From positions 9,659-73,658 of the forward strand of contig JAFTXO010000027.1 in assembly GCA_017461765.1 (NCBI GenBank): a stretch of 64,000 nucleotides of DNA, written 5' to 3'. The position numbers and the translations under genes were made by a program. Each line of letters opens with the position of its first letter. Position 1 is the stretch's first letter. The stretch is from Clostridia bacterium (GTDB taxonomy: Bacteria; Bacillota; Clostridia; Oscillospirales; CAG-272). Shown here piece after piece: positions 1 to 64,000 of the stretch. The notes below the pieces were generated by a model. The model saw only the letters and a list, made by a program, of their open reading frames with translations, was not told where the DNA came from and made no database searches.

Positions 1-1
1 C

Positions 2-1336
2 TTTGCTCCCGACAGTAAAATAAGAATGCTTGCCGAGCTTAAGGATCAAGCAGAAATAATAATTGCCATAAACGCCGCCGATATCACCAAAAATAAGGTA
101 AGGGGCGATCTTGGCATTACATATGATCTTGATGTATTGAGGCTTATCGACGCATTTCGCGGCTTTGGGCTTTACGTAAGCGGCGTTGTGCTTACAAGAT
201 ACGAGGCGTCCTCTGTGGTTGAGGCATTCAAGAGAAAGCTTGAGGCGCTTGAAATAAAGGTATATAAGCACTACGAGATAGAAAATTACCCTTATGATAT
301 CGATAAGATAGTTAGCGACGAGGGCTACGGTAAAAATGAATACGTTGAGACCACACGTTCCCTGGTGGTTGTTACTGCTCCCGGTCCGGGAAGCGGAAAG
401 ATCGCGACCTGCCTTTCACAGATATATCACGACTTCAAGCGCGGAATAAAATCGGGATACGCCAAGTTCGAAACCTTCCCAATATGGAATATTCCCTTGA
501 AGCACCCTGTAAATGTCGCGTACGAGGCTGCAACAGCAGATCTTAACGATATGAATATGATAGACCCCTTCCATCTTGAAGCATACGGCGAAACGACCGT
601 AAACTATAACAGAGATATCGAAATATTCCCCGTTGTGCGCTCTATGTTTGAGGGTATTTTGGGAGAATGTCCTTATAAATCTCCGACCGATATGGGCGTA
701 AATATGGCGGGAAATTGCATATTTGACGACGAAGCTGTAAGATTTGGCGCTAAAAAAGAGATAATAAGAAGATATTATGACGCTCTTTGCAATCAAAGAA
801 AGGGAAACTCATGTAAGGATGAGATAGACAAGATTCAGCTTCTTATGAAGCAGAGCGGAATAGATATAAAGGAAAGAAAGTGCATAGAAAGCGCACTTAA
901 CAAGGCTCAGGATACGGGCGCTCCTGCAGTTGCGATAGAGCTTTGCGACGGAACTATAATAACAGGAAAAACATCTGCGCTTCTCGGCGCATCGAGCGCG
1001 GCACTCATAAATGCCGTGAAAGCGATAGCAAATATCGATGACGGTATCGATATAATAGCTCCCGAGGTATTAGAGCCTGTACAAAAGCTCAAGATCGAAA
1101 ATCTCGGAAACCATAACCCCAGACTTCATACTGACGAGGTGCTTATCGCGCTCGCAATAACCGCCGCAACACGTGATGATGCAAAGCGTGCAATGGAAGC
1201 GCTGAAGGAGCTTAAGGGCGCTGAGCTTCACTCATCCGTAATACTTTCGCCCGTTGACGTTGCAACCTTCAAAAAGCTTGGAATTAACGTAACGTGCGAG
1301 CCTGTTTATCAAACAAAAAAGCTTTTTCACGGTTAA
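2..1336 (+). CDS. DUF1846 (UPF0371) family protein, N-terminus lies outside the window
   Basis: The frame is open from position 2 (FAPDSKIRMLAELKD...). Sequence ...GITYDLDVLRLIDAF...VVVTAPGPGSGK...ETFPIWNIPLKHPVN... matches my memory of the roughly 500-aa DUF1846 family. Confidence 0.8.
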   Translation, partial: FAPDSKIRMLAELKDQAEIIIAINAADITKNKVRGDLGITYDLDVLRLIDAFRGFGLYVSGVVLTRYEASSVVEAFKRKLEALEIKVYKHYEIENYPYDIDKIVSDEGYGKNEYVETTRSLVVVTAPGPGSGKIATCLSQIYHDFKRGIKSGYAKFETFPIWNIPLKHPVNVAYEAATADLNDMNMIDPFHLEAYGETTVNYNRDIEIFPVVRSMFEGILGECPYKSPTDMGVNMAGNCIFDDEAVRFGAKKEIIRRYYDALCNQRKGNSCKDEIDKIQLLMKQSGIDIKERKCIESALNKAQDTGAPAVAIELCDGTIITGKTSALLGASSAALINAVKAIANIDDGIDIIAPEVLEPVQKLKIENLGNHNPRLHTDEVLIALAITAATRDDAKRAMEALKELKGAELHSSVILSPVDVATFKKLGINVTCEPVYQTKKLFHG

Positions 1337-1475
1337 AAACGTTGTTGAAAAAAAGATCCCGATAGATAGGGTGATGTCCTTAGCGGAGAATTTGAAAAAC
1401 ACCATCAAGTGCGAGCATCGCATTTGACTAGTCAAATGTATTTGGGCTAAGCCCAAACCCATATTACAAGCAGAA

Positions 1476-1527
1476 AGAGCAAGAGTAAAAGGATAAACTT
1501 CCTTCTATTCTTGCTCTGTTCGTTTTT
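1476..1527 (+). terminator. Rho-independent terminator-like hairpin inside the DUF1846/recG gap
   Basis: AGAGCAAGA (1476-1484) pairs with TCTTGCTCT (1509-1517). An inner AAGGA/TCCTT stem is present, followed by GTTCGTTTTT. Confidence 0.5.
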
Positions 1528-1691
1528 ATGAATGAATTGATGCTTACGCATCATGAATTGGCTTCGCCATGATTTCTCGCTTCGCTCCATGAATTGAATT
1601 GCAACCAATGTGCCGTAAGGCACAATTCATGCCGCAGGCAATTCATGAAAGCACCGCTTTCAATTCACGCAGCCGTGAGGTTGCAATTCAT
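1528..1691. repeat. Compound palindromic element E1 (word CATGAATTG / CAATTCATG, 4+4 copies with GC mini-hairpin spacers)
   Basis: Left-arm words start at 1528, 1552, 1568 and 1587. Right-arm reverse-complement words start at 1623, 1639, 1661 and 1684. Spacers are ATGC-TTAC-GCAT, GC-TTC-GC (x2), the apex GTGCC-GTAA-GGCAC, GCC-GCA-GGC and GCAGCC-GTGA-GGTTGC. Confidence 0.75.
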
Positions 1692-1748
1692 AGCGTGTTC
1701 TCCGTTAAGGATAACACGCAATTTAGTCGGGATCTTTGTATTTTTTGA

Positions 1749-3902
1749 TTACGATATCGTTTGGGCATTTAAATTGCAAAGCTCCGAGACCTTTTTTCGC
1801 AATAGCTCATGCTCAGGCTTTGAGAGGGAGCGATCGTCTTTTAGTATTTCTCTTGCACATTCAAAGGCGTTGTGCAAAAGAATATTGTCGTTACAGGATT
1901 TCGCAATATTGAACCCGAGCTCACCCGATTGCCTTATCGAGTCGCTCGATGAGAAAAAGTCACCGGGACCTCTCATTTGAAGATCCTTTTCGGCAATAGT
2001 GTAGCCGTCGTAGGTCGTGTGCATTATCTGTAAGCGCTCCATTGATTTAGGACTTCTTGCATCCGAAACGAGAACACAAAACGACTGATCCTTACCTCTG
2101 CCGACACGTCCTCTTAGCTGATGTAGCTGCGAAAGACCGAAGCGCTCTGCATTTTCAACTATCATAAGCGTAGCATTCGGTACGTTTACACCGACCTCGA
2201 TAACAGTGGTCGAAACGAGAATGTCGATCTCGCCGTTTGCAAAGTGCATCATTATTTCGTCCTTTTCCTTGCATTTCATCTTTCCGTGTAAGAACTCAAC
2301 GGTAAGGTCGGGAAAGATATTTTCTTTAAGCTCCTTGGCGTAGTCAACAGCGGCTTTAAGCGGGGGAGTGTCGTCCTTTATATCAATTATGAACGGATTA
2401 TAGTCGGGAGTGTCAAGATCGTTTTCCTTCTTTTCCTCAACACTCGGACAAACTATATATACTTGATTTTTGTTTTCAACCTGCTTTCTTATAAAGGCGT
2501 TAAGACGCGATCTGTATGATGAATCGACACTGTATGTGTTGACCTTTTTTCGACCGGGTGGCATAGTGTCGATAAGAGATATATCAAGATCTCCATAGAT
2601 CATAAGCGAAAGTGTACGAGGGATCGGTGTCGCACTCATAACGAGCACGTGCGCGCTTGCGCTTTTCTCGGCAAGCTTCGCCCTCTGCATAACTCCGAAG
2701 CGGTGCTGCTCATCTGTTATTACAAGACCGAGATTTTTGAATTCCACACCCGTCTGTATAAGAGCGTGTGTACCTATTACAAAATCGGTATCTCCGCTTT
2801 TCAGGCGGGAGAGTATCTGATTTTTTTCTTTTTTCGGCGTAGATCCCGTTAGAAGCTCGCACTTGAGACCGAGTGAATTAAACATAGGAAAAAGAGAATC
2901 ATAATGCTGAAAAGCAAGTATCTCCGTAGGTACCATAAGCGCACACTGGTATCCGTTTTTGCACGCAATATAAGCGGCAACGGCGGCACATACGGTTTTT
3001 CCGCTTCCTACATCGCCGACAATTATTCTGTTCATAGGCCTTGTGAACATGGAAAAATCTGCGTCGGAAACGGCGTTTGTCGAACACATATCGCCACATA
3101 TATCGGATATTACCTTCTTTTGAGCATCGGTCAACTCATACGGAAGCATATCAACAAGAGGAGAAGCATCACCGTCATTCATTCGCGGCGCAAGCTTTGA
3201 GCTTGATACGGTTTTCATCTGTGAAAGCGAAAGCGCGAAAATAAAAAGCTCGTCAAAGGTAAGACGCTTTATGGCAGCGTGTAATGCTTCGTCACTTTCG
3301 GGAAAGTGTATGTTTTCAAGAGCAAAGGGAAGAGCACATAAATGATATTTGTATCGGATATCTGAGGGGATGTATTCTTTAATAAGAGTGGATATGCAAG
3401 GACGTATCTGAGAAACGAGCTTTGATATATATTTCTGAGTTACTCCTTGAAAAAGAGGATATATAGAAACAAAAGGCGGAAGCTCCTCCTCGCGTACACA
3501 AGGCTCGTAAGACGGTGAATTCAGCGACAGGGTGCGCTTTTCCTTTACGATCCTGCCCCAAAATCTGAATGTTGCGCCCGTTCTGAATACATCCTTTAAA
3601 TAGTTTTGATTGAAATAAGTAACGGTAATGCTTCCGCTATCGTCAAAGGCGCGAAATTTTAAAATATTCATACCTCTGCGTATCATAGCCACCTTCGGCT
3701 CGGAAGCGACCGTCAAAACGTAAGAGTGAGGCATATTATCAAACACAGGGGTGTCTATTTTATATACATCCTTGCGGTTTTGGTAGGCTCTCGGAAAATA
3801 ATAGAGCAGATCGTTTACCGTAAATATTCCGTTTTTATTAAAATATTGCTCGTACTTAGGGCCTACTCCGTATAGCTCGCCTATCGGTGTATCAAGTGTC
3901 AT
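1749..3902 (-). CDS. recG: ATP-dependent DNA helicase RecG
   Basis: 717 aa. The N-terminal wedge region (MTLDTPIGELYGVGPKY...), Walker A GDVGSGKT, DEQHRFG and the QLHQLRGRVGRG motif are typical of RecG. Confidence 0.93.
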   Translation of the reverse strand: MTLDTPIGELYGVGPKYEQYFNKNGIFTVNDLLYYFPRAYQNRKDVYKIDTPVFDNMPHSYVLTVASEPKVAMIRRGMNILKFRAFDDSGSITVTYFNQNYLKDVFRTGATFRFWGRIVKEKRTLSLNSPSYEPCVREEELPPFVSIYPLFQGVTQKYISKLVSQIRPCISTLIKEYIPSDIRYKYHLCALPFALENIHFPESDEALHAAIKRLTFDELFIFALSLSQMKTVSSSKLAPRMNDGDASPLVDMLPYELTDAQKKVISDICGDMCSTNAVSDADFSMFTRPMNRIIVGDVGSGKTVCAAVAAYIACKNGYQCALMVPTEILAFQHYDSLFPMFNSLGLKCELLTGSTPKKEKNQILSRLKSGDTDFVIGTHALIQTGVEFKNLGLVITDEQHRFGVMQRAKLAEKSASAHVLVMSATPIPRTLSLMIYGDLDISLIDTMPPGRKKVNTYSVDSSYRSRLNAFIRKQVENKNQVYIVCPSVEEKKENDLDTPDYNPFIIDIKDDTPPLKAAVDYAKELKENIFPDLTVEFLHGKMKCKEKDEIMMHFANGEIDILVSTTVIEVGVNVPNATLMIVENAERFGLSQLHQLRGRVGRGKDQSFCVLVSDARSPKSMERLQIMHTTYDGYTIAEKDLQMRGPGDFFSSSDSIRQSGELGFNIAKSCNDNILLHNAFECAREILKDDRSLSKPEHELLRKKVSELCNLNAQTIS

Positions 3903-3972
3903 TTAAAAGCCTCCTTTTTTTTAAAATTTTGTAGCCGAAAAGTATGAATTATCCACACTTAGTGGCATTTTT

Positions 3973-4008
3973 AAAATAAAAGCGTGGAAGAACCACGCTT
4001 TTTGATTT
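3973..4008 (-). terminator. Hairpin terminator downstream of the glucokinase gene (bidirectional shape)
   Basis: AGCGTGG (3981-3987) pairs with CCACGCT (3993-3999). It is flanked by A-rich sequence on the left and a T-run on the right. Confidence 0.6.
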
Positions 4009-4011
4009 TTA

Positions 4012-4971
4012 TTATCTGCCAAGAGCAGCAGCGCCGACGATGCCCGCGTCATTTCCAAGCTCGGCAATCTTTATCTCGGTCTGCTTGTCGCCTCTTGTAT
4101 ATGTTTCCTTAAAGATTTTTTCTTTAAGCGGAATCAAGAGGTAATCCTTTTCGTTGCACACACCGCCGCCTATTGAAAGAACATTAGGCTGGAAGATGTT
4201 TATAATAGTAGCAATACCGGAAGCAAGATAATCGATATATTCGTCAACGATTTCAGCACCAACCTTGTCGCCCTGCTTCATAGCCGCAAATGCAACTCGT
4301 GCGTTTACGTTCTCAAGCTTGCCGTCGATCATATCCTCAATAAGAGAATGAACGCCTGCCTCTCTTGCCTTGATAAGATGCTCCTTAGTCATATTAACAA
4401 GACCTGTAGCTGAGGAATATGTTTCCCAACAGCCCTTTCTTCCGCAAGAGCATTGCTTGCCGTCCTTTTGAATAACAACGTGACCAAGCTCAGCGCCTGC
4501 ATGGTTAAAGCCCGAATAAACGTTTCCGTCGATAACGATACCGCCGCCAAGACCTGTGCCGAGAGTGATCATAACAGAGAATTTAGCGCCCTTAGCTGCG
4601 CCTGCAACGGATTCAGCTTTGGCCGCCGCGTTAGCGTCGTTTTCTATGTAAACCTTTTCAATTCCGAGATATTCCTTCAAAAGATCTGCGATCGGGAAAT
4701 CACGGAAGGGAAGGTTGTTTGCGTATTCAACGATACCCGTTTCCGAGTTTGCAGTACCGGGTGAAGCGATGCCTGCGTAGGCTATATCGTCAAGGGTAAT
4801 ACCCATGTCGGAAATAAGCTTCTTGCAAAGATTAGCCATATCCTGAATTATGAGCTTTCCATCGCGATTTGCGAGGGTGGGAACACTGCCCTTCATAACG
4901 ATCTTGTGGTTTTCGTCAACTATACCTGCGGCGATATTGGTACCGCCGAGGTCAATACCTAAATAATACAT
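4012..4971 (-). CDS. glcK: ROK family glucokinase
   Basis: MYYLGIDLGGTNIAAG..., the ROK signature and the CxCGxxGCWE zinc motif (CSCGRKGCWETY) are present. Start chosen at M13 of the track ORF because AAGGAGAA lies 6 nt upstream. Confidence 0.9.
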   Translation of the reverse strand: MYYLGIDLGGTNIAAGIVDENHKIVMKGSVPTLANRDGKLIIQDMANLCKKLISDMGITLDDIAYAGIASPGTANSETGIVEYANNLPFRDFPIADLLKEYLGIEKVYIENDANAAAKAESVAGAAKGAKFSVMITLGTGLGGGIVIDGNVYSGFNHAGAELGHVVIQKDGKQCSCGRKGCWETYSSATGLVNMTKEHLIKAREAGVHSLIEDMIDGKLENVNARVAFAAMKQGDKVGAEIVDEYIDYLASGIATIINIFQPNVLSIGGGVCNEKDYLLIPLKEKIFKETYTRGDKQTEIKIAELGNDAGIVGAAALGR

Positions 4972-5447
4972 ATTAAGTTCTCCTTGGGAAATATTGCGTT
5001 TATACAATTTGATTATAAATTAAAATTCCCTCAAAGTCAATAAAGAAAGAGAATTTTGTAGAAAATATTTTTCGAAATTTCAAAACCATGTCAAACGAAC
5101 CAACTCGAAGCTTGATATTTACGGCGCTTTCAGGCTCACCGACTTTGCAATTCGGTATCAAAAATCATTATGTGTGAAAAGTTTGGAGAAATGGTGAACG
5201 CGTCAAAAAAAGCGTGTGAAATTTGTGCAATTTCAACAAATTGATAACATCAACAAAATATCATAAAGGAAGAAAGCTTTATCATTAAAAAAGTGCCTAA
5301 ATTAAAGGACTTTTAGCAGAAAAAAATATAAATAATTCGAAAAATGAAATTTAGAAAAATTTACATTTAAGACATATTTACAAATTTTTCGAACTTAAAA
5401 AATCTCAAAAAAGCATTTTTAAGAGTTTTATTATATAAAGAACTTCC

Positions 5448-5476
5448 TTGACTTTGACGGTTTTGTGTGTTAAAAT
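5448..5476 (+). promoter_or_regulatory. Sigma-A type promoter of the 5565-17892 operon
   Basis: TTGACT (5448-5453), 17-nt spacer, TAAAAT (5471-5476). The roughly 80-nt leader contains two hairpins (CACGTGC-GTAA-GCGCGTG and TTCCGCT...AGCGGAA) before the RBS GGAGGA. Confidence 0.55.
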
Positions 5477-5564
5477 TAGTTATGCACATTAAGACACGTG
5501 CGTAAGCGCGTGCTTGCATTTCCGCTATCGCTAAGCGGAATATAAAAAACATGGAGGATTTCTT

Positions 5565-8500
5565 ATGAGAACAAAAGCGAAAAAACTTCTGGCTATGCTT
5601 CTTTGCCTACTTATGTTGGTGGGCGTTTTAGCTATGCCGGCGGCTGCCGCTACGTCGGGTACGAAAGGCTCGTCGTCCTCGCTTACGGATATCAGCGAAT
5701 TGCTTAATGCTGATTCGTACAGTGAGTACAGCGAGAAGCTCGACAAGAACAAGGTGGCAACAGGAAAGGATAATATCGTTATCGATGTAGTAAAGAATGT
5801 GTACTACAACGAAGAGGATATTGTCAACAACACAACCGTTGATTTCGAGGTCAAGAAGGGCGTAGAGACCGACGAAAACGGAAATGTCAAGGAATACACT
5901 TACATAGTAATCCCCTCTCCGTCGGGAAGTGAGAATAAAATCACTTGGAAATTCAACGTTGAGACAGAGGGTCGTTACGTAATCGAGATCGAGTACCGTC
6001 AGGCAGAAGGCGGCAAAACAAACTCTATCGAGAGAATATTCTCTTTGAACGGAGAAGTTCCCTTCTCGGAAGCTCGTTCTGTCGTTTTGTCTAAGGTTTG
6101 GAAGTACGATTATCTCAAAGACAGTAACGGAAAATACGTTATGAAAGACGGCCATTATATGTTTGATACCGATGCAAACGGAAATGATATCCGTCCTTCT
6201 GTAAGTCAGGACGCTCAGTGGGTATCTTACGTTATATCCGACGCCAACGGATACTACACCGCACCCTTTGAGTTCCACTTCAAGCAGGGAGAGAACACTA
6301 TCTCTCTTGACAGTACAAGAGAAGGTGTTGAAATAAGATCGATAAAGATCTATCCCCGTCAAGAAGATATGACATATGACGAGTATATCAAGCAACACGG
6401 AGATATTGCTTCAAACAGAGGCTCTGCCGAGATAAAGATCGAGGCTGAAGCTCCTACCAATGTTTCGAATGTAACCATGTATCCTCTCTACGACAGAACT
6501 TCTGCTATCACGAGCGGTCTTACGGGCGCTCAGTCTGCGCAGGTTCAGAAGTATAATATCATGGGCGGAACGCAGTGGCAGACAGTCGGTGAATGGGCTA
6601 CATATACGATAACCGTTCCCGAGGGCGGAGAAGGCTATTACGGTATAGCCTTGCGCTATAAGCAGGATCTTCTTAACGGTATGTACGTATCCCGTAAGGT
6701 ATACATAGACGGCGTTATGCCTTATGCTGAGGCATCTGCGTGCAAGTTCAACTATGATACCGCTTGGAACATTCAATATCTCACATCGGCTGACGGTACA
6801 GAGCTTCAGTTCTATCTCACAGAGGGAACACACGAAATAAAGCTCGAGGCAGTTCTCGGAGACATGGGTCCTCAGATCCAACAGGTAAAGGAATCGCTTA
6901 CTAACATCAACAACTGTTACCTTGAGATACTTAAGCTTACAGGAAGTAACCCCGACTCTAACCGTTCCTACGGCTTTGCAAGAGTAATGCCTGAGGTTCT
7001 TGAAACATTCATTCTTGAATCTCAGAACATAAAAGAGGTTTATGAATATTTGACCGATGTAACAGGTCTTAAGGGCGAAAAGGCATCAACGCTTGAGCAG
7101 CTTTACCTACTTCTTTATAAAATGGGTATGGACGAGTCTCAGATCGCAGGAAACCTTGAAACTCTTAAATCACAGATAGGTACACTCGGTACTTGGATAA
7201 ATGATGCATCAACATCTCCTTTGGAGGTTGATTACATTTTAGTACAAAGCACTAATGAGGAATTACCGGATGGCGACGCTAATTTCTGGGAAGCGCTTTG
7301 GTACGAGATCAAGCTTTTCTTCTACAGCTTTGTAACTGACTACAGCGGTATGACAAGCTCAAATGAGGCTGCCGCAATTACAGTTGGCGATCCTATAGAA
7401 GTTTGGGTTGCGACAGGTCGTGATCAAGCACAAATCATAAGAAATCTTATAGATAGCCAATTTTCAACGATCAAGCAGGTGGATACCGATGGCGACGGTG
7501 TTCTGGATGCGGGATATAAAGCGAACCTGAAGCTGATTTCAACAGGAACGCTGCTGCCGTCAGTTCTGGCGGATGCGGGCCCTGACGTATCGTTAATGGA
7601 ATCAAGCGGAAATACCATTGACTTCGCTTTGCGTAATGCAGTAACTCCTCTTAATGAGTTTATCGATGAGGATCTTGAAAACGGTATAGACGTTCTTTCT
7701 TGGTATCCCGAGGAGGCAACTATTCCGTTAAGACTTCATGACTGTAGCCAGAATGCAGAGAACGAGATCACCTATTACGGTCTTCCCGATTCACTTACAT
7801 TCTCAATGCTTTTCTACCGTAAGGACATTCTTGCTCAGCTCGGATACGATAATCCCGACGAGCAGCTCAAGACATGGGATGACTTGCTTGCAATGATACC
7901 GATACTTCAATATAATAATATGGAAGTAGGTATTCAGAATGATATTTATATGTTCATATATCAAAGCGGAAGCGAAGCGTACTCGAACGGCGGTATGACG
8001 ATCAACTTTGACGATCCGATAGTTCTTAACGCATTCACTACACTTTGTAATATGTATACACAGTATTCGCTCTCATACCAATATGACTTTGCAAACCGTT
8101 TCAGAACGGGTGAAATGCCTATCGGTATCTCAGCTTATACATCATGTAACCAGCTTTCAGTATTCGCATCGGAGCTTTCGGGACTTTGGACATTTAAGCC
8201 GCTTCCCGGATACCTTGAATACGATGAAAACGGAAACCAGATATTTGATGAAAACGGCAATCCTTCGATAAATAACTCCGCTATCGTTACTGTAACATCT
8301 ACTATAATGTTAAGAGCGTCTGATTCACTTTCCAACGCAGAGGTTGAGGAAAGAAACGAAAAGGCATGGGAGTTTATGAAGTGGTATACGGGTGCTGACT
8401 TCCAAGAAGCATACGCAAATGAAATGGTATCGATACTCGGCTTGGCAGCAAGACCTGCTACGGCAAATATCGAAGCGCTTGCAGAGCTTCCTTGGACAAA

Positions 8501-8744
8501 CGAAGAATATCAGGCTATAAGCGCACAATTTGAAAATCTCGAGGCAGTTCCGAACTATCCCGGAAGCTATTACCTCGCAAGATACGTAAACTTCGCATTC
8601 CTCGCAGCTTATAATGAAGGTGCAGATCCTGCGGACTCGCTCCTCAGCTACGTAACTACGATCAATAAGGAGCTTACGAGAAGAAGAATAGAATTCGGCA
8701 TGGACTACATAGATTCCGACGGAATTTACCGTGTCATAGACTAA
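5565..8744 (+). CDS. Giant secreted protein: two CBM-like beta-sandwich modules, a helical linker and a family-1 extracellular solute-binding-like C-terminal half
   Basis: 1059 aa. Type-I signal peptide (…VLAMPAAAATSG) with no lipobox Cys. Modules around GRYVIEIEYRQAEGG and GYYGIALRYKQDL resemble CBM6/35-type folds. The C-terminal roughly 450 aa resembles sugar-binding SBPs. Confidence 0.7.
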   Translation: MRTKAKKLLAMLLCLLMLVGVLAMPAAAATSGTKGSSSSLTDISELLNADSYSEYSEKLDKNKVATGKDNIVIDVVKNVYYNEEDIVNNTTVDFEVKKGVETDENGNVKEYTYIVIPSPSGSENKITWKFNVETEGRYVIEIEYRQAEGGKTNSIERIFSLNGEVPFSEARSVVLSKVWKYDYLKDSNGKYVMKDGHYMFDTDANGNDIRPSVSQDAQWVSYVISDANGYYTAPFEFHFKQGENTISLDSTREGVEIRSIKIYPRQEDMTYDEYIKQHGDIASNRGSAEIKIEAEAPTNVSNVTMYPLYDRTSAITSGLTGAQSAQVQKYNIMGGTQWQTVGEWATYTITVPEGGEGYYGIALRYKQDLLNGMYVSRKVYIDGVMPYAEASACKFNYDTAWNIQYLTSADGTELQFYLTEGTHEIKLEAVLGDMGPQIQQVKESLTNINNCYLEILKLTGSNPDSNRSYGFARVMPEVLETFILESQNIKEVYEYLTDVTGLKGEKASTLEQLYLLLYKMGMDESQIAGNLETLKSQIGTLGTWINDASTSPLEVDYILVQSTNEELPDGDANFWEALWYEIKLFFYSFVTDYSGMTSSNEAAAITVGDPIEVWVATGRDQAQIIRNLIDSQFSTIKQVDTDGDGVLDAGYKANLKLISTGTLLPSVLADAGPDVSLMESSGNTIDFALRNAVTPLNEFIDEDLENGIDVLSWYPEEATIPLRLHDCSQNAENEITYYGLPDSLTFSMLFYRKDILAQLGYDNPDEQLKTWDDLLAMIPILQYNNMEVGIQNDIYMFIYQSGSEAYSNGGMTINFDDPIVLNAFTTLCNMYTQYSLSYQYDFANRFRTGEMPIGISAYTSCNQLSVFASELSGLWTFKPLPGYLEYDENGNQIFDENGNPSINNSAIVTVTSTIMLRASDSLSNAEVEERNEKAWEFMKWYTGADFQEAYANEMVSILGLAARPATANIEALAELPWTNEEYQAISAQFENLEAVPNYPGSYYLARYVNFAFLAAYNEGADPADSLLSYVTTINKELTRRRIEFGMDYIDSDGIYRVID

Positions 8745-8770
8745 TGGAAATACTGTAAAGGAGAGAGAGA

Positions 8771-9817
8771 ATGACTGAAAAAGATTTAAACCAAACAGTT
8801 GAAGCGCGTAAAATAACTCGCAGAGAATTTCAACGCGTTTATCCCGAAACAATCAATAGTATTTCCACCGAAGAAGCAAACAAGAAAAGAGTGGTTGCAA
8901 GAAAAGACATTAGCCTGTTTCAGTTCACTGTTCGTGAAATGAAGAGATATAAAATAGCTTATCTTATGATAGCTCCGTTTATGTTCGTATTCATACTCTT
9001 TACACTTTTCCCCGTATTGCTTTCAGCTATCCTCAGCTTCACATCATTCAATATGCTTGAGATGAACTGGGATATGTTCATAGGACTTGATAACTATACA
9101 AGATTGTTCTTTGAAGACGATATATTCCTTCAGGCATGTAAGAACACACTCGTGTTTGCGGCAATAACAGGCCCTGTATCTTACATACTCTCATTCGTTG
9201 TAGCTTGGTTTATAAACGAGCTTTCACCGAGAATAAGAGCATTGGTAACACTCGTCTTCTACGCTCCTTCTATTTCGGGAGCAGCATACACCATTTGGGG
9301 CGTTCTTTTCTCAGACGACGCTTACGGATGGGTAAACGGAACTCTTATAGACCTCGGACTTCTTGATTCGCCGGTCCTTTGGTTCCACGATGAAAAATAC
9401 GCAATGACGCTTTGTATCGTAGTAGCGCTCTGGATGTCACTCGGTACTGCATTCCTTTCCTTCATAGGAGGCTTGCAGACGATCCGTAAGGATATTTTTG
9501 AAGCTGCTGCGGTTGACGGAATTAAAAACAGATGGCAAGAGCTTTGGTTTATAACCCTTCCCGAAATGAAAAATCACCTTATGTTCGGTGCGGTAATGTC
9601 GATCACGGGTGCGTTCGGCTTCGGTTCGGTAGTAACACAGCTTTGCGGATTCCCGTCAGTAAACTATTCATGTCACACTATCATGCACTGTCTTGAGGAC
9701 TACGGTTCACAGAGATGGGAGGTAGGATACGCATCCTCAATAGCTGTTGTACTCTTCCTTATAATGATAGGCGCAAATATGCTTGTTAAGAAAATACTTT
9801 CAAAGGTAGGACGATAA
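8771..9817 (+). CDS. Sugar ABC transporter permease (MalF/UgpA type), pair 1
   Basis: 348 aa, multi-TM, with EAA loop EAAAVDGIKNRWQELWFITLPEMK. It carries a roughly 55-aa charged N-terminal extension. Confidence 0.88.
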   Translation: MTEKDLNQTVEARKITRREFQRVYPETINSISTEEANKKRVVARKDISLFQFTVREMKRYKIAYLMIAPFMFVFILFTLFPVLLSAILSFTSFNMLEMNWDMFIGLDNYTRLFFEDDIFLQACKNTLVFAAITGPVSYILSFVVAWFINELSPRIRALVTLVFYAPSISGAAYTIWGVLFSDDAYGWVNGTLIDLGLLDSPVLWFHDEKYAMTLCIVVALWMSLGTAFLSFIGGLQTIRKDIFEAAAVDGIKNRWQELWFITLPEMKNHLMFGAVMSITGAFGFGSVVTQLCGFPSVNYSCHTIMHCLEDYGSQRWEVGYASSIAVVLFLIMIGANMLVKKILSKVGR

Positions 9818-9818
9818 T

Positions 9819-10700
9819 ATGCAAAAAGAGCAAAAGATCAGAATAAGAAAGCATCAAGTCGTTCTTAACCGTTCGGCAGGAGGAGACGGAGCTATTGCCT
9901 TCTTCCTCATTATAATGGGCGTATTTATGTTCATTCCGTTGTACTATGTTGTAATTCAATCCTTGAAGCCGCTTGACGAGCTTTGGATGTTCCCTCCGAA
10001 ATTCATAGTTCAACACCCCACAATGCAAAACTTCGGAGACCTTTTCAACCTTTTGAGTGATTCTTGGGTACCTTTCTCAAGATATATATTCAATACGGTA
10101 TTTATTACATTTGCCGGTACATTCGGTAACCTATTCTTCTCGTCGATAGCGGCGTACGCGCTTGCAAAAATACCTTTTCCGGGAAGAAGACCGATATTTA
10201 CGACAATTCAAAGCTCGCTCATGTTTACATCAACAGTAACATCGATAGCGAACTTCATCACACTTTCAACCCTCGGACTTCTTGATAACCCCTTCGCAAT
10301 AATCATTCCCGCATGGGGATCCTCGATGGGACTTTACCTTATGAAGCAGTTTATGGAATCATCTATTTCCGATGACGTTTTACAGAGTGCGCGTCTTGAC
10401 GGATGTAGCGAGCTTAAGACCTTCTGGTCGATCGCTATGCCTCTTGTTAAACCGGGTTGGCTCACACTTATTATTTACTCGTTCCAAGGACTTTGGAACA
10501 CAGGCTCATCCATTTACATTTACAGTGAACAGTGGAAGACGCTTAACTATGCCATCAGCCAGATCACAGCGGGCGGTATCGTTCGTGCAGGTGCATCTGC
10601 TGCAGCATCGGTTATCATGATGATCGTGCCGATCCTCGTATTCATAATTTCACAAAGTAACATTATTGAAACGATGGCGTCGAGCGGTATGAAAGACTAA
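9819..10700 (+). CDS. Carbohydrate ABC transporter permease (MalG/UgpE type), pair 1
   Basis: 293 aa with EAA-type loop QSARLDGCSELKTFWSIAMPLVKP. There is a 1-nt gap to the preceding permease gene. Confidence 0.88.
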   Translation: MQKEQKIRIRKHQVVLNRSAGGDGAIAFFLIIMGVFMFIPLYYVVIQSLKPLDELWMFPPKFIVQHPTMQNFGDLFNLLSDSWVPFSRYIFNTVFITFAGTFGNLFFSSIAAYALAKIPFPGRRPIFTTIQSSLMFTSTVTSIANFITLSTLGLLDNPFAIIIPAWGSSMGLYLMKQFMESSISDDVLQSARLDGCSELKTFWSIAMPLVKPGWLTLIIYSFQGLWNTGSSIYIYSEQWKTLNYAISQITAGGIVRAGASAAASVIMMIVPILVFIISQSNIIETMASSGMKD

Positions 10701-10710
10701 GGGAGGACTT

Positions 10711-12918
10711 ATGAAGAAATTAACAAGAATATTCTTATTCGTAATGCTGTTCCTTATGGTCTTTGCTCCCGTTGTATCGGCATCAGTCCCCTATTCGACG
10801 TATACATACTCCATAAATCAGGAAATTCTTGAATCACCTCACGCGTACATTCCGGATGTGAGAGTTGACTCGGAATACATCGATCCCGGGCTTGTAAATC
10901 TTGAGGACACTCCGATAAACACGCCTAAGGACGTAGAATCCGACTCGAACGGAAATGTGTACATAACCGACTCGGGTAACGAGAGAATAATAGTAACGGA
11001 TAAGTATTACAAATTAAAATATGTATTAAAGAATTTCGTAAACTCACACGGAGTTGACGACTCTTTTAAGCTTGTTACAAGTACATTCGTATGGGAAAAT
11101 AAGCTTGATGACGGTACAGTAGTATCAGAGCTCTTTGTTTGCGACTCTGGTAATAAGAGAATACTTATATTCGATTCCGAAACAGGCGCATTCAAGCGTG
11201 AATTGATAAAACCGGAAACAGAGCTTCTCAGCTCAGGCTCCGACTTTATTCCTGTAAGCTGTGCAGCAGATAAGCACGGAAGAATTTACGTTGTATCAAG
11301 TGCAACAACAGAAGGTATTATAGTTCTTACCGCTGAAGGCAAGTTCATAAACTTCATCGGTGCTCCGAAGGTAACGGTAACGGCTCTTGAAGCACTCATA
11401 AGAAAGATCTCCTCAAAAGAGGTTGAGATCTTGCCTACAACATACACCAGCGTTGATATTGATTACGAATCTCAGGAATTCCTTTACGCTACTATTCAGT
11501 ACGTAGACGAAGAAGAGCTTGCAAATCAGCTTCAACAGCTCACACTTAAGCTCACTGACTTCTCACCTGTTAAGCTTCTTAACGCACAGGGTACGGATAT
11601 CATGCTTCGTAACGGCTTCTTTGCTCCTGCGGGCGAGGTTGTAGACGAGCTTGAGAGTCTTGACGCTATCGGTAAAAGTGATGCTCTTGATGACGGTGTA
11701 TCCTCTGTTATCGATATCACCAGCGGACCTAACGGAATATGGTCTATTATAGACTCTAAGCGTTCAAAGGTTTATACATATGATAAAGACGGTAACTTGC
11801 TCTTTATCTTCGGTAACGTTGGCGACCAGCTCGGTAACATCAAAACAGCACAGTCAATAACATATCAGAACGTAGGAGATCAAAACTCCTTCAACATAAT
11901 AGTTCTTGACTCAACAGGAAAGAGCTTCACAGTATACCGTCCTACGGTGTATGCGGAAACTCTTAACGAAGCCATCTATTATCAAAATCAAAGAGACTAC
12001 GACACAGCGGTTGATAAATGGGAAGAGGTTCTTAAAAGAAACGCTAACTTTGATACCGCGTACGTAGCAATAGGTAAATCGCTTTACCGTTCGGGTAAAT
12101 ACGAGGAATCTATCGAATACTTCAAAAACGCGCAGGATACCGAAAACTATGCAATAGCATATAAAGAGGTTCGTTCTCAATCTATGGAGAAGCTCTTTAT
12201 TCCTATGATAATTCTCATAGTAGTAGCTGTAATTCTTATAGGAAAGGTATTCAAGTACGCAGCGAAGGTAAATACGGCAGCTCAGCTGAGGGTAGGAAAG
12301 AAATCTCTTAAGGAAGAGCTTCTTTTCGGCTTCCACCTTATGTTCCACCCGTTCGACGGATATTGGGATCTTAAGCACGAGCAGCGCGGCTCCGCAAGAT
12401 CTGCAACGATCTATGTAATAATAACGATCATCGCATTCTACTATCAATCGATAGGAAAAGGCTACTATTCCAACCCAAGTGGATCGTACTCAACGATCTT
12501 CTCGGCAATGAGCTCGGTTCTCATTATACTGTTCCTTTGGGTTATCGCCAACTGGTGTCTTACAACACTCTTTGACGGTGAGGGAAGCCTTAAAGATATT
12601 TATATCTCAACATCATACGCACTTTTCCCGTTGCCATTCCTTATAATCGTATCAACACTTCTTACGAATGTATTGGTTGGCGACGAGGTACAGATCGTAA
12701 CTATGATACTCGCAGTAGGCTATATCTGGGTAGGACTCTTGCTCGTGCTCGGTATGCAGGTAACACACGACTATTCAATGGGTAAAAACATAGTAACGGT
12801 AATAGCAACAATAGTTGGTATGATCTTTATAATGTTCATGGCGTTGCTCTTTATCACGCTTATTACAAAGGTAGTAGGCTTCGGTTCGAGCATTGCAACG
12901 GAATTAAGCTATAGGTGA
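10711..12918 (+). CDS. Signal peptide + NHL-repeat beta-propeller-like region + TPR + C-terminal Yip1-like multi-TM domain
   Basis: 735 aa. NHL-like strands include NGNVYITDSGNERIIV, LFVCDSGNKRILIFD and KHGRIYVVSS. A TPR-like stretch (YDTAVDKWEEVLKRNANFDTAYVAIGKSLYRSGKYEESIEYF) is followed by one TM and then a 5-TM Yip1-type block. Confidence 0.7.
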   Translation: MKKLTRIFLFVMLFLMVFAPVVSASVPYSTYTYSINQEILESPHAYIPDVRVDSEYIDPGLVNLEDTPINTPKDVESDSNGNVYITDSGNERIIVTDKYYKLKYVLKNFVNSHGVDDSFKLVTSTFVWENKLDDGTVVSELFVCDSGNKRILIFDSETGAFKRELIKPETELLSSGSDFIPVSCAADKHGRIYVVSSATTEGIIVLTAEGKFINFIGAPKVTVTALEALIRKISSKEVEILPTTYTSVDIDYESQEFLYATIQYVDEEELANQLQQLTLKLTDFSPVKLLNAQGTDIMLRNGFFAPAGEVVDELESLDAIGKSDALDDGVSSVIDITSGPNGIWSIIDSKRSKVYTYDKDGNLLFIFGNVGDQLGNIKTAQSITYQNVGDQNSFNIIVLDSTGKSFTVYRPTVYAETLNEAIYYQNQRDYDTAVDKWEEVLKRNANFDTAYVAIGKSLYRSGKYEESIEYFKNAQDTENYAIAYKEVRSQSMEKLFIPMIILIVVAVILIGKVFKYAAKVNTAAQLRVGKKSLKEELLFGFHLMFHPFDGYWDLKHEQRGSARSATIYVIITIIAFYYQSIGKGYYSNPSGSYSTIFSAMSSVLIILFLWVIANWCLTTLFDGEGSLKDIYISTSYALFPLPFLIIVSTLLTNVLVGDEVQIVTMILAVGYIWVGLLLVLGMQVTHDYSMGKNIVTVIATIVGMIFIMFMALLFITLITKVVGFGSSIATELSYR

Positions 12919-12937
12919 TCGAAAGGAGAAAGAAATT

Positions 12938-15844
12938 ATGAAAAAAAGAATAATATCTGCATTCCTTGCGGTGCTTATGGCGCTTTCCGTGTTCGCAACA
13001 GTGATAAGTGCATTTAATCCTACGGATTATCTTGACAAGGTGCAAGGCGGAGAAATAAAAACGAAGAGTGACTTGTTTACTACCGTTGAGGCTTATCTTG
13101 AGGAGATGGAGGTCGTTCTTGAAAACGATGCTCTCAGAATGCATATGAGAAAAGCGACAGGTGAATTCGCTATCGAAAACAAGGTAACGGGCGAATACAT
13201 CTTCTCAAACCCTTATGCAACAAACCACCGTGCAATAATAAGTCTTACTTACCGTAACAACGAAACGAACGGCGAGGCGATCTTGGACTCATACAACGGC
13301 GCAGCAGCATTCGGACAGTTGATACACAAGGATACAGACACAACAGATAATATTTACGAAATAACCTTCCTTTTGGGTGAAATCGTAAGAAGCGCAAGAA
13401 TATTCCTTGAAACCTCGAGCAACGAAAGAATGGTTGAAATTCAGAAAATGGTCGTTGACAGATGGATAGAGGATTTCGGTTCTATTGATGAGGTGGGTAC
13501 TGTCGGAGAAGCTAAAGGAATTAAGCTCTCTCAGTACATCAACAACTACCTTACCGCGGCAAGACTTTATGAGCTTAGCGGATTGGTTCGTGTTCCCGTT
13601 GAATATAACGGAGCTACGATTTACGAGCTCTATTATGAAACGGATAAAGACGGCAGTGACGGAGTAAAGCTTGACTTTGAAACTGACGAAAACGGCTTTA
13701 CAATAATCCCTGAGGGCGCACGTCCTGCAACATGGATCTGTAAGACCGACCTTACCGAAAAGAACATAAGACAGGCCGAGATAGTTTATATTTACGCAGG
13801 ATATACAGAGCAAATGGTTCTCGACTATTACGACGAGATCGGATACGAGCCTAAATTCGGTATGCAACAGGGTGCTTGCTTTGAGATTCCTGTAAAATAT
13901 GAATTGACACAAAACGGCTTCAAGATCAATGTAGATACATCAAAGATCGAATATGACAAAGATCTTTACTTGCCAATCTCACTTTCTATCCTTCCTTACA
14001 TGAACTCGGCAACGAGCGAGGATACAGGATATGCGTTAGTTCCTGACGGAAGCGGCGCGATCATCAGATTTGAGGATAGAAACTCAGCCCCCACAACATA
14101 TACAGTTTACGGCTCGGACTTCGCATACAGCGATCTTTCGTCCAAGAACAGCGTATTTGAAAAGGGTAGAGAGCAAAGCACAATGCCTATCTTCGGAAGC
14201 ACTATTACAACAGGTGAATATGATAAAGCATACTTTGCAGTCATCGAAGAGGGTGACACACTCGCATCAATCAACTACATAAACTCTCCCAAAGCGGTTT
14301 ATGCTACATTCGCAATCGGTATCAAGGATAAGTTCTCCATTGAAAACAACTATGCAGGAGGAAAAGAATCCGATACTACCGATATTACAACAACAAACAG
14401 CAGATTCTATCAAGGAAACTGCACTGTAAATTACACGGTATTGGTTGACGATGACCTTGCTCAAAAATACCGTCTTGAAACAACATACGGAACAACTTAC
14501 GTTGACATGGCTGAATGCTACAGAGATTACCTTATCGAAAAAGGCGATCTTAAGAAGCTTACAGTATACGATGTAAACGAAAAAACAAAGATCTTCTTTG
14601 AAGTATTCGGTTCGATTGATGTAACTGAAAGAATTCTCACATTCCCCGTTACCGTAAGCCGTGAGCTTACAACATTTAATGATATCATTACAATGTATAA
14701 GCAATTAAATGCCTCGGGCGTTGATAACGCAAGCTTCATTCTTACAGGCTTCGCAAACGGCGGTCTTGCTTCCTACTATCCCACATATCTCAAATGGGAA
14801 AAATCAGTTGGCGGAGCTGACGGATACGCAGAGCTTGTGGATTACGCAAAGGAAGCGGGCTTTGAGGTTGCCTTGAATGTAGACTTCACATATTCAAAGG
14901 GAACTAAATTGTTCAGCGGCTTCTCATACAAGAAGACTGCTGCACTCACAGTTGAAGGCAGATATACAACAAAACGTGAATACGACCCTGCTGAGCAGAT
15001 TCATAAGCGCAGCGGCGGCGTAGTAATCTCAACAACATCATTTGAGCTCGCATATGAAAAGTTCATGGAGTCTGCAAGCAAATATGATATAACAGCCTTG
15101 GCGGCAAGAACACTCGGCTCTGATATAAGCTCCGACTTTGACGAAGAAGACGGATTTGTATTCAGAGAGCAGTCTAAGTCTGAAATTCAGAATATGCTCT
15201 CTCTCTTAACAGGTAATAATGCAAGCTCAAGAGCAAGCTACAATCTTATTTTAGATAAAGGTAACGCATATTCGCTTAAGTATGCAAGCTCAATACTCAC
15301 TACACCTCTTGAGAGCAGTAATATGGCAGGTGCGGGCGAATCTGTTCCGTTTGTAGGAATGGTACTCCACGGATCTATGGTATATTCGGGCTCGCCAATA
15401 AACATGGAGGGTGATGAGGATTATGCATTCTTGAAATCGCTTGAAAACGGTTCAGTGCTTTACTTCACACTTGCAATGCAGAATATCGAGCTTCTTAAGT
15501 CGGACTATGAATACAACAAATATTACTCGATCGACTACGAGCAATGGAAATCAACCATAGTTAAGATGTATAATGAATACAACGAAGTTATGGCAAGCAA
15601 GCAGACCTCGTATATCACAGAGCATGAGTTCCTTAACGCCGAGGACGGATATAACACGACTCGTATCGATGTTATAAACGGAGAAGAGGTAAGAGGAACA
15701 CTCGATAACTCAAGAGTAGTAAGAGTTGAATACGAAAACGGCGAAGGCTTTATCCTTAACTACAACTCATACGAAATCGAAGTTACATATAACGGCGAGG
15801 TTATAAGAATACCTTCAATGGAATATGTAACATACCAAGACTGA
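12938..15844 (+). CDS. Large exported protein, DUF5696-like (function unknown, possible glycan-active barrel)
   Basis: 968 aa with N-terminal signal/anchor MKKRIISAFLAVLMALSVFATVISA. The central segment FILTGFANGGLASYYPTYLKWEKSVGGADGYAELVDYAKEAGFEVALNVDF looks like a glycoside-hydrolase barrel strand/helix pattern. The DUF label is from memory. Confidence 0.6.
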   Translation: MKKRIISAFLAVLMALSVFATVISAFNPTDYLDKVQGGEIKTKSDLFTTVEAYLEEMEVVLENDALRMHMRKATGEFAIENKVTGEYIFSNPYATNHRAIISLTYRNNETNGEAILDSYNGAAAFGQLIHKDTDTTDNIYEITFLLGEIVRSARIFLETSSNERMVEIQKMVVDRWIEDFGSIDEVGTVGEAKGIKLSQYINNYLTAARLYELSGLVRVPVEYNGATIYELYYETDKDGSDGVKLDFETDENGFTIIPEGARPATWICKTDLTEKNIRQAEIVYIYAGYTEQMVLDYYDEIGYEPKFGMQQGACFEIPVKYELTQNGFKINVDTSKIEYDKDLYLPISLSILPYMNSATSEDTGYALVPDGSGAIIRFEDRNSAPTTYTVYGSDFAYSDLSSKNSVFEKGREQSTMPIFGSTITTGEYDKAYFAVIEEGDTLASINYINSPKAVYATFAIGIKDKFSIENNYAGGKESDTTDITTTNSRFYQGNCTVNYTVLVDDDLAQKYRLETTYGTTYVDMAECYRDYLIEKGDLKKLTVYDVNEKTKIFFEVFGSIDVTERILTFPVTVSRELTTFNDIITMYKQLNASGVDNASFILTGFANGGLASYYPTYLKWEKSVGGADGYAELVDYAKEAGFEVALNVDFTYSKGTKLFSGFSYKKTAALTVEGRYTTKREYDPAEQIHKRSGGVVISTTSFELAYEKFMESASKYDITALAARTLGSDISSDFDEEDGFVFREQSKSEIQNMLSLLTGNNASSRASYNLILDKGNAYSLKYASSILTTPLESSNMAGAGESVPFVGMVLHGSMVYSGSPINMEGDEDYAFLKSLENGSVLYFTLAMQNIELLKSDYEYNKYYSIDYEQWKSTIVKMYNEYNEVMASKQTSYITEHEFLNAEDGYNTTRIDVINGEEVRGTLDNSRVVRVEYENGEGFILNYNSYEIEVTYNGEVIRIPSMEYVTYQD

Positions 15845-15861
15845 GAAAGGAGGAAAAATAA

Positions 15862-16836
15862 ATGAATTCATCGAATACATTACCTGTGCGTAAACGCAAG
15901 CGCCGTCTTTCGCTTACCACAAAGAAAGCAATTTCGGGTTGGATCTTTGTTCTTCCCTTCGTTCTCGGTATCATAATGATATACGGACCGATAGTATTCA
16001 AATCCATACAAATATCATTCGTTTCCTTGGAGGGTACTGCAAGCAGAGAGGTAAAGGAATTTATCGGATTTGATAACTATAAGAGAATTTTCGAAGAGGG
16101 TGCAAACTTCCTTGAAGCGATCATGAACGGTATCAAGTCACTTGTAATTCAGATCCCCTCTATCGTAATATTCTCACTCTTCATGGCGGTAATCCTTAAT
16201 CAGAAGATGGCAGGAAGAACACTTTTCCGTGCAATATTCTTCCTTCCCGTTATTCTTTCAACAGGTGTTATCGCGGCAACAGATGCTTCAAGTAATGCGC
16301 TTGCTAACATGGAATCAGGTCAGGTTGATACAAATACAGGTGAAGCAGGCTTTATGTCATCAATGGACCTTGCATCAATGCTTGGTAACATTCAAATGGG
16401 CTCGGCACTTGTAGACATAGTTGTAGGACTAGTAAACGACATTTTCGATATTATCAGCCGTTCAGGTGTACAGATGCTCATATTCCTCTCGGGACTTCAA
16501 TCGATCTCTCCGTCAATATATGAGTCGTGTCAGATGGAGGGCGCTTCCGCTTGGGAGACCTTCTGGAAGATAACACTTCCTATGATAAGCCCGATGATCC
16601 TTGTAAATGCTATTTATACGGTAATCGACGCGTTCACAGCGCCCGACAATAACGTAATGGGTTATGTACAAAAGCTTTTACGCGGCGGTACATCAGGTAC
16701 AGCTCTTGGCTCGCCTATTGAGGCGGTTCAAGTAGGACACGCAATGATCTGGGTATATACAGCACTCGTTTTGGTTGTTATCGTGCTCGTTGCGCTTATA
16801 ATGAAGGCGTTCGTCTTCTATCAAAAGAGAGATTAA
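15862..16836 (+). CDS. Sugar ABC transporter permease (MalF type), pair 2
   Basis: 324 aa with EAA-type loop ESCQMEGASAWETFWKITLPMISP; multi-TM. Confidence 0.88.
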   Translation: MNSSNTLPVRKRKRRLSLTTKKAISGWIFVLPFVLGIIMIYGPIVFKSIQISFVSLEGTASREVKEFIGFDNYKRIFEEGANFLEAIMNGIKSLVIQIPSIVIFSLFMAVILNQKMAGRTLFRAIFFLPVILSTGVIAATDASSNALANMESGQVDTNTGEAGFMSSMDLASMLGNIQMGSALVDIVVGLVNDIFDIISRSGVQMLIFLSGLQSISPSIYESCQMEGASAWETFWKITLPMISPMILVNAIYTVIDAFTAPDNNVMGYVQKLLRGGTSGTALGSPIEAVQVGHAMIWVYTALVLVVIVLVALIMKAFVFYQKRD

Positions 16837-16848
16837 GGAGGGCGGGAG

Positions 16849-17892
16849 ATGGATAATACACCAAAGATCAAAAAAGAATCGAAGCATAAGATCCGCGTAG
16901 AATTTGAAAGAGCTCCCCTTTGGGTGAGAATAAAATCAAAATTCTTCTCGATCAACTTCCTTAAAAACGTTGTATACGTAATATTCAGATATATACTTCT
17001 CATAGGCGTTTCGTACGTTATACTTAACCCCTACATCAAAAAGATCTTCGGCTCATTTATGTCACCGAGTGACCTTAAGAACCCTAAAGTAATTTTGATT
17101 TCCGCTGATCCTACGTTTGATCAGTATAAGTACATAATTACAGAGAACGGATATTTGCAAGCGGCATTAAAAACGTTTTTGATCGCTGCAAGTATAGCGC
17201 TAATAGAAACGTTAGTATGTGCATTTATAGCATACGGACTTGCGAAATTTAAATTCAAAGGCAACTCAATCGTCTTTGCGCTCGTAGTAGGAATACTTAT
17301 GATCCCTATGGACGCTATAAGACACTCAATGATGCTCTTCTTCCAATGCTTTGGAGAATCAAACCCAATCGGTCTTTTCCTCTCCAAGATAATTCCGAAT
17401 TATTCGAACGCTTGGATACAGGGATCGTTTATACCGAGATACATACTCGCATTTACGGGACTTGGCTTTAAGAACGGACTTTTCATATTTATGTTAAGAC
17501 AGTTCTTCCGCGGAGTACCCGATGAGCTTGAAGAATCCGCATACGTTGACGGCTCTAACACCTTCAGAACCTTCTTCAGTATCATTCTTCCTATCTCAAT
17601 ACCGATGCTTATCACGGTATTCATCTTCTCATTCTCATGGCAGTGGACAGATAACTTCTATTCGGATATCTTCTTTACAGCTCTTGAACCCCCGGGAACA
17701 ATGTTTGATATCGTATCAAAAATGCCCGATACTCTTACAGAGCTTATAAGAAATCACGAAAGAAAAACGATGTATCAATCCACAGTCGTTGGAACATCGA
17801 CTATCCTCGTTGCACTTCCGCTTATTATCATGTATTGCTTCTTGCAGAACAAGATCGTACAAGGTGTTGAGCGTAGCGGTATCGTAGGCTAA
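16849..17892 (+). CDS. Carbohydrate ABC transporter permease (MalG type), pair 2
   Basis: 347 aa with EAA-type loop ESAYVDGSNTFRTFFSIILPISIP; multi-TM. Confidence 0.88.
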   Translation: MDNTPKIKKESKHKIRVEFERAPLWVRIKSKFFSINFLKNVVYVIFRYILLIGVSYVILNPYIKKIFGSFMSPSDLKNPKVILISADPTFDQYKYIITENGYLQAALKTFLIAASIALIETLVCAFIAYGLAKFKFKGNSIVFALVVGILMIPMDAIRHSMMLFFQCFGESNPIGLFLSKIIPNYSNAWIQGSFIPRYILAFTGLGFKNGLFIFMLRQFFRGVPDELEESAYVDGSNTFRTFFSIILPISIPMLITVFIFSFSWQWTDNFYSDIFFTALEPPGTMFDIVSKMPDTLTELIRNHERKTMYQSTVVGTSTILVALPLIIMYCFLQNKIVQGVERSGIVG

Positions 17893-17906
17893 TATTTAAA
17901 ACAAAA

Positions 17907-17932
17907 ATGGAACTCGAAAGAGTTCCATTTTT
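17907..17932 (+). terminator. Rho-independent terminator ending the 7-gene operon
   Basis: ATGGAACTC-GAAA-GAGTTCCAT followed by TTTT. Confidence 0.85.
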
Positions 17933-17988
17933 ATATTCTTTAATTAAAACAAGAAGAAAAATCGGACACAGAGTGCCCGATTTTTTAG

Positions 17989-19704
17989 TTAACTTGAAAA
18001 ATTCCACAAATTTATTTCATAAATGCGATCAATATCCGTTTTTATCGCTTTTACATGGATAATATCTCCGCTTTGAACGAGCATAAGGCTCTCATCAGCC
18101 GAAACCGCTTTTTTGAAAACACAGTTCTGCTCGCCGTAGATTGCACTTATGTAGATAGTATCATTAGCAATTCTTACATCAGTAACCGTAATATCAGCAT
18201 CAACATCGTATACGTCAACGGAAATATCGGGCATTGAAGATGAGATCTTACCCTCGCTTATCAAAAGCTTGTTGTAAGCCTCGATTGCCTTTTCCTGAGT
18301 CGTATCGGTGGCAACGATGCTGTATTGCTCAACGTTTACAAGAGCATAAAGCTTAACAAGTCCGCCGGCATCCTTAAGAACCATAATATATGTAGCTTCA
18401 CCCGAAACATTTATAAGAGCAGGGAAGGAAGCCGTATATCCCTTTTCCTGAACCTCACCCTCGGCAGCAGCCATAGCGGAATGTTCTTCAGCTCCTATAA
18501 CAGGATAGAATTTATATTCGCCTGTGCGCGCGTTTGTCAGAATAAATCCGATATTACTCTTGTCACTGTTTACCGATGTAACACCCGTGTAATACCAAAC
18601 GTCGTCCTCAAGAATAACATATCCGAAATCATCGGTTGTCTGCTTGCAGTCCTTGTTTCCGAAAATACTGTTGAAAAAGCCACCCGAAAGCGTACCCTTC
18701 CAATTGTATTTGTCACATGCAAGATATCCGTCATATACCTCGTCGATCCAAGCAGGAGTGTTTTCTACAGAGTAAAGCTCCGAATTTCCCGTGCAGGGAT
18801 CAAAGATGATAACCTCATTAACGTCCATAGCACCGAAAATTCCAACCTGAGGCTTCATACAAGGAACAATAAATACAGGGTTGCCGTTATCGTCTATTTC
18901 AAATCTTGCATCACCGAAGATCTTTGTCGGATATGAAAAACGAAGCTTTCTTTCAAGGTCGTCACCGAAATATCCACTCTCAACATATTTAAGAGGCTTT
19001 TCAAGCTCTATATATTCGGCAGTATTTTGAACGGGATCGACCATAACATATCCGGGAACGCCGTTATCCTTGTTTCCGATCCATTTAAAGAAATCGGCGT
19101 ATTCCAAATTTGCAACCTTCTTTGGAGTTCTTAAATAGTTTATCTGACTGTAATTTTCCGATACCTCATACTGTGAAACCACATCTGAGAGAGAACCGAG
19201 CGTTCTGCTTCCGATTATTTTTGCCGTATCGGTATCCATTAAAGCAATATGCGTTACCTTGCTTGTCTCGGGCATATCGGTCTTGAATTCCGCCTCTGTA
19301 ACGCTTATAACGTTAGCATATGAATGAGCATTGAAAACTCTTGACGAGAAAAGACCGCCTAAAATCAAAACGACAAAGGGAATTGCGCATATAAGAATTA
19401 TAGGGAAGCGAAGCTTCTTTTTGCTTTTCGCAGCTTTAAATTCGTTTTCCTTCTTTTTCGGAAATACGACGTGCTTTTTTGTCATTACAAGCTTGACCTT
19501 CATCAAAAAGCCTTTTATATCATACTTGAAATAGTAGATCGGTAAAACGCCAAGCAATAATACAAAAGATAAGTAAAGCCAAAAACCGACACTGAAAATA
19601 TTAAGAGCGGGCATGGTAATATAGTAAACTATAAATGCAATAAAAAGCATAATAGCGTATGCGATAATATAAGAAACTATCTTCTTTTTCTTTGAATTTT
19701 CCAT
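17989..19704 (-). CDS. Membrane protein of unknown function (N-terminal TM helices, about 430-aa extracytoplasmic domain)
   Basis: 571 aa. Three hydrophobic helices lie in the first roughly 125 aa and the remainder is soluble-looking. RBS AAAGGAGG. No family recognised. Confidence 0.6.
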   Translation of the reverse strand: MENSKKKKIVSYIIAYAIMLFIAFIVYYITMPALNIFSVGFWLYLSFVLLLGVLPIYYFKYDIKGFLMKVKLVMTKKHVVFPKKKENEFKAAKSKKKLRFPIILICAIPFVVLILGGLFSSRVFNAHSYANVISVTEAEFKTDMPETSKVTHIALMDTDTAKIIGSRTLGSLSDVVSQYEVSENYSQINYLRTPKKVANLEYADFFKWIGNKDNGVPGYVMVDPVQNTAEYIELEKPLKYVESGYFGDDLERKLRFSYPTKIFGDARFEIDDNGNPVFIVPCMKPQVGIFGAMDVNEVIIFDPCTGNSELYSVENTPAWIDEVYDGYLACDKYNWKGTLSGGFFNSIFGNKDCKQTTDDFGYVILEDDVWYYTGVTSVNSDKSNIGFILTNARTGEYKFYPVIGAEEHSAMAAAEGEVQEKGYTASFPALINVSGEATYIMVLKDAGGLVKLYALVNVEQYSIVATDTTQEKAIEAYNKLLISEGKISSSMPDISVDVYDVDADITVTDVRIANDTIYISAIYGEQNCVFKKAVSADESLMLVQSGDIIHVKAIKTDIDRIYEINLWNFSS

Positions 19705-19720
19705 TAAGTAACCTCCTTTA

Positions 19721-19753
19721 AACAGAAAAGCCCACAGATAAGCGTCTGTGGGC
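19721..19753 (-). terminator. Terminator after asd, abutting the RBS of the next gene
   Basis: GCCCACAGA (19730-19738) pairs with TCTGTGGGC (19745-19753). The minus-strand T-run TTTTCTGTTT follows. Confidence 0.7.
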
Positions 19754-19760
19754 TAAAAAA

Positions 19761-20762
19761 TCATTTTATAAGAGCTTCAGCAATCTGGATCGCATTAGTA
19801 GCCGCGCCCTTACGCACTTGGTCGCCACAGCACCAAAGTGTTATAGCATTGTCAAATACGAGATCCTCGCGAATTCTTCCTACGAATACAAGATCCTGAT
19901 CGGATGTTACAAGAGGCATCGGATAAAGCTTGTTTTCTCCGTCATCATAGAGCTTACAGCCGTCAGCGTTTGCAACAGCGTCTCTTACCTGCTCAACTGA
20001 GAGCTTATCCTCTGTAAGAACTGTAACAGAAATAGAGTGAGAACGAACAACCGGAACTCTTACACAAGTGCAAGTAACCTTAAGCTCGGGCAAGTGAAGG
20101 ATTTTTCTGCCTTCATTTTGCATCTTCATCTCCTCGGTAGTATATCCGTTTTCGCCGAAAGAGCCGATGTGAGGAATTACGTTTTGAGCGATCTGGTATT
20201 GGAATACATCATTTTTGATCTCTGTTCCGTTTATAATAGCCTTCATCTGATCCTCAAGCTCAACAGGACCTTGAGCGCCCGCACCGCTTGTTGCTTGGTA
20301 TGTTGAAGCTACCATGCCCTTAATCTTTGAAAGCTTATTTATAGCGTTTACCGCAACGAGAGTGATGATAGTGGAGCAGTTCGGGTTTGAAATTATGCCC
20401 TTGTTCTTCTTAACATCTTCTGCGTTAATCTCGGGAACTACGAGCGGAACATCGTCACACATACGGAACGCGCTTGAGTTATCAACAAAAACAGCTCCTG
20501 CCTTTACGATATCGTCTGCAAATTTTTTAGCAACAGCGTTTGAAGCCGCACCGAGAACGATATCAAGTCCCTCGAAAGCGCCAAAATCAGCAAGCTTTAT
20601 TGTGATTTCTTCACCCTTAAAGGAGATCTTTTTACCAACGCTTCTTTCACTCGCCAAAAGTCTGAGCTCGTTTACAGGGAAATTTCTTTCTTCAAGGATG
20701 CGAAGCATTTCGCGTCCTACAGCGCCTGTTGCGCCGAGAATACCTACATTATATTTTTTCAT
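19761..20762 (-). CDS. asd: Aspartate-semialdehyde dehydrogenase
   Basis: 333 aa. MKKYNVGILGATGAVGREMLRIL... is present and the active-site region SNPNCSTI is typical of Asd. Confidence 0.93.
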   Translation of the reverse strand: MKKYNVGILGATGAVGREMLRILEERNFPVNELRLLASERSVGKKISFKGEEITIKLADFGAFEGLDIVLGAASNAVAKKFADDIVKAGAVFVDNSSAFRMCDDVPLVVPEINAEDVKKNKGIISNPNCSTIITLVAVNAINKLSKIKGMVASTYQATSGAGAQGPVELEDQMKAIINGTEIKNDVFQYQIAQNVIPHIGSFGENGYTTEEMKMQNEGRKILHLPELKVTCTCVRVPVVRSHSISVTVLTEDKLSVEQVRDAVANADGCKLYDDGENKLYPMPLVTSDQDLVFVGRIREDLVFDNAITLWCCGDQVRKGAATNAIQIAEALIK

Positions 20763-22087
20763 TCTTCTACCTCACTGAGATTATAAAGTACTTTGATTGT
20801 TTTTGAGTAATCCTTATCGTCAACACCAACGATGATATTAAGCTCATCAGCGCCCTGCTCGATTACTCTGATGTTTATATCGTTATTGCCAAGAGCAGTA
20901 AAGATCTTACCTGAAATACCGATATTCGAAGCAAGCTTTCTTCCAACTATCGCGATAAGGCTTATGTCGTTTGCAATCTTGATGCTGTCAGGAGCAACCT
21001 TTTCGTTTATACGAGTGATAAGCTCGTGCAAATGAGGCTCGATATCGGCGGATGCCACGATAATGGAGAAGGAGTCGATACTGCTTGGAATATGCTCAAT
21101 GGAAATCCCGAGCTTTTCGAATACCTCAAGAGTTTTTCTTATATAACCAAGCTCCTCGTTCATTCTGTTCTTGGCAATAGTGATGATCGAGTAGTGCTTC
21201 TTACCTGAGATACCTGTGATAAAGTGCGATTTCTTTTCTGCCTCTGTTTCATCAAAGGATTCCATAACGAGCGTACCGGGAGCAGTCATATCGTTTGTAT
21301 TCTTGATGTAGAGAGGGATATTTTTGCTTCTTACGGGGAATACCGTTTCCTCATGAAGAACCTCAGCGCCCATGTAAGAAAGCTCACGAAGCTCAGCAAA
21401 CGTAACCTTTTCAATAGGTCTGGGATTTGCAACAATTCTCGGGTCAACTGCCATAATACCGGATACGTCAGTCCAGTTCTCATACATATCAGCATCAATA
21501 GCCGCAGCCGCAATAGCACCTGTTATATCACTGCCGCCGCGGGAGAAGGTCTTAACGCTTCCGTCAGGCATAGAGCCGTAGAAGCCGGGAACTACGATCT
21601 TTTTATTCTTTGCAACGATAGCTGCAAGATTTTCATATGAGTTATCAAAGTTTACCTTGCCGTTATAGTCAAATATGAGCCAATCAGCGCTGTCAACGAA
21701 TGTAAAGCCAAGATATTCAGCCATAAGCTTTGCATTCAAATATTCACCTCTTGAAACGATGTAATCAACGCTCGTTTTCTTGTTGAGGTTAGCCTTTATC
21801 GTATTAAGCTCTGAGTCAATATCCTGCTTAAGAGAGCACGAAGCGGCTATTTCCTTGTATCTTTCAGCGACCTTTTCAAAAACATCATCAAACGGCGCGT
21901 TATATTTGATGTGCGCGTGTAAAATGTAGAGAAGATCGGTAACCTTTGTGTCGCCGCTGAATCTTTTACCGGGAGCGGAAACAACAACGACAGCTCTCGA
22001 TTTGTCTGCATTTATAATATTTTTAACCTTTGCGAAATTTTCACCCGAAGCGAGCGAAGAACCGCCGAATTTAACAACTTTCAACAT
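20759..22087 (-). CDS. Aspartate kinase
   Basis: 442 aa. MLKVVKFGGSSLAS... kinase N-terminus with a C-terminal ACT-like region. Its stop overlaps the asd start by 4 nt. Confidence 0.9.
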   Translation of the reverse strand: MLKVVKFGGSSLASGENFAKVKNIINADKSRAVVVVSAPGKRFSGDTKVTDLLYILHAHIKYNAPFDDVFEKVAERYKEIAASCSLKQDIDSELNTIKANLNKKTSVDYIVSRGEYLNAKLMAEYLGFTFVDSADWLIFDYNGKVNFDNSYENLAAIVAKNKKIVVPGFYGSMPDGSVKTFSRGGSDITGAIAAAAIDADMYENWTDVSGIMAVDPRIVANPRPIEKVTFAELRELSYMGAEVLHEETVFPVRSKNIPLYIKNTNDMTAPGTLVMESFDETEAEKKSHFITGISGKKHYSIITIAKNRMNEELGYIRKTLEVFEKLGISIEHIPSSIDSFSIIVASADIEPHLHELITRINEKVAPDSIKIANDISLIAIVGRKLASNIGISGKIFTALGNNDINIRVIEQGADELNIIVGVDDKDYSKTIKVLYNLSEVEE

Positions 22088-22090
22088 AAA

Positions 22091-23236
22091 TTATTCCTCA
22101 ATTCCTGCGAAGAATGCGTAAGAATCTTCCTTTAATATAGTATTTGCAACCTCGTGCATTTTTGAAACATTGATTTCTTTAGTAATTATATACTTATCAG
22201 CGCCGATTGTTTCCACCTTGTCGTAGAAATCAAAGCTTTCGCCATAGCTTGTCCTGATATAGTATTTTCTCTTTAAAAGAGAATTATTTACCTTAACCTC
22301 ATTCGGAGCATAATCAAGCTTGGTATCTCCGAGAGTAATATCAATAACGTCCTGAGCGAGCGAGTTTCCCGTAGGATATTTTCCTGCACCCTGTCCGAAG
22401 AAGGAAAGACGTCCGACGCTCTCGCCAAAGAGCGAGATCATATTGTTATTTTTGGTCACGTTCGTTTCAAGCGCGCCCTTTCCGAGCAAAGCAGGCTCAA
22501 CGAAAACGGAAACTCCGTCGTCACTCTTAACACCGAAGCCAAGATATCTTACATTCATATTAAGCTTCTTTGTTATATAGTCAACGTCAGCCTTTTTGAT
22601 ATTTCTAAGCGAGAAGATATCAACGTTTTCTTCCTTTATTATAGTATTAAAGGCAATGCTTGAAGAAATAGCCGTTTTTCTTGCGGTATCAAGACCGTCG
22701 ATGTCGGCAGAGGGATTAGCCTCAGCATAACCGAGCGCCTGAGCCTCTTTAAGCACCTCATCAAAATCGCGTCCGTCGGAGATCATAGCATCGAGAATGA
22801 AGTTCGTAGTACCGTTCATAATGCCCATTATCTTGTATATCTCGTCGCATCTTGCGTTTCTTTTGAGATTGTAGAGCCAGGGAATACCGCCGCCTGCGCT
22901 TGATGTAAACTTGATAGTAACGCCGTTTTCCTTAGCGAGAGAGTGAAGCTCGTCGTAATATGTGCAAATAAGATGCTTATTGGAGCTTACAACGTGCTTG
23001 CCCGCTTTGATAGCCTTAACTAAAAAAGTATGAGCAGGCTCAAGTCCGCCGATAGCCTCGGCAACGATGCCTATCTCCTTGTCATTTAAAATATCGTCGA
23101 AATTGGAGGTCAGCTTATCGCCAAGCTCGTCATGAGGTCTTATATCAAGAACCTTTTTTACCTCAAAGCCTGCGCGATTTAGCACATCATAAGCGCCCGA
23201 ACCCACAATTCCAAAGCCTAAAATGGCACTTTTCAT
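22091..23236 (-). CDS. hom: Homoserine dehydrogenase
   Basis: 381 aa. N-terminal Rossmann motif (ILGFGIVGSG); first gene of a hom-ask-asd string. Confidence 0.85.
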   Translation of the reverse strand: MKSAILGFGIVGSGAYDVLNRAGFEVKKVLDIRPHDELGDKLTSNFDDILNDKEIGIVAEAIGGLEPAHTFLVKAIKAGKHVVSSNKHLICTYYDELHSLAKENGVTIKFTSSAGGGIPWLYNLKRNARCDEIYKIMGIMNGTTNFILDAMISDGRDFDEVLKEAQALGYAEANPSADIDGLDTARKTAISSSIAFNTIIKEENVDIFSLRNIKKADVDYITKKLNMNVRYLGFGVKSDDGVSVFVEPALLGKGALETNVTKNNNMISLFGESVGRLSFFGQGAGKYPTGNSLAQDVIDITLGDTKLDYAPNEVKVNNSLLKRKYYIRTSYGESFDFYDKVETIGADKYIITKEINVSKMHEVANTILKEDSYAFFAGIEE

Positions 23237-23339
23237 AAAAAATTTACCTTTCTTTGTGTCTTTATTTCAAAAACACTTGTATTTCTGTTGGAAATAGTGT
23301 ATCATATAAGAAAGAAAAAATCAAGGGGTATTTTAAAAA

Positions 23340-24836
23340 ATGTTTTATTTAAGCACAAGAAATGAAAAAATCAGAAAAAATCCGTCCGAAGCAATTCTTC
23401 AAGGTATAGCAGATGACGGCGGACTCTTTATGCCCGATAGCTTTGAAAATGCTCAGTTCCCTATGAACGCGCTTTCTTCAATGACCGCAAAGGAGATCTC
23501 GGCAAAGGTACTCGCACTTCTTTTTGCAGGTGACGGTATGTTCACGGACGACGAAAGCGGAAGCACTGAATTTTGGAAGGCTGTATCAAGAGCATACGAC
23601 GGAAAGTTCGACGGAGGTGACTTTGCTCCTCTTGCGAAGGTTGGCGATGCTTACGTAATGGAGCTCTATCACGGTCCTACCTGCGCATTTAAGGATGTTG
23701 CGCTTCAGGTACTTCCTCAGCTTGTAAAGGAAGCGAAAAGAGTTACGGGAATGACAGATGAAATAGTTATTCTTACAGCTACCTCGGGAGATACAGGCTC
23801 AGCAGCACTCAGCGGATTTTCCGATGTAGACGGAATAAAGATAATCGTATTCTACCCGGAGCACGGTACAAGCGCTGTTCAGGAGCGTCAAATGGTGTCC
23901 TGCGACGGCAAGAATACCTGTGTTTGCGCGGTAAGAGGAAACTTCGACGATGCTCAGAGCGGAGTTAAAAATATTTTCGCAAGCATCAAATTGCCAAAGG
24001 GTGTTCGCCTTTCCAGCGCGAACTCAATAAATATCGGCCGCTTAGCGCCTCAGGTAGCGTACTACTTCAAGGCTTATCGCGATCTTCTTAAAAATGAAGA
24101 GATCAAAATGGGCGACAAGGTAAACTTCATAGTTCCCACAGGTAACTTCGGAGATATCTTGGCGGGCTATTTTGCAAAGAAGATGGGTCTTCCTGTTGGC
24201 AAGCTCGTTTGCGCTTCAAACGAAAATAAGGTACTTACCGAATTTTTTGAAACCGGAACATATAACAAAAACAGAGTATTCAAGATCACAAAATCACCCT
24301 CAATGGATATTCTTATCTCATCAAACCTTGAAAGACTTCTTTACCTTGTATGCGGAGCTGAAAAATGCGCTAAATACATGAACGATCTTAAAGAAAAAGG
24401 AGAATATACGCTTGAAAAGGATGAGCTTGATAAGATAAGAGCAGAGTTCGAGGCAGGTACTACTGACGATAAGGTAACTCTTGAAACGATAAAAAGAGTA
24501 TATGAGCAAAACGGTTATCTTATGGATACTCATACCGCAGTTGCTTGGGATGTATACGAAAAATGGCTCAAGGAAAGCGGAAATAAGGATAAGAGCGTAG
24601 TTCTTTCTACCGCATCCGCATATAAGTTCTCTGCAAGCGTGCTCGATGCTATCGGCGAGAGCTATGATGACGAATTTGACGCGCTTACAAAGCTTGAAGC
24701 AATTTCAAAGGTGAAGGTGCCAAGCGCTCTTGACGGTATCAAGAATAAGAAGGCGGTTCACTCCAATATATTAAATAAGGAAGATATGCTTTCCTTTGTT
24801 AGTGAAATGATAGGTAAAAAGGAATGGAGAAAGTAA
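23340..24836 (+). CDS. thrC: Threonine synthase
   Basis: 498 aa. MFYLSTRN... and the PLP-lysine region GPTCAFKDVALQ are typical of the long ThrC type. Confidence 0.93.
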   Translation: MFYLSTRNEKIRKNPSEAILQGIADDGGLFMPDSFENAQFPMNALSSMTAKEISAKVLALLFAGDGMFTDDESGSTEFWKAVSRAYDGKFDGGDFAPLAKVGDAYVMELYHGPTCAFKDVALQVLPQLVKEAKRVTGMTDEIVILTATSGDTGSAALSGFSDVDGIKIIVFYPEHGTSAVQERQMVSCDGKNTCVCAVRGNFDDAQSGVKNIFASIKLPKGVRLSSANSINIGRLAPQVAYYFKAYRDLLKNEEIKMGDKVNFIVPTGNFGDILAGYFAKKMGLPVGKLVCASNENKVLTEFFETGTYNKNRVFKITKSPSMDILISSNLERLLYLVCGAEKCAKYMNDLKEKGEYTLEKDELDKIRAEFEAGTTDDKVTLETIKRVYEQNGYLMDTHTAVAWDVYEKWLKESGNKDKSVVLSTASAYKFSASVLDAIGESYDDEFDALTKLEAISKVKVPSALDGIKNKKAVHSNILNKEDMLSFVSEMIGKKEWRK

Positions 24837-25702
24837 CGGTACGGGTCCCAGCAACAAGTGCCAATATCGGCTCGGCTTTTGACTGCGCCGGAATAGCGTT
24901 CTCGCTATACAATGTCTTTTCGTTCGAAAAGCTTGATAGCGGCGTGGAATTTGAAAACTTTGAAAAAGCCTATGCCGATAAGAACAATCTTGCTTATGTG
25001 GCATATAAGGCTGTATGCGACAGAATAAATGTAGAAAGCAGTGTAAAAATAACTACTGTTGAGGTGAATGTTCCGTTTGCAAGAGGACTTGGCTCTTCTG
25101 CAACGCTTGTTTGCGCAGGAGTAGTGGCGGCAAATCTGCTTAACGGGAAAAAGCTTACGGACAATGAGCTCTTGGAGATAGCAAACAGTATAGAGGGACA
25201 TCCCGACAACGTAGATCCTGCGCTTTTCGGAGGATTATGCTCCTCTGCGATTTGTGATGGAAAGCCCGTTACCGTAAAATTTGATGTTTCGGATAAAATA
25301 TATTTCACTGCTTTGATACCGAATTTTGAAGTAAAAACATCAGATGCAAGAAAGGTATTACCCGAAAAGTATTGCAGAGAAGACGTAATATTTAATATGT
25401 CACGCACAGCGCTTTTACCATATGCATTTGAAAAAGGCGATTTTGATCTTATAAAAACAGTAACTCAAGATAAAATTCATGAACAGTACAGAAAAAAGCT
25501 ATTTAAAAATATCGACGAAGTGGAAAAAATAGCGTATTCGTGCGGAGCAGTTTCGTTTTTTATAAGCGGCGCAGGCTCTACGTGTATGTGTATTTCAAAG
25601 CAGCCTATAGATGACGTTCTTAACGAAAAGCTTAAAAATATAGAAAACGCATGGATAGCGCTCCCCTTAAAGATAGATAGCCAAGGTACGAAAGAGGTGT
25701 AA
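24824..25702 (+). CDS. thrB: Homoserine kinase
   Basis: 292 aa. VRVPATSANIGSAFD and the GHMP motif RGLGSSAT are present. The gene overlaps thrC by 13 nt. Confidence 0.92.
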   Translation: MEKVTVRVPATSANIGSAFDCAGIAFSLYNVFSFEKLDSGVEFENFEKAYADKNNLAYVAYKAVCDRINVESSVKITTVEVNVPFARGLGSSATLVCAGVVAANLLNGKKLTDNELLEIANSIEGHPDNVDPALFGGLCSSAICDGKPVTVKFDVSDKIYFTALIPNFEVKTSDARKVLPEKYCREDVIFNMSRTALLPYAFEKGDFDLIKTVTQDKIHEQYRKKLFKNIDEVEKIAYSCGAVSFFISGAGSTCMCISKQPIDDVLNEKLKNIENAWIALPLKIDSQGTKEV

Positions 25703-25703
25703 A

Positions 25704-26144
25704 ATGCCAAGCAAAAAGTATCTTCTTGTGGATAAATGCATATTGCCCGATTATTACGAAAAGGTGATTGAGGCAAGGGCGCTTCTTTCCAGCGGAAAGG
25801 TAAAGGATGTATCCGAGGCGGCAAAAAGCGTAGGTATATCGAGAAGCACGTATTATAAATACAAGGATTACGTTTTCGCATTGAATTCCGATACGGAATG
25901 CCGTAAAGCAATAATCTCGTTAACACTGTCTCACAAGGCAGGAATACTAAGCGAGGTGCTCAGTGTTCTTTCGGAAAACGGAGCAAATATTTTAACCATA
26001 ACGCAAAATCTACCAATAAATTCCCGCGCTCACGTCGTAGTATCACTTGATATTTCGGAGCTTAATATGGATATAGATCATCTTATATCCGCGCTTAACG
26101 ACATTAAGGGAGTATCAGGTGCAAAGTTAGTATCAATTGAATAA
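25704..26144 (+). CDS. UPF0735 ACT domain-containing protein (PheB-like)
   Basis: 146 aa. N-terminal HTH-like segment (VSEAAKSVGISRSTYYKYK) plus a C-terminal ACT domain. This is the common partner of thr/phe genes in Firmicutes. Confidence 0.8.
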   Translation: MPSKKYLLVDKCILPDYYEKVIEARALLSSGKVKDVSEAAKSVGISRSTYYKYKDYVFALNSDTECRKAIISLTLSHKAGILSEVLSVLSENGANILTITQNLPINSRAHVVVSLDISELNMDIDHLISALNDIKGVSGAKLVSIE

Positions 26145-26151
26145 ATAAAAA

Positions 26152-26181
26152 ACGGAGCTTCAATTTGAAGCTCCGTTTTTG
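26152..26181 (+). terminator. Terminator of thrC-thrB-ACT operon
   Basis: ACGGAGCTTCA-ATT-TGAAGCTCCGT followed by TTTTTG. Confidence 0.85.
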
Positions 26182-26353
26182 TTATAAAGTAAACCACCAT
26201 CAGTGCTGGTGGTATCCAAAAGCTTTAGCTATGCACAGTTCCTGTCACAGTGGAAGGCTACCTTTACACAAGAGAGGCTTTTTACACGCAAGTGCGCACT
26301 TACTCACCACCTATTGTGGTAGTGTAATAGAAAACAAATTAAACAACTAAAAT

Positions 26354-26395
26354 ACCGCCGAAAGTACCAAATGGTTACTCTCGGCGGTGTTTTTG
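26354..26395. terminator. Long hairpin terminator (strong T-run on +, weaker on -)
   Basis: ACCGCCGAAAGTA...TACTCTCGGCGGT followed by GTTTTTG. It lies just downstream of the minus-strand sigma gene stop (26403) and 170 nt after the previous + terminator. Confidence 0.7.
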
Positions 26396-26402
26396 CGTTT
26401 AA

Positions 26403-27674
26403 TCAAATAATATGATCCGTAATGCAATCATACCAATGAACGTATGTTGTGCCATTTACAGTAAGTCTGTCATTTTGGGGCAACTGCTCACTCCACGGTT
26501 TCTTGTAATGGTCGATAGCCCAATCATCACGATTGTATCTGCGCCACAGAATCGTCTTTCCATCCTTGTCCAAGAACTGCTCGGAAACAACGCCATAGTT
26601 ATAGGTTTCAATATCCATAACGCATACAGTATCATAGCTTTTGCCGCCGATGGTAACGGTGTATCTACCAACAATATCCAAGAGGAAATCTTTGTTGACG
26701 CTCGTAACAGAGTTTCCAACTCTCTGAATATCACCTTTAACTGTCAGGTTTGTTTCGTTTCCGCAATTATTTTCTCCAAATCCCCAGTTCGGCATAAATT
26801 CATCTCCGTCAAGGAAGGTAATGTAATTGCGAACATCTTCGTCATTTCGGAGTGTTGCAAGGTAACGACAATGTGTATCTGTAAGTTGTGCTACAAAAGT
26901 ACGATTGATTACCTCATTCTTATCTGAGTAGGATGCTTCTCTTGCTGTAAGCTCCACACCCTCAATGCCGTGAACCTTGGCTTTGCCAGTAACTTGCATA
27001 TCATAAACATGGCTACACTTGCGGGAAGGAATATAATACATAGCCCAAGACATTTTTTCGCCAAGCTTGGGGACCAAGAACCATCCCATAAGTTCTTCCC
27101 ATTTTACAGAGAAGGGGGCTTCGGCGCTTGCTTCAATTCTGTATTCGGGAATATATTCGGGTAACTTTTTCATATCGTTTTCTCCTTTTGATACTTCGGT
27201 GCTATATGGATATTTGGTTTTGAAATTTTGTTTTGCTGTATATAGCCTGCTTTTTACTGTTCCAACAGGAATGCTCAGTTGTTTGGCAATTTCAGCTTGC
27301 GGAAGCTCTTTCCAAAAATAAAGATACAAGATTTGCTTATCTTTATCACCAAGTAAATTCAAAGTCTCCCTTACTGTAGCAACCACTGAAACACCTTGTC
27401 TGCTGTCTGATAATTTACTTTCAGTTATTTCATCAATCGGAATTTCATACTGCCTTGCTTTCTTACGAAAGTAGTCATTGCATTTATTTCTTGCAATGCT
27501 GATAATCCATGACTTAAAAGAGTCCTTGTTTTTTAATTGTGAGAATTTTTGATAAGCAGCAAGATAAACCTCTTGTAAAACATCGTCAGTATCCATTTTG
27601 GAGTTTAAACGAAATCTCACAAAACGCTCCACAGACACTCGTTCTGCTTCCAACAACTTTTCAAATTCATCCAT
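26403..27674 (-). CDS. ECF-type sigma-70 family factor fused to a roughly 255-aa C-terminal domain of unknown function
   Basis: 423 aa. Region 2 (DDVLQEVYLAAYQKF...SWIISIARNKCNDYFRK) and region 4 (LPQAEIAKQLSIPVGTVKSRLYTAKQ) lie in the first roughly 160 aa. The remainder is beta-rich with no TM segment. Confidence 0.8.
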   Translation of the reverse strand: MDEFEKLLEAERVSVERFVRFRLNSKMDTDDVLQEVYLAAYQKFSQLKNKDSFKSWIISIARNKCNDYFRKKARQYEIPIDEITESKLSDSRQGVSVVATVRETLNLLGDKDKQILYLYFWKELPQAEIAKQLSIPVGTVKSRLYTAKQNFKTKYPYSTEVSKGENDMKKLPEYIPEYRIEASAEAPFSVKWEELMGWFLVPKLGEKMSWAMYYIPSRKCSHVYDMQVTGKAKVHGIEGVELTAREASYSDKNEVINRTFVAQLTDTHCRYLATLRNDEDVRNYITFLDGDEFMPNWGFGENNCGNETNLTVKGDIQRVGNSVTSVNKDFLLDIVGRYTVTIGGKSYDTVCVMDIETYNYGVVSEQFLDKDGKTILWRRYNRDDWAIDHYKKPWSEQLPQNDRLTVNGTTYVHWYDCITDHII

Positions 27675-27723
27675 ATCCTCACCTCTTTTGGTATATGTGC
27701 GATTAAAACCGGTTTCACTTATA

Positions 27724-27752
27724 TAGACGAGTGTTGGTATCGAAAGGTTCAG
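27724..27752 (-). promoter_or_regulatory. ECF-type promoter-like motif upstream of the sigma gene
   Basis: The minus strand reads TGAACC, then 16 nt, then CTCGTCTA (GAAC at 27750-27747, CGTC at 27729-26). The AAC/CGT pattern is typical of autoregulated ECF promoters. Confidence 0.4.
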
Positions 27753-27828
27753 ATTTGTGAAAAATTATATCATAAATCTGTAAATTAGTCTGTAATGAAA
27801 GCATTTGTAACTACAAATGCAGTGCTTG

Positions 27829-27870
27829 TAAAGAAAAGAAGACAGAGAACGCAAAACACTCTCTGTCTTC
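27829..27870 (-). terminator. Terminator of the ABC / small membrane protein operon
   Basis: GAAGACAGAGA (27838-27848) pairs with TCTCTGTCTTC (27860-27870). The minus-strand T-run is TTTTCTTT. Confidence 0.75.
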
Positions 27871-27949
27871 TTCCTGTCGGTAGGTAACAAATTCTATTAG
27901 ATTTCAAAACTGTCCTTTAGAGTACGTCTCTATTGAAGCTACGTTTTTG

Positions 27950-28525
27950 TTATACATATTCAATATTCATAGAAATAAGAGAGATATAGCGTAGCCGCTT
28001 CATCTTTAATGATCTGCTGCCGAATACACCGATATCAACAGCTTCCCAAAGAAAGACCCAAGCCATAATATCTATCACTTCGGACCAAATAGCGCTGCCT
28101 GTTCGGTATTCAAAGATCACACGAAAAGCAAGAACGAAAATTCCAAGAAGCGTCAAGGTAAGCACGATAAGAGCATTTCTTTTAAGCTCGCGCTCGTTTG
28201 CTATGTATTTTTGAGTGAAAAATTCCTTTGTCGCTTTTCTGTAAAGCGTTTGCTCCTGTTCATCTATACAGTCACTGTGAATACGCAAGGTCAATAGCTC
28301 TCCCGGTACGACCGAGCTTGCACTGCTTTCAATAAAATCCGCAACATCATTTGCAATAACGGGAGTGTCATTTTCCGAAAATACCGAAAGAAAATTGGCA
28401 TCGTCCTTTACGGTCATGTTTATAATGACACGACCTTCGCTGTCACGCTCCTTAATAGCTTCGTTTGCACGACGGTCAGCTTCCTTTTTTGCTTCACGTA
28501 AAGTATTTTTAGCCTTTTTATTCAT
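27950..28525 (-). CDS. Small membrane protein of unknown function
   Basis: 191 aa. Charged N-terminal half with two to three C-terminal TM helices. There is a 3-nt gap after the ABC gene. Confidence 0.6.
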   Translation of the reverse strand: MNKKAKNTLREAKKEADRRANEAIKERDSEGRVIINMTVKDDANFLSVFSENDTPVIANDVADFIESSASSVVPGELLTLRIHSDCIDEQEQTLYRKATKEFFTQKYIANERELKRNALIVLTLTLLGIFVLAFRVIFEYRTGSAIWSEVIDIMAWVFLWEAVDIGVFGSRSLKMKRLRYISLISMNIEYV

Positions 28526-28528
28526 TGC

Positions 28529-31198
28529 TTACTCCGTACGAAGAGCTATAACAGGATCCTTCTTGGCAGCAATTCTTGAAGGAACAAGCCCCGCAATAAG
28601 CGTAAGTCCCATGCTGATAAGAATGAGAATTACAGCGGCAAGGAACGGCAGTGAAGCACTGAGTGTAACAATGCCTGTAAGAGATCTTATGATCGCGGTA
28701 ATTATAACATTTAAAATAAGAGTTATAATTATACCGATAGCGCCCGCAACAAAGCCGACGATGAGAGTTTCAGCATTGAATACTCTCGAAACGTCCTTCT
28801 TTGAAGCACCGATAGAACGCAATATGCCGATTTCCTTCGTTCTTTCAAGAACGGAAATGTAGGTTATAATACCGATCATTATTGAGGAAACGATAAGAGA
28901 AATAGCAACGAATGCAATAAGAACATACGATATAGCGTTGATTATCGTCTGGACGGAGCTCATAAGAGTAGCCGCCATATCGGAGTAGTTTATAACATCA
29001 GTCTCTCTGCCTTCGTCGGTAGCCTTTTTATTGTAATCAGCAATTATCGAGGCTATTTCATCCTTTGCTTCAAAGTCATTCGGATAGATAAGGATAGCCG
29101 AGGGCTTGTCAAAATCAACATAACCGAGCTTGTCAAGATTAGCCTCGTAAGTTGTAGAGAAGTTTTTGTTTACGAAATTAACAAGGGATTCGGGATCTGC
29201 TGTGGTTATCATGCCGTGATATCCTTCAAATGAGGGATTTGCCAAAAGCATCTCGCGAAGCATAGGAGCGTCCTCTACAGTGTAAAGCTTAAAGGGGAAG
29301 CCTGTGAAAAGATCGGTCTTCTTGTTAGCGAGCTGAGCCTTTACAACATCACTTGAGTTTATTTCGTCGTTTATAATGGCAGTAATAAGCTCATTTGTGT
29401 AGCCTATAACGCCCGTTGTATTAGCGGAAGAGCCTTCCTTCGGAGAATATATACCAACGATCTCAAGCTCTCTTGCATCCTTGAGCTGCTCATTTATATA
29501 AGCAATATCCTCAGAGCGGTCAACGATAGCCTCGTGCAAGATGTTTCCGTTTGCATCCGTTATTGAAACGTATTCATAGTAATCGGAATTCGGAAGCACC
29601 TTGAATTTGTATCCGCAGATATCCTCAAAGGTGTAGGATGATTGAGGTATCTTTCCTTCGTATGTAGTTCCGTTAGCCAAAGCCATTTGAACATTTTGCA
29701 AATATTCGATGACCTCGGTAATGTCCTTTATACCAAGCTCGTAGAGAACGTAGTCTGGGATCTGATTGTTTTGGTCAACGAAAAGAATTACCTGATTTTC
29801 GTTTTCGGGCAAATGTCCGTAAACGCAATCGTATTGGGAATTGATATATTCGTCACTGCCTATTATTTCAGTCCAAGGAGCGCCGATAGTGTTAAACGAT
29901 TCAAATCCGCTCATACCCAAAACAGTAAGAATATCTCCGATACCCTCAAGGGTCTTGTTGGTCGACACAGAAGTTCCGTCTTTGTTTACGTAATAAGCGT
30001 TGAGCTTTGTTGAGTAATTATATTTTACATCAATAGAAAGCTCAGGGATTTTGCTTGTTTCGATATATTTTTTGAATGCCGAAAGATTGTTTGTCGTAGT
30101 ACCCGAGGTAAAGCTCTCGAGCACATTTATCATAGCATCATTTGTGTAGATCTTATTGGGATCTTGATTTTCAACGTCTCCGCTGCCGCCCATAAAAGAG
30201 CCCAAAAGCGTAGTCGTGTCGGTCGTGGTTTCACTTATTCTCAGAGGATAAGACGCCATCGTGCTTTCCTCAATGCTCTGAATATATGAATTTACACCGT
30301 TCGACACGGAAAGAATGAGCGCAATACCTATAATACCAATACTGCCCGCAAAGGCTGTTAAGAATGTACGTCCCTTTTTCGTCATAAGGTTCGTAAGAGA
30401 GAGCTTAAGAGCGGTGAAGAAGGACATGGATTTTTTCTTCTTTTTCTTCGGTCTTGAAGACTCGGTACTTTCAATTATTGAGGTATCAAATTTCAATACC
30501 TCCTCAGTCGTGCTTTCTGCCGAATAAGGATTAGTATCGCTAACGACCTCGCCGTCAAGAAGTCTTATTATTCTGCTTGAGTATTCCTCAGCAAGATCAG
30601 GGTTGTGAGTAACCATTATAATGAGCTTTTCCTTGGATATCTCTTTAAGAATGTCCATTATCTGAACGCTCGTTTCAGAGTCAAGAGCACCTGTCGGCTC
30701 ATCAGCCAAAAGAATATCGGGATCGTTTACGAGCGCACGCGCGATAGCAACTCTCTGCATCTGACCGCCCGACATCTGATTAGGCTTTTTATGTATCTGA
30801 TCTCCAAGTCCCACCTTTTCAAGCACCGCAATAGCGCGAGCTTTTCTTTCGTCCGCTGAGACTCCTGAGAGGGTAAGAGCAAGCTCTACATTGGCAAGAA
30901 CGGTTTGGTGAGGGATAAGATTGTAGCTTTGAAAAACGAAGCCAATAGAGTGATTTCTGTATGTATCCCAGTCAGCATCTCTAAAGTCCTTGGTGCTTTT
31001 ACCGTTTATGATAAGATCGCCGCTTGTGTATTTGTCAAGACCGCCGATTATGTTAAGAAGAGTCGTCTTTCCGCAACCGGATTGACCTAAAATAGAAACG
31101 AATTCATTTTTTCGGAAGTCAAGGCTTACGCCCTTGAGCGCATGAACGGTATTGTCACCTGAAAGATAATCTTTTTTAATATCTTTTAATTGTAACAT
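28529..31198 (-). CDS. MacB/FtsX-type ABC transporter, fused ATP-binding and permease protein with very large extracytoplasmic domain
   Basis: 889 aa. Walker A GQSGCGKTT, signature MSGGQMQR and Walker B ILLADEPT are present. A K-rich linker and TM1 are followed by a roughly 460-aa external domain and a C-terminal FtsX-type 3-TM block. Confidence 0.88.
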   Translation of the reverse strand: MLQLKDIKKDYLSGDNTVHALKGVSLDFRKNEFVSILGQSGCGKTTLLNIIGGLDKYTSGDLIINGKSTKDFRDADWDTYRNHSIGFVFQSYNLIPHQTVLANVELALTLSGVSADERKARAIAVLEKVGLGDQIHKKPNQMSGGQMQRVAIARALVNDPDILLADEPTGALDSETSVQIMDILKEISKEKLIIMVTHNPDLAEEYSSRIIRLLDGEVVSDTNPYSAESTTEEVLKFDTSIIESTESSRPKKKKKKSMSFFTALKLSLTNLMTKKGRTFLTAFAGSIGIIGIALILSVSNGVNSYIQSIEESTMASYPLRISETTTDTTTLLGSFMGGSGDVENQDPNKIYTNDAMINVLESFTSGTTTNNLSAFKKYIETSKIPELSIDVKYNYSTKLNAYYVNKDGTSVSTNKTLEGIGDILTVLGMSGFESFNTIGAPWTEIIGSDEYINSQYDCVYGHLPENENQVILFVDQNNQIPDYVLYELGIKDITEVIEYLQNVQMALANGTTYEGKIPQSSYTFEDICGYKFKVLPNSDYYEYVSITDANGNILHEAIVDRSEDIAYINEQLKDARELEIVGIYSPKEGSSANTTGVIGYTNELITAIINDEINSSDVVKAQLANKKTDLFTGFPFKLYTVEDAPMLREMLLANPSFEGYHGMITTADPESLVNFVNKNFSTTYEANLDKLGYVDFDKPSAILIYPNDFEAKDEIASIIADYNKKATDEGRETDVINYSDMAATLMSSVQTIINAISYVLIAFVAISLIVSSIMIGIITYISVLERTKEIGILRSIGASKKDVSRVFNAETLIVGFVAGAIGIIITLILNVIITAIIRSLTGIVTLSASLPFLAAVILILISMGLTLIAGLVPSRIAAKKDPVIALRTE

Positions 31199-31308
31199 TT
31201 GTTTCCCTTCTTTTCAAATTTAAATAAAATATAAAAATATTATAATAATAACTTTTTGAAAAGTCAATATTATTTCTTATAAATTCATATAATATTTAAA
31301 TTTCCGTT

Positions 31309-32556
31309 TTACCGCCACAAAACAAAGAGGAAAATTATGTTTAATATAGCCATAAGCGCGATCACAAGATCGGATATCTGCCACACTGCTCCCATTGGAA
31401 TAAAAGCGCAGAGCGCGCACACCGAAACAAAGATCACAGACAAAAGAATATTTGCCCATCTTCGCTTCGTTATGAAATCAAGAGATCTTTTCGCGTAGTA
31501 ATACTGACAAATTACTGTCGCGAAGGCAAATAAAAGACAGGAAATTATAATAAAATATCTTCCGAAGTCACCTAAAAAGCTTTCAAAGGATGAGGATACA
31601 GCTTCCATAGCGTCAGTAGAGGATGTTCCGCTAAGCAGAATAACCAAAGCTGTCAGAGTACATAAAACAGTAGTATCTATAAAAACCTCTAAAATGCCAA
31701 AACACCCTTGGGAGTGTGCGTCATTTTCACTTTCTGCGTGCGCGCAGGGTGATGTTCCGCAGCCCGCTTCGTTTGATAAAAGTCCTCTTGAAATACCGTA
31801 TCTCATAGCTGAAGCTATACCGTATCCGCAAAAGCCGCTCACAGCACTTCTAAAAGAGAAGGCTTCTTCAAATATCATCTCAAAAACCCCGCCCAAGTGT
31901 CGATAATTTGATATTATTATATATAATGAAATGAATATATATGAAAAAGTAAGAATAGGGATCATCACCGTACAGGTGCTTCGTATCCTCTTTCCACCGC
32001 CTATCACGATTATAAGAACACAGAGTGCAAAAATAAAGCAAAAAATGCTTTTTTGCATAGGGAGTGACGATGAAACCGCATTTATCTGAACTAAATTTCC
32101 CGTGCTGAGTGAATTTAAAATACATAGGAAGGCAAAAATCATAGCAAAAATTTTTCCGTTCACTCCGTATTTTTCCGAAAGACCGTCGTTTATGTAGTAT
32201 GGAGCGCCGCCTATATATCCACGCTCACTCACGCGTCTGTATTTTATAGCAAGAAAAACCTCGGCGTATTTAAGACTCATCGCGATAAAAGCACTCATTA
32301 TCATCCAGAATACCGCACCCGCACCGCCCGAAATTATCGCGCTTGCTACACCGACGATATTTCCGACACCAAGTGTACCCGATAATGCAACGCAAAGAGA
32401 AGCTGCGCCGCCCTTACCCGAAAAGACCTGCTTTACAGTCTTTATCGGATGCAGAATGAAAAAGCCCTTCAATTTAATAATAAAGTATATTCCGAAAATT
32501 AAAAGAGTTATCGGCAAAATAGCTCCGCAAAGCACCGAATTTATTTTTTCAAGCAT
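31309..32556 (-). CDS. Alanine/glycine:cation symporter (AGCS) family transporter
   Basis: The multi-TM sequence with GTLGVGNIVGVASAI is typical of AGCS. Start moved to M41 of the track ORF (MLEKINS...) because GGTGGTGA precedes it. Confidence 0.8.
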   Translation of the reverse strand: MLEKINSVLCGAILPITLLIFGIYFIIKLKGFFILHPIKTVKQVFSGKGGAASLCVALSGTLGVGNIVGVASAIISGGAGAVFWMIMSAFIAMSLKYAEVFLAIKYRRVSERGYIGGAPYYINDGLSEKYGVNGKIFAMIFAFLCILNSLSTGNLVQINAVSSSLPMQKSIFCFIFALCVLIIVIGGGKRIRSTCTVMIPILTFSYIFISLYIIISNYRHLGGVFEMIFEEAFSFRSAVSGFCGYGIASAMRYGISRGLLSNEAGCGTSPCAHAESENDAHSQGCFGILEVFIDTTVLCTLTALVILLSGTSSTDAMEAVSSSFESFLGDFGRYFIIISCLLFAFATVICQYYYAKRSLDFITKRRWANILLSVIFVSVCALCAFIPMGAVWQISDLVIALMAILNIIFLFVLWR

Positions 32557-32648
32557 AAAATCACCACCAAATAAAATATATTCAAGAATGGATGTGATAT
32601 CACCGAAAAACCAAATGTTAATTATTTGTGAACAATAGCCCTGACCCC

Positions 32649-32677
32649 TTGATTTTACGGAGCGTACAATATACAAT
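32649..32677 (+). promoter_or_regulatory. groES promoter
   Basis: TTGATT (32649-32654), 17-nt spacer, TACAAT (32672-32677). Confidence 0.6.
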
Positions 32678-32682
32678 AGTAA

Positions 32683-34672
<1,990 letters not shown>

Positions 34673-34688
34673 TAGATAGGAGATAAAA

Positions 34689-35024
34689 ATGGACGAAAAA
34701 AACATGGAGCAAGAAGAAATAGATCTTCTTGATATCCTGCTCGACGAGGAAAATGAAGAACCGATAGTTCTTTTTGATGAGCAAGATAACCCCACGACCT
34801 TTGAGCAAGCAGCTATAATTCCCCTTGAAGAAAAGCTTTATTGTATCTTAGTGCCCGTTGATAAGATCGATGGTGTCGGAGAAAATGAGGGTGTTGTATT
34901 TGAGATCATCACCTCTGATACCGAGCCAACGACTCTTAACGTAGAGACGAGCGATGAGATTATCGATAAGGTGTTTGAAAAATACGAACAGCTCTTTGAT
35001 GAAGAGTACAGGCTAAAATCATAA
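34689..35024 (+). CDS. DUF1292 domain-containing protein
   Basis: 111 aa, acidic, with a pattern like ...IVLFDEQDNPTTFEQAAIIPLEEKLYCILVPV.... RBS AGGAGA lies 16 nt after the groEL stop, with no intervening terminator. Confidence 0.75.
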   Translation: MDEKNMEQEEIDLLDILLDEENEEPIVLFDEQDNPTTFEQAAIIPLEEKLYCILVPVDKIDGVGENEGVVFEIITSDTEPTTLNVETSDEIIDKVFEKYEQLFDEEYRLKS

Positions 35025-35050
35025 AAGCTCGACTTTCGTCGAGCTTTTAT
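35023..35050 (+). terminator. Terminator after groES-groEL-DUF1292
   Basis: AGCTCGAC-TTTC-GTCGAGCT followed by TTTT. Confidence 0.8.
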
Positions 35051-35131
35051 GATTTTAAATCAATTGGAATGTAACTTGAAAATTATTTTCAAGTGTGGTA
35101 AAATATATAAAAATGCTCTTTCGGAGGATTT

Positions 35132-35737
35132 ATGATAAAAACATTTTCTTCGGGACTTCTTGACTCAAACACGTACGTCGTGTGGAATGAAGCTCTTCAT
35201 GCAATGATAATAGATTGCGGAAACGATATTTGTAAAATATCTGAATTTATAGAAAAAACGGGACTCTGTGTCGATTATATAGTCTTAACACACGCTCATT
35301 ACGATCATATTGCATATATTGATGAGTATGTAGAAGCATACCCGAAAGCCAAGCTAATATGCCACAGGGAAGAGCTTTGTGTGGTAAATGACAGTGAAGC
35401 AAATCTCTCCGCATTTTTCGGCAAGGCAAGGAGCTACGATCATGAATATGAAACCGTTGATGACGGCGATATAATAACGCTTGAAGATGAAAACGGCGAG
35501 GAAAGTGTCGATTTTCGTGTTATTCACGCTCCGGGACACACACCGGGATGTATCTGTTTTTTTAATGAAAAGGATAGAATAATGTTCACAGGTGATGTCC
35601 TTTTTGCAGAAGGCTACGGCAGAACGGATCTTAAATACGCAGATCCCGAAAAAATGCGTTCAACGCTCTATAAGCTTCTTCCACGTGTCAAAGGAGTGAA
35701 AATTTACCCCGGACACGGAGACACCGCAATATTTTGA
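35132..35737 (+). CDS. MBL-fold metallo-hydrolase (glyoxalase II-like)
   Basis: 201 aa with an intact THAHYDH motif and later HAPGHTPG and D/H ligands. Confidence 0.85.
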   Translation: MIKTFSSGLLDSNTYVVWNEALHAMIIDCGNDICKISEFIEKTGLCVDYIVLTHAHYDHIAYIDEYVEAYPKAKLICHREELCVVNDSEANLSAFFGKARSYDHEYETVDDGDIITLEDENGEESVDFRVIHAPGHTPGCICFFNEKDRIMFTGDVLFAEGYGRTDLKYADPEKMRSTLYKLLPRVKGVKIYPGHGDTAIF

Positions 35738-35855
35738 TATTGAAGGCTTAGATAAAAGGCTCAGTTTTGTCTTGAGACTGAGCCTAAATAAAAAATAAGA
35801 TAAGACGTATACGAAAATATTTTAGTAAAAAAATAAAAATTAAGCAAAATAAGTA

Positions 35856-35884
35856 TTGACAATTAAGGAAAAACATGATATAAT
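35856..35884 (+). promoter_or_regulatory. Consensus sigma-A promoter for tRNA-Gln
   Basis: TTGACA (35856-35861), 17-nt spacer, TG-n-TATAAT (-10 at 35879-35884). Confidence 0.8.
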
Positions 35885-35903
35885 GCTTAAGCATAAATTA
35901 TAT

Positions 35904-35979
35904 TGGGATATAGCCAAGCGGTAAGGCACCAGACTTTGACTCTGGCATCTCGGTGGTTCGAACCCACCTATCCCAGCCA
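35904..35979 (+). tRNA. tRNA-Gln (anticodon UUG), CCA encoded
   Basis: The acceptor stem TGGGATA pairs with TATCCCA. The anticodon stem CCAGA pairs with TCTGG, with loop CTTTGAC (TTG at 35936-35938). T-arm is GGTGGTTCGAACCCACC and the 3' end is GCCA. Confidence 0.93.
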
Positions 35980-35987
35980 ACAAAAAA

Positions 35988-36020
35988 CGCACTTTTGTCT
36001 ACCGACAAAGGTGCGTTTTT
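35988..36020 (+). terminator. Terminator after tRNA-Gln
   Basis: A 12-bp stem, CGCACTTTTGTC-TACC-GACAAAGGTGCG, followed by TTTTT. Confidence 0.85.
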
Positions 36021-36215
36021 AATGATGTTTGCCTTCGGCAAATGATGTTGGCTTCGCCAATGATGACGGCTACGCCTAATAATGCATGGCTACGCCACAT
36101 TTTATGGCAAACATCGCATCATTGCGGCACGAAGTGACGCAACATCATATTTGCAAAACAAATGCATCATATCGCCGTAAGGCGATGCATCATTGAAGAT
36201 ATACAAGGCTTCGCC
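36021..36215. repeat. Compound palindromic element E2 (word AATGATG / CATCAT(T), 4+4 copies with GC mini-hairpin spacers)
   Basis: Left-arm words are at 36021, 36041 and 36059, plus a degenerate copy at 36079. Right-arm words are at 36117, 36143, 36165 and 36188. Spacers are TGCC-TTC-GGCA, GGC-TTC-GCC, GGC-TAC-GCC (x2), CAC-GAA-GTG, CGCC-GTAA-GGCG and GGC-TTC-GCC. Confidence 0.75.
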
Positions 36216-36244
36216 TTGATTTATTGGCGGAAGTGTGGTATATA
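36216..36244 (+). promoter_or_regulatory. Sigma-A promoter directly abutting E2
   Basis: TTGATT (36216-36221), 17-nt spacer, TATATA (36239-36244), preceded by TGG. Confidence 0.5.
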
Positions 36245-36268
36245 AACAAGAGATTGGAGGTGACGGTA

Positions 36269-36802
36269 TTGAAACGCGAAGAAGCCTTTTATTATATGAA
36301 TTTGTTGTTATTGGGCTTTTCTGATGGCTATGATGATTGGTTGAATTATTATTTAGAAACAGAATCTCCATTGAGTGATATTGTATTAGAACTTTCTCTG
36401 TGCGGCTCGGATGTAAACAAAACCGTATCCCTGTTACACAATTACTGTACGGAACAAGAATTTGACAAGTCTGTTTCTCATGACAAATTGCGACTGTTTT
36501 TCAAAGACGCCTATCATTCAAATAGGATGAGCAAAGAAAAAGTACTATCTACTATGTACCGTCTGTCCTTGAATGTTGGTGATCCAGGAGATTTTGATAT
36601 TAAATTATGGGGTAGCATGTACTATCTCGATTATTACTACGGCTTGGCTTTAGATGGCGTAATCCCGATGGAAAATTTTGATTTTGCTTTTTTCTCATAC
36701 CTTGATAATGGAACGCCGCTCGATTCAGATCTTATTTTGAGAAAAAACATTAAAAAGAAACCGTCATTCCTTGATAAAATTAAAAGCTTTTTTAAAAGAT
36801 AA
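36269..36802 (+). CDS. Hypothetical protein (all-alpha looking, immunity-protein-like small cassette gene)
   Basis: 177 aa when started at TTG 36269, 8 nt after GGAGGTGA (the track ORF starts at 36224). No family recognised. Confidence 0.55.
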   Translation: MKREEAFYYMNLLLLGFSDGYDDWLNYYLETESPLSDIVLELSLCGSDVNKTVSLLHNYCTEQEFDKSVSHDKLRLFFKDAYHSNRMSKEKVLSTMYRLSLNVGDPGDFDIKLWGSMYYLDYYYGLALDGVIPMENFDFAFFSYLDNGTPLDSDLILRKNIKKKPSFLDKIKSFFKR

Positions 36803-36874
36803 TCATAACCGGACACCTTTTGTTCGCAATTACCTCAATTTTTGACCTTTTATCACGTTTAAGACAGATAAACG

Positions 36875-36902
36875 AAAAACGAACCACTTCGGTTCGTTTT
36901 TT
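36875..36902 (+). terminator. Terminator after the 36269 gene
   Basis: CGAACC-ACTTC-GGTTCG followed by TTTTTT. Confidence 0.8.
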
Positions 36903-36915
36903 GTTTATCAGTTAT

Positions 36916-37110
36916 ATTCGCCTTATGGCGAGTTCTATTGCTTTGCAGTGATATTACTTCGTAGTGATATTGCCTTCGGCAGTTGAAAGTAACAGGGCGA
37001 ATATAATATCACTGTGAGCGATGCGAACAATATCACTATGCGTAGCATAATATCACTTCAACGCAGTTGAAATATCACTTAATCGATGCTATACTTATTA
37101 TGAGGTGATA
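36916..37110 (+). repeat. Compound palindromic element E3 (word GTGATATT / AATATCAC, 4+4) including promoter and RBS
   Basis: Left-arm words are GTTATATT, GTTCTATT and GTGATATT (x2). There are four right-arm AATATCAC words. The 3' end carries TTGAAA (37067-37072), 17-nt spacer, TATACT (37090-37095) and GAGGTGA (37102-37108). Confidence 0.8.
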
Positions 37111-37113
37111 ACA

Positions 37114-37469
37114 ATGTCAAATAGCATTTTAAGAGATAAATCAAAGGATTTTGCAAAGCAAATTGTCATTCTTTGCAAAAACATAAAAGCCAATTTAAGG
37201 AATCAGTTTTAACTAATCAGCTTTTGCGTTCCGGCACAAGCATTGGTGCTAATATACACGAAGCTCAATACGCACAAGGCAAGAAGGATTTTATATCAAA
37301 GCTTGAAATTGCACAAAAGGAATGCTACGAAACCGAATATTGGCTTGAGCTTTTATTTGAAACAGGCTATATGTCAGAATCGGAATACAAGCCTATTCAA
37401 AATGAATGTGGTGCTATTCGCAGAATGTTAATTTCATCTATAAATACCACTAAAGCCAATTTGGAGTAA
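37114..37469 (+). pseudogene. Four-helix-bundle protein (23S rRNA intervening-sequence protein family), frameshifted
   Basis: The N-terminal part MSNSILRDKSKDFAKQIVILCKNIK is in one frame (stop at 37210-37212). The rest, SQFKESVLTNQLLRSGTSIGANIHEAQ...ETEYWLELL, is in another frame. The junction is the A4 run at 37185-37188. Confidence 0.7.
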
Positions 37470-37519
37470 CAAACTAATATGCTATAATTAAGTCAGAAAT
37501 ATAGTAAAGGAGAACAAAT

Positions 37520-38023
37520 ATGCCTATTTGGTACGAAGTTGAACATTCGAAAACAGGTATTTATAACTTTATGGAATGTAATTGGCATTTTCACGATTTT
37601 GAGATTGAACGCATTAGTTATTTGCCTGATGAAAATTCAGTAGAACTTTTTTTGAAGTATGATGAATTAAAGGGGAGTGTAATTCTTAGATTTATCAATG
37701 TATACTCTATGAATGTAATGTTTAAAGTAGAATATGGAAGCTTAGATAACATTATGGGAAGCGTTTTGCTCTTAACACAAAATGGACAGTTTTTGTGGAT
37801 TGATAATGATTCGTGGGGTGATAAAAGCAAGCACCATATTGAAGAACTCAAAAAAGAGTCTTCGTGGGTACAAGCTGAAAACATCATTTGGGCGGTTACT
37901 GATGAATATGGAAATCCTACCGAAATGCCTGCAAATAAAATTGACCAAGTATGGCAAATTTACGGTAAAATAGAGCATCATCATTTTGATTTGAAACCTT
38001 ATAATGGGAACAATCAGGAATAG
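37520..38023 (+). CDS. Hypothetical protein (small cytoplasmic, immunity-protein-like)
   Basis: 167 aa. RBS AAGGAGAA lies 6 nt upstream. No family recognised. Confidence 0.6.
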   Translation: MPIWYEVEHSKTGIYNFMECNWHFHDFEIERISYLPDENSVELFLKYDELKGSVILRFINVYSMNVMFKVEYGSLDNIMGSVLLLTQNGQFLWIDNDSWGDKSKHHIEELKKESSWVQAENIIWAVTDEYGNPTEMPANKIDQVWQIYGKIEHHHFDLKPYNGNNQE

Positions 38024-38072
38024 TTAGAATTTTATTTAGTTTCGGTTCAATTTTCGCACATCCTGTTCAGAC

Positions 38073-38103
38073 CAGTTGAATTCTCAACTGAGTCTTTTAT
38101 TTT
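38073..38103 (+). terminator. Hairpin terminator after the 37520 gene
   Basis: CAGTTGA-ATTC-TCAACTG followed by AGTCTTTTATTTT. Confidence 0.5.
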
Positions 38104-38136
38104 CGGCTTGGGATTGGATTATGGTTCTCACCATTT

Positions 38137-38877
38137 TTATTTTGCGAATACAATCTCGTTGACAATCTCGCAAATCTGTGTAATTATATCAAGGTCAAGC
38201 TCCATAAATGGCAAGGGCTCTACACGCTTACCTGTGAGGGTAGCTAACCAGGTTAGGGCAACGGCATATCTTCCGTAGGTATGAGACATATGGAAGCCGT
38301 CGCAGCACAGGGACTCTCCGCCGTTTGCATAATCAAAGGCGGGCACTCGCTCACGAAGTGCCTGAATAACGTCACCTGCCGGAATCATTGTCGCACCAAT
38401 TGCCAAGCATGCGGACTCCGAGGCACAACGAAGTGCTTCGTACATCTTTTTTTGATCGCAATCATATAGTGGAAAATCTCCGTGGGTTGAGTCAATTTCA
38501 TATGCCCACGTGCGATGAAAATATAGATCCGCACTCGGTTGATGCTTACGTACATACGCGGCAAGGTCGTTAAGATATGGCTGATAGGTTTCATACTGTC
38601 CGGAAAAATGGCTTACCTGCTGTAAGGTGACAATGTCAAAATGCTCATTTTTCAGGATTTGCTCAATTGTAACACGATCATCCTTCCACGCATCACCATT
38701 TATGATATGCAAATAATTTGCATTTCCCTGTACTACGTTTTCCCAGTGTGTCTGAAGGCTGCAACCGCCAATAGCCAAATTAACCGTTGTCAAATTCACG
38801 CCTCTCTGTTCTGCCAAAGCATGCAAATACGCATGCGCATCTATTGAAAAGCTATTACCAATAGATAAAATTTTCAT
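38137..38877 (-). CDS. DUF4886-like SGNH-fold hydrolase family protein
   Basis: MKILSIGNSFSIDAHAYL... Start set at M55 of the track ORF because GGAGGA lies 7 nt upstream. The longer ORF would run into repeat E4. Confidence 0.7.
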   Translation of the reverse strand: MKILSIGNSFSIDAHAYLHALAEQRGVNLTTVNLAIGGCSLQTHWENVVQGNANYLHIINGDAWKDDRVTIEQILKNEHFDIVTLQQVSHFSGQYETYQPYLNDLAAYVRKHQPSADLYFHRTWAYEIDSTHGDFPLYDCDQKKMYEALRCASESACLAIGATMIPAGDVIQALRERVPAFDYANGGESLCCDGFHMSHTYGRYAVALTWLATLTGKRVEPLPFMELDLDIITQICEIVNEIVFAK

Positions 38878-38905
38878 ACCGCAATCCTCCGTTGGTTTTT
38901 TCTTA

Positions 38906-38934
38906 AGTTTAGCATATTTTCTTGCATTTTGCAA
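38906..38934 (-). promoter_or_regulatory. Promoter of the DUF4886-like gene with overlapping inverted repeat
   Basis: The minus strand reads TTGCAA, 17-nt spacer, TAAACT. The perfect inverted repeat TTCTTGC-ATTTT-GCAAGAA (38919-38937) overlaps the -35. Confidence 0.5.
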
Positions 38935-38961
38935 GAAAAATATATCTATCCATCCAAGATG

Positions 38962-39070
38962 ATTCGCCTTCGGCGAGTTATATTGCTTTGCAGTGATATT
39001 ACTTCGTAGTGATATTGCCTTCGTCAGTTGAAATATCACTTAATCTATGCTATACTTTTTACGAGGTGAT
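38962..39070 (+). repeat. Element E4: shortened near-identical copy of E3 including promoter and RBS
   Basis: About 95 percent identical to E3 over its length but lacks 84 nt between two CAGTTGAAA 9-mers. It carries TTGAAA (39028-39033), 17-nt spacer, TATACT (39051-39056) and GAGGTGA (39063-39069). Confidence 0.85.
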
Positions 39071-39073
39071 TAT

Positions 39074-39715
39074 ATGAAGATAATTGATTTAACTCACACA
39101 ATAAAAGAGGATATGCCTGTTTATCCCGGCACAAATCCGCCGTCGCTTTCCGTTGCCAACACTTATAAAAATGGAGGCTTTAAGGAAACATTGATTTCAA
39201 TGTACAGCCATACCGGCACGCATATTGATCCGCCTGCTCATATTTTCGAAGGTAAGATGACGCTTGATGCGTTTGACGCATCTCAATTTGTTGGCTCGGC
39301 AGTGGTTATAGATTGCCGTATGCTCAAAGAGGGAGAGGAAATTTCGCTTGAACATATAAAGAGCTACGGTGAAAAAGCCGAGAGAGCAGACTTTTTGCTT
39401 TTTAATCTCGGTTGGGACAAAAAATGGGGAACACCCGATTATTTCGGAAGCTATCCGTGCCTTTCAAGCGACTCACTTGACTATATCATAAACGGTAATT
39501 ACAAGGGGATCGGCTTTGACGTAATAGGTCTTGACCCTATAAATGATCTTGCCCTTGAAAGACACAATAAGCTTTTTTCAAAAAAGAACATAATAAATAT
39601 TGAAAACTTAAAAAATCTTGATCTTTGCGGAAGCGAGCTGTTTACTTTTGTTTGTCTGCCGATAAAAATAGAAAATTCCGACGGCGCGCCATCAAGAGCG
39701 ATTGCTATTGTCTAG
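39074..39715 (+). CDS. Cyclase family protein (kynurenine formamidase-like fold)
   Basis: MKIIDLTHTIKEDMPVYPG...HTGTHIDPPAH is typical of the putative-cyclase family. Start at M10 of the track ORF. Confidence 0.8.
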   Translation: MKIIDLTHTIKEDMPVYPGTNPPSLSVANTYKNGGFKETLISMYSHTGTHIDPPAHIFEGKMTLDAFDASQFVGSAVVIDCRMLKEGEEISLEHIKSYGEKAERADFLLFNLGWDKKWGTPDYFGSYPCLSSDSLDYIINGNYKGIGFDVIGLDPINDLALERHNKLFSKKNIINIENLKNLDLCGSELFTFVCLPIKIENSDGAPSRAIAIV

Positions 39716-39731
39716 TGTATTGATCACTGTC

Positions 39732-40577
39732 TTAATATTCATATTCAAAGGAAGCCTCGCTCGTTTCGAAGGAAAGCAGTGTATTATCTCCTATTTTGAA
39801 GCAATACGCCGCATTGCAACAGATGCTCTCGTGAATTGTTCTGCTCATTGTACCGCTTTCGGGAGCAAAAAGGGGAAGCGCTTGCTTCTTTATGAGCTTT
39901 ACCGACAAACTCATGTCCCTCTGAGCTATGATAATTTCTCCGCCTTCTATTTTCCTTACCTTTGCTCCGAGATAAGTTGCTAAACGGTATTCCTTTTTGT
40001 CGATAACGATCACCCCGATCACTCCCGTAAAGAAGAAAGATCCTATTGGGATACTTGCAACACTTAGCATAAGAGAGCCGTTTTCAAAAAAGCATTGAGT
40101 CCACGCGTACTCCTTCGGAAATGAATAACCGCGATCTCCTTCAATATATCCCAAATCATTATCAAAGCAATAATCTTTGCCATTTATCGTTATTTCGCCC
40201 GTCACAGTGTGCCTCATGCTGACAACAGTGTGTCTGCATTCCATAAAGGGAACGTATCGAAACGGGCCCATAATATCATATTTTATCGGGGAAAATTCTC
40301 CGAATTTAAGAGATCCCACTGCTGTACAATCGGGAGTATTCAAGCATAGCTCTATTCCGTCGGAGGAGAAGCGATTATTTTCTATATCTATATTAAAATT
40401 CTTTTTTTGCTTGCAAAATTTATCATATGGAAAGCATATGTTAAAGACTCCGTCGTTTGTAATCAACTGAATTGAGCACGATCTGTGATCCTTCGACTTA
40501 TGAATAGCAGGAATTATCGCTAACGCTTGATTTGAAGACTGACATTTAAAATACCATCCGCAAAAATATTCTCGCAT
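39732..40577 (-). CDS. Tocopherol-cyclase-like family protein (tentative)
   Basis: About 281 aa. The N-terminal GWYFKCQ and central GYIEGDRGYSFPKEY resemble the bacterial tocopherol cyclase-like family as I remember it. The start is uncertain (40577 or 40586). Confidence 0.45.
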   Translation of the reverse strand: MREYFCGWYFKCQSSNQALAIIPAIHKSKDHRSCSIQLITNDGVFNICFPYDKFCKQKKNFNIDIENNRFSSDGIELCLNTPDCTAVGSLKFGEFSPIKYDIMGPFRYVPFMECRHTVVSMRHTVTGEITINGKDYCFDNDLGYIEGDRGYSFPKEYAWTQCFFENGSLMLSVASIPIGSFFFTGVIGVIVIDKKEYRLATYLGAKVRKIEGGEIIIAQRDMSLSVKLIKKQALPLFAPESGTMSRTIHESICCNAAYCFKIGDNTLLSFETSEASFEYEY

Positions 40578-40661
40578 AAAAACCAACCCTATGTTTTTTA
40601 TGAAATTATTTCCCTACAAATTATAAAATTATACAAATGATTTATAATTCCAAAAATTCAG

Positions 40662-40700
40662 CGAGTGCCAAAATCGACACTCGCTTTTTGCTATTTTGTA
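40662..40700. terminator. Bidirectional hairpin terminator
   Basis: AGCGAGTG...CACTCGCT, with an A-run on the left and TTTTT on the right. Confidence 0.7.
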
Positions 40701-40768
40701 TCCTATGCAAATGGTGTGTATTTTTCAATTATATCAATAAACCATTGCTCGCCACGAACATTATTATA

Positions 40769-41824
40769 CTATTCATCACTTTGAATATAATCTAACTCTC
40801 GTTTCACTTCATTACATTCAAAGCCGGAATAAACCTTAGCTGTTTCAAATTTGACATTTTTTACAAGATACGAGGAATGAATTGTAGTTTCAGGTAGTTC
40901 GTCATATGCTTTGGCGTGGTATAACCCTGATTCAAGACTTTTTGCACAGCTTTCATAATCTTTTTCATAGGAATAACGACTTGCTAACCAAAGATAAAGC
41001 TCCGCTAATTCATAGTGGCTAAAGCCATAATCAGCTTCGTCATAAATTAGCTTAATGAAATCTATTGTCTTGTTTAATATTCTGATAGCTTCCGTATTTG
41101 TTTCTGCATACAAACTACAGATTTTGATTTTCTGAGAAAGCTCTCCTGAAATATCATAAATATTTTTTCTTACATATTCCCACCACTTTTCGCTGCCTCT
41201 TTCGTAAAGCTGTTCTTTTTCTTCTCCCTGTAATTCAAACGGTAAAAGCTTTATATATTCTAATGCTTTTTCTTTGTTTCCCATATTTCCATAAATACCA
41301 CTCAATAGGCTTATGGCTCGATATCTGATCGGTTCGTCAAGACATTCATTTAATACTCGTTTACATAAGGTTAAAAGCTCTTCCTTATGCGGTACTTTTT
41401 CATAGTTTTCGGGAAGCTCTCCCTTTTCTTCCTTTTTCCAATATTCTTCCCAAAAATATGGGTCATAGTATAGTGCCAACATATAATGTTCCAAAATTCT
41501 ATAATCATTAGGGTATTCACGATGTGCTTGGCAAATGAAATCAAATTTATCTTTATCCTTACCAAGATTGGAAAGACGGTTGAATTCCTTTATTATTTCG
41601 TCAATTTTAGCTTGCTTTTTAGCCAAATCAACGCCTAAAAGCTCATCTGTTGTAACATTAAAAAAGTTTGCAAGTATTGGAAACATAGTTACATCAGGCA
41701 AGGAGGCATTGGTTTCCCACTTTGATAGTGTTTGAAAGGACACATTGAGCCTTTCTGCAAGCTCCTCTTGTGTCAAATTCATTTTTCTGCGTAGTGCTTT
41801 TATTCTGTTACCAAAATTCTTCAT
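40769..41824 (-). CDS. XRE-family HTH transcriptional regulator with TPR-like C-terminal domain
   Basis: 351 aa. The N-terminal segment is IKALRRKMNLTQEELAERLNVSFQTLSKWETNASLP. The C-terminal roughly 270 aa is helical-repeat (TPR-like). Confidence 0.8.
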   Translation of the reverse strand: MKNFGNRIKALRRKMNLTQEELAERLNVSFQTLSKWETNASLPDVTMFPILANFFNVTTDELLGVDLAKKQAKIDEIIKEFNRLSNLGKDKDKFDFICQAHREYPNDYRILEHYMLALYYDPYFWEEYWKKEEKGELPENYEKVPHKEELLTLCKRVLNECLDEPIRYRAISLLSGIYGNMGNKEKALEYIKLLPFELQGEEKEQLYERGSEKWWEYVRKNIYDISGELSQKIKICSLYAETNTEAIRILNKTIDFIKLIYDEADYGFSHYELAELYLWLASRYSYEKDYESCAKSLESGLYHAKAYDELPETTIHSSYLVKNVKFETAKVYSGFECNEVKRELDYIQSDE

Positions 41825-42057
41825 TGAAATTCTCCTTTAAGATTATTTCCTCGAGGTTAATTCTATTTTAACACATTTTTAGATAAAATCTATATAAAGT
41901 CAAGCGAATATTTTTCTAATGGTATTAGAAAATTCTATTGAGAGGCAATAAATTGATTTTTATAATGTGACCTAACTATTTACAAAAATTTAAATTCATG
42001 CTATACTTTACTTAAAGAACTCATATATCAATGGATACTTATTAAGGTGGTGACATT

Positions 42058-42768
42058 ATGCTAAGTCCGGAAGCTCGATCTATTATAAGAAGCTGGGTCA
42101 AGTTCTTATTTGAGCTGCTTATCTTGATTTTGATTATAGCTGTGATCGTTTTGATATACCGTTATATCAGGGCAATATACAAGCGAGCGAGGTTCGTTAC
42201 CAAGGCTACCTTTTATTGCAAAACAAATAAGCTGAAATTACAAAAAAACAGCTTTCAATATTTATCGATTTTATGTAATACAAAAAAGCCCGATTTAATA
42301 ATGGAAACGGAAAATAAGCGATATGTAATAAAGTATTTTACGCCCTCGATTTTAAAAAATGTAAATTTGAGCTTTATAACCCCGAATCGCTATTTTATAA
42401 CAAATGTCAAGGGCTTTATATTGGTTGCAAAAAATGTAGGATTTCTTTTGCGCGCAAGGCTTTTTAAGCCAAAAAACATAGACTCTACCTTTTTAAGCCT
42501 AACACATACGGAAATAACAGAGCATATAAAAGGTGAAAAGCGCCTGCCGACTATATCCTTTGATTTGTATAAGAGTGCTGAAAAGGAGACTGAGAATATT
42601 TTAATAATAAATCCGATCCCGCTTAATGTTAAATACATAAACAAAAATAAATTTGATTTGTTGTTGAGCGGGGACGAGTATCACAATTTTAAGATATATT
42701 CTTCGGAAGAGTTTCTTATGACGTTTATAAGAGCTCACGAAAAAGAAAGGGCAGAATTTGAAAAATAA
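42058..42768 (+). CDS. Membrane-anchored hypothetical protein
   Basis: 236 aa with one N-terminal TM (FLFELLILILIIAVIVLIY) and then a Lys-rich soluble domain. RBS AAGGTGGTGA. Confidence 0.6.
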   Translation: MLSPEARSIIRSWVKFLFELLILILIIAVIVLIYRYIRAIYKRARFVTKATFYCKTNKLKLQKNSFQYLSILCNTKKPDLIMETENKRYVIKYFTPSILKNVNLSFITPNRYFITNVKGFILVAKNVGFLLRARLFKPKNIDSTFLSLTHTEITEHIKGEKRLPTISFDLYKSAEKETENILIINPIPLNVKYINKNKFDLLLSGDEYHNFKIYSSEEFLMTFIRAHEKERAEFEK

Positions 42769-42806
42769 CTCTTACCGTGATAAAATAAATTAAAATGGAG
42801 CATTTT

Positions 42807-43526
42807 ATGGATACTATAAAATTTGAAAAACGAAATACACTTACAGTAGCACACAGAGGTCTTTCTGGTATAGAAGCCGAAAATACCAACGCCGCATTTG
42901 TCGCAGCGGGAACCCGATCCTATTTTGGAATAGAAACAGATATACACAGAACTGCAGACGGACGTTTTATCATAAATCATGACGGTAATTTAAACCGTAT
43001 CGCCGGAGTTGATATAAACGTCGAAAGCATTGATCTTGATACGCTTCAAAGCATAATTCTTTTCGATAAGGACGGAACAAAGGATAGATTGGATCTGCGT
43101 CCTTGCACGCTTGAAAACTATATAAGCATCTGTAAAAAATACGCAAAGCATTGTGTCCTTGAGCTTAAATCCGAGTTTTCCGTTGAAGAAACATCCTGCT
43201 TTATCAAGATAATAAAGGAGCTTGACTACATAGATAATGTAACATTTATTTCGTTTAATTACGATAATTTGTTAAAGGTAAGAAGCATTCTTCCAAATCA
43301 ATGCGTGCAATATCTTTTTTCTGATATTACAGACGAGCTTACAAAAAGGCTTGCTCACGATAAAATAGATGTCGATATACGCTATACCTCTCTTTCAAAG
43401 GAAAGCGTTGATAATTTTCATAAAGCAGGATTAAAGGTAAACTGCTGGACTGTTGACAGTAAGGAGGATGCAGAGCGCCTTGCGCTTTGGGGAGTTGATT
43501 ATATAACGACCAATATTCTTGAATAA
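42807..43526 (+). CDS. Glycerophosphodiester phosphodiesterase family protein
   Basis: VAHRGLSGIEAENT...ETDIHRT is typical of GDPD. Start at M5 of the track ORF, after GGAG. Confidence 0.85.
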   Translation: MDTIKFEKRNTLTVAHRGLSGIEAENTNAAFVAAGTRSYFGIETDIHRTADGRFIINHDGNLNRIAGVDINVESIDLDTLQSIILFDKDGTKDRLDLRPCTLENYISICKKYAKHCVLELKSEFSVEETSCFIKIIKELDYIDNVTFISFNYDNLLKVRSILPNQCVQYLFSDITDELTKRLAHDKIDVDIRYTSLSKESVDNFHKAGLKVNCWTVDSKEDAERLALWGVDYITTNILE

Positions 43527-43541
43527 AAGAGTCAAATATTT

Positions 43542-44201
43542 ATGAAAGAAATTAAAGTAAAAAACAAAAGGGTCAATATAAATAAGTTAGTATCGTTCGG
43601 TTTTGTAAAAAGCGGTAACGAATATATTTACTTATGCTTTTTGGCTGACGGTAATTTGAAAATGAGGGTGACCTTATCGAATGAAAAGCTTTATTCCGAA
43701 ATTACAGACGAATTCGGAGAAGAATACACTCTTCATCTGATCAAGGATATAAGCGGAAATTTCGTTGGTAAGGTCAAGCTTGAGTATGAAGATAAAATAA
43801 ACGAAATACTTGAAAAATGCTTTGATGTTGAGATCTTTAAAAGCATTCAGACAAAAGAAATCATAAAATATATTGAAAATAAATACGGTGATACACTTGA
43901 ATTTTTATGGGAGAAGTTTCCTGATAACGCCGTCGCAAGAAGAAAGGACAGCGGTAAATGGTATCTTGCCGTATTGACTGTATCTAAAAGCAAATTAGGT
44001 CTTGATGATGACGAAAAGATCGAGATAGTAGATTTGAGAATAAAAACAGAGGAAACTGAAAAAACCGTTGATAATAAAAAATATTTTTCGGGATACCACA
44101 TGAATAAAAAGCATTGGATAACGATCTGCTTGGACGGCTCTGTTTCCACAGATGAAATTTTCGAAAGAATAGAGGAAAGCTACAATCTTGCAATAAAATA
44201 A
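43542..44201 (+). CDS. MmcQ/YjbR family DNA-binding protein with extra N-terminal domain
   Basis: 219 aa. The C-terminal half, ...LEFLWEKFPDNAVARRKDSGKWYLAVL...GYHMNKKHWITICLDG..., matches the YjbR-like pattern. Confidence 0.7.
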   Translation: MKEIKVKNKRVNINKLVSFGFVKSGNEYIYLCFLADGNLKMRVTLSNEKLYSEITDEFGEEYTLHLIKDISGNFVGKVKLEYEDKINEILEKCFDVEIFKSIQTKEIIKYIENKYGDTLEFLWEKFPDNAVARRKDSGKWYLAVLTVSKSKLGLDDDEKIEIVDLRIKTEETEKTVDNKKYFSGYHMNKKHWITICLDGSVSTDEIFERIEESYNLAIK

Positions 44202-44229
44202 AAAATATAAAATCTTAAATGTAAATATT

Positions 44230-44262
44230 AAAAGCCTCGCTTGTCTTCAAGCGAGGCTTTGT
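44230..44262. terminator. Bidirectional terminator between convergent genes
   Basis: AGCCTCGCTTG-TCTT-CAAGCGAGGCT, flanked by A-rich sequence on the left and a T-run on the right. Confidence 0.85.
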
Positions 44263-44264
44263 TT

Positions 44265-45947
44265 TTATTTTTTCGGCGTATCAAATCTAATCTTAAACTC
44301 TGTTTGTCCGTCGTTTAAAACGTAGTCGATAAGATATGCTTTATATGTTCCGGGCTCTGCGTGATACTTAAGCTCTTTTACTGAAATTTGAGGCGTTATA
44401 TCGTTTTCGCATACGAGAGCAGTGTCATCAATTATAACCTTGCCGTCTGCTATCCTTGGCTCAATTGTCGAAACGAAGCGCTCTGTGATCTTGCTTTCCT
44501 TTGTGAGCGTAAAATTATCCGTCATTTCGATCGTATCATCGCCAAATACGAATTTTCTTTCCGCCTTTTTCAGATAATCAAGCCCATATCCGTTTGTAAA
44601 ATCCATATAAACACTTGAATTTTTTTCGTCATAATCAAGATAAACATTATCGCGTCGCACCCCGTCCTGACCTATGCCGTCAAAAAACGGAATGTTGTGA
44701 GAGTATGACGAGGGATTGAAAAATGTATATCTTCTCTCGGTGTGATAACCGTCCTCGTAAGGCCCTGCGCCAAGATCACAAAGGATCTGCTGATTGTTTC
44801 TTGCGAGAATAAATGAGCCAACGTCATTATGGTTGTGGCTCTCACCGTTATTTCCACCCTTGCACGCAAAGCCGTAAAAGTCTGTGCGTTTTACAAAATA
44901 CGCTGAATCCTTCATATGATAAGTAACGTTTGACTGAATATCCTCAGCGACAAAGTCGGGATTAAAATAAATAACCGAGCGTAAAAGAAAGTTAAAGTGT
45001 GTGTTGCTTTCAGCAATTCTTGCTGAATTTAACGGAAGCTTTTCAACGGTATCGCCGTAAATTCCTCTCAGCATATGAGTAAGACCGAGACGGTATTTTT
45101 CCTTTCCGGCACAATCACTGAATGAAACTATAACATCCTTTTGTAAGAATGTTTTCTGCATAAAGGTAGCAATTTCTTTTACCTTTTCATTCTTGAACCA
45201 ATCGACCTCTCCGTTTGTAAGCTCCTTTTCAAGCATAGCGTAGCTTGTGAAAAATCCAAATCCAAAGCCCCAATAGCCCGCACCCTCGACGCAAACTCCG
45301 TCGTCGGCGTAGCTGTCAAGATAAACCTGCATCACACTGTCAAGGCGCTCTCTTTGCTCAAGAAATATCTCAGGACATTCATACATCATAGCTCCGCCGA
45401 CACCGCCGGCACAAACGGCAGCCCAGTTGTTGGGGTGCTTTTCCCAGAAGTATGTTCTTGTGAGAAAGGGATCGAATGTTCTGCGCTTAAGCTCGGCGCT
45501 TATTCTGTCCTTTATAAGCTTTGGAAATCTGTCACTGAAAAGATTTTTTATCTCCGCAAGCGCAAAAGCAATCGAGGAAGCGAAAATATCGATAAGTCCG
45601 GGATCGTAATCGTACGGAGTTGTATTATAATAACTGTTATAATGTCCGAGAGGGGCCCAGGTGTAATCGTTACAGTAGGTCCACACGATATTCAAAAGAC
45701 TTTGATAATATTCGTCATTGTCGGGATAGATAAGAGCCATAAGAGCCGCACTTTCAAGCTGAGTAAGCTGAACGTGCCATACGTTATCCTCATTTCCGCC
45801 GCTTAAAATTTCCCTGACAGAATGAACTCTCGGCTCTTCGGTAAATGCCTTTTTGTAAAGAACCTCGATTTCTTGGCGGTGACGCGCAAAATCGTCACTT
45901 TCGCGAACTCTGTCCCATAATTTTTTATCCTTAGCAAAATCAAGCAT
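44265..45947 (-). CDS. Heparinase II/III-like family protein (cytoplasmic, no signal peptide)
   Basis: 560 aa. The C-terminal region with HNHNDVGSF is typical of heparinase II/III-like proteins. Confidence 0.7.
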   Translation of the reverse strand: MLDFAKDKKLWDRVRESDDFARHRQEIEVLYKKAFTEEPRVHSVREILSGGNEDNVWHVQLTQLESAALMALIYPDNDEYYQSLLNIVWTYCNDYTWAPLGHYNSYYNTTPYDYDPGLIDIFASSIAFALAEIKNLFSDRFPKLIKDRISAELKRRTFDPFLTRTYFWEKHPNNWAAVCAGGVGGAMMYECPEIFLEQRERLDSVMQVYLDSYADDGVCVEGAGYWGFGFGFFTSYAMLEKELTNGEVDWFKNEKVKEIATFMQKTFLQKDVIVSFSDCAGKEKYRLGLTHMLRGIYGDTVEKLPLNSARIAESNTHFNFLLRSVIYFNPDFVAEDIQSNVTYHMKDSAYFVKRTDFYGFACKGGNNGESHNHNDVGSFILARNNQQILCDLGAGPYEDGYHTERRYTFFNPSSYSHNIPFFDGIGQDGVRRDNVYLDYDEKNSSVYMDFTNGYGLDYLKKAERKFVFGDDTIEMTDNFTLTKESKITERFVSTIEPRIADGKVIIDDTALVCENDITPQISVKELKYHAEPGTYKAYLIDYVLNDGQTEFKIRFDTPKK

Positions 45948-46139
45948 AAATACTCCTTATATCATTTTTCCGTGTTAATTGTCTCTTTGTTGTGACATAA
46001 AAATTATTACTGTCAAGATAAGTTTATCATTAAACCTTAAAAAAAGCAATATGAAATAAAAATTTATAATGATTTGTTTGACATATAAAAGCATTTGTGA
46101 TACAATTTAACTGTAAAATAAAAAAGAAGGAGATATTAT

Positions 46140-46760
46140 ATGAAAATTTTATTTCAAGGCGATTCTATAACGGATGCAGACAGAGACAGAAATAATAATT
46201 CCCGTCTTGGCAGAGGATATCCTTTGCTCGTCGAGGCAGCGCTCGGATACGAAGAGCCGGGTAAGTACGAGTTTGTAAACAGAGGCATAAGCGGAAACAG
46301 AGTAGTGGATCTCTACGCACGCATTAAGAATGATATTATAAATCTCGCCCCCGATGTTATGAGCATCTTGATAGGAGTAAACGATGTTTGGCATGAGCTT
46401 GGCGATAACCCGAACGGTGTTGATGCAGATAAATTCTTCAAGATATATTCAATGCTTATTGAGGAAGTAAAGGCGGCACTCCCGAATATCAAAATAATGA
46501 TACTTGAGCCGTTTGTGCTCGAGGGCTGTGCGACTATGGATAACTGGGAATATTTCTCCACCGAAGTTCCAAAGCGTGCTGCTATGGCGAAAAAGATAGC
46601 GAAGATGTACGATCTTCCCTTTATTCCGCTTCAAAAGGGCTTCGATGAGCTTTGTCAAAAAGCTCCGAGCGAATATTGGCTTGGTGACGGAGTTCACCCC
46701 ACCGCAAAAGGTCACGAGTACATAAAATCTCAGTGGATCGAAGCATTCAAAAAGCTTTGA
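46140..46760 (+). CDS. SGNH/GDSL hydrolase family esterase
   Basis: MKILFQGDSITD (block I), GISGN (block II), GVND (block III) and DGVHPT (block V) are present. Confidence 0.88.
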   Translation: MKILFQGDSITDADRDRNNNSRLGRGYPLLVEAALGYEEPGKYEFVNRGISGNRVVDLYARIKNDIINLAPDVMSILIGVNDVWHELGDNPNGVDADKFFKIYSMLIEEVKAALPNIKIMILEPFVLEGCATMDNWEYFSTEVPKRAAMAKKIAKMYDLPFIPLQKGFDELCQKAPSEYWLGDGVHPTAKGHEYIKSQWIEAFKKL

Positions 46761-46937
46761 AGATCAACATTTATTGCCCACTTTCGTGTCCTAAAGGACA
46801 GTTTTGCAAGAATACGGTATATCTCGAAAGAGGTATGCCGTCTTTTTGTATTCACAGCTGCAGTGCTTGTTAAGAAAAATGATATTGTCGATTTGTGCTT
46901 TTCTCGAAACGTAATTTTATAAATTTCTCGGATAGTA

Positions 46938-46966
46938 TTTACAAAACTCATAAATTGTGATATAAT
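46938..46966 (+). promoter_or_regulatory. Sigma-A promoter of the structured leader
   Basis: TTTACA (46938-46943), 17-nt spacer, TG-n-TATAAT (-10 at 46961-46966). Confidence 0.65.
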
Positions 46967-46971
46967 AAAAA

Positions 46972-47177
46972 TGCGAAACAAACCGAATATGGCATTTAGG
47001 AGTATTTTTTGTATAGGGGTACTCTGCCTTTTTGCGTCCGCAAAGATTTGAATTTGGTAAAAAGTACAAGTTCCGTCTTTGTGGATATGGATTATTCTCC
47101 TATTTGTCAAAGGTTTGTTTCGCAGCAATAGGGGCTTGTGCTTTTTCGGTGCGTAGCTTCGGTTGCGCACCTTTTTT
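46972..47177 (+). promoter_or_regulatory. Riboswitch-like structured 5' leader ending in an intrinsic terminator
   Basis: A 13-bp long-range helix (TGCGAAACAAACC at 46972-46984 with GGTTTGTTTCGCA at 47112-47124) encloses about 127 nt with inner helices. A terminator follows: GGTGCGTAGC-TTCG-GTTGCGCACC (47148-47171) plus TTTTTT. Then come the RBS and the ATG at 47197. Confidence 0.55.
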
Positions 47178-47196
47178 ATATGCGATAGGGGGATAT

Positions 47197-47412
47197 ATGA
47201 GCAAGAATATTAAAAAAAGAGTAACAGATATTACAGGTGTAGAGCTTATGCCTGGGGAGCCTACCGTTTGTCTTGGCAACGGAGAGCAGGGCTTTGAGTG
47301 TTGCTGCGACGAGTGCGACTACTATTTGCTTTGTTTTCCCGAATTTGCTCCAAAAAGCGAAGAAGAAAATATTGCTATAAACAATAAGACGGACTCTAAA
47401 GGACTGCTTTGA
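47197..47412 (+). CDS. Small Cys-rich protein (6 Cys in 71 aa), unknown function
   Basis: MSKNIKKRVTDITGVELMPGEPTVCLGNGEQGFECCCDECDYYLLCFPEF... RBS AGGGGGA lies 4-5 nt upstream. The track ORF's upstream extension overlaps the leader and was discarded. Confidence 0.6.
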   Translation: MSKNIKKRVTDITGVELMPGEPTVCLGNGEQGFECCCDECDYYLLCFPEFAPKSEEENIAINNKTDSKGLL

Positions 47413-47440
47413 AATTTAATAAAAAAAGATGCTTATCGAT

Positions 47441-47480
47441 AAAAAAGAGGGCAGAGAATGTAATCATTCTCTGCCCTCTT
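47441..47480 (-). terminator. Terminator (T-run on the minus strand, serves the GH95-like gene; the hairpin also closes the small + gene)
   Basis: A 15-bp stem, AGAGGGCAGAGAATG-TAAT-CATTCTCTGCCCTCT, with an A6 run on the + side. Confidence 0.8.
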
Positions 47481-47586
47481 GTGCTGATTTGATCAAAGAC
47501 AGCCTTTGGTTAAGCCGTTCGTTCATTTGTTAAGTCGGTTAAAAAAGTCCTTAAGAAGCCGCGACATTAGAAACAGTATGGTTGTC

Positions 47587-49977
47587 TTAACAGTTAGAAG
47601 TATATTTTAATTTTACGCTTTCGCCCTTTTTAAGAGTGATAAGAGAGAAGCTTTCTCCGTATACGCTTTTTTCGGTGGGAACAGAGGACGAGACAAGAGA
47701 GTAATTTTTGTTCGTTCCTATGTTTATGCTTCCGCCGTTTTTAGAGGTAACGGTAGCGCAAAAGCTTTCGTTTTCCCAATTGATAGACACCTCATATCCA
47801 CCTCTTGCGCAGATATTTTCGATCTTGCCCTTCTTGAATTGCTCAGACAAAGCGGGCAGGAGCTTTATTTTGTCATTGTCGGAATAGATGAGCATTTCGT
47901 AAATTGCCGCAGTAAAGCCGAGATTTGCGTCTATTTGGAACGGAGCGTGACCTGCATGAGTGAACTTTAGCGTAACGCCCATGTTGCGCCAATCATTGTG
48001 ATATGTAAAGAAGTTCGGGCCTGTGCAGAACCTTAAAAGAAGCTCAAGACATTCCTTCGATCTTTGAGCGTCATTAAGTCTTGCGTAGATGTTTGCCATA
48101 TGCGAAAGGCTCCAGCCCGTCTGATCCTTAAGACCTATGCAAAGTCGCTTCTCAACAGCAGTCTTGCAAGCATCAAATAGCTTTTTGTTGTTTTCCTCGT
48201 TTATCTCAAACCCGGGGAATAGCGGATAAATATGTGAAAGATGTCTGTGATAATAGTTATCCTTGAAATCCTCGTGAAGCCATTCCTTGATAGCTCCGTC
48301 CTCGTTTATCTCGTATTCGGGAATAGAAGAAAGTATCTTTTCCCAATCCTCGATCTTTTCACCGTCAAGCCCGAATTTTTTCGCAACGGAAAGAACATTT
48401 GTCGTAAGCTCCTTCAAAAGAGCAAAATCCATCGTCGCGTTCATACAAACGCTGATCTGTCCCGCGCCTTCAAAATCGCCCTTCGGATAGTTTTCCGGAG
48501 AGTTTGAGGGATAGAATTTCAATTTTCCGTTTTCATCGTAAACGGTGAAATCCTCGTAAAAGAGCAAAGCCTCCTTCATAAACGGATAAGCGCGCTCAAG
48601 CAAGAATTTCTCATCACGAGTATAAAGATAATAATCGTAATATATAGCGCTTATCCAAGCAGAGCTTCCTGTCCAGTATAAAACGTGTGGCTGAAGATTT
48701 TCCTTTTTACCGTTTGAGTTATCCATAAACAAGGGCAAGAGTAATCCGCGGCAGCCAAAAAGATTTGCGGCGTTTCGTCTGTAATCGTCCTTGAATTTAT
48801 CGTAAAGATTAAAAAGAGGCAACACCGTGTCGCTTAAATTGCCCATATAAGCCTGCCAATACGCCATTTGAATGTTTTCATTATTGAAAAAGGTGCAAGC
48901 CCAGGCAGGAGAATAATCTCCGTTCCAAAGTCCTTGCAGATTTGCGGGAAATTCACATCCGTAGGATGATGAAATAAGCAGATATCTTCCGTAGTCCGCC
49001 ATCTTTTCAAAAAGACGTGTATCTACATTTCCCGAATAGCTGCTTAAAAGAAGCTCCTCGTTTGATTTGTTTTCTTCGTTTTCGCAAAGAGTTAGCCTTG
49101 TTCTGTTAAATACGTTCTTGAAAATTTCAGTATGATTTTTATAAAGCTTATCATATGTAAGAGTGCATTTATCGACACTCTCGCGCATTTTTTCAAAGGG
49201 AAGCGCTTTTTCGGCAACATCAAGAATAAATGTGACCGCAGTAGCCCCCGAAACCTTAACACAGTTGCCAAGCGTGGCATCTCCGACCATACCGGGTCTT
49301 TTTGCTCTTCCGCGCTCTATTGCGGAAATATCGCCGTCAGTGCTAAGGATTTTGATAATACCCGAATAATCAAGATCTCCGAAGGTCTTCATTTCCGAAT
49401 ATACGTATCTGTCCTTTGAAAACGACGAGAATGTGTCGTAGCATTCAGGATCGGGAAAATCGACCATGTCGTGTTTTTCAAGAGCGATCTGTACGGTAAA
49501 AGGAGCATCCTTTTTAATATTCATTACAAAATATCCGTCACTTTGAGATACAAATGATGTACGGACGAAAGATCCGCTCTCATCCTTATACGATACGGTG
49601 CAAGTTCCGTTTTCCATGTCGATGACTCTTTGGTAGTCTTTCATAGCTCCGTTAGTTTCAAAGAGTATATGTATATCAAATGCGGGAAAAAACTTTCCCT
49701 TGTGAGAGCGAAATCCCGTTTCCTTTATAAGAGACGGATAAAGATCGTTTGCTTCCTTGTATTTCTTTTGATCCATAAGAGAACGAAGCTCACCAAGCGA
49801 GCCCGAGACATCGGGAAGCTCAAAATTCACCGTGTAATTATATAAAGCCTCGTGATTTATAAGAATTCTTTCGTCATATACGCAACCGTAAACGCAACCG
49901 CCAAGACGTCCGTTTCCTATCGGGCTTGCGTCCATCCAGCGTGTTGCGGGATACAGATTTATTATCTTCTTTTCCAT
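47587..49977 (-). CDS. Glycoside hydrolase family 95-like protein (alpha-L-fucosidase type)
   Basis: 796 aa. N-terminal ...ATRWMDASPIGNGRLGGCVYG...ERILINHEALY is typical of the GH95 N-terminal domain. No signal peptide. Confidence 0.75.
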   Translation of the reverse strand: MEKKIINLYPATRWMDASPIGNGRLGGCVYGCVYDERILINHEALYNYTVNFELPDVSGSLGELRSLMDQKKYKEANDLYPSLIKETGFRSHKGKFFPAFDIHILFETNGAMKDYQRVIDMENGTCTVSYKDESGSFVRTSFVSQSDGYFVMNIKKDAPFTVQIALEKHDMVDFPDPECYDTFSSFSKDRYVYSEMKTFGDLDYSGIIKILSTDGDISAIERGRAKRPGMVGDATLGNCVKVSGATAVTFILDVAEKALPFEKMRESVDKCTLTYDKLYKNHTEIFKNVFNRTRLTLCENEENKSNEELLLSSYSGNVDTRLFEKMADYGRYLLISSSYGCEFPANLQGLWNGDYSPAWACTFFNNENIQMAYWQAYMGNLSDTVLPLFNLYDKFKDDYRRNAANLFGCRGLLLPLFMDNSNGKKENLQPHVLYWTGSSAWISAIYYDYYLYTRDEKFLLERAYPFMKEALLFYEDFTVYDENGKLKFYPSNSPENYPKGDFEGAGQISVCMNATMDFALLKELTTNVLSVAKKFGLDGEKIEDWEKILSSIPEYEINEDGAIKEWLHEDFKDNYYHRHLSHIYPLFPGFEINEENNKKLFDACKTAVEKRLCIGLKDQTGWSLSHMANIYARLNDAQRSKECLELLLRFCTGPNFFTYHNDWRNMGVTLKFTHAGHAPFQIDANLGFTAAIYEMLIYSDNDKIKLLPALSEQFKKGKIENICARGGYEVSINWENESFCATVTSKNGGSINIGTNKNYSLVSSSVPTEKSVYGESFSLITLKKGESVKLKYTSNC

Positions 49978-50208
49978 TTTTGTCTCCTTATAAAAATCTA
50001 TTTATTTCATTGTATCATAATAAATCATAGTTTTGTTATAAAACATAAAAAATTCTGACAAAAAATCGCCTTCGAAATTATTTATAAAAACATTATTTAA
50101 ATATCCGAAAAAATATTGATTTTTTTCGTTATTTATTTTAAAATATATTTATAAGGAGTGCGCCTCGTTTTCAGCGATACGCATTTTTGTTTACAAAAGG
50201 GAGGTTTT

Positions 50209-50613
50209 ATGAAGGTAATTATTTGCATAGACGACGATTGCGGAATGCTTTTCAATAAAAGAAGGCAAAGCCGTGATTCAAAGCTTATTGAGGATATAAA
50301 TGCTCTTACAGATAAGCTATATATAACATCATTTTCCGAAAAGCTTTTTAAGGATGCCAAGTACAGCGTTACTGTAAACGACAGTATGCTTGATATAGCC
50401 GGAAAAGATGATTTTTGCTTTGTTGAGGACAGAGATATATCACCATACGAAAATAAAATAGATAAAATAATAATTTATAAGTGGAACAGACGCTATCCAT
50501 CCGATTTTAAATTCACATTCGATCTTAAAAGAGCGGGCTTTTCGCTTGCCTCAGCTTATGAATTTGAGGGTACGTCACATGAGAAAATAACAAGGGAGGT
50601 CTTTGAAAAATGA
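50209..50613 (+). CDS. Small DHFR-fold-like protein (RibD C-terminal superfamily-like), function unknown
   Basis: 134 aa, starting at MKVIICIDDDCGMLF after GGGAGG. The C-terminal pattern KIIIYKWNRRYPSDFKF resembles the DHFR beta-strand/GD-x-FP region but is divergent. Confidence 0.5.
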   Translation: MKVIICIDDDCGMLFNKRRQSRDSKLIEDINALTDKLYITSFSEKLFKDAKYSVTVNDSMLDIAGKDDFCFVEDRDISPYENKIDKIIIYKWNRRYPSDFKFTFDLKRAGFSLASAYEFEGTSHEKITREVFEK

Positions 50614-51542
50614 AAAAAATTTTGGCTTTAATAGCTCTTTTACTAACTCTTTGTATGTCCTTTATCGGTTGCGATTTTCTTGCACCGACAGAAGAAAGCA
50701 GCGAGGAATCAAGCTCAGTAATAAATGCAACACTTGAAAATATCCCCGAATATTCGGGCAATATATATGTAACAATAAATGATAATCAGCCATCGTTCGA
50801 GGCTGACGAGATAACGACCGAGGCGTATGAATTTTACAGTCCGCTCGATAAGCTCGGCAGATGCGGCTATGCTGAGGCGTGCCTTGGTACAGAGCTTATG
50901 CCAACAGAGGACAGAGAAAGCATAAGTCATGTATATCCGACAGGCTGGGTACAGGCAAAATATACAGGCTACGTTGACGGCGGATATCTTTATAACCGTT
51001 GCCACCTTATAGGATTTCAGCTTGCAGGAGAAAACGATAACGAATTAAATCTCATAACAGGAACAAAAAGCTTGAATAATGACGGAATGCTTCCTTTTGA
51101 AAATATGGTTGCCGACTATATAAAGGAAACTAAAAACCACGTTATGTACAGAGTAACTCCCGTTTTTGAGGGCGATAACCTTCTTGCAAGCGGAGTATTG
51201 GTTGAGGCTTATTCCGTAGAGGACGAGGGAGACGGCATTTGCTTTAATATATATGTTTATAACGCTCAAAGCGGAATAACGATAGATTATAAAACAGGCA
51301 AAAGCTATTTAAGCGGCGAAGCTCCCGAGGAAACAACAACTGAGGAGACGACAACGGTTGAAAGCTCGGTTGACGCAAATGAAATACAAAAATATGTTCT
51401 TAATACAAACACAAAGAAATTCCATAAGGAAAGCTGCTCGTCCGCTACCGACATGAAGGAAGAAAACCGTTCCGATTACGAGGGAACGAGAGAAGCGCTT
51501 ATAGAGCAAGGCTATACGCCGTGCGGACAGTGTAAGCCGTAA
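50610..51542 (+). CDS. Secreted DNA/RNA non-specific endonuclease lipoprotein (EndA/DNA-entry nuclease type) with C-terminal Cys-rich tail
   Basis: Lipobox SFIGC. The catalytic region is YNRCHLIGFQLAGENDNELNLITGT. An ETTTEETTT linker is followed by the C-terminal segment KFHKESCSS...PCGQCKP. Confidence 0.8.
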   Translation: MKKILALIALLLTLCMSFIGCDFLAPTEESSEESSSVINATLENIPEYSGNIYVTINDNQPSFEADEITTEAYEFYSPLDKLGRCGYAEACLGTELMPTEDRESISHVYPTGWVQAKYTGYVDGGYLYNRCHLIGFQLAGENDNELNLITGTKSLNNDGMLPFENMVADYIKETKNHVMYRVTPVFEGDNLLASGVLVEAYSVEDEGDGICFNIYVYNAQSGITIDYKTGKSYLSGEAPEETTTEETTTVESSVDANEIQKYVLNTNTKKFHKESCSSATDMKEENRSDYEGTREALIEQGYTPCGQCKP

Positions 51543-51551
51543 GGAGAAAAA

Positions 51552-53033
51552 ATGAAGAAACGATTTACAGTGATCCTTTTGGCATTGATGATGCTATTTT
51601 CATCCTGCAACACCGAAAATTCGGGTGGGAGTGTGGATAGTTCATCGGATGCCGTATCCTATGAGGATACCGCCACCGAAAACGAAACGACCACAGTAGA
51701 CGCTACAACCACAGAAACAACAAATACCGAAACTACAGACACATCTGCCAATGAAACGACGAGCGAGGAAACAAGCACAGAGATAGAAAAGCCGAGTGAG
51801 CTTAATTTAATATATACATCCTTGTCAAAGGGTAAATTAAACGCCACAGTAATCCTCGATTGCGAGGATGGAGTGTACGAGCTTTTCTATGCCGATATAA
51901 CAGGTGCAAAGCTTGAAAAATATACAAGGTTTGATGAAATAACGGTTGAAAACGGCGCGGGAAGTGTCGATATAAGCGATCTTGTTATTCCGCCAAACGC
52001 AGTAAAGATAGTAGCGGTAAATAAAGAAAACGCGACACAGTACTCCGCGAAAATATCCTCGGATGTGTTGATAAACGAGGAGCAGGCGTACATTTTCGGA
52101 GTTTTATCCGATGTTCATTTCGGAAGATATAACATCTCAGGCACAGGCGATGATGCTATCGGAGCTTTTGATAACGCACTTGATCATTTTGACGGGCTGG
52201 GTGTCGATTTTGTAGCTATCGCAGGTGATATAACATCTGAGGGCGAGGAAGAAAGCTTTGTAAAATATAACGAAGCTATAAGTACAAGAGATTATGAGAT
52301 CTTTTCCTGTACCGGAAATCACGATGTTACGGCAATCGATAACGGTCTTTGGCAGCAATATATGAATAAGGACGCCTTTGACGGGACAAACGCTCAGATC
52401 ATCGACGTAGCATCAAACGGTCTTGACTTTGTTTTTGCACCCGATGAAGCAAATGAAACGGGGGATGTGTTTATCTTTCTTTCTCAGATAAGATGGTCAT
52501 ATAACTCTCCTACAAGCACGCTTCTTAGCTTTTCTCAAATAAATTGGCTAAAAAGCATGGCTGAAAAATATAAGGATAAAACTGTATATCTTTTCTTCCA
52601 CACCTTCCTTTGCGGTCCTGACGGCGAGGGACATACGGGTGTCGGCAATATAATGAACCCCGCAGGCTACGAATACGATCTTCCGTACACAAGCGGTTGC
52701 GGAGATGAAAAGCTTTTCAGATCCATTCTTAAGGATTATAAAAACATAATCTTCTTCAGCGGTCATTCTCACTGGATGTTCGAGATGGAGAAATATAACG
52801 AGAACACGAACTTCTCAAACTTTGATGGCGAATATGGATATATGGTTCATGTGCCAAGTGTCACCGAACCCCGATATATAGGAGACGAGGACACCTACCG
52901 TATAAGCAAAAATACGGAAAACTCGCAGGGCTGGATCATATATGCATACGACGAATATACGCTTTTAGTTCCCGTTGATTTTGTTACGGAAACCTACTAC
53001 ACCGAATATATGGAAATAATATATACTGAATAA
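51552..53033 (+). CDS. Metallophosphoesterase (calcineurin-like) lipoprotein
   Basis: Lipobox FSSC followed by a Thr/Glu-rich linker. MPE motifs are LSDVHFG, AGDITSEG, TGNHD and GHSHW. Confidence 0.8.
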   Translation: MKKRFTVILLALMMLFSSCNTENSGGSVDSSSDAVSYEDTATENETTTVDATTTETTNTETTDTSANETTSEETSTEIEKPSELNLIYTSLSKGKLNATVILDCEDGVYELFYADITGAKLEKYTRFDEITVENGAGSVDISDLVIPPNAVKIVAVNKENATQYSAKISSDVLINEEQAYIFGVLSDVHFGRYNISGTGDDAIGAFDNALDHFDGLGVDFVAIAGDITSEGEEESFVKYNEAISTRDYEIFSCTGNHDVTAIDNGLWQQYMNKDAFDGTNAQIIDVASNGLDFVFAPDEANETGDVFIFLSQIRWSYNSPTSTLLSFSQINWLKSMAEKYKDKTVYLFFHTFLCGPDGEGHTGVGNIMNPAGYEYDLPYTSGCGDEKLFRSILKDYKNIIFFSGHSHWMFEMEKYNENTNFSNFDGEYGYMVHVPSVTEPRYIGDEDTYRISKNTENSQGWIIYAYDEYTLLVPVDFVTETYYTEYMEIIYTE

Positions 53034-53042
53034 GGAGCATAT

Positions 53043-54416
53043 ATGAAAAACAGCATGAAGATAATCACAACATCGGTAAAGGATAATAAATTCTTTGAAA
53101 AAACCGAGATCAAAACGGGCAATCTGCCTCAAAATCACGAAAACTCGATAATAAATATTTTTGACGAGGTAAAATATCAAAGTGTAATCGGCTTTGGCGG
53201 AGCGTTCACCGACTCTGCGGCATATAATTATTCTCTTATGAGTGATAAAAATAAGGAGCTTGTTATAAAAGCTTACTTTGATAAGAAGGACGGTATCGCT
53301 TACAATTTCGGAAGAACGCATATAAATGCCTGTGACTTCGCAATCGAGCCATATACGTATGTTAAGGATGGCGATAAAACTCTTGAAAGCTTTGATATCG
53401 CATACGATAAAAAGCATATAATCCCATTTTTGAAGGATGCTCTTAAATGCGCTGACGGAGAGATAATGCTCTTTGCTTCACCGTGGTCTCCACCTGCTTA
53501 TATGAAGGATAATAAAAGCGTTTTTAAGGGCGGGAAATTGCTCGATGAGTATAAGGAAGCATGGGCACATTACTACGCAAAGTATATAAAGGCTATGAAG
53601 AGCGAGGGTATTTGTATATCCGCTGTTTCAATTCAAAATGAGCCCTTGGCAATTCAAAGCTGGGAAAGCTGTCAGTATACACCCGAGGAAGAAGCGGAAT
53701 TCGCGGAAAAATACTTAATTCCCGCACTTGATAGCGAGGGGCTTTCCGACATCAAAATAATAATTTGGGATCATAATAAGGAAAGAGTTTACGACAGAGC
53801 AAAGAAGATATTAAGATCTCCCACTCTTAACGAGCGTGTTTGGGGCGTAGGCCATCACTGGTATTCCGGAGATCATTTTGACGGCGTAAGACTCGTTTAT
53901 GAGGTGCTTGGCAAAGAAGCTCTTTGCACGGAATTTTGCTCGGGAATTTACGACGATCCGCTCTTTATCGCTGAAAGATATGCAAGAGAGATCTGCGAAA
54001 ACCTTAATAATCACATGAGCGCATCTTGCGATTGGAACTTGATCCTTGATACAAACGGCGGCCCGTTCCATAACAGGACGAGCGGTAAAAAGCCCACAGA
54101 TCCCGAATTCGATCCCAAGGACGGTGGTTGTGCCGCACCTATACTGTACGATGTGGAAAACGATAAGGTGATTTTGACTCCTTCCTACTATTACATAGGT
54201 CACTTCTCAAAATATATACAGCGCGGTGCTAAGAGGATAGCAACGACGAAATACACTGACGAGCTTAATGTTTGTGCATTTGAAAATCCTAACGGTGAAA
54301 AGATCGTTATCATTCTTAATCCTACCGATAAAAAGCGCGAGGCGGTTATTCGTCATAACGATGTATGTACACGCTTTGAAGCTGATGCTCATACGATATC
54401 AACAGTAATATTTTAA
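53043..54416 (+). CDS. Glycoside hydrolase family 30-like protein (glucosylceramidase type)
   Basis: 457 aa. IGFGGAFTDSAAYNY, SPWSPPAYMK and the ISAVSIQNEP catalytic-acid region are present. Confidence 0.8.
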   Translation: MKNSMKIITTSVKDNKFFEKTEIKTGNLPQNHENSIINIFDEVKYQSVIGFGGAFTDSAAYNYSLMSDKNKELVIKAYFDKKDGIAYNFGRTHINACDFAIEPYTYVKDGDKTLESFDIAYDKKHIIPFLKDALKCADGEIMLFASPWSPPAYMKDNKSVFKGGKLLDEYKEAWAHYYAKYIKAMKSEGICISAVSIQNEPLAIQSWESCQYTPEEEAEFAEKYLIPALDSEGLSDIKIIIWDHNKERVYDRAKKILRSPTLNERVWGVGHHWYSGDHFDGVRLVYEVLGKEALCTEFCSGIYDDPLFIAERYAREICENLNNHMSASCDWNLILDTNGGPFHNRTSGKKPTDPEFDPKDGGCAAPILYDVENDKVILTPSYYYIGHFSKYIQRGAKRIATTKYTDELNVCAFENPNGEKIVIILNPTDKKREAVIRHNDVCTRFEADAHTISTVIF

Positions 54417-54464
54417 TTAAACAAAAATGGCAGAGCGTTTTTTCACTGTGCCATGGAGACTTTT

Positions 54465-55103
54465 ATGATAGAACAATTATGGATGCTTTTCGATATCGCG
54501 GTCGCGGCTGTGCTTGGATTTGCGATAGGAATGGAAAGAAAACTGAGAATGAAGGAAGCGGGCATAAGAACGCATACTGTCGTTTGCGTTGGCTCTGCAC
54601 TTATGATGATAATAAGTATGCACGCCTTCGGACCTGATAGCGATACTGCAAGGGTTGCCGCTCAGATAGTTACCGGCATCGGCTTTCTTGGCGCGGGTAT
54701 CATAGTTTACAAAAAGCACGAGGTAAAAGGACTTACCACTGCCGCAGGTATATGGGCAACATCCGGTGTCGGAATGGCGGCAGGAGCATCAATGTATCTT
54801 CTCGCGATCGGCACAACACTGATACTGATCCTTTCTCAATGCTTCCTCAGACTTAAAATATTCAAGTCTAAAAAGACCTTTTCTGTAAATATTCGCTTTA
54901 TCCAGAACGACGGAGCAAATATGAAGATAAAAAGGATCTTTGGCGTTGATAGGTTCAATCACCTGATCATCGAGAGAAAAGGCGATTCGATCATTTATAG
55001 CGCTACCTTGAACACAGAAAAGGAGCTTTCTTCAAATGAATTAAACGAAATTATATATGAACATAGTTTCATATATTCAATAGAACGATGCGATAATGAT
55101 TGA
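54465..55103 (+). CDS. MgtC/SapB family membrane protein
   Basis: AVLGFAIGMERKLRMKEAGIRTHTVV is typical of MgtC. Start at M5 of the track ORF, after GGAGA. Confidence 0.85.
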   Translation: MIEQLWMLFDIAVAAVLGFAIGMERKLRMKEAGIRTHTVVCVGSALMMIISMHAFGPDSDTARVAAQIVTGIGFLGAGIIVYKKHEVKGLTTAAGIWATSGVGMAAGASMYLLAIGTTLILILSQCFLRLKIFKSKKTFSVNIRFIQNDGANMKIKRIFGVDRFNHLIIERKGDSIIYSATLNTEKELSSNELNEIIYEHSFIYSIERCDND

Positions 55104-55136
55104 TAAAAGAAAAAACCACGATTTCGTGGTTTTTCT

Positions 55137-56405
55137 TTATTTTTTTGAAGATATCTTTTGTATTTTAACTAATGAAATGCTTACGTAGATTATTGTAACT
55201 ACTGTTAATAAAAATGCAATTGCTGAGAGTACCTGCTGAGCATAAACGTTCATTCCCAAAAAAGTATTTCCGTTTGATTGAATATACGTAACGAGCGGAC
55301 TTACCGCAAGCGTTGATAAAAATCCGAATATTCCCGCAACCGCCAGCGATACAGCCAAAGCATCAGAGCGTTTTTCCTCTTCAACATAATCGTAGCAAAG
55401 ATTTATAAGCGCACTGTTTATACCGCCCATTGCGATAGCGTAGCAGATGTAATACATAGTGTAAAATACTTTTCCGTTTTCGGGAGCGCAGAAGGTATTG
55501 ATAAGAAATCCCAAAGCCGCAACGGCAAAGCATAGACGGAGCATTTTTGCAAACGATTGCTTGTCTGCGTATTTTCCCCATATCATTGAAAAGAATACGC
55601 GAGCAACGGCGTAAACAACACTGAGCGTTGCAACGAACACCTGAGAAAAACCGAGCTCCTCGATTTGATAAGTTCCGTAATAGGGAGTAGCGCAATATGT
55701 AGCAATATGCCAAAGAACAAAAACCGTCGTTATCTTTAGAATGTTTTTATCTTTGTGTATAGAAAGAATATCAATCTTTTTAGTTTTTACTTTATCCTCG
55801 TTAGGCTTTTGTACTGTAAAGATCATCGTGAGCGTATGAAGTATCATCAGAATAAAAATGACGATACCGCATATTACAAACGCCGTCCTTATGTCACCGA
55901 TAGCCTTGTAATGATCGACAACAGCGCCCATAGCGAAGGAAAATATCATTCCTGCAATCAAGGATACCATTTCCTTTTTAGCAGTGAAAATTCCGCGCTT
56001 TTCATTATCGACAAGTGACATGAACCAATCGATTTTTTTTGGATGAGCAATATTGTAAAAGAAGTAGGCAAGCAATATGATGATAATGAACAAAACAGTT
56101 TTTATATTTTTACTGCCGCCTGTCAGAGGAACGATATAAAGCGTCATAAATAAGAGCTGATTAAGAACACTCAGTATAAGAACTGTTCTTTTAGTATTGC
56201 CCTTTCGAATGAGCATGGCAAAGAGCTGAAATACGCACCCGAGAGATATAAATGAGGAAATAATTCCCGTAAGCGTATCCGATATACCAAGCTCCTTTGT
56301 TACGGTAGCAAGATAAGTACCTGCTACAAGGATGGAAATAAGATATTCCAAGGCAGCCTCAAATATGTACATAAGACGGCTGCGCTTATATAAATTTGTA
56401 TTCAT
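55137..56405 (-). CDS. MFS transporter
   Basis: 422 aa with about 12 TM helices. A promoter (TTGATT, 17-nt spacer, TAAAAT) lies about 40-70 nt upstream on the minus strand. Confidence 0.8.
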   Translation of the reverse strand: MNTNLYKRSRLMYIFEAALEYLISILVAGTYLATVTKELGISDTLTGIISSFISLGCVFQLFAMLIRKGNTKRTVLILSVLNQLLFMTLYIVPLTGGSKNIKTVLFIIIILLAYFFYNIAHPKKIDWFMSLVDNEKRGIFTAKKEMVSLIAGMIFSFAMGAVVDHYKAIGDIRTAFVICGIVIFILMILHTLTMIFTVQKPNEDKVKTKKIDILSIHKDKNILKITTVFVLWHIATYCATPYYGTYQIEELGFSQVFVATLSVVYAVARVFFSMIWGKYADKQSFAKMLRLCFAVAALGFLINTFCAPENGKVFYTMYYICYAIAMGGINSALINLCYDYVEEEKRSDALAVSLAVAGIFGFLSTLAVSPLVTYIQSNGNTFLGMNVYAQQVLSAIAFLLTVVTIIYVSISLVKIQKISSKK

Positions 56406-56501
56406 AGCTTTTTCTTCCGCAAAAAATAGTTTCCTTTATTTTATCACTAAATATAGTATAAATCAAGTGTTATAAAATAAAAACTCTAAAATTCACCAAA
56501 A

Positions 56502-56527
56502 TAAAAATCCCCCCGTATAACGGGGGG
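56502..56527 (-). terminator. Terminator hairpin upstream of the MFS promoter
   Basis: CCCCCCGT-ATA-ACGGGGGG with the minus-strand T-run ATTTTT. Confidence 0.7.
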
Positions 56528-56763
56528 TATTTCAGTTTCGGGCATAGCCCTAATACTACTGGCTGCGCACAAGTGCGCTTTTTATTGGATACCAGCCATG
56601 CAATTATTACTTGCTACCCGTAAACAGGTTTCACCATAAGTCTCCCTTTACACAAGGGAGACTTTCACAAAATACATTCTGCCCTCATTTATTATTTGCT
56701 TTCTGCTCATCGGCAATAGCCTCAGTTGAACCACGCGACTATCGCGTGGTTTTCGTTATACAA

Positions 56764-56796
56764 TAAAAAAGAGACTGTCGCTAATGCGACAGTCTC
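56764..56796 (-). terminator. Terminator of the discoidin-domain protein gene
   Basis: GAGACTGTCGC-TAAT-GCGACAGTCTC with the minus-strand T-run TTTTTT. Confidence 0.85.
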
Positions 56797-56815
56797 AGTT
56801 ATTTAAATATTTATC

Positions 56816-58600
56816 TTAAGCATAAAGGAGTGCTGAAATATCTTTTATTGACAAAACTGCGGGGTTTTGTGCTATCTTGGGAGAGATGCTCTTCAAGTGT
56901 TCAGCACGGTCGGCGTATGTTGCGGGAGCAAAGGATGTTGTAGTAGCCTTAGCGCTTCTTGATGTTACCATACCGTCGAAATGAGGATAAACGTAATCCT
57001 CCTCATATACCTCAAGCTCTTTGAGATAGGGGAATATACCTGCGTTTGACTTGAATACAACGCGGATATCATCTGTAGCAACAGCTTCCGAAAGCTCAAA
57101 GGATACGATGTATTCCTTGTTCTTTTCGTTAAAGGATGTACCGGAAGCTACGGTCTTGAATTCTCCGTCTACCTTTGCCTGAATATCAAAGGAGAGAACG
57201 TGCTTGCCGTAGAATTTCTTTTCAATGAAGTCCTCGTCAACAATAGGATCGTTGAAGTAGAGAACTATCTTGTTTACACTGTGTTCTTCTTTAAGAGTAA
57301 CACCGCAGTAAACATCCTTTTCGGGAGTCTGAGCGAACCATGAAAATGAGTCGTCCGCAATAAGACCGTCTGTGAGGTAGTCTACGGAAGAAACAGCGTA
57401 TTTGTCAAAGTTTGATGATGCGTAAACAGAGCCGAAGCAAGCAAGGTTGCCGCCTGCTATGGATTGCTTTCTTGCCTCCGAGAGATAGTCAGCAAGGAAT
57501 ACGCACTTTTCATCATTTTCAACATCGGGATCATCATAGATGGTAGCAACCATTTCAGTCAAAGCAGCGTTTCCGCCGTTTGTATTGTTGAATATTACCT
57601 TCAAGCCTGAGATAGTTATATATTCACCGGAGAAGGGAATATTAACGGAATCAGCAGCGCCGGTTGAAGGAGTAACTGTCATGTTTTCCGCGATAGGCTC
57701 CCAAGTGTCTCCCTTGAGAACTTCAACCGTGATATCAAATGAAGAAGCGTTGTCAAGAGTAATTGCGCCGAAGTTAAGGGCTATTTCTGATACCTTATAT
57801 TCAGCATCAAATTGTTTAGCGATCCATTCGCCGCCTGTCTTGGAATTAGCAGCCCAGAATGTTGAATACGAGATGTCGGTTGCCAAGTAAGGATATTGAG
57901 CTCTCATAGAGGATGAAGCCTCTACAATGTTATTGCTGAGAGCAGCGTTTGTTACCATGTAAGCTCCGTCGGGAACGTCCCATAAGGGCTCTTCACCGGG
58001 TCTTGCCATAACGTCTATATCGTAAACAAGAGGTGGAGACCAAGCTGTGTATCCTGAAACCTCGATACGGATCTTTCTTGTTGTAAGACCCTTGAGATCT
58101 TCGGGAACTGTAAGATGAACGATCTTTGCATCAATGCTTGTTATTTGCTTATCAGCCATTCTCTTAGCGAGATCTTCGTCAATAGGATAATCTTCAATTT
58201 CAGTGTTTGTAGCGAATGTTACCCAATCTCCGAGAACAAGTGCTTTAGCAGTAAATGTAGTGCCTGCTACGCTTGCATATACCAAAAGCTCGTTGATCTC
58301 GTAGTAAGATGTGAACGAAAGCTCGATATACTGAGTGTCCTTGGGGTTGATGGAGGGGTCTCTGCCTGAGTAACTCGGACGCCAGAAGCAGTATCCGCCA
58401 AGCTCCCAGAAGTGATCCTCAATTACGCCGTCAGCAGCGTATTTCGGCGCGGAATAATAGTTCCATGATGATGATGCCTTAGCGGAAGCGTTTTTCGTTA
58501 CACTTTCGAAAGGAACTTCCTCTTCTTCTGCACTTGCAAAGATTGCAATACAGGGAAGAAGCATCAAAACACAGAGTATAAGTGAGATAATTCTTTTCAT
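56816..58600 (-). CDS. Secreted protein with multiple F5/8 type C (discoidin)-like domains
   Basis: 594 aa. Signal peptide MKRIISLILCVLMLLPCIAIFASA. Repeated roughly 140-aa beta-sandwich-like modules are present; the family assignment is from pattern memory. Confidence 0.65.
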   Translation of the reverse strand: MKRIISLILCVLMLLPCIAIFASAEEEEVPFESVTKNASAKASSSWNYYSAPKYAADGVIEDHFWELGGYCFWRPSYSGRDPSINPKDTQYIELSFTSYYEINELLVYASVAGTTFTAKALVLGDWVTFATNTEIEDYPIDEDLAKRMADKQITSIDAKIVHLTVPEDLKGLTTRKIRIEVSGYTAWSPPLVYDIDVMARPGEEPLWDVPDGAYMVTNAALSNNIVEASSSMRAQYPYLATDISYSTFWAANSKTGGEWIAKQFDAEYKVSEIALNFGAITLDNASSFDITVEVLKGDTWEPIAENMTVTPSTGAADSVNIPFSGEYITISGLKVIFNNTNGGNAALTEMVATIYDDPDVENDEKCVFLADYLSEARKQSIAGGNLACFGSVYASSNFDKYAVSSVDYLTDGLIADDSFSWFAQTPEKDVYCGVTLKEEHSVNKIVLYFNDPIVDEDFIEKKFYGKHVLSFDIQAKVDGEFKTVASGTSFNEKNKEYIVSFELSEAVATDDIRVVFKSNAGIFPYLKELEVYEEDYVYPHFDGMVTSRSAKATTTSFAPATYADRAEHLKSISPKIAQNPAVLSIKDISALLYA

Positions 58601-58798
58601 TTTGAACTCCTTTATTTATATTACAAGATTTATCTATTGTGTATTTTACCATACATAAAGGAATATTTCAAGTCTTTTTTGTAAAATTTATCAAAAATAT
58701 ATATAAAAATATTATTGAATTTAAAAATAGTTCACAAAAGAATGAATTTTGCTGTATAGAAAAAAGAAAAAAATCATATAATACTACAAAAGGCAAAA

Positions 58799-58852
58799 GT
58801 CACCGTTGCGCTGACCCCGTTGGGGCGCAATGGTGACGCCTTTTTCTTTTTT
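58799..58852. terminator. Hairpin terminator after ribF (stronger T-run on the + strand)
   Basis: GTCACCGTTGCGC (58799-58811) pairs with GCGCAATGGTGAC (58825-58837). TTTTTCTTTTTT follows on the + strand and TTTTG on the minus strand. Confidence 0.7.
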
Positions 58853-58858
58853 GCTTTA

Positions 58859-59770
58859 TCAAAAGAAATAGCTTTTGGAAGCTTCGATATCTTTTTGTAT
58901 CTGAGCCTTCAACTCGTCAAGAGAGGGAAATTTCCTTTCATCTCTTAGAAATTTATAAAAATTGACACGGATAAAAGAGCCGTAAAGCTCTTTATCAAAG
59001 CCGATTATGTGCGTTTCTATATTTTGCTCACTGCCATAAGGATCGGTCGTCGGACGCACGCCTACATTGGTAATCGACGGATAAACATCCTCGCCTATTT
59101 CACATTCGGTGATGTATACGCCCCTTTTCGGTATTACCTTGTCCTTCGGGATGCTTTGATTTATTGTTGGAACGCCTATCGTTCTGCCAAGATGCTTTCC
59201 TTCCTTGACCTTTGCGTAAATGCTATAAGGAGAAGCAAGATGAACGAGCTTTTCTATGTCACCGTTTTCTATGAATTTTCTTAAAAGCGTCGAGCTCAAC
59301 ACCTCGTTTTCAAAAGCTGTTTTTTCGCAAATCTGAACACATCCGCCGACGTTTTCGAACATATTTTTAAGATCCTCTGCACCAAAAGCACCGCCGTTTC
59401 CGAATTTGAAGTTAAATCCGCACACAGCCCCCTGCGCCTTAAGAGCGCCTCTCAGTATATTCTCGAAAAAGCCGTTTCCGTCGAGAGAGGAGACATTTTC
59501 AAAATCCTCGATGCATATATAATCAATGCCGAATTTTTTTATAAGCCTGATCTTTTCGTCAAGAGAAAAAATACATCTTGCCGATTTTGTCATAGGAATT
59601 GAGGAAAAGGTATAAACAACGCTTTTTGCCTTCATCTGACGGGCAAGAGAAGCGCAGGAGGCAAAAACAGATAAATGTCCCTTGTGACAACCGTCAAACG
59701 TGCCGAGGGCGACAACGGTGTTCTCGGTTATACCGCAAAGCTGCATGGTTTTAAGATCGTAAATTTTCAT
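58859..59770 (-). CDS. ribF: Bifunctional riboflavin kinase / FMN adenylyltransferase
   Basis: 303 aa. GTFDGCHKGH is in the N-terminal FAD synthetase part and PTINQ...GVY...E.H is in the kinase part. Confidence 0.92.
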   Translation of the reverse strand: MKIYDLKTMQLCGITENTVVALGTFDGCHKGHLSVFASCASLARQMKAKSVVYTFSSIPMTKSARCIFSLDEKIRLIKKFGIDYICIEDFENVSSLDGNGFFENILRGALKAQGAVCGFNFKFGNGGAFGAEDLKNMFENVGGCVQICEKTAFENEVLSSTLLRKFIENGDIEKLVHLASPYSIYAKVKEGKHLGRTIGVPTINQSIPKDKVIPKRGVYITECEIGEDVYPSITNVGVRPTTDPYGSEQNIETHIIGFDKELYGSFIRVNFYKFLRDERKFPSLDELKAQIQKDIEASKSYFF

Positions 59771-59927
59771 CTTTGTCTCCTTTCTTTTTTCTATTTATTT
59801 TAGTACAAAAAAACGATTTTTTCAACCGTAAAATGCAAAAATGTGTGAAATATTCAAAATTTTATATACAAAAATGAAAAAATGTGTTAAAATGAAATAT
59901 ATAACCTGTATGAAAGGAGCGGATATT

Positions 59928-60920
59928 ATGAAGATCGTGTGGCTCGGCCAGGGCGGACTTTTGATGGTTTCGGGTAAAAAAAGAATACTTGTCGACCCGT
60001 ATCTCAGTAACTCGTGCGCAAAGAACGATAAAAATATGTCAAGACGCGTAAGAGTGAAAAAGAAATTCTTGCGTTGCAAGCCCGATATGATAATTTTAAC
60101 AAACTGTCATCCCGACCATACGGATATAAAAACAATATCGGCCATTTTATACAAATCAAGAAAGCATATAACCGTGCTTGCTTGCGAAAATGCGTTCAGA
60201 ATTCTCGAAGGAGCAGATATCAAATCAAGATATACAAGAGTTATGTTCGGCGAGGGTGATGAATGGACATTTGAAAATATTCTTATAAAGGGAATTCGCG
60301 CAAAGACAGACGATAAGAGCGCGTTCGGCTTTTCTCTTGATGATGAGATGAGCGAAAAAAGATTTTACTATTCGGGAAATACTCTTTACAGTAGATATGT
60401 TATTGAGCAGATACCAAAAAACATTGATACCGCATTCATACCGATAAGCGGGGAATACGGATGTATGAATATATACGACGCGGCACGCTTTGCCATAGAT
60501 ACGGGAGCTAAAAATATAGTTCCTATGTCATTTGGAATGTTTGACAGTATAGATCCGAGCAGGCTTGTATCGTCGAATACCGTTGTTCCGAAAATATATA
60601 AAACGATCCCTCTTGAGCCGGAGGACGAGGAATGTGTTTCGGAAAGCACAAAGGTAAAAAAGAAAAAGTCGGAGCTTAACGATATCTTTAAATCGGAAAA
60701 GGCAAAAGAGCAGGAATACATAGAAAGAAAAAGACTTATTGAAGAAAGCAGTAGTACGGTCGAGGTTATCGAGGAGCCTGTCGAGCAGGTGAATAAATAT
60801 GAGGACGAAAGCACAAGAGAGTTCAATATAAGACTCGCCAAGGCAATAGAGGCAGGCAGAACCTATACACGAACCAAAATACAAATAAAGGATAAGAATA
60901 CCTCAGATACAAAAAAGTAA
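59928..60920 (+). CDS. MBL-fold protein with degenerate metal motif and long Lys/Glu-rich C-terminal tail
   Basis: Start at MKIVWLGQGG after AAAGGAG. The motif reads NCHPDH instead of HxHxDH. The last roughly 105 aa are a low-complexity K/E-rich tail. Confidence 0.7.
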   Translation: MKIVWLGQGGLLMVSGKKRILVDPYLSNSCAKNDKNMSRRVRVKKKFLRCKPDMIILTNCHPDHTDIKTISAILYKSRKHITVLACENAFRILEGADIKSRYTRVMFGEGDEWTFENILIKGIRAKTDDKSAFGFSLDDEMSEKRFYYSGNTLYSRYVIEQIPKNIDTAFIPISGEYGCMNIYDAARFAIDTGAKNIVPMSFGMFDSIDPSRLVSSNTVVPKIYKTIPLEPEDEECVSESTKVKKKKSELNDIFKSEKAKEQEYIERKRLIEESSSTVEVIEEPVEQVNKYEDESTREFNIRLAKAIEAGRTYTRTKIQIKDKNTSDTKK

Positions 60921-60924
60921 AGAT

Positions 60925-60955
60925 AGCCGACGCTTGCAAAAGTGTCGGTTTTTTG
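60925..60955 (+). terminator. Terminator after the MBL-fold gene
   Basis: CCGACGC...GTGTCGG followed by TTTTTT. Confidence 0.7.
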
Positions 60956-61032
60956 TCGAATAGAAAAATTTATCATATTATAATATCAGGCGCAGACTAC
61001 TTTGATGCGTCAATATGATATAAGGATTTTAT

Positions 61033-61260
61033 ATGATAAGATTAAGCGAGCTTGCAAGAAACGAAAGATGCAGGGTGGTAAAGCTTTTTGCTCAGGGAAA
61101 AATGCGCCTGAGGCTTCATTCCTTCGGCGTATTCGAGGGAGAGGAGATAAGAGCTGTGAGAAAAAGTGTCCTCGGAGATCCCACAATGTATCAGATCGAC
61201 ACAACGTATGTCGCGCTTCGTTATGAGGAAGCTTTTCTTATAGGTGTAGAGAGGATATAA
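61033..61260 (+). CDS. feoA: FeoA family protein
   Basis: 75 aa with an SH3-like FeoA pattern (LSELARNERCRVVKL...GVFEGEEIRAV). RBS AAGGA. Confidence 0.85.
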   Translation: MIRLSELARNERCRVVKLFAQGKMRLRLHSFGVFEGEEIRAVRKSVLGDPTMYQIDTTYVALRYEEAFLIGVERI

Positions 61261-63302
61261 TGAAGAAAAAAATATCCGATACCAAAAAAAATAATTTGCC
61301 GAATGAAAACGCGGTAAGAATAGCGCTGGCAGGAAACCCGAATGTAGGAAAAAGCACGATATTCAATGCTCTTACCGGAATGAAGCAGCATACGGGAAAC
61401 TGGACGGGAAAGACGGTTGAAAACGCACAGGGCTATTTTAAGGCGAACGGGAAGAATTATATTTTAACAGACACCCCCGGGGCTTATTCACTTGAAAGCT
61501 ACTCCGAGGAGGAGACGGTTACAAGAGATTTTTTGCTTTTTGCAGAACCCGATATGAGTGTGGTGGTTTGCGACGCGTCAAAGCTTAGCAGGACGCTGAA
61601 GCTTTTTATTGAAATAACGCAGATAAATAAAAACGCGATCCTTTGTGTTAATTTGATCGATGAGGCGCAAAAGGACGGGATATGTGTCGATACTTCAAAG
61701 CTTTCCGAGCTTTTGGGTGTTAGCGTTATTGCTACCGATGCACGACGTAAAAAAGGAATATCGGAGCTTAAAAATGCTCTTGATAACAGTAAGGCGTGTT
61801 CGCTGAATATAGCATATTCGAAAAAAACAGAGGAGCTGATCGCACTTGTTTCGCAAAAGCTTGAACAGTGTCAGCTTCCGAAAAGATATGTGGCTATTGA
61901 GCTTTTAAAGGGTAACGCCGTTTTGGTTGAAAAGCTCCCTTTCGGAAACGGTATCCTTGGGGAAGTGGCTGAAATTTTAGAAAAAGAGAACCTTACCTTT
62001 CAAAACATATGCGACGAGGTGTCAGAAAAAATTGCTTTAGTATCAAAGCAAATTTCCAAAATGGTGATAACCAGAAACGAAAAAAGCAGAAAAATAACGA
62101 CCGAAAAGATAGACTCCGTGCTTGCCGGAAAGGTATTTTCCTTTCCGTGTATGCTTCTTTTTATGTGTTTTATCTTTTATATAACGGTAGCCTTTGCAAA
62201 TTACCCAAGCTCGTTTCTTTCGGAGCTTTTTGCAAAAGCAGAGGAATTTTTGTATTCATGTATATCAAAAACAGCGAGCCCTGTGTGGCTTAATGATCTT
62301 TTATTGAAGGGCGCATTCCGCACACTCGGTTGGGTAATTTCCGTAATGCTTCCGCCAATGGCGATATTCTTTCCGTTGTTCACACTTCTTGAGGATTGGG
62401 GATATCTGCCGAGGATTGCGTTCAATCTTGACCGATGCTTCAAAAAATGCTCTTCGTGCGGAAAGCAATCCCTTACTATGTGTATGGGCTTTGGCTGTAA
62501 CGCGAGCGGAGTTGTCGGAGCAAGAATAATAAGCACGCGGCGCGAAAGAATAATGGCGATAGTTACCAACTCCTTTGTGCCGTGTAACGGGAAATTTCCG
62601 ACCATGATAACGCTTATTACCGTGTTTTTTGTTGGCGCTTATGCAAAAAGCTTCCTTGTTGCCCTGATACTTGCCGCAATAATAATTTGTTGCGTTATTC
62701 TTACACTCCTCGTCACCAAGCTTCTTTCCGTGACGCTTTTGAAGGGGGAAAGATCGTCGTTTATACTGGAGCTTCCGCCGTATCGGCGTCCTCAGATCGG
62801 AAAAACGCTCGTGCGCTCTCTCTTTGACAGAACACTTTTCGTTCTTTCAAGAGCAATTATAGTTTCAGTGCCCGCGGGAATTATAATATGGTGTCTTTCT
62901 AACATTTACATCGCGGATGTGTCGATAATAACATACATTTCCGAATTTTTAGACCCGATAGGACGGCTCTTGGGGCTTGACGGAGTGATACTTCTTGCAT
63001 TTATCCTTGGCTTGCCCGCAAACGAAATAGTTTTGCCGATAGCCTTAATGGCATACACCTCGTCCTCGTCTCTTCAGGAAAGCACGGATATATTAGCGAC
63101 TCATGCGCTCCTAGTGGAAAACGGCTGGACTTATGTCACCGCGATATGCTTTATAATCTTTTCGCTTTTCCACTCCCCGTGCCTTACGACACTGCTCACG
63201 ATAAAGAAAGAAACGGGAAGCGTTAAGTGGATGATAGTAAGCGCACTTCTGCCAACACTTTTCGGTGTCCTTTTGTGTGCGCTTGTAAATTTAATACTTT
63301 AA
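61260..63302 (+). CDS. feoB: Ferrous iron transporter FeoB
   Basis: 680 aa. The G-domain motifs GNPNVGKST and DTPG are followed by a polytopic membrane domain. Its start overlaps the feoA stop. Confidence 0.93.
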   Translation: MKKKISDTKKNNLPNENAVRIALAGNPNVGKSTIFNALTGMKQHTGNWTGKTVENAQGYFKANGKNYILTDTPGAYSLESYSEEETVTRDFLLFAEPDMSVVVCDASKLSRTLKLFIEITQINKNAILCVNLIDEAQKDGICVDTSKLSELLGVSVIATDARRKKGISELKNALDNSKACSLNIAYSKKTEELIALVSQKLEQCQLPKRYVAIELLKGNAVLVEKLPFGNGILGEVAEILEKENLTFQNICDEVSEKIALVSKQISKMVITRNEKSRKITTEKIDSVLAGKVFSFPCMLLFMCFIFYITVAFANYPSSFLSELFAKAEEFLYSCISKTASPVWLNDLLLKGAFRTLGWVISVMLPPMAIFFPLFTLLEDWGYLPRIAFNLDRCFKKCSSCGKQSLTMCMGFGCNASGVVGARIISTRRERIMAIVTNSFVPCNGKFPTMITLITVFFVGAYAKSFLVALILAAIIICCVILTLLVTKLLSVTLLKGERSSFILELPPYRRPQIGKTLVRSLFDRTLFVLSRAIIVSVPAGIIIWCLSNIYIADVSIITYISEFLDPIGRLLGLDGVILLAFILGLPANEIVLPIALMAYTSSSSLQESTDILATHALLVENGWTYVTAICFIIFSLFHSPCLTTLLTIKKETGSVKWMIVSALLPTLFGVLLCALVNLIL

Positions 63303-63304
63303 AG

Positions 63305-63331
63305 AAAAAATCTCCTAAACAGGGGATTTTT
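63305..63331 (+). terminator. Terminator after feoB
   Basis: AAAAAATCTCCT-AAAC-AGGGGATTTTTT (one mismatch in the stem). Confidence 0.6.
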
Positions 63332-63397
63332 TCTTGATTTATCTAATCAAATATGCTATTATATAGTTGTATAGCCTATTATTTGAAAGGAAAGAAT

Positions 63398-64000
63398 ATG
63401 AATTACACATTTTCGGATCTTCAAAAATATCTCGATACCGTTCTTGTACGCGAAAAAGTACCGGGATTTGTTTGTAAGGTCTTACATAAAGGAAATTTGG
63501 TATTCGATTACGCAGGCGGATACTCAGACGAAAATAAACAGAAGCCGATGACGGGTAGGGAGCATTTCTTTATCTATTCCGCATCTAAGCCGATAACCTG
63601 CGCTGCGGCAATGCACGCTTACGAGGAAGGAAAATTCCTTATGGGACATCCTCTTTGGTGGTATCTTAATGAGTTTGGCGAATGTAAGGTGAAAACAAAG
63701 CAGCCTGACGGAAGCATCACTCTCGAGCCTCTTAATGAGCCTATAAGAGTTCAGGATCTTTTCACAATGAGCGCAGGACTTAATTATAATTTCGATACTC
63801 CCGCTATTAAGGAGGCTCTTGCGAAGAATCCCAAAGCTCCTACAAGAGAGATAATGCGTGCAATAGCAAAAGGAAATCTTGATTTTCAGCCGGGAACAAG
63901 ATGGCAGTACAGCCTTTGCCACGATGTTCTTGCAGGCCTTGTAGAGGTCGCAACGGGTGAAAGATTTGCCGATTATGTAAAAAGAGTTATCTTCGATCCG
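63398..64000 (+). CDS. Serine hydrolase (class C beta-lactamase / PBP-like family), C-terminus outside the window
   Basis: Own translation: MNYTFSDLQKYLD...FFIYSASKPITCAAAM (an SxxK motif)...WQYSLCHDVLAGLVE. The frame is open to position 64000. This ORF is not in the supplied track. Confidence 0.75.
   Translation, partial: MNYTFSDLQKYLDTVLVREKVPGFVCKVLHKGNLVFDYAGGYSDENKQKPMTGREHFFIYSASKPITCAAAMHAYEEGKFLMGHPLWWYLNEFGECKVKTKQPDGSITLEPLNEPIRVQDLFTMSAGLNYNFDTPAIKEALAKNPKAPTREIMRAIAKGNLDFQPGTRWQYSLCHDVLAGLVEVATGERFADYVKRVIFDP

Follow-up and report, generated by a model that had tools for sequence, protein, structure and literature searches.

Proteins of the PF05635 family, the rRNA 'intervening sequence proteins', are pentameric four-helix bundles related to the DGR accessory protein Avd. 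The intervening sequences (IVSs) of bacterial 23S and 16S rRNA, which occur with or without an ORF for such a protein (PF05635, 'S23p'), replace the small loop of a hairpin (helices 9, 25 and 45) with an extended stem-loop, their terminal inverted repeats form a long stem (28 bp in Coxiella), and their sporadic distribution has been ascribed to horizontal transfer (PMC4990558; bioRxiv 10.1101/2024.02.27.582315). Gut-1 (RF01706), in turn, is a single-strand 77-nt RNA from uncultured gut bacteria to which no function has been assigned (Weinberg et al. 2010, PMC2864571).

The 64-kb window analysed here (the whole stretch of DNA) contains no rRNA. Between its convergent DUF1846 and recG genes lies an insert (1363-1726) that is probably a copy, without an ORF, of a mobile element dispersed among gut Clostridia, seated in the loop of the terminator that the two genes share. 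An A7 run, two complementary 11-nt arms and a T-run, which the initial annotation had read as a bidirectional terminator split by a structured insert, are all present, and the locus can be laid out as follows:

1334-1336, + strand: stop codon of the DUF1846 gene (Pfam match)
1348-1354: A7 run, host DNA (from the sequence)
1352-1362: 5' arm AAAGATCCCGA, host part of the DUF1846/recG bidirectional terminator (by analogy with the rpoC empty site described below)
1363-1366: left remnant of the original loop, TAGA; the homology of other copies begins at 1367
1367-1390: left terminal inverted repeat TAGGGTGATGTCCTTAGCGGAGAA, a degenerate, truncated and inverted copy of the 1690-1722 hairpin
1405-1427, 1421-1438 (an overlapping alternative) and 1441-1457, + strand: left part, three small hairpins or palindromes
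1476-1527, + strand: internal terminator-like hairpin, stem 1476-1493 with 1500-1517, then GTTCGTTTTT
1529-1606: first half of the double array, words ATGAATTG at 1532, 1553 and 1589 alternating with small hairpins
1569: degenerate word ATGATTTC within the first half
1595-1606: array centre TGAATTGCAACC, which ends the first half
1607-1691: second half of the double array, small hairpins alternating with CAATTCAT at 1623, 1639 and 1684
1661: variant word CAATTCAC within the second half
1679-1690: GGTTGCAATTCA, which pairs with 1595-1606 as a 12-bp long-range helix
1690-1722: outer hairpin and right terminal inverted repeat, arms 1690-1703 and 1709-1722, loop GTTAA
1528-1723, - strand: double-array core by covariance model (224 bits on the - strand against 49 bits on the + strand)
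1723-1726: right remnant of the original loop; the homology of other copies stops at about 1720
1727-1737: 3' arm TCGGGATCTTT, host part, exact complement of AAAGATCCCGA (from the sequence)
1738-1746: T-run GTATTTTTT, host part, directly 3' of the arm (from the sequence)
1749-3902, - strand: recG (Pfam match), stop codon 1749-1751

The two arms are spaced 364 nt apart, and inward of them the complementarity goes on (1363-1390 with 1698-1725, 79%), which brings the total to about 33 base pairs in 39 nt. Folding of the whole 401-nt stretch gives z = -11.8 for the + strand and -8.8 for the - strand. Taken alone, the 11-nt repeat is only modestly significant against chance: dinucleotide shuffling of the 412-nt spacer yielded an exact inverted repeat of at least 11 nt with a long loop in 6 of 300 trials (2%). 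Rejoined as a short-loop hairpin (a reconstruction), the arms fold at -18.2 kcal/mol; like an intrinsic terminator they combine a G+C-containing stem with the T-run, and have the A7 before them for the other strand, but the 3-8 nt loop of such a terminator is here one of 364 nt. A simple terminator scan of 1200-1900 returned zero calls and flagged neither the split hairpin nor the internal one. All sequences compared are metagenome assemblies, and three independent ones (L001, L002 and L451) agree on the insert sequence with 99.9-100% identity.

Close inspection of the insert upholds all the features that had been read from it. The palindromes CATTTGACT/AGTCAAATG (1421-1438) and TTTGGGC-TAA-GCCCAAA (1441-1457) are both there, as is the 4+4 word palindrome, with TGAATTG at 1533, 1554, 1590 and 1595 and CAATTCA at 1623, 1639, 1661 and 1684. 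The terminator that the insert was said to carry exists as a hairpin (1476-1517) followed by the tail listed above, but the simple scan does not call it, and its stop function stays putative: it would end DUF1846 (+) transcription ahead of the arrays. Similarly, the view that the insert is non-coding fits the indels by which homologous copies differ, but short ORFs do exist on its - strand. The terminal inverted repeats (1367-1390 and 1698-1722) match at 20 of 23 positions after one indel. Nine copies keep the left-part hairpins (1405-1457), the replacement of GAC..GTC by GTC..GAC being one of the compensatory changes, and these hairpins recur at the far end of a 1.5-kb relative (L460); the internal hairpin is kept in all subfamily copies and in L460; and the outer hairpin, kept across the subfamily and flipped in L152, has a homologue with compensatory changes at the left end of the L460 element.

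BLAST searches matched 1367-1720 to nine loci at 82-90% identity, with the matches ending just inside the arms. Copies were found in no fewer than nine further genomes of uncultured Clostridia from gut or rumen, beside unrelated genes that differ at every copy (ABC transporter, EamA/radical SAM, OadA-like, PEPCK/RpoC, MATE and P-type ATPase), and no further copy of the 1363-1726 unit lies within the 64-kb window. These relatives show a discrete unit at dispersed sites. Apart from the window copy, seven copies of the 354-nt unit are untruncated; five of them lie inside an inverted repeat specific to the locus, which in four is followed by a T-rich tail:

L212: AGGACTG / CAGTCCT, then TTTTTTT
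L152: GGGCGACC / GGTCGTCC, then TTTTTT
L156: ATCGCTTCCCG / CGGGGAGCGAT, then TTTT
L240: AGCAGGCACTCA / TGAGTGCCTGCT
L145 (imperfect): rpoC end GAAGAACTCGCG / CGCAGGTCTTC, then TTTTTTT

The L189 copy has no bracketing arms. The bracket signature is clear only at copies whose unit boundaries are defined by homology; across all family members, long exact inverted repeats in the 220-nt flanks were no different from those in shuffled pairs. Some members adjoin complete hairpins and do not sit inside loops (the window arrays at 36021 and 36909; L083 and L247). TA stands on both sides of the insert at L460 and L212, and the loop of the rpoC empty site is ATAT; the window copy is flanked by TA on the left and AT on the right, which is not a clean TA duplication, and L152 and L156 are ambiguous. 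Many contigs break off within the element, as expected of a repeat.

The most direct view of insertion comes from the rpoC-pckA locus, whose flanks are 94-95% identical among the strains compared. L461 is empty and carries AAAAAAGAAGACTTGC-ATAT-GTAAGTCTTCTTTTTT, a plain 20-bp hairpin with a 4-nt loop (-24.6 kcal/mol). L460 is filled: the 1.5-kb relative lies between the same arms (..GACTTGCA-TA|GGCGTG...CGCGCA|TA-CGCAGGTC..), and homology to the empty L461 spans the left 5' arm and picks up again at the right 3' arm. In L145 the ORF-less unit occupies that point in reverse; this strain is without the 5' arm, and its match on the left side reaches the rpoC stop codon only. Among related strains the same rpoC terminator loop is thus empty, filled or filled in reverse, and these three states therefore support hairpin-loop insertion for the element family. 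In L460 the element reads outer hairpin, double array, PF05635 gene, Peptidase_S51 gene and a homologue of window 1367-1527; the two genes are the only ones that this long form encodes, and no transposase was seen.

The initial proposal of an insertion into the loop of a hairpin thus holds at the level of the family, through the empty and filled states of rpoC-pckA, but no relative examined has an empty short-loop site at DUF1846-recG itself. RecG relatives (89-72% identical) have ordinary short terminators and other neighbours at the recG flanks, with the empty site absent, and the other members of the 90% RecG and DUF1846 clusters are either the same strain with the element (L451) or have a different downstream region (L452, L453-455). 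In the sister species, the closest relative, a 3.2-kb LRR gene sits between DUF1846 and recG, and a similar sequence, TAGTCGCGTCTTTTTT, adjoins the recG stop. A metagenome scan for both arms with a loop of 1-25 nt gave at least 120 matches; those listed were from unrelated organisms only, none was flanked by close DUF1846 or recG relatives, and the RecG of L343 was only 44% identical.

Overall, the core of the insert is a convergent double array in which the word RTGAATTG alternates with small covarying hairpins. The spacers between words are perfect hairpins in 383 of 407 cases (94%). In an alignment of 150 copies, pairing occurs in 93.5% of cells, compared with 78% after shuffling and 30-38% in slid controls, and 39 of 53 pairs show double changes; the small hairpins are maintained through compensatory change. 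The stems are variable, most positions showing four pair types, the linker word does not vary, and the spacing of the words is irregular (16-36 bp). The long-range helix covaries with the flank of the first word. Hairpin loops are strongly strand-biased (G..A in 193 cases against T..C in 3; the closing pair is C-G in 304 of 383), which points to a single-stranded form. RNAalifold predicts a ladder of pairing between forward and reverse words; a pure word ladder was rejected, since the words are invariant within each type, only cross-type comparison supports it and the R/Y variants at the word ends covary unconvincingly. Likewise set aside were a CRISPR-like array, an integron attC site, a replication origin and a partition site: the associated genes are absent, the copies dispersed and the hairpin sequences variable.

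The core is a distant relative of the Gut-1 motif. Both combine a word of 7-8 nt (in Gut-1 RUGAAAU or GUGAUAUU) with three or four small hairpins, and the window array follows the Gut-1 plan of four purine-UGA-type words with three small hairpins between them. Unlike Gut-1, the array (1529-1693) uses RUGAAUUG and not RUGAAAU as its word, and its scores of 23.0 bits (1619-1693, - strand) and 14.7 bits (1530-1600, + strand) lie below the gathering score of 50. At permissive thresholds Rfam gave only such sub-threshold Gut-1 matches on the insert, a search of the whole window at gathering thresholds returned no Gut-1 match, and a literature search on the array centre motif found nothing relevant. 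Read with their flanks, the published Gut-1 seeds also consist of forward and then reverse arrays; one of them, BAAZ01000095.1, lies between convergent genes and has a long inverted repeat around it. The published description of Gut-1 does not include its being half of a convergent double array, its mobility, a terminator-loop position or a link to PF05635.

That link is seen within the window itself, where two further double arrays lie:

36021-36200, + strand: second double array, word AATGATG / CATCAT[TA], Gut-1 score 20 bits, directly after the terminator of the tRNA at 35904-35976
36909-37116, + strand: third double array, of Gut-1 type, word GTGATATT / AATATCAC, Gut-1 scores 48.8 bits on the + strand (36909-36975) and 42.3 bits on the - strand (37025-37116), directly upstream of the PF05635 gene
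37115-37469, + strand: PF05635 gene (23S_rRNA_IVP, four-helix bundle; E = 1.8e-26)

This gene appears to be frameshifted, its ATG at 37115 leading to a stop at 37209-37211 and the remainder lying in another frame from 37173. In the family at large, a PF05635 gene lies 15-41 nt downstream in 21 of 117 arrays, and the association occurs with three words: ATGAATTG, GTGATATT (in the window and L460) and GTGAAAT (L456). A promoter-like TGnTATAnT stands between array and gene in L456 and at the window array 36909-37116. PADLOC defence-system models gave no match to the PF05635 protein or its neighbours in the window. No other protein recurs as a partner, and the PF05635 protein is the leading candidate to bind the word arrays.

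Consistent with these features, we picture the element as follows. Imperfect terminal inverted repeats of about 23 nt, the right one a complete hairpin, enclose a left part made of three small hairpins and a putative + strand terminator of its own, and a convergent double array of four [RTGAATTG + small hairpin] units and then four [small hairpin + CAATTCAY] units. Longer relatives share these ends and this order of parts but have a PF05635 gene between array and left part, which makes internal deletion the most plausible origin of the window copy. The window copy would have reached its site by an insertion of the rpoC type, probably at a TA in the loop, with either the hairpin structure or simply a TA in an AT-rich loop as the target. 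Such an insertion may be tolerated because the element folds back on itself: its terminal repeats and the host arms would form a duplex of about 39 bp, and the host stem would reclose. DUF1846 transcripts would then end at the element's own terminator, recG transcripts would pass through the arrays to end at the re-closed stem and its T-run, and the long basal duplex may be a natural substrate of RNase III, as in rRNA intervening sequences.

The element resembles IVSs in its seat in a hairpin loop, in inverted ends that together with the host arms span about 39 bp, and in having a long form that encodes PF05635 (L460), the ORF found in full-length IVSs and lacking from the window copy. Unlike an IVS, its host hairpin is an intrinsic terminator between protein genes and not an rRNA helix, and double arrays of words and hairpins are undescribed for IVSs, which were compared by their published description.

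MITEs with TA target duplications include the Correia elements and those derived from IS630/Tc1. The unit resembles them in being short, non-coding, dispersed in intergenic DNA and strongly folded as RNA, in its terminal inverted repeats, in the TA at L460 and L212, and in having similar copies at non-orthologous sites in other genomes; the polymorphism of empty and filled sites that marks MITEs is found at rpoC-pckA, a paralogous copy, and not at DUF1846-recG. Unlike MITEs, it has no cognate transposase that we could see (no transposase or recombinase was consistently near the copies), it targets a hairpin loop, it contains word and hairpin arrays, and it shows compensatory changes in place of random decay. 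Compensatory evolution this strong typifies functional RNAs more than MITE copies in decay, and counts against reading the insert as a mobile element.

Host stem-loops are also used by IS1397 and ISKpn1, which insert into REP loops, and by class C group II introns, which insert after terminators. As in those systems, insertion would be guided by, or enriched at, a stem-loop of the host, and a terminator may offer a safe niche. They encode a transposase or reverse transcriptase of their own, unlike the element; REP loops are repeated sequences, whereas each terminator used by the element is unique; and group IIC introns and most ISs adjoin the hairpin, whereas the element sits in its loop. Terminator-like sequences have been found in excess immediately upstream of ISs (PMC13548323).

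With REP, BIME and REPIN sequences the element shares intergenic clusters of small hairpins that alternate in orientation and often lie at the 3' ends of genes. In the latter the palindrome is conserved in sequence, a short flanking tetranucleotide is recognised by the RAYT enzyme, and the substrate is thought to be a single-stranded form of DNA. The element lacks a conserved palindrome of the RAYT type: unlike REP and BIME, its hairpins vary freely and it is the 8-nt linker word that is conserved.

The main alternative, favoured by the strong covariation of small hairpins and by that of the long-range helix, is a structured RNA that serves the host, either a Gut-1-like small RNA or a 3'-UTR or leader module, with the arms as closing helix and terminator and the arrays as a platform or sponge for an RNA-binding protein such as the pentameric PF05635 protein. 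The covariance model favours one strand, the downstream gene runs in this same direction in 32 of 45 cases, a -10 box (extended in 11) stands directly upstream of the outer hairpin in 15 of 70 copies, 21 copies form the leader of a PF05635 gene, and Gut-1 was graded a confident RNA candidate by its discoverers (PMC2864571). We nevertheless regard this explanation as unlikely. Copies with interiors 82-90% identical have closing arms of unrelated sequence, unlike a slowly covarying helix; the rpoC arms occur without the element, which is found in both orientations at that one site; and no promoter is recognisable within the window copy. An RNA of this kind is compatible with mobility, and the element may well be expressed.

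It is more improbable still that the word arrays are duplex DNA sites of a sequence-specific protein (an operator, a partition-like site or the subterminal repeats bound by a transposase) and that the hairpins are incidental. One 8-bp word in eight copies and two inverted blocks, specific to each lineage, and the arrays of L456 and 36909-37116 lying upstream of a promoter-like TGnTATAnT are what such sites would look like; binding to duplex DNA does not explain, however, why 94% of the spacers are perfect hairpins of variable sequence with compensatory changes, and the irregular word spacing and the loop strand bias, suggestive of a single-stranded form, also speak against it. Finally, that the 11-nt complementarity is a coincidence in ordinary intergenic DNA with several unrelated hairpins is hardly credible: exact repeats of this length do arise in 2% of spacer shuffles, and a short-loop form of this arm pair is common among unrelated metagenomes (at least 120 matches), but the pairing reaches about 39 bp, the interior is a conserved dispersed unit, five other loci show the bracket signature and rpoC provides a matching empty site.

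If the mobile-element reading is correct, the loops of terminator hairpins would be a specific landing site for a widespread and so far undescribed non-coding mobile family of gut Clostridia and their phages, and the orphan Gut-1 motif could be re-read as one half of a mobile double array. A word-pattern scan of species-representative genomes gave at least 120 loci, and among those listed nearly all were from gut or rumen Clostridia. Family members are also present in phage head-gene operons; none of 80 relatives of the array-bearing phage (TerL 56-69% identical) has the arrays, which are therefore not a conserved phage regulatory feature, and a distant BLAST of GenBank phages and plasmids found no match. 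For annotation, inserts of this type would shift transcript ends and break metagenome assemblies.

More tentatively, PF05635 may be the hallmark of a general class of mobile elements whose insertion sites are the loops of stable hairpins. The IVSs of 23S rRNA, Gut-1 and the terminator inserts could then form one family, the arrays being the cis site read by the pentameric protein, with its own word in each lineage, and ORF-less copies such as 1363-1726 being mobilised or maintained in trans. Already under the mobile-element reading, the element would place the PF05635/IVS protein family in a testable context, and its empty and filled states, its forms of two lengths and its simple repeated cis motif would make the origin and spread of IVSs and the role of their ORF experimentally approachable.

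The arms, the two small palindromes and both sets of four words (short repeated motifs), forward and reverse, claimed in the initial annotation of the DUF1846-recG spacer are all present in the sequence, as is the proposed internal terminator, a long hairpin (1476-1517) with a T-rich tail. The spacer, which recurs in three independent assemblies, is organized as follows:

1336, + strand: end of the DUF1846 gene
1348-1354: A7 run, overlapping the 5' arm
1352-1362: 5' arm, AAAGATCCCGA
1727-1737: 3' arm, TCGGGATCTTT, the exact complement of AAAGATCCCGA, followed by GTATTTTTT
1749, - strand: end of recG

About 2% of shuffled spacers also contain an exact 11-nt inverted repeat; arm pairing extends inward for a further 28 nt at 79% complementarity, and the whole 401 nt folds with z = -11.8 (+ strand) and -8.8 (- strand) relative to shuffles.

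The ORF-less interior behaves as a discrete, dispersed unit. When the window spacer was compared by BLAST with the loci listed, the entire 1367-1720 segment was found to be common to nine of them at 82-90% identity, with homology running out a few nucleotides short of the 11-nt arms and with different flanking genes at each locus. Of the seven untruncated copies besides that of the window, five have a short inverted repeat of their own just outside the unit, unrelated in sequence from copy to copy; in four of these five a T-rich tail comes after it, often with an A-run before it. At L145, the copy downstream of rpoC, the bracket is imperfect and its 5' arm consists of the final rpoC codons, L189 is a composite copy without bracketing arms, L182 is truncated, and some family members adjoin complete hairpins instead of sitting within them. 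Screening viral contigs for three spaced word copies returned convergent double arrays (forward words and hairpins, then hairpins and reverse-complement words) in phage head-gene operons, together with two loci 78-92% identical to the window, while species-representative genomes yielded at least 120 loci, nearly all from uncultured gut and rumen Clostridia. Many short-read contigs (L003, L004, L131, L201, L209, L214 and L245) start or stop within the element, often near the double-array centre, as is expected of short-read assembly graphs containing a repeated quasi-palindrome.

No empty DUF1846-recG site was found in the sister species, in more distant relatives or in a metagenome arm scan. 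In the sister species DUF1846 has its own terminator and is separated from recG by a 3.2-kb LRR gene followed by a second terminator; more distant relatives hold other cargo; and the metagenome scan for both arms with a short loop gave unrelated terminators only, among the matches listed. One unrelated metagenome contig bearing such a short-loop arm pair also encodes a RecG 44% identical to that of the window (L343, 6896-8938). In another strain, the DUF1846 gene (81% DNA identity) is followed by tandem repeats of ~100 nt (L452, 4489-4960), broken by a scaffold gap, and each repeat contains a near-consensus promoter (TTGACG-17-TATAAT).

Because close RpoC relatives are numerous, the rpoC-downstream copy was chosen as the test locus. 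Three related strains, with flanks 94-95% identical, display three states of the rpoC-pckA site:

L461, empty: rpoC stop, AAAC-AAAAAAGAAGACTTGC-ATAT-GTAAGTCTTCTTTTTT, pckA 235 nt past the rpoC stop
L460, filled, 1.5 kb: 5' arm as in L461, TA, 1.5-kb element, TA, CGCAGGTCTTCTTTTTTT
L145, filled, opposite orientation: 330-nt ORF-less unit, outer hairpin abutting TA-CGCAGGTCTTCTTTTTTT, 5' arm absent

The empty site folds into a hairpin of 20 bp (-24.6 kcal/mol) whose loop is 4 nt long. Compared with it, the L460 match continues through the 5' arm and restarts at the 3' arm, and the left match of L145 ends at the rpoC stop codon, with the right match again restarting at the 3' arm. These breakpoints therefore identify the arms as host terminator and the interior as the insert. 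The short-loop empty form anticipated by the initial annotation thus exists at the paralogous rpoC-pckA site but was not recovered at DUF1846-recG; insertion into a terminator hairpin loop is itself supported by the comparative evidence, and comparison with this paralogous site supports the same reading for the window copy.

The longer element of L460 comprises six parts:

1: outer hairpin, a homologue of window 1690-1722 showing compensatory changes
2: double array with the word GTGATATT
3: promoter-like box
4: gene of the PF05635 (23S_rRNA_IVP) four-helix-bundle family
5: Peptidase_S51 gene (L460 6597-7181), apparent cargo
6: sequence homologous to window 1367-1527, internal terminator and terminal repeat included

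Genes aside, the window unit shows the L460 parts in identical order, and it is best read as an internal-deletion derivative. L152 is otherwise collinear, but its counterpart (759-790) of the 1690-1722 outer hairpin is flipped, being reverse-complemented with an inverted loop, and in L083 two outer-type hairpins with identical stems and inverted loops flank the array; both look like the flip-flop of a hairpin.

Throughout the family, 383 of the 407 spacers between words form perfect hairpins, 3 to 8 bp in length. A covariance model derived from 12 copies of the subfamily recovers the element at every locus and prefers one strand, the window scoring 224 bits on the recG strand versus 49 bits on the other. 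Over 150 aligned matches, 93.5% of pairing cells are paired (78.2% in column shuffles, 30-38% with slid partners) and 39 of 53 pairs show double changes; most small-hairpin positions exhibit four pair types, and the word helices are invariant. A covarying long-range helix, specific to the first word, pairs that word and the next 2-5 nt with the centre (1595-1606 with 1679-1690) and is found also in the window's two other arrays. The words vary between copies (ATGAATTG, AATGATG, GTGATATT, GTGAAAT), and the reverse block is the complement of the forward block in every array type, so what is conserved is word complementarity or lineage-specific recognition and not a single fixed sequence. On the strand bearing CAATTCAT, loops are G..A in 193 cases versus T..C in 3, GAA, GCA, GTCA, GCAA and GTAA being the commonest, and C-G closes 304 of the 383 hairpins. 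As DNA, C-GNA-G and C-GNNA-G form exceptionally stable minihairpins, and among RNA tetraloops there is GNRA; the loop bias proves a single-stranded form, with DNA and RNA both compatible.

Read in the orientation preferred by the model, the element points the same way as the downstream gene in 32 of 45 cases. A strong hairpin adjoins the first word at the start of 45 of 70 copies, and in 15 of the 70 a -10 box (extended in 11) lies directly upstream of it, so at least one subgroup is probably transcribed. A PF05635/TIGR02436 gene (117 aa) follows 15-41 nt downstream in 21 of 117 copies, a link also seen with the canonical Gut-1 word on a viral contig. At least eight PF05635-linked copies have an rlmD-like methyltransferase upstream, whose last codons constitute the outer hairpin and whose stop codon, in shorter forms, falls within the first word. 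In L138, L170, L185, L191, L208, L218 and L249 the array's long outer hairpin is made up of the final 10-17 codons of an rlmD/rumA-like methyltransferase gene (..HVESVV.L.R..); the stop of shorter forms is a TGA inside the first ATGAATTG word, and in longer forms the reading frame enters the element (..RRLDNEL*). L140 carries a large serine recombinase in place of the methyltransferase, so this junction may mark where an integrated element ends.

Partial precedents are MITEs with TA duplication, the insertion of IS1397 within REP loops, and the placement of group IIC introns at terminators. That ISs use terminators as a niche is known (PMC13548323). In logic, rRNA intervening sequences come closest: they are sporadic long stem-loops, bounded by inverted repeats, that take the place of a helix's small loop, are cut out by RNase III and exist with and without a PF05635 ORF (PMC4990558); PF05635 resembles the DGR accessory protein Avd (PMC10053308). 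The nearest Rfam family is Gut-1, whose published description mentions neither a double array nor mobility nor any protein partner and whose Rfam threshold is not reached by array 1529-1693. As a new variant, the element unites MITE, Gut-1 and rRNA intervening-sequence features.

The window holds two further double arrays:

36021-36200: second convergent double array, AATGATG / CATCAT[TA], beginning just past the terminator of the tRNA at 35904-35976
36909-37116: third, Gut-1-type double array, GTGATATT / AATATCAC, directly before a PF05635 gene (array and gene, 36909-37469)

Downstream of the second array lies an unannotated 192-aa ORF (36224-36802) with no Pfam or NCBIfam match. The third scores slightly below the Gut-1 gathering score (+ strand, 48.8 bits; - strand, 42.3 bits), and the N-terminal 31 codons of its PF05635 gene lie in another frame than the remainder, which indicates a frameshift or sequencing error. 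On the IMG/VR phage contigs L027 (three copies) and L125, double arrays fill three intergenic gaps of a head-morphogenesis operon, one ahead of the major head gene, one separating the portal and large terminase genes and one on the upstream side of the large terminase gene; in one copy a 110-nt insert separates the two halves. Double arrays were absent from 80 related phages. In a related phage (L446, 2343-2581), TACTCAA x3 ... TTGAGTA x3 surround an AT-rich palindromic centre with no inter-word hairpins, an inverted arrangement probably unrelated to the double-array family.

Follow-up and report, generated by a model that had tools for sequence, protein, structure and literature searches.

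Inverted mini-hairpin arrays of the Gut-1 family between terminators and promoters in gut Clostridia: a possible REP/BIME/REPIN-like DNA module

The 64-kb stretch of DNA analyzed here (the window) holds four copies of an intergenic repeat, E1 to E4, in three linker families, and their positions are listed with those of the flanking genes, terminators, and promoters in Table 1. All four were found where an earlier note on this DNA had placed them, E1 to E3 being 4+4 arrays and E4 a single arm, and a k-mer census of the 64 kb revealed no further array of this type. The common grammar described there was likewise recovered: an AT-rich 7- to 9-mer, here called the linker, alternates with GC-rich mini-hairpins, and the two arms are inverted. 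E4 corresponds to E3 minus 84 nt, and the missing 84 nt sit between two GCAGTTGAAA direct repeats, while E2 is of the same family as an element at 7840-8013 of a related locus, L014.

E1 is without a promoter and sits between convergent genes. On its distal-arm side it is abutted by the T-run (1523-1527) of the terminator-like hairpin of the DUF1846 gene, which a simple terminator scan did not list because its loop is long. The terminator of the tRNA-Gln type in front of E2 also precedes related elements in L008, L010, L022, and L014. The earlier note had placed a T-run 0 to 13 nt before E1, E2, and E3 and a −35 box at the ends of E2, E3, and E4, and both observations were in the main borne out. 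On the E2 side, the −35 box of the 177-aa gene is carried by the 3′ half of a remnant hairpin, in a promoter that the promoter scanner did not list and whose orthologue in L022 reads TTGATT-17-TATAAT; the last hairpin and the last linker of E3 fall within the downstream promoter. The IVP gene that follows E3 has an apparent frameshift near 37185-37199.

Table 1. Elements and flanking features of the window
Feature	Position	Strand or polarity	Details
Terminator-like hairpin and T-run of DUF1846 gene	1468-1527	+	−26.5 kcal/mol, z = −5.6, then TTCGTTTTT
E1	1528-1691	−	4+4; TGAATTG x4 then CAATTCA x4; linker ATGAATTG/CAATTCAT
E1 arm 2	1528-1597
E1 arm 1	1595-1691	−	closed by 12-bp stem 1595-1606 / 1679-1690, 100% complementary
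Hairpin between recG stop codon (1749) and E1 start	1693-1719	−	no T-run
tRNA-Gln	35904-35979	+
Intrinsic terminator of tRNA-Gln	35983-36020	+	loop TCTACCGA; directly abuts E2
E2	36021-36194	+	convergent 4+4; (A)ATGATG x4 then CATCAT x4; ATGATGTT linker family
E2 arms 1 and 2	36021-36096; 36117-36194	+	closing stem 36024-36033 / 36106-36115, 10 nt, 100%
Remnant, last unit of a divergent-type element	36195-36244	+	GAAGATATA plus CAAGGC-TTC-GCCTTG; compared with L022, L010, L023
Promoter of 177-aa gene	36216-36221 (−35); 36239-36244 (−10)	+	TTGATT, 17-nt spacing, TATATA
Bidirectional-type intrinsic terminator of 177-aa gene	36867-36909	+	ends ...TTTTTTGTTTATC; listed on both strands; abuts E3
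E3	36910-37080	+	convergent 4+4; AGT(G/T)(A/C)TATT x4 then AATATCAC x4; GTGATATT family
E3 arms 1 and 2	36910-36981; 37005-37080	+	closing stem 36912-36922 / 36996-37006, 11 nt, 100%
E3 promoter	37067-37095	+	TTGAAA-17-TATACT, upstream TG (TG-extended), linker AATATCAC in spacer
Four-helix-bundle "23S rRNA IVP" gene, PF05635	37114-37469	+	PF05635 match 37224-37469; directly 3′ of E3
E4	38955-39040	+	single arm, 94.5% identical to E3 arm 1, plus one right-hand 8-mer AATATCAC
Cyclase gene promoter (E4)	39028-39056	+	TTGAAA-17-TATACT, upstream TG; paralogue of E3 promoter

Hairpin loops were read in the linker-sense orientation, in which the linker is RTGA..., for a first set of 87 unique hairpins and then for 153. 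Triloops accounted for 90 of the 153, and of these 64 were TNC and none was GNA (34 versus 0 in the first set), which places C(GNA)G loops on the opposite strand; the 102 triloops of C-G-closed mini-hairpins elsewhere in the window, used as a control, showed no bias (TNC 6, GNA 9). The sorting of loops by arm that had been claimed from the window was thus upheld, and it arises because the orientation of the unit (linker plus hairpin) is constant while the two arms are inverted. The reverse arrangement, with GNA left and TNC right, was seen in the related L008, L010, L018, and L022. A C-G pair closed 135 of the 153 hairpins (88%), and 845 of the 870 stem pairs (97%) were Watson-Crick, though the stems differ between copies. 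The spacer hairpin score was 5.83 versus 3.20 ± 0.09 in shuffles (z ~28), and the linkers of all families share RTGAW...T.

Pairing also extends over a longer range: in 50 of 55 elements, an 11-mer at the centre is complementary to the start of the element, and the resulting stem, which comes in eight covarying variants, encloses 69 to 77 nt. The closing stem of the terminator-proximal arm measures about 10 to 13 bp and is kept with differing sequence in E1, E2, E3, and L008, and the single-strand folds of E1, E2, and E3 gave z values of −4.3 to −4.5. Function at the single-strand level had been proposed earlier, through transcription insulation or RNA 3′-end protection, replication-associated hairpins, or recognition by an HUH-type enzyme. 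Single-strand-level function or maintenance is still the best reading of stems that vary yet stay Watson-Crick, of C(GNA)G loops on one strand, and of a covarying long-range stem, and none of the three mechanisms was singled out. The wobble counts of the array stems (G·T/T·G 7 and A·C/C·A 8 of 870 pairs) cannot tell DNA from RNA, because the intrinsic terminators upstream of the elements function as RNA and are equally perfect (2 versus 2 of 390).

The order terminator, element, promoter gained statistical support from a survey of 56 further elements, in which denominators ranged from 49 to 56 by feature. Of 54 elements, 46 (85%) had a T-run ≤60 nt before them, and a tRNA- or tmRNA-like CCA end plus an A-run preceded 33 of 56 (59%). 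Downstream, a promoter-like site was present in 20 of 51 elements (39%, against a background of 7.1%) and stood at an offset of 0 to 2 in 8 of 51 (background, 0.56%); a co-directional ORF was found at ≤150 nt in 30 of 49 elements, and in 12 of 49 (24%) an IVP gene followed within about 50 nt. These data indicated that the unit is polar and has its own terminator, a point absent from the earlier note.

Each arm is the catalogued orphan Gut-1 RNA motif (RF01706), and the full unit is about 175 nt long, polar, and two-armed. Against the Gut-1 covariance model, E3 arm 1 scored 48.8 bits (36909-36975, plus strand), E3 arm 2 42.3 (37025-37116, minus strand), E4 43.7, E1 23.0 (1619-1693, minus strand), and E2 20.1 (36020-36087, plus strand), all under the gathering threshold of 50 bits, which E3 and E4 missed by 1 to 8 bits and the L014 arms exceeded with 63.1 and 52.1 bits. 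Judged by these scores, E3 and E4 are borderline Gut-1 members and E1 and E2 divergent variants. The three covarying hairpins and the repeated conserved linker that characterize Gut-1 are present in the arrays, and the likeness extends to GC-rich hairpins with UUC-type loops, to GUGAAAU-like linkers, and to an origin in gut metagenomes of uncultured Clostridia. E1 to E4 are genuine members of an intergenic repeat that is dispersed in uncultured gut Clostridia, and the range of the family reaches beyond the human gut, as several related contigs belong to other metagenome assemblies and one relative is a water-deer caecum MAG. The Gut-1 model comprises one arm only, with GUGAAAU/GUGAUAU linkers only, whereas the unit described here has two inverted arms in either order, a long-range closing stem, a terminator, and often a promoter. 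In the flanks of the published seed, the second arm can already be seen following a tRNA or terminator. New relative to the Rfam model and to the paper that considered Gut-1 certain to be RNA (Weinberg et al. 2010, Genome Biol 11:R31; PMC2864571) are the two inverted arms (convergent or divergent), the locus-specific linker families, the long-range stem, the travelling terminator, the fixed polarity, the downstream IVP gene, and the rapid replacement.

This replacement was apparent from related loci. At the locus of E2, a divergent-type element occupies L022, L010, and L008, a ATGATGTT-family element plus remnant the window, and a GTGAAAT-family element plus remnant L023. Arm 1 is exchanged between L276 and L289, with the limits of the swap at the element start and centre, while the rest of some 1.2 kb spanning the element aligns at about 96%. 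Relatives with 83 to 92% amino acid identity have no E1 in their DUF1846|recG spacer, and in L021 and L022 the terminator-promoter spacer 3′ of the 177-aa gene, which is analogous and not strictly orthologous, is empty. The same terminator follows three unrelated upstream sequences, L284 has two tandem elements, and lone arms occur as E4 and in L179 and L281. Arm 2 of E3 and of L276 is bordered by direct repeats (10 and 17 nt) that resemble remnants of neighbouring units. The elements showed neither a target-site duplication nor an empty/filled allele pair, and no transposase was found, so it is patchiness and replacement that suggest mobility; of a MITE signature, the inverted outer linkers were seen but not a consistent duplication.

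We tentatively interpret E1 to E4, as Gut-1 family members, as a dispersed REP/BIME/REPIN-like DNA module that folds as a single strand and marks a transcription-unit boundary, and not as a conventional sRNA gene. The unit runs from its own terminator (A-run, GC stem, T-run) through arm 1, with three or four perfect mini-palindromes, an identical TGA-containing AT-rich linker, and an 11- to 13-bp closing stem, to an inverted arm 2 and then often an outward promoter abutting or overlapping the last unit. In a single-stranded state (lagging-strand template, mobilisation intermediate, or read-through RNA), the palindromes would form mini-hairpins, best on the strand with C(GNA)G loops, and pairing of the inverted linkers could join both arms in a branched rod. 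Folding may keep the stems perfect, through selection or template-switch palindrome correction, and may make the unit prone to recombination and replacement. Where it sits, the unit would divide the next promoter from the transcription unit that precedes it, which is very often that of a tRNA or tmRNA gene. The length, architecture, and polarity kept in many hosts, and the fixed −35 offset, suit a selected cis function at least as well as they do a selfish repeat.

A structured RNA would account for the strong stem covariation, the fixed polarity relative to adjacent transcription, and the GTAA-type GNRA loops that occur, and it accords with the assignment by the Rfam curators and PMC2864571. 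Each arm would then be a small RNA, or the whole element a cis-acting RNA arising by terminator read-through, which would shield the downstream gene and guard the upstream 3′ end by serving as a back-up terminator or as a barrier to exonucleases. The wobble counts do not exclude RNA, and both arms of E1, lying between convergent genes, are "sense" to the genes reading in. We nevertheless regard this explanation as rather unlikely. As judged from context, the unit begins 0 to 13 nt beyond a terminator that looks efficient and reaches to a promoter at its 3′ edge, so that it has no space for a promoter of its own and the arms would be left unterminated, which argues against a separate transcription unit. 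Furthermore, convergent and divergent arm arrangements share one locus, so RNA sense relative to transcription is not fixed; triloops dominate over tetraloops and true C(UUCG)G loops are absent; internal hairpins have no U-tracts; and identical linkers within a copy would favor RNA misfolding.

That the 7- to 9-mers are half-sites of a double-stranded operator or activator array, bound by a protein controlling the adjacent promoter (maybe the IVP product or a ParB/Noc- or CRP-like factor), seems improbable, since double-stranded sites explain neither the perfect palindromes nor the C(GNA)G loops nor the long-range stem. The last linker does abut or overlap the −35 box at the fixed offset given above, the E3 family linker lies in the promoter spacer twice in the window and in L008, linkers with their shared motif are kept across species while hairpins change, and IVP genes recur downstream. 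We take GTGAAAT/ATTTCAC to differ from parS and Noc-box half-sites by one base per half-site. However, three linkers in 64 kb would call for three proteins or one of very low specificity, linker spacing varies from 16 to 24 nt, promoters are missing from E1 and many other copies, and orthologous promoters carry a different element or none. PF05635 IVP proteins are relatives of DGR Avd. It is a doubtful conjecture that Gut-1 arrays and these proteins form one unrecognised system, in which the array would be the IVP ligand or operating site and the terminator-array-promoter-IVP cassette a self-insulated module spreading 3′ of tRNA/tmRNA genes in gut Clostridia and their prophages; if true, it would give a function to two orphan families together.

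It is very improbable that the elements are recombination, attachment, or fragile sites for integrating elements downstream of tRNA/tmRNA genes, with arms as arm-type sites and the centre as crossover, given that ordinary chromosome holds four copies within 40 kb, that the Pfam families recorded or sought for some of the window's genes include no integrase, that one genome has several linker families, that loops of 3 to 4 nt are too short for a tyrosine-recombinase overlap region, and that the elements of L286 and L214 lie outside the duplicated tmRNA fragment, in host flank. The tRNA-/tmRNA-like ends with terminators upstream of 59% of elements, the many elements ≤2 kb from provirus contig ends, a serine recombinase family in five loci, and, in L281, a terminator, arm 1, and centre only that directly follow a large serine recombinase gene point toward such sites, as do the L276/L289 swap limits and homology between L179 and L214 that stops exactly at the arm 1/centre boundary, but palindrome-stimulated deletion between arm-flanking direct repeats, as in E3/E4, explains the breakpoints equally.

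Among known classes, integron attC sites are excluded by the absence of R″/L″-L′/R′ boxes (RYYYAAC / GTTRRRY) from the element sequences, and no integrase is among the Pfam families recorded or sought for a portion of the window's genes. CRISPR arrays have 24- to 48-nt repeats and spacers of about 30 nt, whereas here the repeats are 7 to 9 nt, the spacers are 7- to 17-nt palindromes, and the arms are inverted; the recorded Pfam families of genes around E2 to E4 include no cas gene. An array of intrinsic terminators fits only the flanking terminators, as internal hairpins are followed by GTGAAAT/ATTTCAC-type linkers and not by a U-tract. Correia and BOX elements (Neisseria; pneumococcus) are comparable in being modular, palindromic, MITE-like intergenic units of about 100 to 200 nt that vary in module number, insert between genes, and can supply outward promoters or terminators; Correia elements differ in their 26-nt terminal inverted repeats and TA duplication, a signature not found here, and BOX modules in their 45 to 60 nt of conserved sequence. 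To our knowledge, arrays of GNA mini-hairpins with arm-wise strand alternation have not been described. The C-G-closed GNA triloops on short GC stems that dominate one strand of each arm recall the d(GCGAAGC) DNA mini-hairpins of Hirao and colleagues (reviewed in PMC13037366), which are a physicochemical motif and not a genetic element.

REP/BIME/REPIN sequences of Proteobacteria are RAYT associated, and no RAYT, IS200-type, or HUH gene was present in the Pfam families recorded for, or searched against, part of the window's genes; beside the 56 further elements no recurrent enzyme gene looked RAYT/IS200-like, the only strong neighbour being the nonenzymatic IVP gene. The arrays have no conserved 20- to 40-nt imperfect palindrome with a GTAG-type head, and a motif of the GTAGGGGCG type does not occur in the window. 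In REP the palindrome with its GTAG head is conserved, whereas in these arrays stem sequence is free to vary and conservation is limited to the linker, the loop type, and the geometry, with three or four hairpins per arm and a terminator and promoter within the unit. The arrays nevertheless share with REP/BIME/REPIN a multi-copy, extragenic, strain-variable nature, GC-rich palindromes after genes and terminators, inverted doublets or clusters with conserved linkers, and several families per genome, and the likeness may extend to single-stranded DNA folding with side effects on termination and mRNA stability.

We read the sequence at all four sites in the window, and the hairpin-array elements of the earlier note (E1 to E4) lie where it had placed them. 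The window is ordinary chromosome from an uncultured MAG of the Clostridia, identical in sequence to ENA ERZ28654512 scaffold_395. The elements share a grammar in which GC-rich mini-hairpins alternate with an AT-rich 7- to 9-mer, hereafter the linker, and three linker families are represented by the four copies within 40 kb of the window. E4 equals E3 less 84 nt, the missing stretch lying between two GCAGTTGAAA direct repeats. Intrinsic terminators directly precede E2 and E3, and a long hairpin followed by a T-run lies upstream of E1. Paralogous promoters (TTGAAA-17-TATACT) are found at the ends of E3 and E4 and the sequence TTGATT-17-TATATA at the end of E2; E1 lies between convergent genes, without a promoter. 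Two further hairpin-dense spacers of the window have no repeated linkers but both contain a hairpin of the (G)TCTCCCTTTACACAAGGGAGAC type; they could represent an sRNA or a further small repeat.

Features of the window and of related loci (L-numbers); positions without an L-number are in the window, and all closing stems listed are unrelated in sequence to the GTGAAAT-family stem
Feature	Location	Description	Closing stem
E1	1528-1691	TGAATTG x4, then reverse complement x4	TGAATTGCAACC / GGTTGCAATTCA (minus strand)
E2	36021-36194	ATGATG 4+4	GATGTTTGCC / GGCAAACATC
E3	36910-37080	GTGATATT-type 4+4	TTATATTCGCC / GGCGAATATAA
E4	38955-39040	E3 left-arm copy (94.5% identical) joined to one right-hand 8-mer	
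Orthologue of E3/E4	L008		13 bp
Terminator before E2	35983-36020		
Terminator before E3	36867-36909		
Hairpin-dense spacers	26170-26330; 56500-56760		
177-aa gene	36269-36802	homologues P0001-P0120	
IVP gene behind E3	37114-37469 (+)	seemingly frameshifted in A-run near 37185-37199; first 29 codons in one frame, rest in ORF 37173-37469	
Further IVP genes downstream of a Gut-1 element	L284, L308, L315, L317, L320, L358, L368, L376, L380		
Truncated element (terminator, arm 1 and centre)	L281 4100-4300	large serine recombinase gene directly upstream	
tmRNA-3'-end-like fragment (~190 nt)	L014 4410-4620, 5140-5335, 5860-6020, about 8050	3-4 direct copies, ending ...CTCTCCTTCTCCGCCA	
Tandem repeat (~110 nt) in place of E1	L024 5560-5990; L025 5995-6160; L026 11490-11610; L027 4550-4800	carries GTAC(A/G)C...GTAC hairpin	
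REP-like hairpins	L010 14960-15260; L012 3255-3300	GTAGGGGCG...CGCCCCTAC, inverted pairs	

For comparison, we collected 56 complete elements of the GTGAAAT linker family, all unique, from IMG/VR and metagenome contigs, and added to them the E2 and E3 orthologues and paralogues; the relatives' annotation named only Clostridia, Oscillospiraceae or Ruminococcaceae MAGs, one of them from water-deer caecum. A search of IMG/VR with the E3-family centre pattern returned chance matches only, broad two-repeat pattern searches were swamped by unrelated tandem repeats, and blastn against annotated phages and plasmids gave no match. First and last detected linkers are 129-204 nt apart (median 153.5, 56 elements), and 12 complete elements measure 172-182 nt from the start of arm 1, the terminator-proximal arm, to the last linker. 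The unit is polar: arm 1 opens with a linker variant and the 5' half of a first hairpin, a stretch complementary to the element centre; arm 2 is inverted relative to arm 1. The reverse complement of the centre 11-mer was found at the element start in 50/55 elements, and the resulting closing stem, which always encloses 69-77 nt, occurs with eight different variable hexamers, each having its own matching partner. The terminator is also part of the unit. One AAAAAGCACTTGCA...TGCAAGTGCTTTTTT hairpin precedes elements that lie variously behind part of a tRNA, behind a tmRNA-like end and behind unrelated sequence.

The positional counts in the 56 GTGAAAT-family elements indicated that the order proposed in the earlier note, terminator, then array, then promoter, extends well beyond the window and has a direction. 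A T-run was present within 60 nt upstream of 46/54 elements, and a CCA end plus A-run, the signature of a tRNA- or tmRNA-type 3' end with its terminator, upstream of 33/56. Downstream, a TTGnnn-16..18-TAnnnT site occurred within 90 nt in 20/51 elements, compared with 7.1% of control windows, and began 0-2 nt past the last linker in 8/51, compared with 0.56% of controls; a co-directional ORF started within 150 nt of 30/49 elements.

Each element of the window folded far better than its shuffles (z = -4.3 to -4.5), and the spacers between linkers scored 5.83 on average as hairpins, where shuffled spacers scored 3.20 +/- 0.09. From a MAFFT alignment, RNAalifold mainly returned invariant linker-linker pairs, and an anchor-based analysis was therefore used in its place. 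When each unit was read in the orientation giving the linker as RTGA..., the 87 unique hairpins of the window and its relatives had loops such as TTC (20), TTAC (8), TGC (8), TTT (7) and TAC (5), with 34 TNC and no GNA loops. Of the 153 unique hairpins in the largest linker family, 135 were closed by a C-G pair and 90 had triloops, 64 of these being TNC and none GNA. C-G-closed mini-hairpins elsewhere in the window were unbiased (TNC 6 and GNA 9 of 102). Window elements are convergent, with RTGA units followed by their complements. L008, L010, L018 and L022 have divergent elements, in which the left arm carries the GNA-type loops and the right arm the TNC loops; the coupling of loop to linker is identical in both. 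The sorting of loops by arm is thus robust, and the left/right rule that the earlier note drew from it, pyrimidine loops left and GNA/GNRA loops right, reflects the fixed orientation of the unit (linker plus hairpin) in two inverted arms.

Scanned against Rfam, a related locus gave two matches to the Gut-1 motif (RF01706), one on the left arm (63.1 bits, plus strand) and one on the right (52.1 bits, minus strand). In the window, all arms scored below the gathering score of 50 bits: 48.8 for E3 arm 1, 43.7 for E4, 42.3 for E3 arm 2, 23.0 for the E1 right arm (minus strand) and 20.1 for the E2 left arm. Gut-1 was described in a single sentence in 2010, from human-gut environmental sequence only (PMC2864571), and our literature search on the motif retrieved nothing past that description. 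In the flanks of the original seed alignment, a second, inverted arm is already visible after a tRNA or terminator; it was left out of the model.

We tentatively favor reading the element as a dispersed DNA module of the REP/BIME/REPIN kind, terminator-capped, two-armed and sometimes promoter-bearing, which folds when single-stranded and sits at transcription-unit boundaries. Such a module would form its mini-hairpins whenever it becomes single-stranded, and would mark the border between transcription units. In 2010, Gut-1 was rated "certainly RNA" and not cis-regulatory (PMC2864571). That the element is instead an RNA made by read-through is possible but rather unlikely. The loop chemistry favors DNA, in that C-G-closed GNA triloops are formed, which are the hyperstable DNA mini-hairpin (PMC13037366), and no true C(UUCG)G tetraloops. 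The context likewise favors DNA, there being no space for a promoter and no terminator behind any arm. Furthermore, convergent and divergent arrangements occur at one locus, so the sense of an RNA would be unfixed relative to transcription. The scarcity of wobble pairs was rejected as evidence for DNA: the stems are 97% Watson-Crick, with 7 G.T/T.G and 8 A.C/C.A among 870 pairs and wobble equally rare on both strands, but pairing is equally perfect in the intrinsic terminators upstream, whose action is at the RNA level (2 versus 2 of 390), and the test is therefore blind to the distinction. The function at the single-strand level suggested in the earlier note is partly supported.

Compared across loci, the elements are not conserved cis-regulators of particular genes. 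In relatives with 83-92% protein identity, the DUF1846|recG spacer, the site of E1, holds other repeats, among them the ~110-nt tandem repeat. Upstream of the 177-aa gene and its homologues we found three states. L022 and L010 have a complete divergent-type element; in the window, a convergent element of the ATGATGTT family (E2) is accompanied by the final unit of a divergent one; and in L023, an element of the GTGAAAT family is accompanied by the final two such units. Downstream of the homologues in L021 and L022, the terminator leads straight into a promoter and an element is absent. The gene itself is small, its genomic context differs in nearly every relative, and its homologues lie mostly on contigs of ~1 kb, consistent with assembly breakage by repeats on both sides. 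Across the element, L276 can be aligned with L289 at ~96% for some 1.2 kb, and the two have the tRNA fragment, the terminator, arm 2 and the DNA downstream in common; their arms 1 are wholly different, the covarying closing stem included. Two complete elements stand in tandem in L284, and E4, L179 and L281 are single-armed. Judged from these comparisons, the turnover resembles that of a REP-type repeat. Separate REP-like hairpins in inverted pairs were seen in two relatives and none in the window. A protein-binding operator array is improbable. Extended -10 decoys and Fur, CRP, CcpA, DnaA and sigma-H boxes were rejected, the resemblance, judged by eye, being partial and family-specific.

That the element is a recombination site is very improbable. 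Its centre might be a hot spot for recombination. L179 (9872) and L214 (355) have phage genes, a tmRNA-like end, the terminator and arm 1 in common, and their homology stops exactly where arm 1 meets the centre. Large serine recombinase genes lie near five elements. In L286 and L214 the element is in the host flank, past a duplicated tmRNA fragment. For part of the genes in the window, Pfam families were on record or were searched, and these included no transposase, integrase or HUH protein; clustering of neighbour genes gave no recurrent transposase-, integrase- or HUH-like family beside the elements. The tmRNA-like copies of L014, each followed by a terminator, promoter and small ORF, give the impression of islets in tandem with ssrA as their integration site; they drew no call from ARAGORN, and their sole Rfam match was a weak, truncated tmRNA. 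Downstream of arm 2 in L209, L222, L278 and L279 there is, as judged by eye, an apparent truncated C-terminus of an IS256-family transposase (...VMCTTNAVESINSS...). The one conspicuous neighbour, a gene for the four-helix-bundle 23S rRNA IVP (PF05635), starts ~50 nt past the last linker in 12/49 GTGAAAT-family elements, and is also found behind E3 and the divergent-type element of L008; varied small enzyme genes follow it, and an array upstream of it is not universal (L360 and L394 are without).

The remaining readings were rejected: target-site duplication of the 8-mer by mini-hairpins as tiny insertions, as the hairpins at a given position are homologous from copy to copy and arm size is constant; an invertible switch or shufflon, as convergent and divergent types are not interconvertible by inversion and no invertase was found; and N4-type hairpin promoters and G4-type priming sites, which lacked supporting context.

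In Rfam, Gut-1 has been listed as an "RNA gene" since 2010, without context or function. The window and about 70 related loci indicate that this motif makes up one half of a larger element, which is polar and has a defined place in the genome grammar of terminator, array and promoter, very often downstream of a tRNA or tmRNA gene, and that linker families exist beyond the reach of the model. Annotators should be aware that Gut-1 sRNA calls may be DNA repeats. The orphan motif now has testable hypotheses (boundary element, ssDNA folding, IVP partner) and shows how hyperstable GNA mini-hairpins occur as arrays in nature; should it indeed act as a boundary, it would be a compact natural insulator part for Clostridia. 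The element of E1 to E4 extends a known orphan family by a new structural variant, rather than being a new kind.

Follow-up and report, generated by a model that had tools for sequence, protein, structure and literature searches.

A gene-less, two-arm element of iterated words and mini-hairpins beside recG in a Clostridia bacterium, its likeness to Gut-1 and the PF05635 genes adjoining its relatives

What kind of element fills the 412-nt gap between two convergent genes of a Clostridia bacterium (a DUF1846 gene at 26-1336 on the plus strand and recG at 1749-3902 on the minus strand), where short AT-rich words alternate with tiny GC hairpins and are then repeated as their own reverse complements? 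The locus, called E1 here, lies in a 64,000-nt stretch of contig JAFTXO010000027.1 (the window, to whose first letter all coordinates refer). The initial annotation placed it at 1528-1691 and saw four words, an apex hairpin and four inverted words, which it took to fold as one long stem studded with side hairpins and could not assign to any named repeat. The sense orientation of E1, as given by the conserved signature of its family, is the minus strand, and the order in that sense is H0 (1719-1693), arm A (1691-1623), H4 (1622-1611), arm B (1610-1528) and T1 (1517-1476); the parts are listed below from left to right.

1348-1362: A-run and GATCCCGA (1355-1362), left half of an 8-bp stem bracketing the E1 module, pairing with TCGGGATC at 1727-1734
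1371-1475, minus strand: non-coding tail of the E1 module, with a palindrome CATTTGACT/AGTCAAATG (1421-1438) and a GGGC-TAA-GCCC hairpin (inverted-repeat search)
1476-1517: hairpin T1, AGAGCAAGAGTAAAAGGA / TCCTTCTATTCTTGCTCT (inverted-repeat search; conserved in loci L090, L193 and L196)
1528-1610, minus strand: arm B, the conserved arm, with antiwords in the minus reading, CAATTCA-ATTCATGGAGCGAAGCGAGAAATCATGGCGAAGCCAATTCATGATGCGTAAGCATCAATTCATTCAT (sequence and alignment of copies)
1532-1539, 1553-1560 and 1589-1596, plus strand: exact words ATGAATTG (read from the sequence)
1539-1552: spacer GATGC-TTAC-GCATC
1560-1568: spacer GGC-TTC-GCC
1569-1576, plus strand: degenerate word ATGATTTC (read from the sequence)
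1579-1585: spacer GC-TTC-GC, of 2 bp only
1595-1601, plus strand: TGAATTG overlapping the third ATGAATTG (read from the sequence)
1595-1606: 3' strand of helix P1 in the sense (minus) orientation, TGAATTGCAACC on the plus strand, 12/12 complementary to 1679-1690
1611-1622: H4, the "apex" hairpin TGCC-GTAA-GGCA (sequence and folds of both strands)
1623-1630, 1639-1646 and 1684-1691: exact reverse-complement words CAATTCAT (read from the sequence)
1623-1691, minus strand: arm A, the variable arm, with words in the minus reading (W1 1691-1684; W2 1668-1661, CGTGAATTG; W3 1646-1639; W4 1630-1623) and H1-H3 between them
1631-1639: spacer GCC-GCA-GGC
1647-1661: spacer GAAAGC-ACC-GCTTTC
1661-1668: degenerate reverse-complement word CAATTCAC (read from the sequence)
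1669-1684: spacer GCAGCC-GTGA-GGTTGC, with one G.T pair
1679-1690: P1, its 5' strand when read in sense, made up of W1 and the 5' half of H1; plus-strand letters GGTTGCAATTCA (inverted-repeat search)
1693-1719, minus strand: H0, an 11-pair hairpin with one mismatch, GCGTGTTCTCC-GTTAA-GGATAACACGC, immediately 5' of W1 in the sense orientation
1727-1746: TCGGGATC (1727-1734) and a T-rich run, closing the bracketing stem on its right side; the stop codon of recG is 2 nt away

The compound palindrome is indeed there: six exact and two degenerate words stand within 160 nt, with GC mini-hairpins between them. On both strands of the 64-kb window taken together, ATGAATTG occurs exactly eight times, six of these inside the 160 nt of E1, against 4.46 per 64 kb in the shuffled window, i.e., 0.011 per 160 nt (Poisson P(≥6) = 2.6e-15). 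The "four plus four" count stands if one degenerate word per arm is admitted and fails for exact words alone, exact copies of the word in the form CATGAATTG amounting to 2+2 only; in the same way, every spacer does form the tiny stem with a loop of 3-4 nt that had been described, even if that at 1579-1585 is held by 2 bp.

The limits and the symmetry that had been proposed have to be redrawn. The true E1 unit exceeds 1528-1691 and spans about 1371-1719. Nor is it symmetric, since H0 stands at its 5' end and, of the two arms, A is variable and B conserved. Window positions 1371-1719 are 87.5% identical to positions 1823-2171 of locus L196, where the copy lies between unrelated convergent genes and within an analogous split stem that differs in sequence and is set between an A-run and a T-run; such bracketing stems were seen in these two loci only. 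T1 might serve as a bidirectional terminator, because GTTCGTTTTT comes next on the plus strand and TTTCTGCTTG on the minus strand, and it may also represent the 3' end of a putative E1 transcript; E1 is best read as carrying a terminator-like hairpin of its own where relatives have a gene. A simple terminator scan of 1250-1850 called no terminator-like site, T1 included, partial T-runs in the E1 region being present at T1 and at the outer bracket only, and a promoter scan at E1 found none.

Exact three-word patterns brought up six IMG/VR loci and at least 120 metagenome stretches, and among the matches listed there are about 50 TGAATTG-type elements (gut metagenomes, phage contigs), most commonly of the 4+4 form, in which the grammar recognized in the initial annotation, i.e., word and GC mini-hairpin iterated and then inverted, recurs. 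One phage fragment (L089) has three of them in the gaps around its large-terminase and portal genes, and another phage (L093) has one adjoining the large-terminase gene; the latter also has, on its gene-sense strand, single-arm units built of other words (AATGATGT, GTGAAGT and CGATATG). Because of these, the basic unit is to be regarded as one arm, as in the original definition of Gut-1 (see below), and E1 as its two-arm version. Permuted (B then A) and tandem copies occur among the relatives as well.

Once oriented by the conserved signature, the two-arm TGAATTG elements reveal one common layout. A long hairpin H0 of arbitrary sequence precedes W1 by 0-3 nt in at least 25 of the 37 elements; it is followed by an arm A of four words and freely varying mini-hairpins (76 distinct spacer sequences, with a stem of at least 3 bp in 71 of 121 spacers vs. 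19 of 121 shuffled ones); H4 and a short linker then lead to a segment with complementarity to W1 and the 5' half of H1; and arm B is near-identical across non-orthologous loci (CAATTCA-ATTCATGGAGCGAAGCGAGAAATCATG-GCGAAGC-CAATTCATGA-TGCGTCAGCA-TCAATTCAT). With conservation confined to B and variation to A, the two arms are not equivalent. From copy to copy the hairpins have unrelated sequences, and what is kept is the non-palindromic word of 7-9 nt. Covariation among relatives, which the initial annotation had proposed as a check, is found both in the mini-hairpin stems, which exceed the shuffled ones, and in helix P1, formed by W1 and the first antiword of arm B and running 2-5 bp further into hairpin 1. 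Such an extension is available to W1 in 29 of 37 cases and to the other words in 16 of 123 (p = 1.4e-13), and it covaries (CAACC/GGTTG, CCTTA/TAAGG, CCC/GGG, CGCC/GGCG, CCTT/AAGG); in the RNAalifold consensus of 28 elements, P1 is the sole long-range helix. Two further ideas about the arms were discarded: an ORF running through arm B (ATGGAGCGAAGC...), because indels among copies break its frame, and hypermutation of arm A, the differences between near-identical cassettes looking like mosaic leader recombination (L233 resembles L132).

The statement that no named repeat fits cannot be upheld, as the grammar of E1 is that of Gut-1 (RF01706). At Rfam gathering thresholds, the whole window yields tRNA only and nothing at E1, and in E-value mode Gut-1 is the sole repeated match there, hitting both arms on opposite strands: arm A at 1619-1693 (minus strand, 23.0 bits, E = 0.05) and arm B at 1530-1600 (plus strand, 14.7 bits), each below the gathering score of 50 bits, so that E1 is no member by this measure. 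By the other measure, four words and three short hairpins backed by covariation, E1 together with its relatives does belong. The likeness extends to R-UGA-W-type words, four in number, with three short GC hairpins between them, to pyrimidine-rich loops and to the association with the gut; the difference lies in the word itself, AUGAAUUG in E1 and GUGAAAU or GUGAUAU in Gut-1, which departs from the family consensus yet keeps the R-U-G-A-W core.

The published consensus of Gut-1 is (G)UGAAAU-hairpin repeated three times (Weinberg et al. 2010, PMC2864571), and the same work classes it as a non-cis-regulatory RNA, mentioning neither a second arm nor PF05635 genes. The published alignment with its flanks (PMC2864571), however, has seed loci that carry words and then antiwords, beyond the one arm of the model (e.g., BAAZ01000095, where GUGAUAUU words are followed by AAUAUCAC words with hairpins of their own); one seed comes after a tRNA and a terminator, and some seed contigs have tandem copies about 240 nt apart. 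The Rfam model describes one arm, with H0, P1 and arm B outside it, and on the best explanation Gut-1 as defined in Rfam corresponds to half of a single subtype within a word-and-hairpin family. E1 itself is a divergent, gene-less variant of a known but uncharacterised motif class that is related to Gut-1 and widespread in gut bacteria and phages. A two-arm architecture, a P1 or a link to PF05635 cassettes is not described in the searchable part of the literature.

E1 is not alone in its genome. The grammar scan for any word, another check that had been suggested, found two more elements, E2 and E3, within the 64-kb window:

36021-36195, plus strand: E2, AATGATG three times and TAATAATG, then CATCAT(T/A) four times (Gut-1 model, 20.1 bits)
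36910-37079, plus strand: E3, word AGTGATATT and antiword AATATCACT, laid out as the published Gut-1 seeds (grammar scan)
37115-37463, plus strand: PF05635 (23S_rRNA_IVP / four-helix-bundle) gene directly after E3, frameshifted near 37205 (Pfam E = 1.8e-26; tblastn, three-frame translation)

E2 directly follows a tRNA (35904-35976) and that tRNA's terminator, just as the Gut-1 seed mentioned above does, and E3 comes close to the Gut-1 threshold on both strands (48.8 bits on plus, 36909-36975; 42.3 bits on minus, 37025-37116). As each of the three has its own word, one organism has at least three elements with three words, which share an R-T-G-A-W core and are nearly uniform inside each element. 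A promoter-like sequence lies between element and next gene at E2 and in locus L216.

The gene that follows E3 points to what the complete copies might be. Out of 28 TGAATTG elements with enough downstream sequence, six have a PF05635 gene downstream and none has one on the other side, and in those six the element, read from A to B, abuts the ribosome-binding site of the gene. Approached from the protein, all the Clostridia-like loci among the matches listed in the PF05635 search (L216, L217, L222 and L223) have Gut-1-type arrays directly upstream, L223 repeating the layout of one published Gut-1 seed (tRNA, terminator, arrays). In distant lineages, tandem words of 7-8 nt precede the PF05635 gene and their reverse complements follow it, without hairpins; such flanking arrays are found in L218/219, L220/221, L234, L237 and L243, and the loci include Flavobacterium, Chitinophagaceae and Kapabacteria. 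Word arrays beside PF05635 genes occur in Clostridia-like, Bacteroidota and GC-rich lineages. In Flavobacterium and Chitinophagaceae, the PF05635 gene is squeezed into an operon, 25-30 nt from the genes on either side; in Clostridia, both arms are on the same side of the gene and precede it. E1 has no PF05635 gene, nor did tblastn detect a decayed remnant of one in its tail (1371-1475).

PF05635 proteins are Avd-like four-helix bundles (PMC10053308), and the domain is also that of the ORF in the 23S rRNA intervening sequence (IVS) of Coxiella, which its authors called a selfish element (PMC4990558). It has further been reported inside cas operons, and the searchable literature assigns it no function outside diversity-generating retroelements (DGRs). 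The proteins are abundant (more than 8000 matches, as a lower bound, in each search), and the solved structures closest to the PF05635 protein are 2RLD and 2GSC, of five chains each. PF05635 genes often sit on very short contigs, as repeats are wont to do.

In how many contexts does such a cassette occur? An exact 117-aa protein (P0037) with an identical leader is found after purH, after tuf (here outside the terminator) and in at least four other contexts, and the segment common to its copies spans about -220 to +40 relative to the gene, comprising H0, both arms and the ribosome-binding site. A set of 80 recG loci from other species is without the element, and the nearest species representative (L005) keeps the DUF1846-recG synteny, its gap holding an HTH gene and ordinary terminators and no element. 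GenBank phages had no blastn match to E1 or to a copy taken from a phage. At the 4+4 cores of 35 elements, target-site duplications and terminal inverted repeats were as in shuffled controls (mean direct repeat in the flanks 8.7 vs. 8.2 in the control, inverted repeat 8.7 vs. 8.0). Isolated cases occur, as in L213, which has a 10-nt direct repeat at its boundaries.

The elements are strongly co-oriented with transcription: the A-to-B direction matches that of upstream ORFs in a ratio of 22:5 and that of downstream ORFs in a ratio of 15:5 (37 vs. 10 in total), and arm B ends within a few nt of a ribosome-binding site and start codon in many loci. The last antiword can pair with the start region over 9 bp in L207 (UUCAUAAAA/UUUUAUGAA) and over 6 bp in L224 (UUCAUU/AAUGAA), and with the Shine-Dalgarno sequence at E3 over 7 bp (UAUCACU/GGUGAUA), pairing with AUGAA being partly expected by chance because many genes begin with AUGAAA. 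Pair types are a weak guide to the strand: sense-strand H0 stems have four G.U vs. zero A.C pairs, and the stems of the mini-hairpins, which consist almost wholly of Watson-Crick pairs, do not favour G.U when read in the orientation of the words (17 G.U vs. 21 A.C; in a second count the mismatches were too few to judge). A promoter directly before H0 was considered as a general feature and dropped: one is present in L144 and L162, and overall -10 boxes upstream of H0 are not enriched (4/28 vs. 4/28 in the control).

The reading that we put forward, and to which we give about an even chance, takes E1 for a solo member, lacking a gene, of a family in which complete copies serve a small multi-copy PF05635 cassette as its leader or intercistronic spacer and act as RNA. 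Complete cassettes would encode the Avd-like four-helix-bundle protein in gut Clostridia and their phages, and the RNA running from arm A to arm B would be the likely active form, which for E1 would be the minus strand, downstream of recG. In the proposed fold, H0 (1719-1693) would come first; the 12-bp P1 (1690-1679 with 1606-1595) would close a multiloop, in which mini-hairpins H2-H4 would keep the identical AUGAAUUG words between them single-stranded; arm B, conserved and made of antiwords, would be next, and T1 (1517-1476) would form the 3' end. Where a PF05635 gene follows, its start codon or its Shine-Dalgarno sequence could pair with the last antiword, and from this pairing we infer that words and antiwords may compete and so set its translation. 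Avd binds nucleic acid, which makes the PF05635 protein a candidate reader of the repeated words, and an oligomeric PF05635 protein would be the most plausible factor to do so. As E1 is without a downstream gene, such a translational switch cannot apply to it, and its own role, if transcribed, might be that of a decoy for the same factor, or else it may be a relic of insertion. An RNA-level role of the family as a leader or intercistronic module is favoured rather than proven, because of the co-orientation with genes, the covariation of P1, the abutment on ribosome-binding sites and the pairing of the last antiword. Counting against the leader reading, promoters were neither found at E1 nor enriched before H0, a promoter-like sequence parts element and next gene at E2 and in L216, and only about one fifth of the TGAATTG elements precede a PF05635 gene; the reading also leaves the identity of the words within one element unexplained.

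Several other explanations deserve to be weighed against this one. That E1 is a stand-alone RNA or single-stranded DNA "bottle-brush", in which each left word pairs with its mirror-image right word in a ladder of helices with side hairpins, was the fold originally proposed, and there is something to be said for it: all words are complementary to all antiwords, folding of 1520-1700, which had been suggested as a check, gave negative z-scores on both strands (-61.8 kcal/mol, z = -4.29, on the plus strand; -58.2 kcal/mol, z = -2.59, on the minus strand), and the unconstrained best fold of the plus strand has some nested word pairs. Because the words repeat, however, several folds of E1 are close in energy, and the nested ladder is not the preferred one, since a fold constrained to it is less favourable by about 9 kcal/mol, whichever strand is taken (-62.7 vs. 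-72.0 kcal/mol at best on plus; -62.8 vs. -71.6 on minus). Forcing P1 on 1524-1724 costs at most 0.5 kcal/mol on either strand, and P1 closes a multiloop in the best plus-strand fold of 1520-1700. The covariation of W1 with the first antiword is incompatible with the ladder, and neither single-arm units devoid of a partner arm nor a conserved arm B next to a variable arm A suit it, which leaves the bottle-brush very improbable. Nearly as hard to sustain is a compound, bidirectional terminator or insulator between DUF1846 and recG, the GC hairpins of which would halt or delay RNA polymerase whether it arrives from the left or from the right. The place of E1 between convergent genes and its hairpins with A/T runs (T1; the bracket 1355-1362 / 1727-1734) would agree with such a function, as would the position of E2, E3 and the Gut-1 seeds after intrinsic terminators. 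The mini-hairpins, however, precede AUGAAUUG-type words and not U-tracts, the scan of 1250-1850 having found no terminator, and most relatives lie between co-directional genes, in phage operons or directly before a ribosome-binding site, where termination would be harmful; neither word identity nor P1 would be explained, and we consider this reading highly unlikely.

A role at the level of DNA is a serious rival, because of the two-fold symmetry, the purely Watson-Crick stems and the arrays that flank the gene in other phyla, even if we hold it to be unlikely on balance. The words would here either bind a protein at repeated sites or make up the inverted arrays at the ends of an IVS- or MITE-like mobile element, of which E1 would be a non-autonomous copy; direct words at one end and inverted ones at the other would resemble the ends of Tn7 and Mu, and the hairpins would form in single-stranded DNA or cruciforms. 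The near two-fold symmetric architecture means that either strand could fold, and the same covariance model does match both strands; stems that are nearly pure Watson-Crick and free of G.U bias are what DNA hairpins would give; and in Bacteroidota and L218-L221, words and antiwords flank the PF05635 gene in the manner of terminal repeats. Identical cassettes in at least six contexts, the E1 module in two, each time within a split stem with an A-run and a T-run, the permuted and tandem copies and the frequency of PF05635 genes on very short contigs all fit mobile DNA. Against it speak the lack of a consistent target-site duplication or terminal inverted repeat at the 4+4 cores, the lack of an associated transposase, the strong co-orientation with transcription, a P1 that joins W1 to the nearest antiword and not end to end, and the Clostridia arms that are both on one side of the gene; an irregular word spacing (16-24 nt) would, furthermore, poorly suit cooperative binding to double-stranded DNA.

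Comparison with known systems helps to place the leader reading. IVSs have complementary flanks, and versions without an ORF exist. E1 and the L196 copy, two loci in all, lie inside a split hairpin and IVSs inside the loops of rRNA helices, and the family of E1, like an IVS, would be a selfish, structured insertion associated with PF05635/S23p (Coxiella, PMC4990558); unlike an IVS, E1 is outside rRNA, its arms consist of iterated words and mini-hairpins, and in Clostridia both such arms precede the ORF. Described DGRs have no counterpart of the word arrays, and no reverse transcriptase or template/variable repeat pair was seen beside the PF05635 cassettes. The E1 family resembles REP/BIME in being multi-copy, intergenic or intercistronic, hairpin-forming and of alternating orientation. 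REP, however, conserves the palindrome itself, whereas here the hairpins vary and the non-palindromic word of 7-9 nt is conserved; no RAYT gene was seen near the elements. That E1 is not REP/BIME, BOX, RUP or CRISPR, as had been stated, holds: it is without the conserved palindromic unit of 20-40 nt, with its conserved head, of REP/BIME, and words of 7-9 nt, self-complementary spacers of 7-16 nt and an inverted second arm are not those of a CRISPR array, whose direct repeats measure 23-50 nt and whose unique spacers are of similar length. ARG, Fur, Rex and cre boxes, Chi sites, k-turns, C/D boxes, RNase Y sites and start-region mimics were also considered for the words, and all of them leave the word differences within one genome unexplained. 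By analogy, the closest functional parallels may be CsrB/RsmZ and the TRAP-binding leader, in which identical short motifs displayed by flanking hairpins suit an oligomeric binder; the motif here is a different one, it stands between the hairpins rather than in their loops, the same molecule carries a complementary arm in cis and the binder is putative.

What could all this mean for the biology of the family? Tentatively, and with considerable doubt, the word arrays may be the cognate nucleic-acid partner of pentameric Avd-like PF05635 proteins, with which they would constitute a very widespread, previously undescribed class of small selfish cassette. If that is true, the hairpin-bearing arrays of Clostridia would be Gut-1 and the Bacteroidota arrays would be their counterparts without hairpins; the cassettes would insert where intergenic DNA is transcribed, in operons, in the late regions of phages, in the loops of terminators and, in the form of the classical IVS, in the helices of rRNA; and gene-less copies such as E1 would be non-autonomous derivatives. 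The link to PF05635 also suggests that a far wider family of insertions exists, of which the classical IVSs of 23S rRNA represent one face. Gut-1 has been an orphan motif since 2010 (a "certain RNA" without a cultured host), and its link to PF05635 gives both a testable hypothesis: an oligomeric protein that reads iterated words in a self-folding leader. The elements are, moreover, dense in phage packaging modules and break assemblies, so annotating them would help the annotation of gut phages and metagenome-assembled genomes.

Two further word-and-hairpin elements, E2 and E3, accompany E1 in the window; the features in question, together with a palindrome associated with E1, are:

1421-1438: perfect 18-nt palindrome, CATTTGACTAGTCAAATG, within the E1 module's non-coding tail
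36021-36195: E2, word-and-hairpin element, word AATGATG
36910-37079: E3, word-and-hairpin element, word AGTGATATT
37115-37463: PF05635 (Avd-like/23S_rRNA_IVP family) gene directly after E3

E2 is preceded by a tRNA (35904-35976) and that tRNA's terminator, an order of tRNA, terminator and element also seen at the published Gut-1 seed BAAZ01025322 and at the compared locus L223, and a single 192-aa ORF (36224-36802), for which no Pfam match was found, sits between E2 and E3. The PF05635 gene following E3 is divided between two reading frames near 37205, one of them holding the N-terminus (MSNSILRDKSKDF...NQF*) and the other ...LTNQLLRSGTSIGAN..., a split for which pseudogenisation, faulty assembly and programmed frameshifting are all possible explanations.

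A recurrent location of such elements seems to be downstream of rlmD-type genes: at L130 (860-915), and likewise at L136 and L200, the ORF of an RlmD-like rRNA methyltransferase upstream of the element continues through H0, the long hairpin just 5' of the first word, and has as its stop codon the UGA of that very word. PF05635 and PF05958 matches are found within the same protein in one database entry (P0098).

Elements were also seen back to back, with three adjoining ones at L153 (9180-9765), each having its own word (ATGATAT, TGAATTG and TCGATAT), three tandem E1-like copies at L122 (1356-1896), and two tandem GTGAAAT elements in the upstream 420 nt of L216, a pair resembling the ~240-nt period of the 2010 Gut-1 seed contigs. 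Eight loci (L100, L114, L124, L140, L155, L184, L208 and L209) show a permuted order, in which five antiwords (reverse complements of the word) are followed by a T-rich spacer and five words, with long terminator-like hairpins at both ends.

PF05635 genes of Bacteroidota and Kapabacteria are flanked by tandem AT-rich 7-8-nt words, with the reverse complements downstream, and two of these loci, L234 and L237, have the gene squeezed in between the genes of an operon. Word arrays at such loci are:

L243, 640-800: about 20 copies of AATTRAGA
L234, 770-800 and 1182-1215: word arrays

DUF4379, AbiTii-like, DUF2513 and DUF3791 genes lie 3' of the cassette encoding P0037 (a 117-aa PF05635 protein) in L224, L227 and L231, and the neighbourhood downstream of some P0037 cassettes looks like a defence island. 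Most close PF05635 homologues are found on contigs of just 0.5-1.2 kb, which suggests that PF05635 cassettes, in a repeat-like manner, break metagenome assemblies.

Follow-up and report, generated by a model that had tools for sequence, protein, structure and literature searches.

The closest described counterpart of the arrays analysed here is Gut-1, which has been listed in Rfam since 2010 as an RNA without an organism or a function. Gut-1 was found in human-gut sequences and was regarded as probably a non-coding RNA (Weinberg et al. 2010, PMC2864571). Its consensus comprises four copies of GUGAAAU with three hairpins between them (Rfam RF01706; Weinberg et al. 2010, PMC2864571). The element under study, E2, shares with Gut-1 a word repeated four times with three short hairpins, an occurrence in gut metagenomes and a position downstream of terminators. 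The two differ in that Rfam models one arm, on the strand opposite to the one favoured by the hairpin loops, and classes it as an sRNA. A second inverted arm, sub-types and a link to a gene cassette are absent from the Gut-1 description.

Several systems of mobile or structured DNA resemble E2 in part. REP, BIME and REPIN sequences (RAYT, Y1 HUH) are short and intergenic, carry a conserved motif by a hairpin, occur in direct and inverted clusters close to terminators and the 3' ends of genes, and function in single-stranded form. However, the hairpin sequence of REPs is conserved, with the motif GTAG, whereas in the present arrays the hairpins are hypervariable and the words are conserved. Integron attC sites are likewise hypervariable and lie between single-gene cassettes; they are recombination sites set by the fold of a single strand and not by its sequence, with 7-nt complementary core words at their ends. 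An attC site, however, is a single R''/L''-L'/R' hairpin that contains extrahelical bases, has a GTTRRRY core and depends on IntI, whereas arrays of the E2 family have three or four reiterated words per arm together with side hairpins, and their cassettes have their own promoters and terminators. The pneumococcal BOX and RUP repeats of Firmicutes and the eukaryotic Foldback transposons are non-coding and highly structured; they are built of modules, their internal units vary in number, and their mobilisers are unknown or act in trans. Foldback arms consist of short tandem sub-repeats; BOX modules are 45-60 nt long and are not alternations of words and mini-hairpins. None of the three has sequence similarity to the E2 arrays, and we know of no description of terminator targeting or loop polarity for them.

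The hairpins between the words of E2 recall a further group of sites. GCGNAGC and GCGNNAGC form extraordinarily stable DNA mini-hairpins with a Tm of 70-76 C; among triloops, GNA alone gives this structure, and tetraloops of the form GNNA are tolerated as well (PMC13037366). Such mini-hairpins are known from single-strand initiation sites, namely oric of phage G4, RSF1010 ssiA (CCGAAGG) and the N4 early promoters (PMC13037366), which share their strand-specific loop and closing-pair motifs with E2. Those sites differ from E2 in having one to three hairpins in an origin or promoter, and no arrays of reiterated words are known among them.

Structure of E2 and its relation to Gut-1

E2 lies in a stretch of 64 kb (the window) that belongs to an uncultured Clostridia bacterium of the ruminant gut. 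Read from the sequence, E2 extends over 36021-36194. The tRNA-Gln gene upstream of it has its own promoter at 35856-35884 (12/12 matches in the promoter scan). The T-run of the tRNA-Gln terminator ends at 36020 and the first word of E2 starts at the next base, just as the sequence-only reading had placed it. The features of the locus and of two further arrays of the window, E1 and E3, are listed in Table 1.

Table 1. Features of the E2 locus and of arrays E1 and E3 (positions in the window).
Feature	Position	Strand	Evidence or content
tRNA-Gln (UUG) gene	35904-35979	+	ARAGORN; Rfam tRNA 62.6 bits
Intrinsic terminator of tRNA-Gln	35983-36020	+	17-bp inverted repeat and T-run
E2 left half-array	36021-36097	-	four W words on + strand, mini-hairpin after each
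E2 centre	36098-36116	.	inverted repeat; alignment of E2-type copies
E2 right half-array	36117-36194	+	four W' words separated by hairpins
GAAGATATA	36195-36203	+	comparison with L250, L260, L264: ...GATGATATACAAGGCT.ACGCCTTGATTTATT
Cassette promoter module	36204-36244	+	hairpin CAAGGCTTCGCCTTG overlapping -35, then -10
Cassette gene, 177 aa	36269-36802	+	
Cassette terminator	36867-36909		directly 5' of E3
E1	1528-1691	.	word ATGAATTG / CAATTCAT
E3	36909-37079	.	canonical array, GTGATATT / ATATCAC

On the plus strand, the left arm carries AATGATG at 36021-27, 36041-47 and 36059-65 and a degenerate AATAATG at 36078-84. Its hairpins are TGCC-TTC-GGCA (36030-40), GGC-TTC-GCC (36050-58) and GGC-TAC-GCC (36068-76 and about 36088-96). 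The four units of this arm read AATGATG tt TGCCTTCGGCA, AATGATG tt GGCTTCGCC, AATGATG ac GGCTACGCC and t AATAATG ca TGGCTACGCCA. On the minus strand the loops are GAA, GAA, GTA and GTA, inside GCGAAGC, GCGTAGC and CCGAAGG. The centre reads cattttatGGCAAACATCg on the plus strand and contains GGCAAACATC (36106-15), the full complement of GATGTTTGCC (36024-33); the counterpart of this pair in E3 and Gut-1 is GGCGAATATAA / TTATATTCGCC. The words of the right arm are CATCATT at 36117-23 and 36188-94 and CATCATA at 36143-49 and 36165-71. This arm reads, on the plus strand, CATCATT GCGGCACGAAGTGACGC, aa CATCAT ATTTGCAAAACAAAT, g CATCAT ATCGCCGTAAGGCGAT and g CATCATT, which ends at 36194. Its hairpins are CAC-GAA-GTG inside 36124-40 (loop GAA), ATTTG-CAAAA-CAAAT at 36149-63 (loop CAAAA) and CGCC-GTAA-GGCG at about 36173-84 (loop GTAA).

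All eight words of the earlier description, four of AATGATG type and four CATCAT, were thus located, the fourth left word being imperfect (it is perfect in L002, which represents the same species in another sample). Six of the hairpins listed there were also recovered. ATTTG-CAAAA-CAAAT had been missed, and the final GGC-TTC-GCC of that list (36208-16) is part of CAAGGCTTCGCCTTG, the promoter hairpin. The element had further been drawn as reaching the -35 at 36216; the array ends at 36194, and the sequence from 36204 onward is the conserved promoter module. In the cassette promoter the -35 TTGATT (36216-21) is separated by a 17-nt spacer from the -10 TATATA (36239-44).

Five of the 18 exact AATGATG sites of the window fall within 174 nt. 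A scan of the window for any 6-mer with at least three direct and at least three inverted copies returned three loci, E1, E2 and E3, compared with 0.033 per 64 kb in 60 Markov simulations. Such arrays are about 100 times commoner in the window than expected by chance. The E2 region folded better than each of 200 shuffles on both strands, whether RNA or DNA parameters were used (z from -3.4 to -3.9). These results establish E2 as a genuine DNA element and not a chance pattern. Neither a fold resembling that of shuffled controls nor a loss of the word periodicity in relatives, the two outcomes that the sequence-only reading had named against itself, was found.

Gut-1 was the only plausible match of the E2 left arm in Rfam, and a weak one (20.1 bits, E = 0.11, below the gathering threshold of 50 bits); equally weak matches to eukaryotic microRNAs are due to chance. 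The E2 right arm had no match to the Gut-1 covariance model in Rfam. The words and hairpins of E2 are aligned by cmscan with the words and hairpins of Gut-1, and E2 has the Gut-1 architecture. E3 scored 48.8 bits with its left arm (+ strand) and 42.3 bits with its right arm (- strand), the array of L262, one of the cassette loci described below, scored 41.6 bits, and canonical left arms scored 59-77 bits. E3 and the Rfam Gut-1 seeds are clearly homologous. In the flanks of the Gut-1 seeds an inverted arm follows, with four copies of AUAUCAC and hairpins (PMC2864571 supplement, Stockholm file). Upstream of the seeds lies a terminator, which for one of them comes after a tRNA (PMC2864571 supplement). 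To judge from these flanks, the published Gut-1 seeds are the left arms of a two-armed element.

E1 is located directly 3' of a terminator, between two convergent housekeeping genes (a DUF1846-like gene and recG), and has no downstream promoter. E3 is placed right after the cassette terminator and 5' of a frameshifted four-helix-bundle gene. The word is ATGAATTG in E1, ATGATGTT in E2, GTGATATT in E3, ATGATAT in arrays of the type found in the related genome L008, ATGAAAT in L262 and GTGAAAT in Gut-1. The consensus RTGAWDT fits all of these variants, so the word of E2 is not completely different from that of E1, as had been supposed. Each arm in the family is a run of three or four near-identical 7-9-nt words with short GC hairpins between them. 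The two arms carry the word in opposite orientation, and their hairpins are unrelated and not mutually complementary. E2 is a divergent sub-type of this family of two-armed word and mini-hairpin arrays of gut Clostridia, whose canonical left arm is Rfam Gut-1. Literature searches returned no earlier description of such repeats beyond the 2010 paper. The two-armed nature, the sub-types missed by the Rfam model (E2 included), the terminator rule, the loop polarity and the cassette link appear to be undescribed.

E2 heads a horizontally mobile gene cassette

Contigs of the same species match the window exactly or almost exactly. L002 differs from it at 5 positions in 6403 nt, and three of the five (36081, 36086 and 36092) cluster in a 12-nt part of the fourth E2 unit, where they restore a perfect AATGATG fourth word and a 5-bp stem. 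By our own calculation, the chance that three or more of five differences fall within the 195-nt element is about 3e-4.

The sole relative of the species among GTDB representatives is L008, with 70% protein identity in the MBL hydrolase. L008 is a MAG from water-deer caecum. It keeps the tRNA-Gln gene and its terminator, after which an array follows with three copies of CATATCATC, two or three copies of GATGATAT and bigger hairpins. This array could not be aligned with E2 in either orientation. An array at the same place after tRNA-Gln that is unalignable with E2 agrees with the earlier proposal that the architecture, and not the primary sequence, is conserved. The 177-aa cassette gene is absent from the tRNA-Gln locus of L008. 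The L008 array directly precedes the four-helix-bundle gene that follows E3 in the window, which indicates that the 177-aa gene and one array are an insertion/deletion difference between the genomes of L008 and the window.

The 177-aa cassette protein matched no Pfam or NCBIfam family and gave only a faint match to DUF2247. It has more than 140 homologues at 55-90% identity, whereas homologues of the adjacent MBL hydrolase were found only at 100%, 70% and at most 58% identity. Since homologues of the 177-aa gene far outnumber those of its housekeeping neighbour, the gene moves horizontally.

Nine contexts of the cassette gene were compared. In most of them, whatever the array type, the gene is preceded by the hairpin CAAGGCT.CGCCTTG (CAAGGCTTCGCCTTG) overlapping the -35 TTGATT. 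Because this hairpin is kept with the cassette promoter across homologues, it lies outside the E2 array. Further upstream, most contexts have a terminator with the conserved apex TTTGTCTACCGACAAA, whose lower stem covaries (comparison of L008, L250, L255, L260, L262 and L264). The terminator starts right after the CCA of tRNA-Gln in the window, of tRNA-Trp in L250 and of tRNA-His in L262, and it follows tRNA-like ends in L255, L260 and L264.

Terminator and promoter are conserved, but the slot between them is hypervariable and holds different types of array. Type I arrays (E2-type) are E2 itself, L255, with four perfect AATGATG and four CATCAT, and L263, which shows the right arm only, the contig beginning inside the array. 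Type II arrays (L008-type) were found in L250, L260, L264, L258 and L008, and a type III array with ATGAAAT words in L262. The slot of L256 holds a deletion remnant, and in L252 it holds nothing recognisable.

The alignment of E2-type copies showed that the words and the centre GGCAAACATCGCATCATTGCGG are invariant. The hairpins differ between E2 and L255 by compensatory changes (GGCTACGCC to CGCTTCGCG and TGGCTACGCCA to TGCCTGACGGCA), and E2-type hairpins also differ by a loop change within the same class (GTAA to GCGA) or by replacement of the whole hairpin. The right arms of L255 and L263 are homologous to that of E2, with loops GAA, GAA and GCGA/GCG. Downstream of the array, GAAGATATA (36195-36203) matches the last word of the L250-type array, from which an E2-type array seems to have displaced an older one. 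By this match GAAGATATA is probably what is left of GATGATATA, the word that ended a type II array.

Two other metagenome contigs contain E2-type arrays whose words and centre are nearly the same as in E2. The E2 type was found only beside the 177-aa cassette (3/3 cases), after different tRNA or tRNA-like ends. The comparison shows that E2 heads a horizontally mobile cassette, consisting of terminator, array, promoter and gene, which is seen after several different tRNA genes. No att sites in the form of a partly duplicated tRNA-Gln 3' end were found in the window. Partial copies of the tRNA-Trp 3' end are present in L250.

Conservation and strand polarity of the hairpins

The seven hairpins show 94-100% pairing across 33 canonical arrays. 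Changes on both sides were counted at 17 pairs in these arrays, compared with 4.8 in shuffles (none of 500 reached 17) and with 2-8 when the partner columns were slid. Together with the compensatory changes between E2 and L255, this result shows that the hairpins are under structural constraint, which supports the structural side of the sequence-only reading. Covariation was also sought between the words of the two arms of the 33 arrays. Here mostly invariance was seen, and variants were often uncompensated; in 14 of the 33, GTGAAAT faces ATATCAC. The match of W with W' holds only between sub-types, each of which has matching words in its two arms.

To describe the loops, we used a set of 85 distinct inter-word hairpins from 19 arrays, of which 76 folded. 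On the W' strand, the one with the complement of the word (CATCAT in E2), 43 loops start with G and end with A (16 GAA, 7 GTA, 3 GCA, 1 GGA and 16 GNNA tetraloops), and these GNA and GNNA loops are almost all closed by 5'-C...G-3'. On the W strand there are none. The W' strand was the more stable in 49 cases and the W strand in 14 (Wilcoxon p = 1e-5), and G-U pairs numbered 7 on the W' strand as against 2. Half of the tetraloops are GNNA yet not GNRA. Many stems have only 3 bp, with an RNA dG of 0 to -1.3 kcal/mol, and are predicted to be unfolded as RNA.

The favoured strand of E2 is the minus strand in the left arm (GCGAAGC, GCGTAGC twice and CCGAAGG) and the plus strand in the right arm (C-GAA-G and C-GTAA-G, in ACGAAGT and CCGTAAGG). 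E2 therefore has the sequence signature of DNA mini-hairpins, in that one strand shows GNA or GNNA loops with a 5'-C...G-3' closing pair. In L008-type arrays the favoured strands of the two arms are swapped with respect to E2. Folding with DNA parameters gave equal energies for both strands; as the parameter set is without a GNA bonus, the argument for DNA over RNA rests on published melting data. Given the GNNA tetraloops outside the GNRA class and the many 3-bp stems predicted unfolded as RNA, we regard single-stranded DNA as the likelier acting form, with RNA retaining a substantial chance.

Dispersal and possible origin of the arrays

A metagenome scan with the canonical centre returned at least 120 loci. 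Canonical arrays occupy at least 12 distinct genomic contexts among the matches listed, and they sit after tRNA-Arg and two other tRNAs. Many of the matches lie at contig ends, as expected of a repeat that breaks assemblies. In a GC-rich host, canonical arrays lie inside a unit of about 330 bp with GAGAGGC / GCCTCTC ends (group B). The flanks of this unit are mutually complementary, with A- and T-runs, which places the unit in the loop of a bidirectional terminator. E1, E2, E3, L008, L250, L255, L258, L260, L262 and L264 all start at a terminator T-run, so that an array starts exactly after an intrinsic terminator or, in one sub-family, inside the terminator loop.

The sequence-only reading had preferred a structural process to the spread of one repeat sequence. 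That preference is not borne out by the single word consensus, the homology of E3 with Gut-1, the dispersal of canonical arrays and the recurrence of E2-type arrays in other contigs. By these sequence comparisons, the arrays are a diverged repeat family with sub-types and not the product of independent convergence on one grammar.

The arrays also change in their internal units. At a human-gut tRNA-Arg locus the number of units varies between samples, with two units fewer or one extra (L144, L239), and L250 and L260 differ in one entire hairpin. Mosaic arrays were not taken as evidence for recombination: in L182 and L183, sequences from hosts that differ in GC content meet at a shared centre, and both are probably assembly chimeras, and the same caution applies to the mosaic L261.

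Searches of plasmids, phages and viral contigs with E2, with the invariant centre of E2 and with the canonical centre gave no matches, and the collections scanned with three copies of AATGATG yielded nothing but coding repeats from giant viruses. No target-site duplication was found at E1, E2 or E3, nor was a clean empty site. No transposase or recombinase was linked to the arrays, and no integrase was found within +/-6 kb.

Several known systems were considered and rejected. REP/BIME sequences with RAYT do not fit, as the array hairpins are not conserved and the Y1_Tnp gene in L186 is flanked by GTAGCGGCGCTCAGTGAGCGCC repeats and not by word arrays. A RAYT/IS200 link was also dropped, since the Y1 transposase found about 1 kb from one array (tblastn) has its own classical REPs. 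An attC/cassette array was rejected on the words, which are reiterated RTGAWDT and not an RYYYAAC / GTTRRRY core. Only 7-9-nt words repeat in the arrays, which excludes type III toxin-antitoxin RNA repeats, where whole units recur and are transcribed with the partner gene from a promoter upstream; here the promoter is downstream of the array. It excludes CRISPR as well, where repeats are at least 23 nt and spacers are unique and at least 20 nt; the 'spacers' here are palindromes of 9-24 nt. Chi sites, DnaA or Fur boxes, LytTR direct repeats, SECIS, anticodon mimicry, sso/CS-6 and omega-type heptads were dropped for unfit words or layout.

We tentatively favour, at somewhat less than an even chance, the reading that E2 may be a MITE-like, terminator-seeking, non-autonomous fold-back element acting as single-stranded DNA. 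This reading fits best the inverted-word ends, the dispersal, the sub-types, the abutment on terminators, the turnover of units and the replacement of arrays in the slot. Like a MITE, E2 has terminal inverted repeats, AATGATG (36021) and CATCATT (36188). Copies in unrelated contexts are seen for the canonical arrays (at least 12), and the E2 sub-type has three copies, with the same cassette each time. The outermost words would be the terminal inverted repeats and the inner words reiterated sub-terminal sites. The array would be recognised or folded as single-stranded DNA, with one functional arm per strand, which would let it work in either orientation. A mobiliser would place the array beside terminator hairpins, and the identity of the words within one element might be kept by slipped pairing and template switching among the repeats. 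A benefit to the host, such as insulation of the tRNA unit from the cassette promoter, would be secondary. E2 itself would be an old sub-type carried along at the front of a mobile cassette. We count against this reading that mobility alone gives no reason for keeping the hairpins. The exclusive association of the E2 type with the 177-aa cassette and the lack of a linked transposase, an empty site and a target-site duplication are counted against it as well.

The Rfam view is that of a structured non-coding RNA, whose hairpins would display identical single-stranded words, for example to serve an RNA-binding protein as a multivalent platform or sponge, or to be a processing substrate. Gut-1 was rated 'certainly RNA' on covariation (Weinberg et al. 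2010), and hairpin covariation was confirmed here in the canonical arrays. Several loops are true GNRA loops (GTAA, GTGA, GAAA and GCGA), the G-U pairs favour the W' strand, and the fold of E2 reached z -3.9 with RNA parameters. However, the arrays lie between a strong terminator and the next promoter, and the promoter scan predicted none within an arm or 5' of it, which leaves read-through as the only possible source of RNA. E1 is flanked by convergent genes. The strand favoured by the loops changes from one arm to the other, that of the left arm being the reverse of the Rfam orientation, and many of the 3-bp triloop hairpins are predicted to be unfolded as RNA. We consider an RNA function unlikely.

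The invariant position of the arrays, between a terminator and a promoter or a convergent gene end, could also suggest a spacer or insulator of benefit to the host. Such a bidirectional structured buffer would stop read-through or protect 3' ends and would be selected for its structure only. The symmetry of the two arms would give the same structure in transcripts from either side, and the architecture is kept while the sequence changes. The hairpins of the arrays lack U-tracts, though, and are thus not terminators, and homologues of the cassette work without an array (L256 and L252). Identical words, a word consensus in the family, loop polarity and dispersed near-identical copies are left unexplained, and an insulator seems to us quite improbable.

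A neutral origin, by tandem or inverted duplication and quasi-palindrome correction downstream of terminators with no specific machinery or function, would account for the gain and loss of units and for the clustered, conversion-like changes. It would also suit the loss of fine-scale pairing of W with W', as in the 14 of 33 arrays noted above. Symmetric mutation, however, would not give the 43-to-0 polarity of GNA and GNNA loops. A neutral by-product predicts neither the conserved word consensus across sub-types, nor a conserved centre in each sub-type, nor dispersed homologous copies, and we give it little credence. A set of eight duplex protein-binding sites (iterons, operators or a centromere) controlling the cassette promoter or partition is highly improbable: four direct and four inverted 7-bp words do lie just 5' of the promoter at a spacing of 18-24 bp, about two helical turns, but the spacing in relatives is 27-33 bp and varies with hairpin size, so that the sites are not helically phased, one genome has three different words, E1 has no downstream promoter, and hairpin covariation and loop polarity are meaningless in duplex DNA.

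A more far-reaching proposal, to which we likewise give little credence, is that the arrays might be folded single-strand DNA sites for recombination or priming in an unrecognised, integron-like cassette-capture system of gut Clostridia. In such a system, single-gene cassettes with promoters of their own would be stacked one after another downstream of the 3' ends of tRNA genes and tRNA-like mimics. If it were true, the orphan 'Gut-1 RNA' would be a DNA signal and not an RNA. Firmicutes are not known to have integrons.

The window and its relatives show that the catalogued Gut-1 motif is one arm of the element and that several word sub-types are missed by the Rfam model. The family sits precisely at intrinsic terminators, and its mini-hairpin signature lies on the strand opposite to the Rfam annotation. 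In practice, the arrays break and mis-join metagenome assemblies. Small gene cassettes that travel among the tRNA loci of gut Clostridia have the array as their hypervariable head. If the reading as mobile single-stranded DNA is true, a major gut clade would have a new class of mobile DNA that seeks out terminators, and the arrays would offer a handle on the exchange of small accessory cassettes in gut Clostridia.

Length variation and the sequence context of the arrays

At the orthologous tRNA-Arg locus in human gut metagenomes, the canonical (Gut-1-type) array lacked two word-hairpin units in L144 and L161 and carried one additional unit in L239. This loss and gain of units is VNTR-like behaviour. 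Arrays were also break points of metagenome assemblies in many of the loci L130-L249, and matches therefore fell at contig ends. In at least two cases (L182 and L183), a GC-rich left flank was fused with the low-GC tRNA-Arg right flank at a common 40-nt centre; these are probably chimeric contigs.

A ~330-bp unit containing the array was recurrent in a GC-rich gut host (metagenome loci L130, L134, L140, L166, L168, L176 and similar). Its order is a hairpin GAGAGGCGCAC..GTGCGCCTC, the canonical array, three more hairpins, one of them terminator-like, and a terminal ATGAAGCCTCTC. Different bidirectional terminators carried the unit as an insertion in their loops, and L134 had a short version without the internal 3' hairpins.

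As listed in the table, metagenome locus L186 has a Y1 / RAYT-like transposase gene followed by REP copies, ~1 kb away from its canonical array. This gene appears to be unrelated to the arrays. The non-coding stretch upstream of E1, the first array of the window, may correspond to a small transcript or serve as a regulatory site; it includes the palindrome TTGACTAGTCAA as well as one hairpin, TTTGGGCTAAGCCCAAA.

Coordinates of features near the arrays and the 177-aa cassettes
Feature	Location	Position	Remarks
Y1 / RAYT-like transposase gene	L186	2986-3528	
Classical REP copies	L186	3560-3900	GTAG + GCGGCGCTCAGTGAGCGCC; after transposase gene
Non-coding stretch, ~190 nt	window	1337-1527	from DUF1846-like gene stop to terminator preceding E1
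Four-helix-bundle gene	window	37115-37469	PF05635 / TIGR02436, Avd-like; after E3 (third array)
Third small gene, 167 aa	window	37520-38023	no family; after four-helix-bundle gene
tRNA-Trp gene	L250	2627-2702	
tRNA-Trp 3'-end copy, inverted, 17 nt	L250	3635-3651	downstream of 177-aa cassette
tRNA-Trp 3'-end copy, direct, 12 nt	L250	3780-3791	downstream of 177-aa cassette
Purine-rich structured element, ~190 nt	L255	~1005-1215	
Same	L256	~1375-1560	
Same	L260	1-166	
Same	L264	~40-160	

tRNA ends and a tRNA-like element

The two partial copies of the tRNA-Trp 3' end in contig L250 read as the signature of a site-specific integration, which would have placed an islet of ~1.1 kb into the tRNA 3' end. 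No such copies of tRNA-Gln were found in the window.

The purine-rich element had no match in Rfam and no tRNA call by ARAGORN. Its 3' end (...AATCTCTCCTTCTCCGCCA) resembles the T-arm and acceptor end of a tRNA, and in L255, L260 and L264 the cassette terminator and array begin immediately behind its CCA, as they do behind real tRNAs. The element of L256 and a second copy in L255 were located behind a terminator T-run.

Small genes at tRNA loci

A -1 frameshift at about codon 30 interrupts the four-helix-bundle gene of the window, which there reads AAGGAATCAG where relatives have A-N-x-R-E-S-V-L. L002, assembled from another sample of the species, shares this frameshift, and the homologue in the relative L008 was likewise split at roughly the same position; the copy in L131 (human gut) was unbroken. 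Either gene decay or programmed frameshifting could account for this.

Homologues of the 167-aa gene, similar in size (166-170 aa), were located behind the four-helix-bundle gene in L008 and after the 177-aa homologue in L252-L254. These gene orders suggest that small accessory cassettes recur as a set at tRNA loci.
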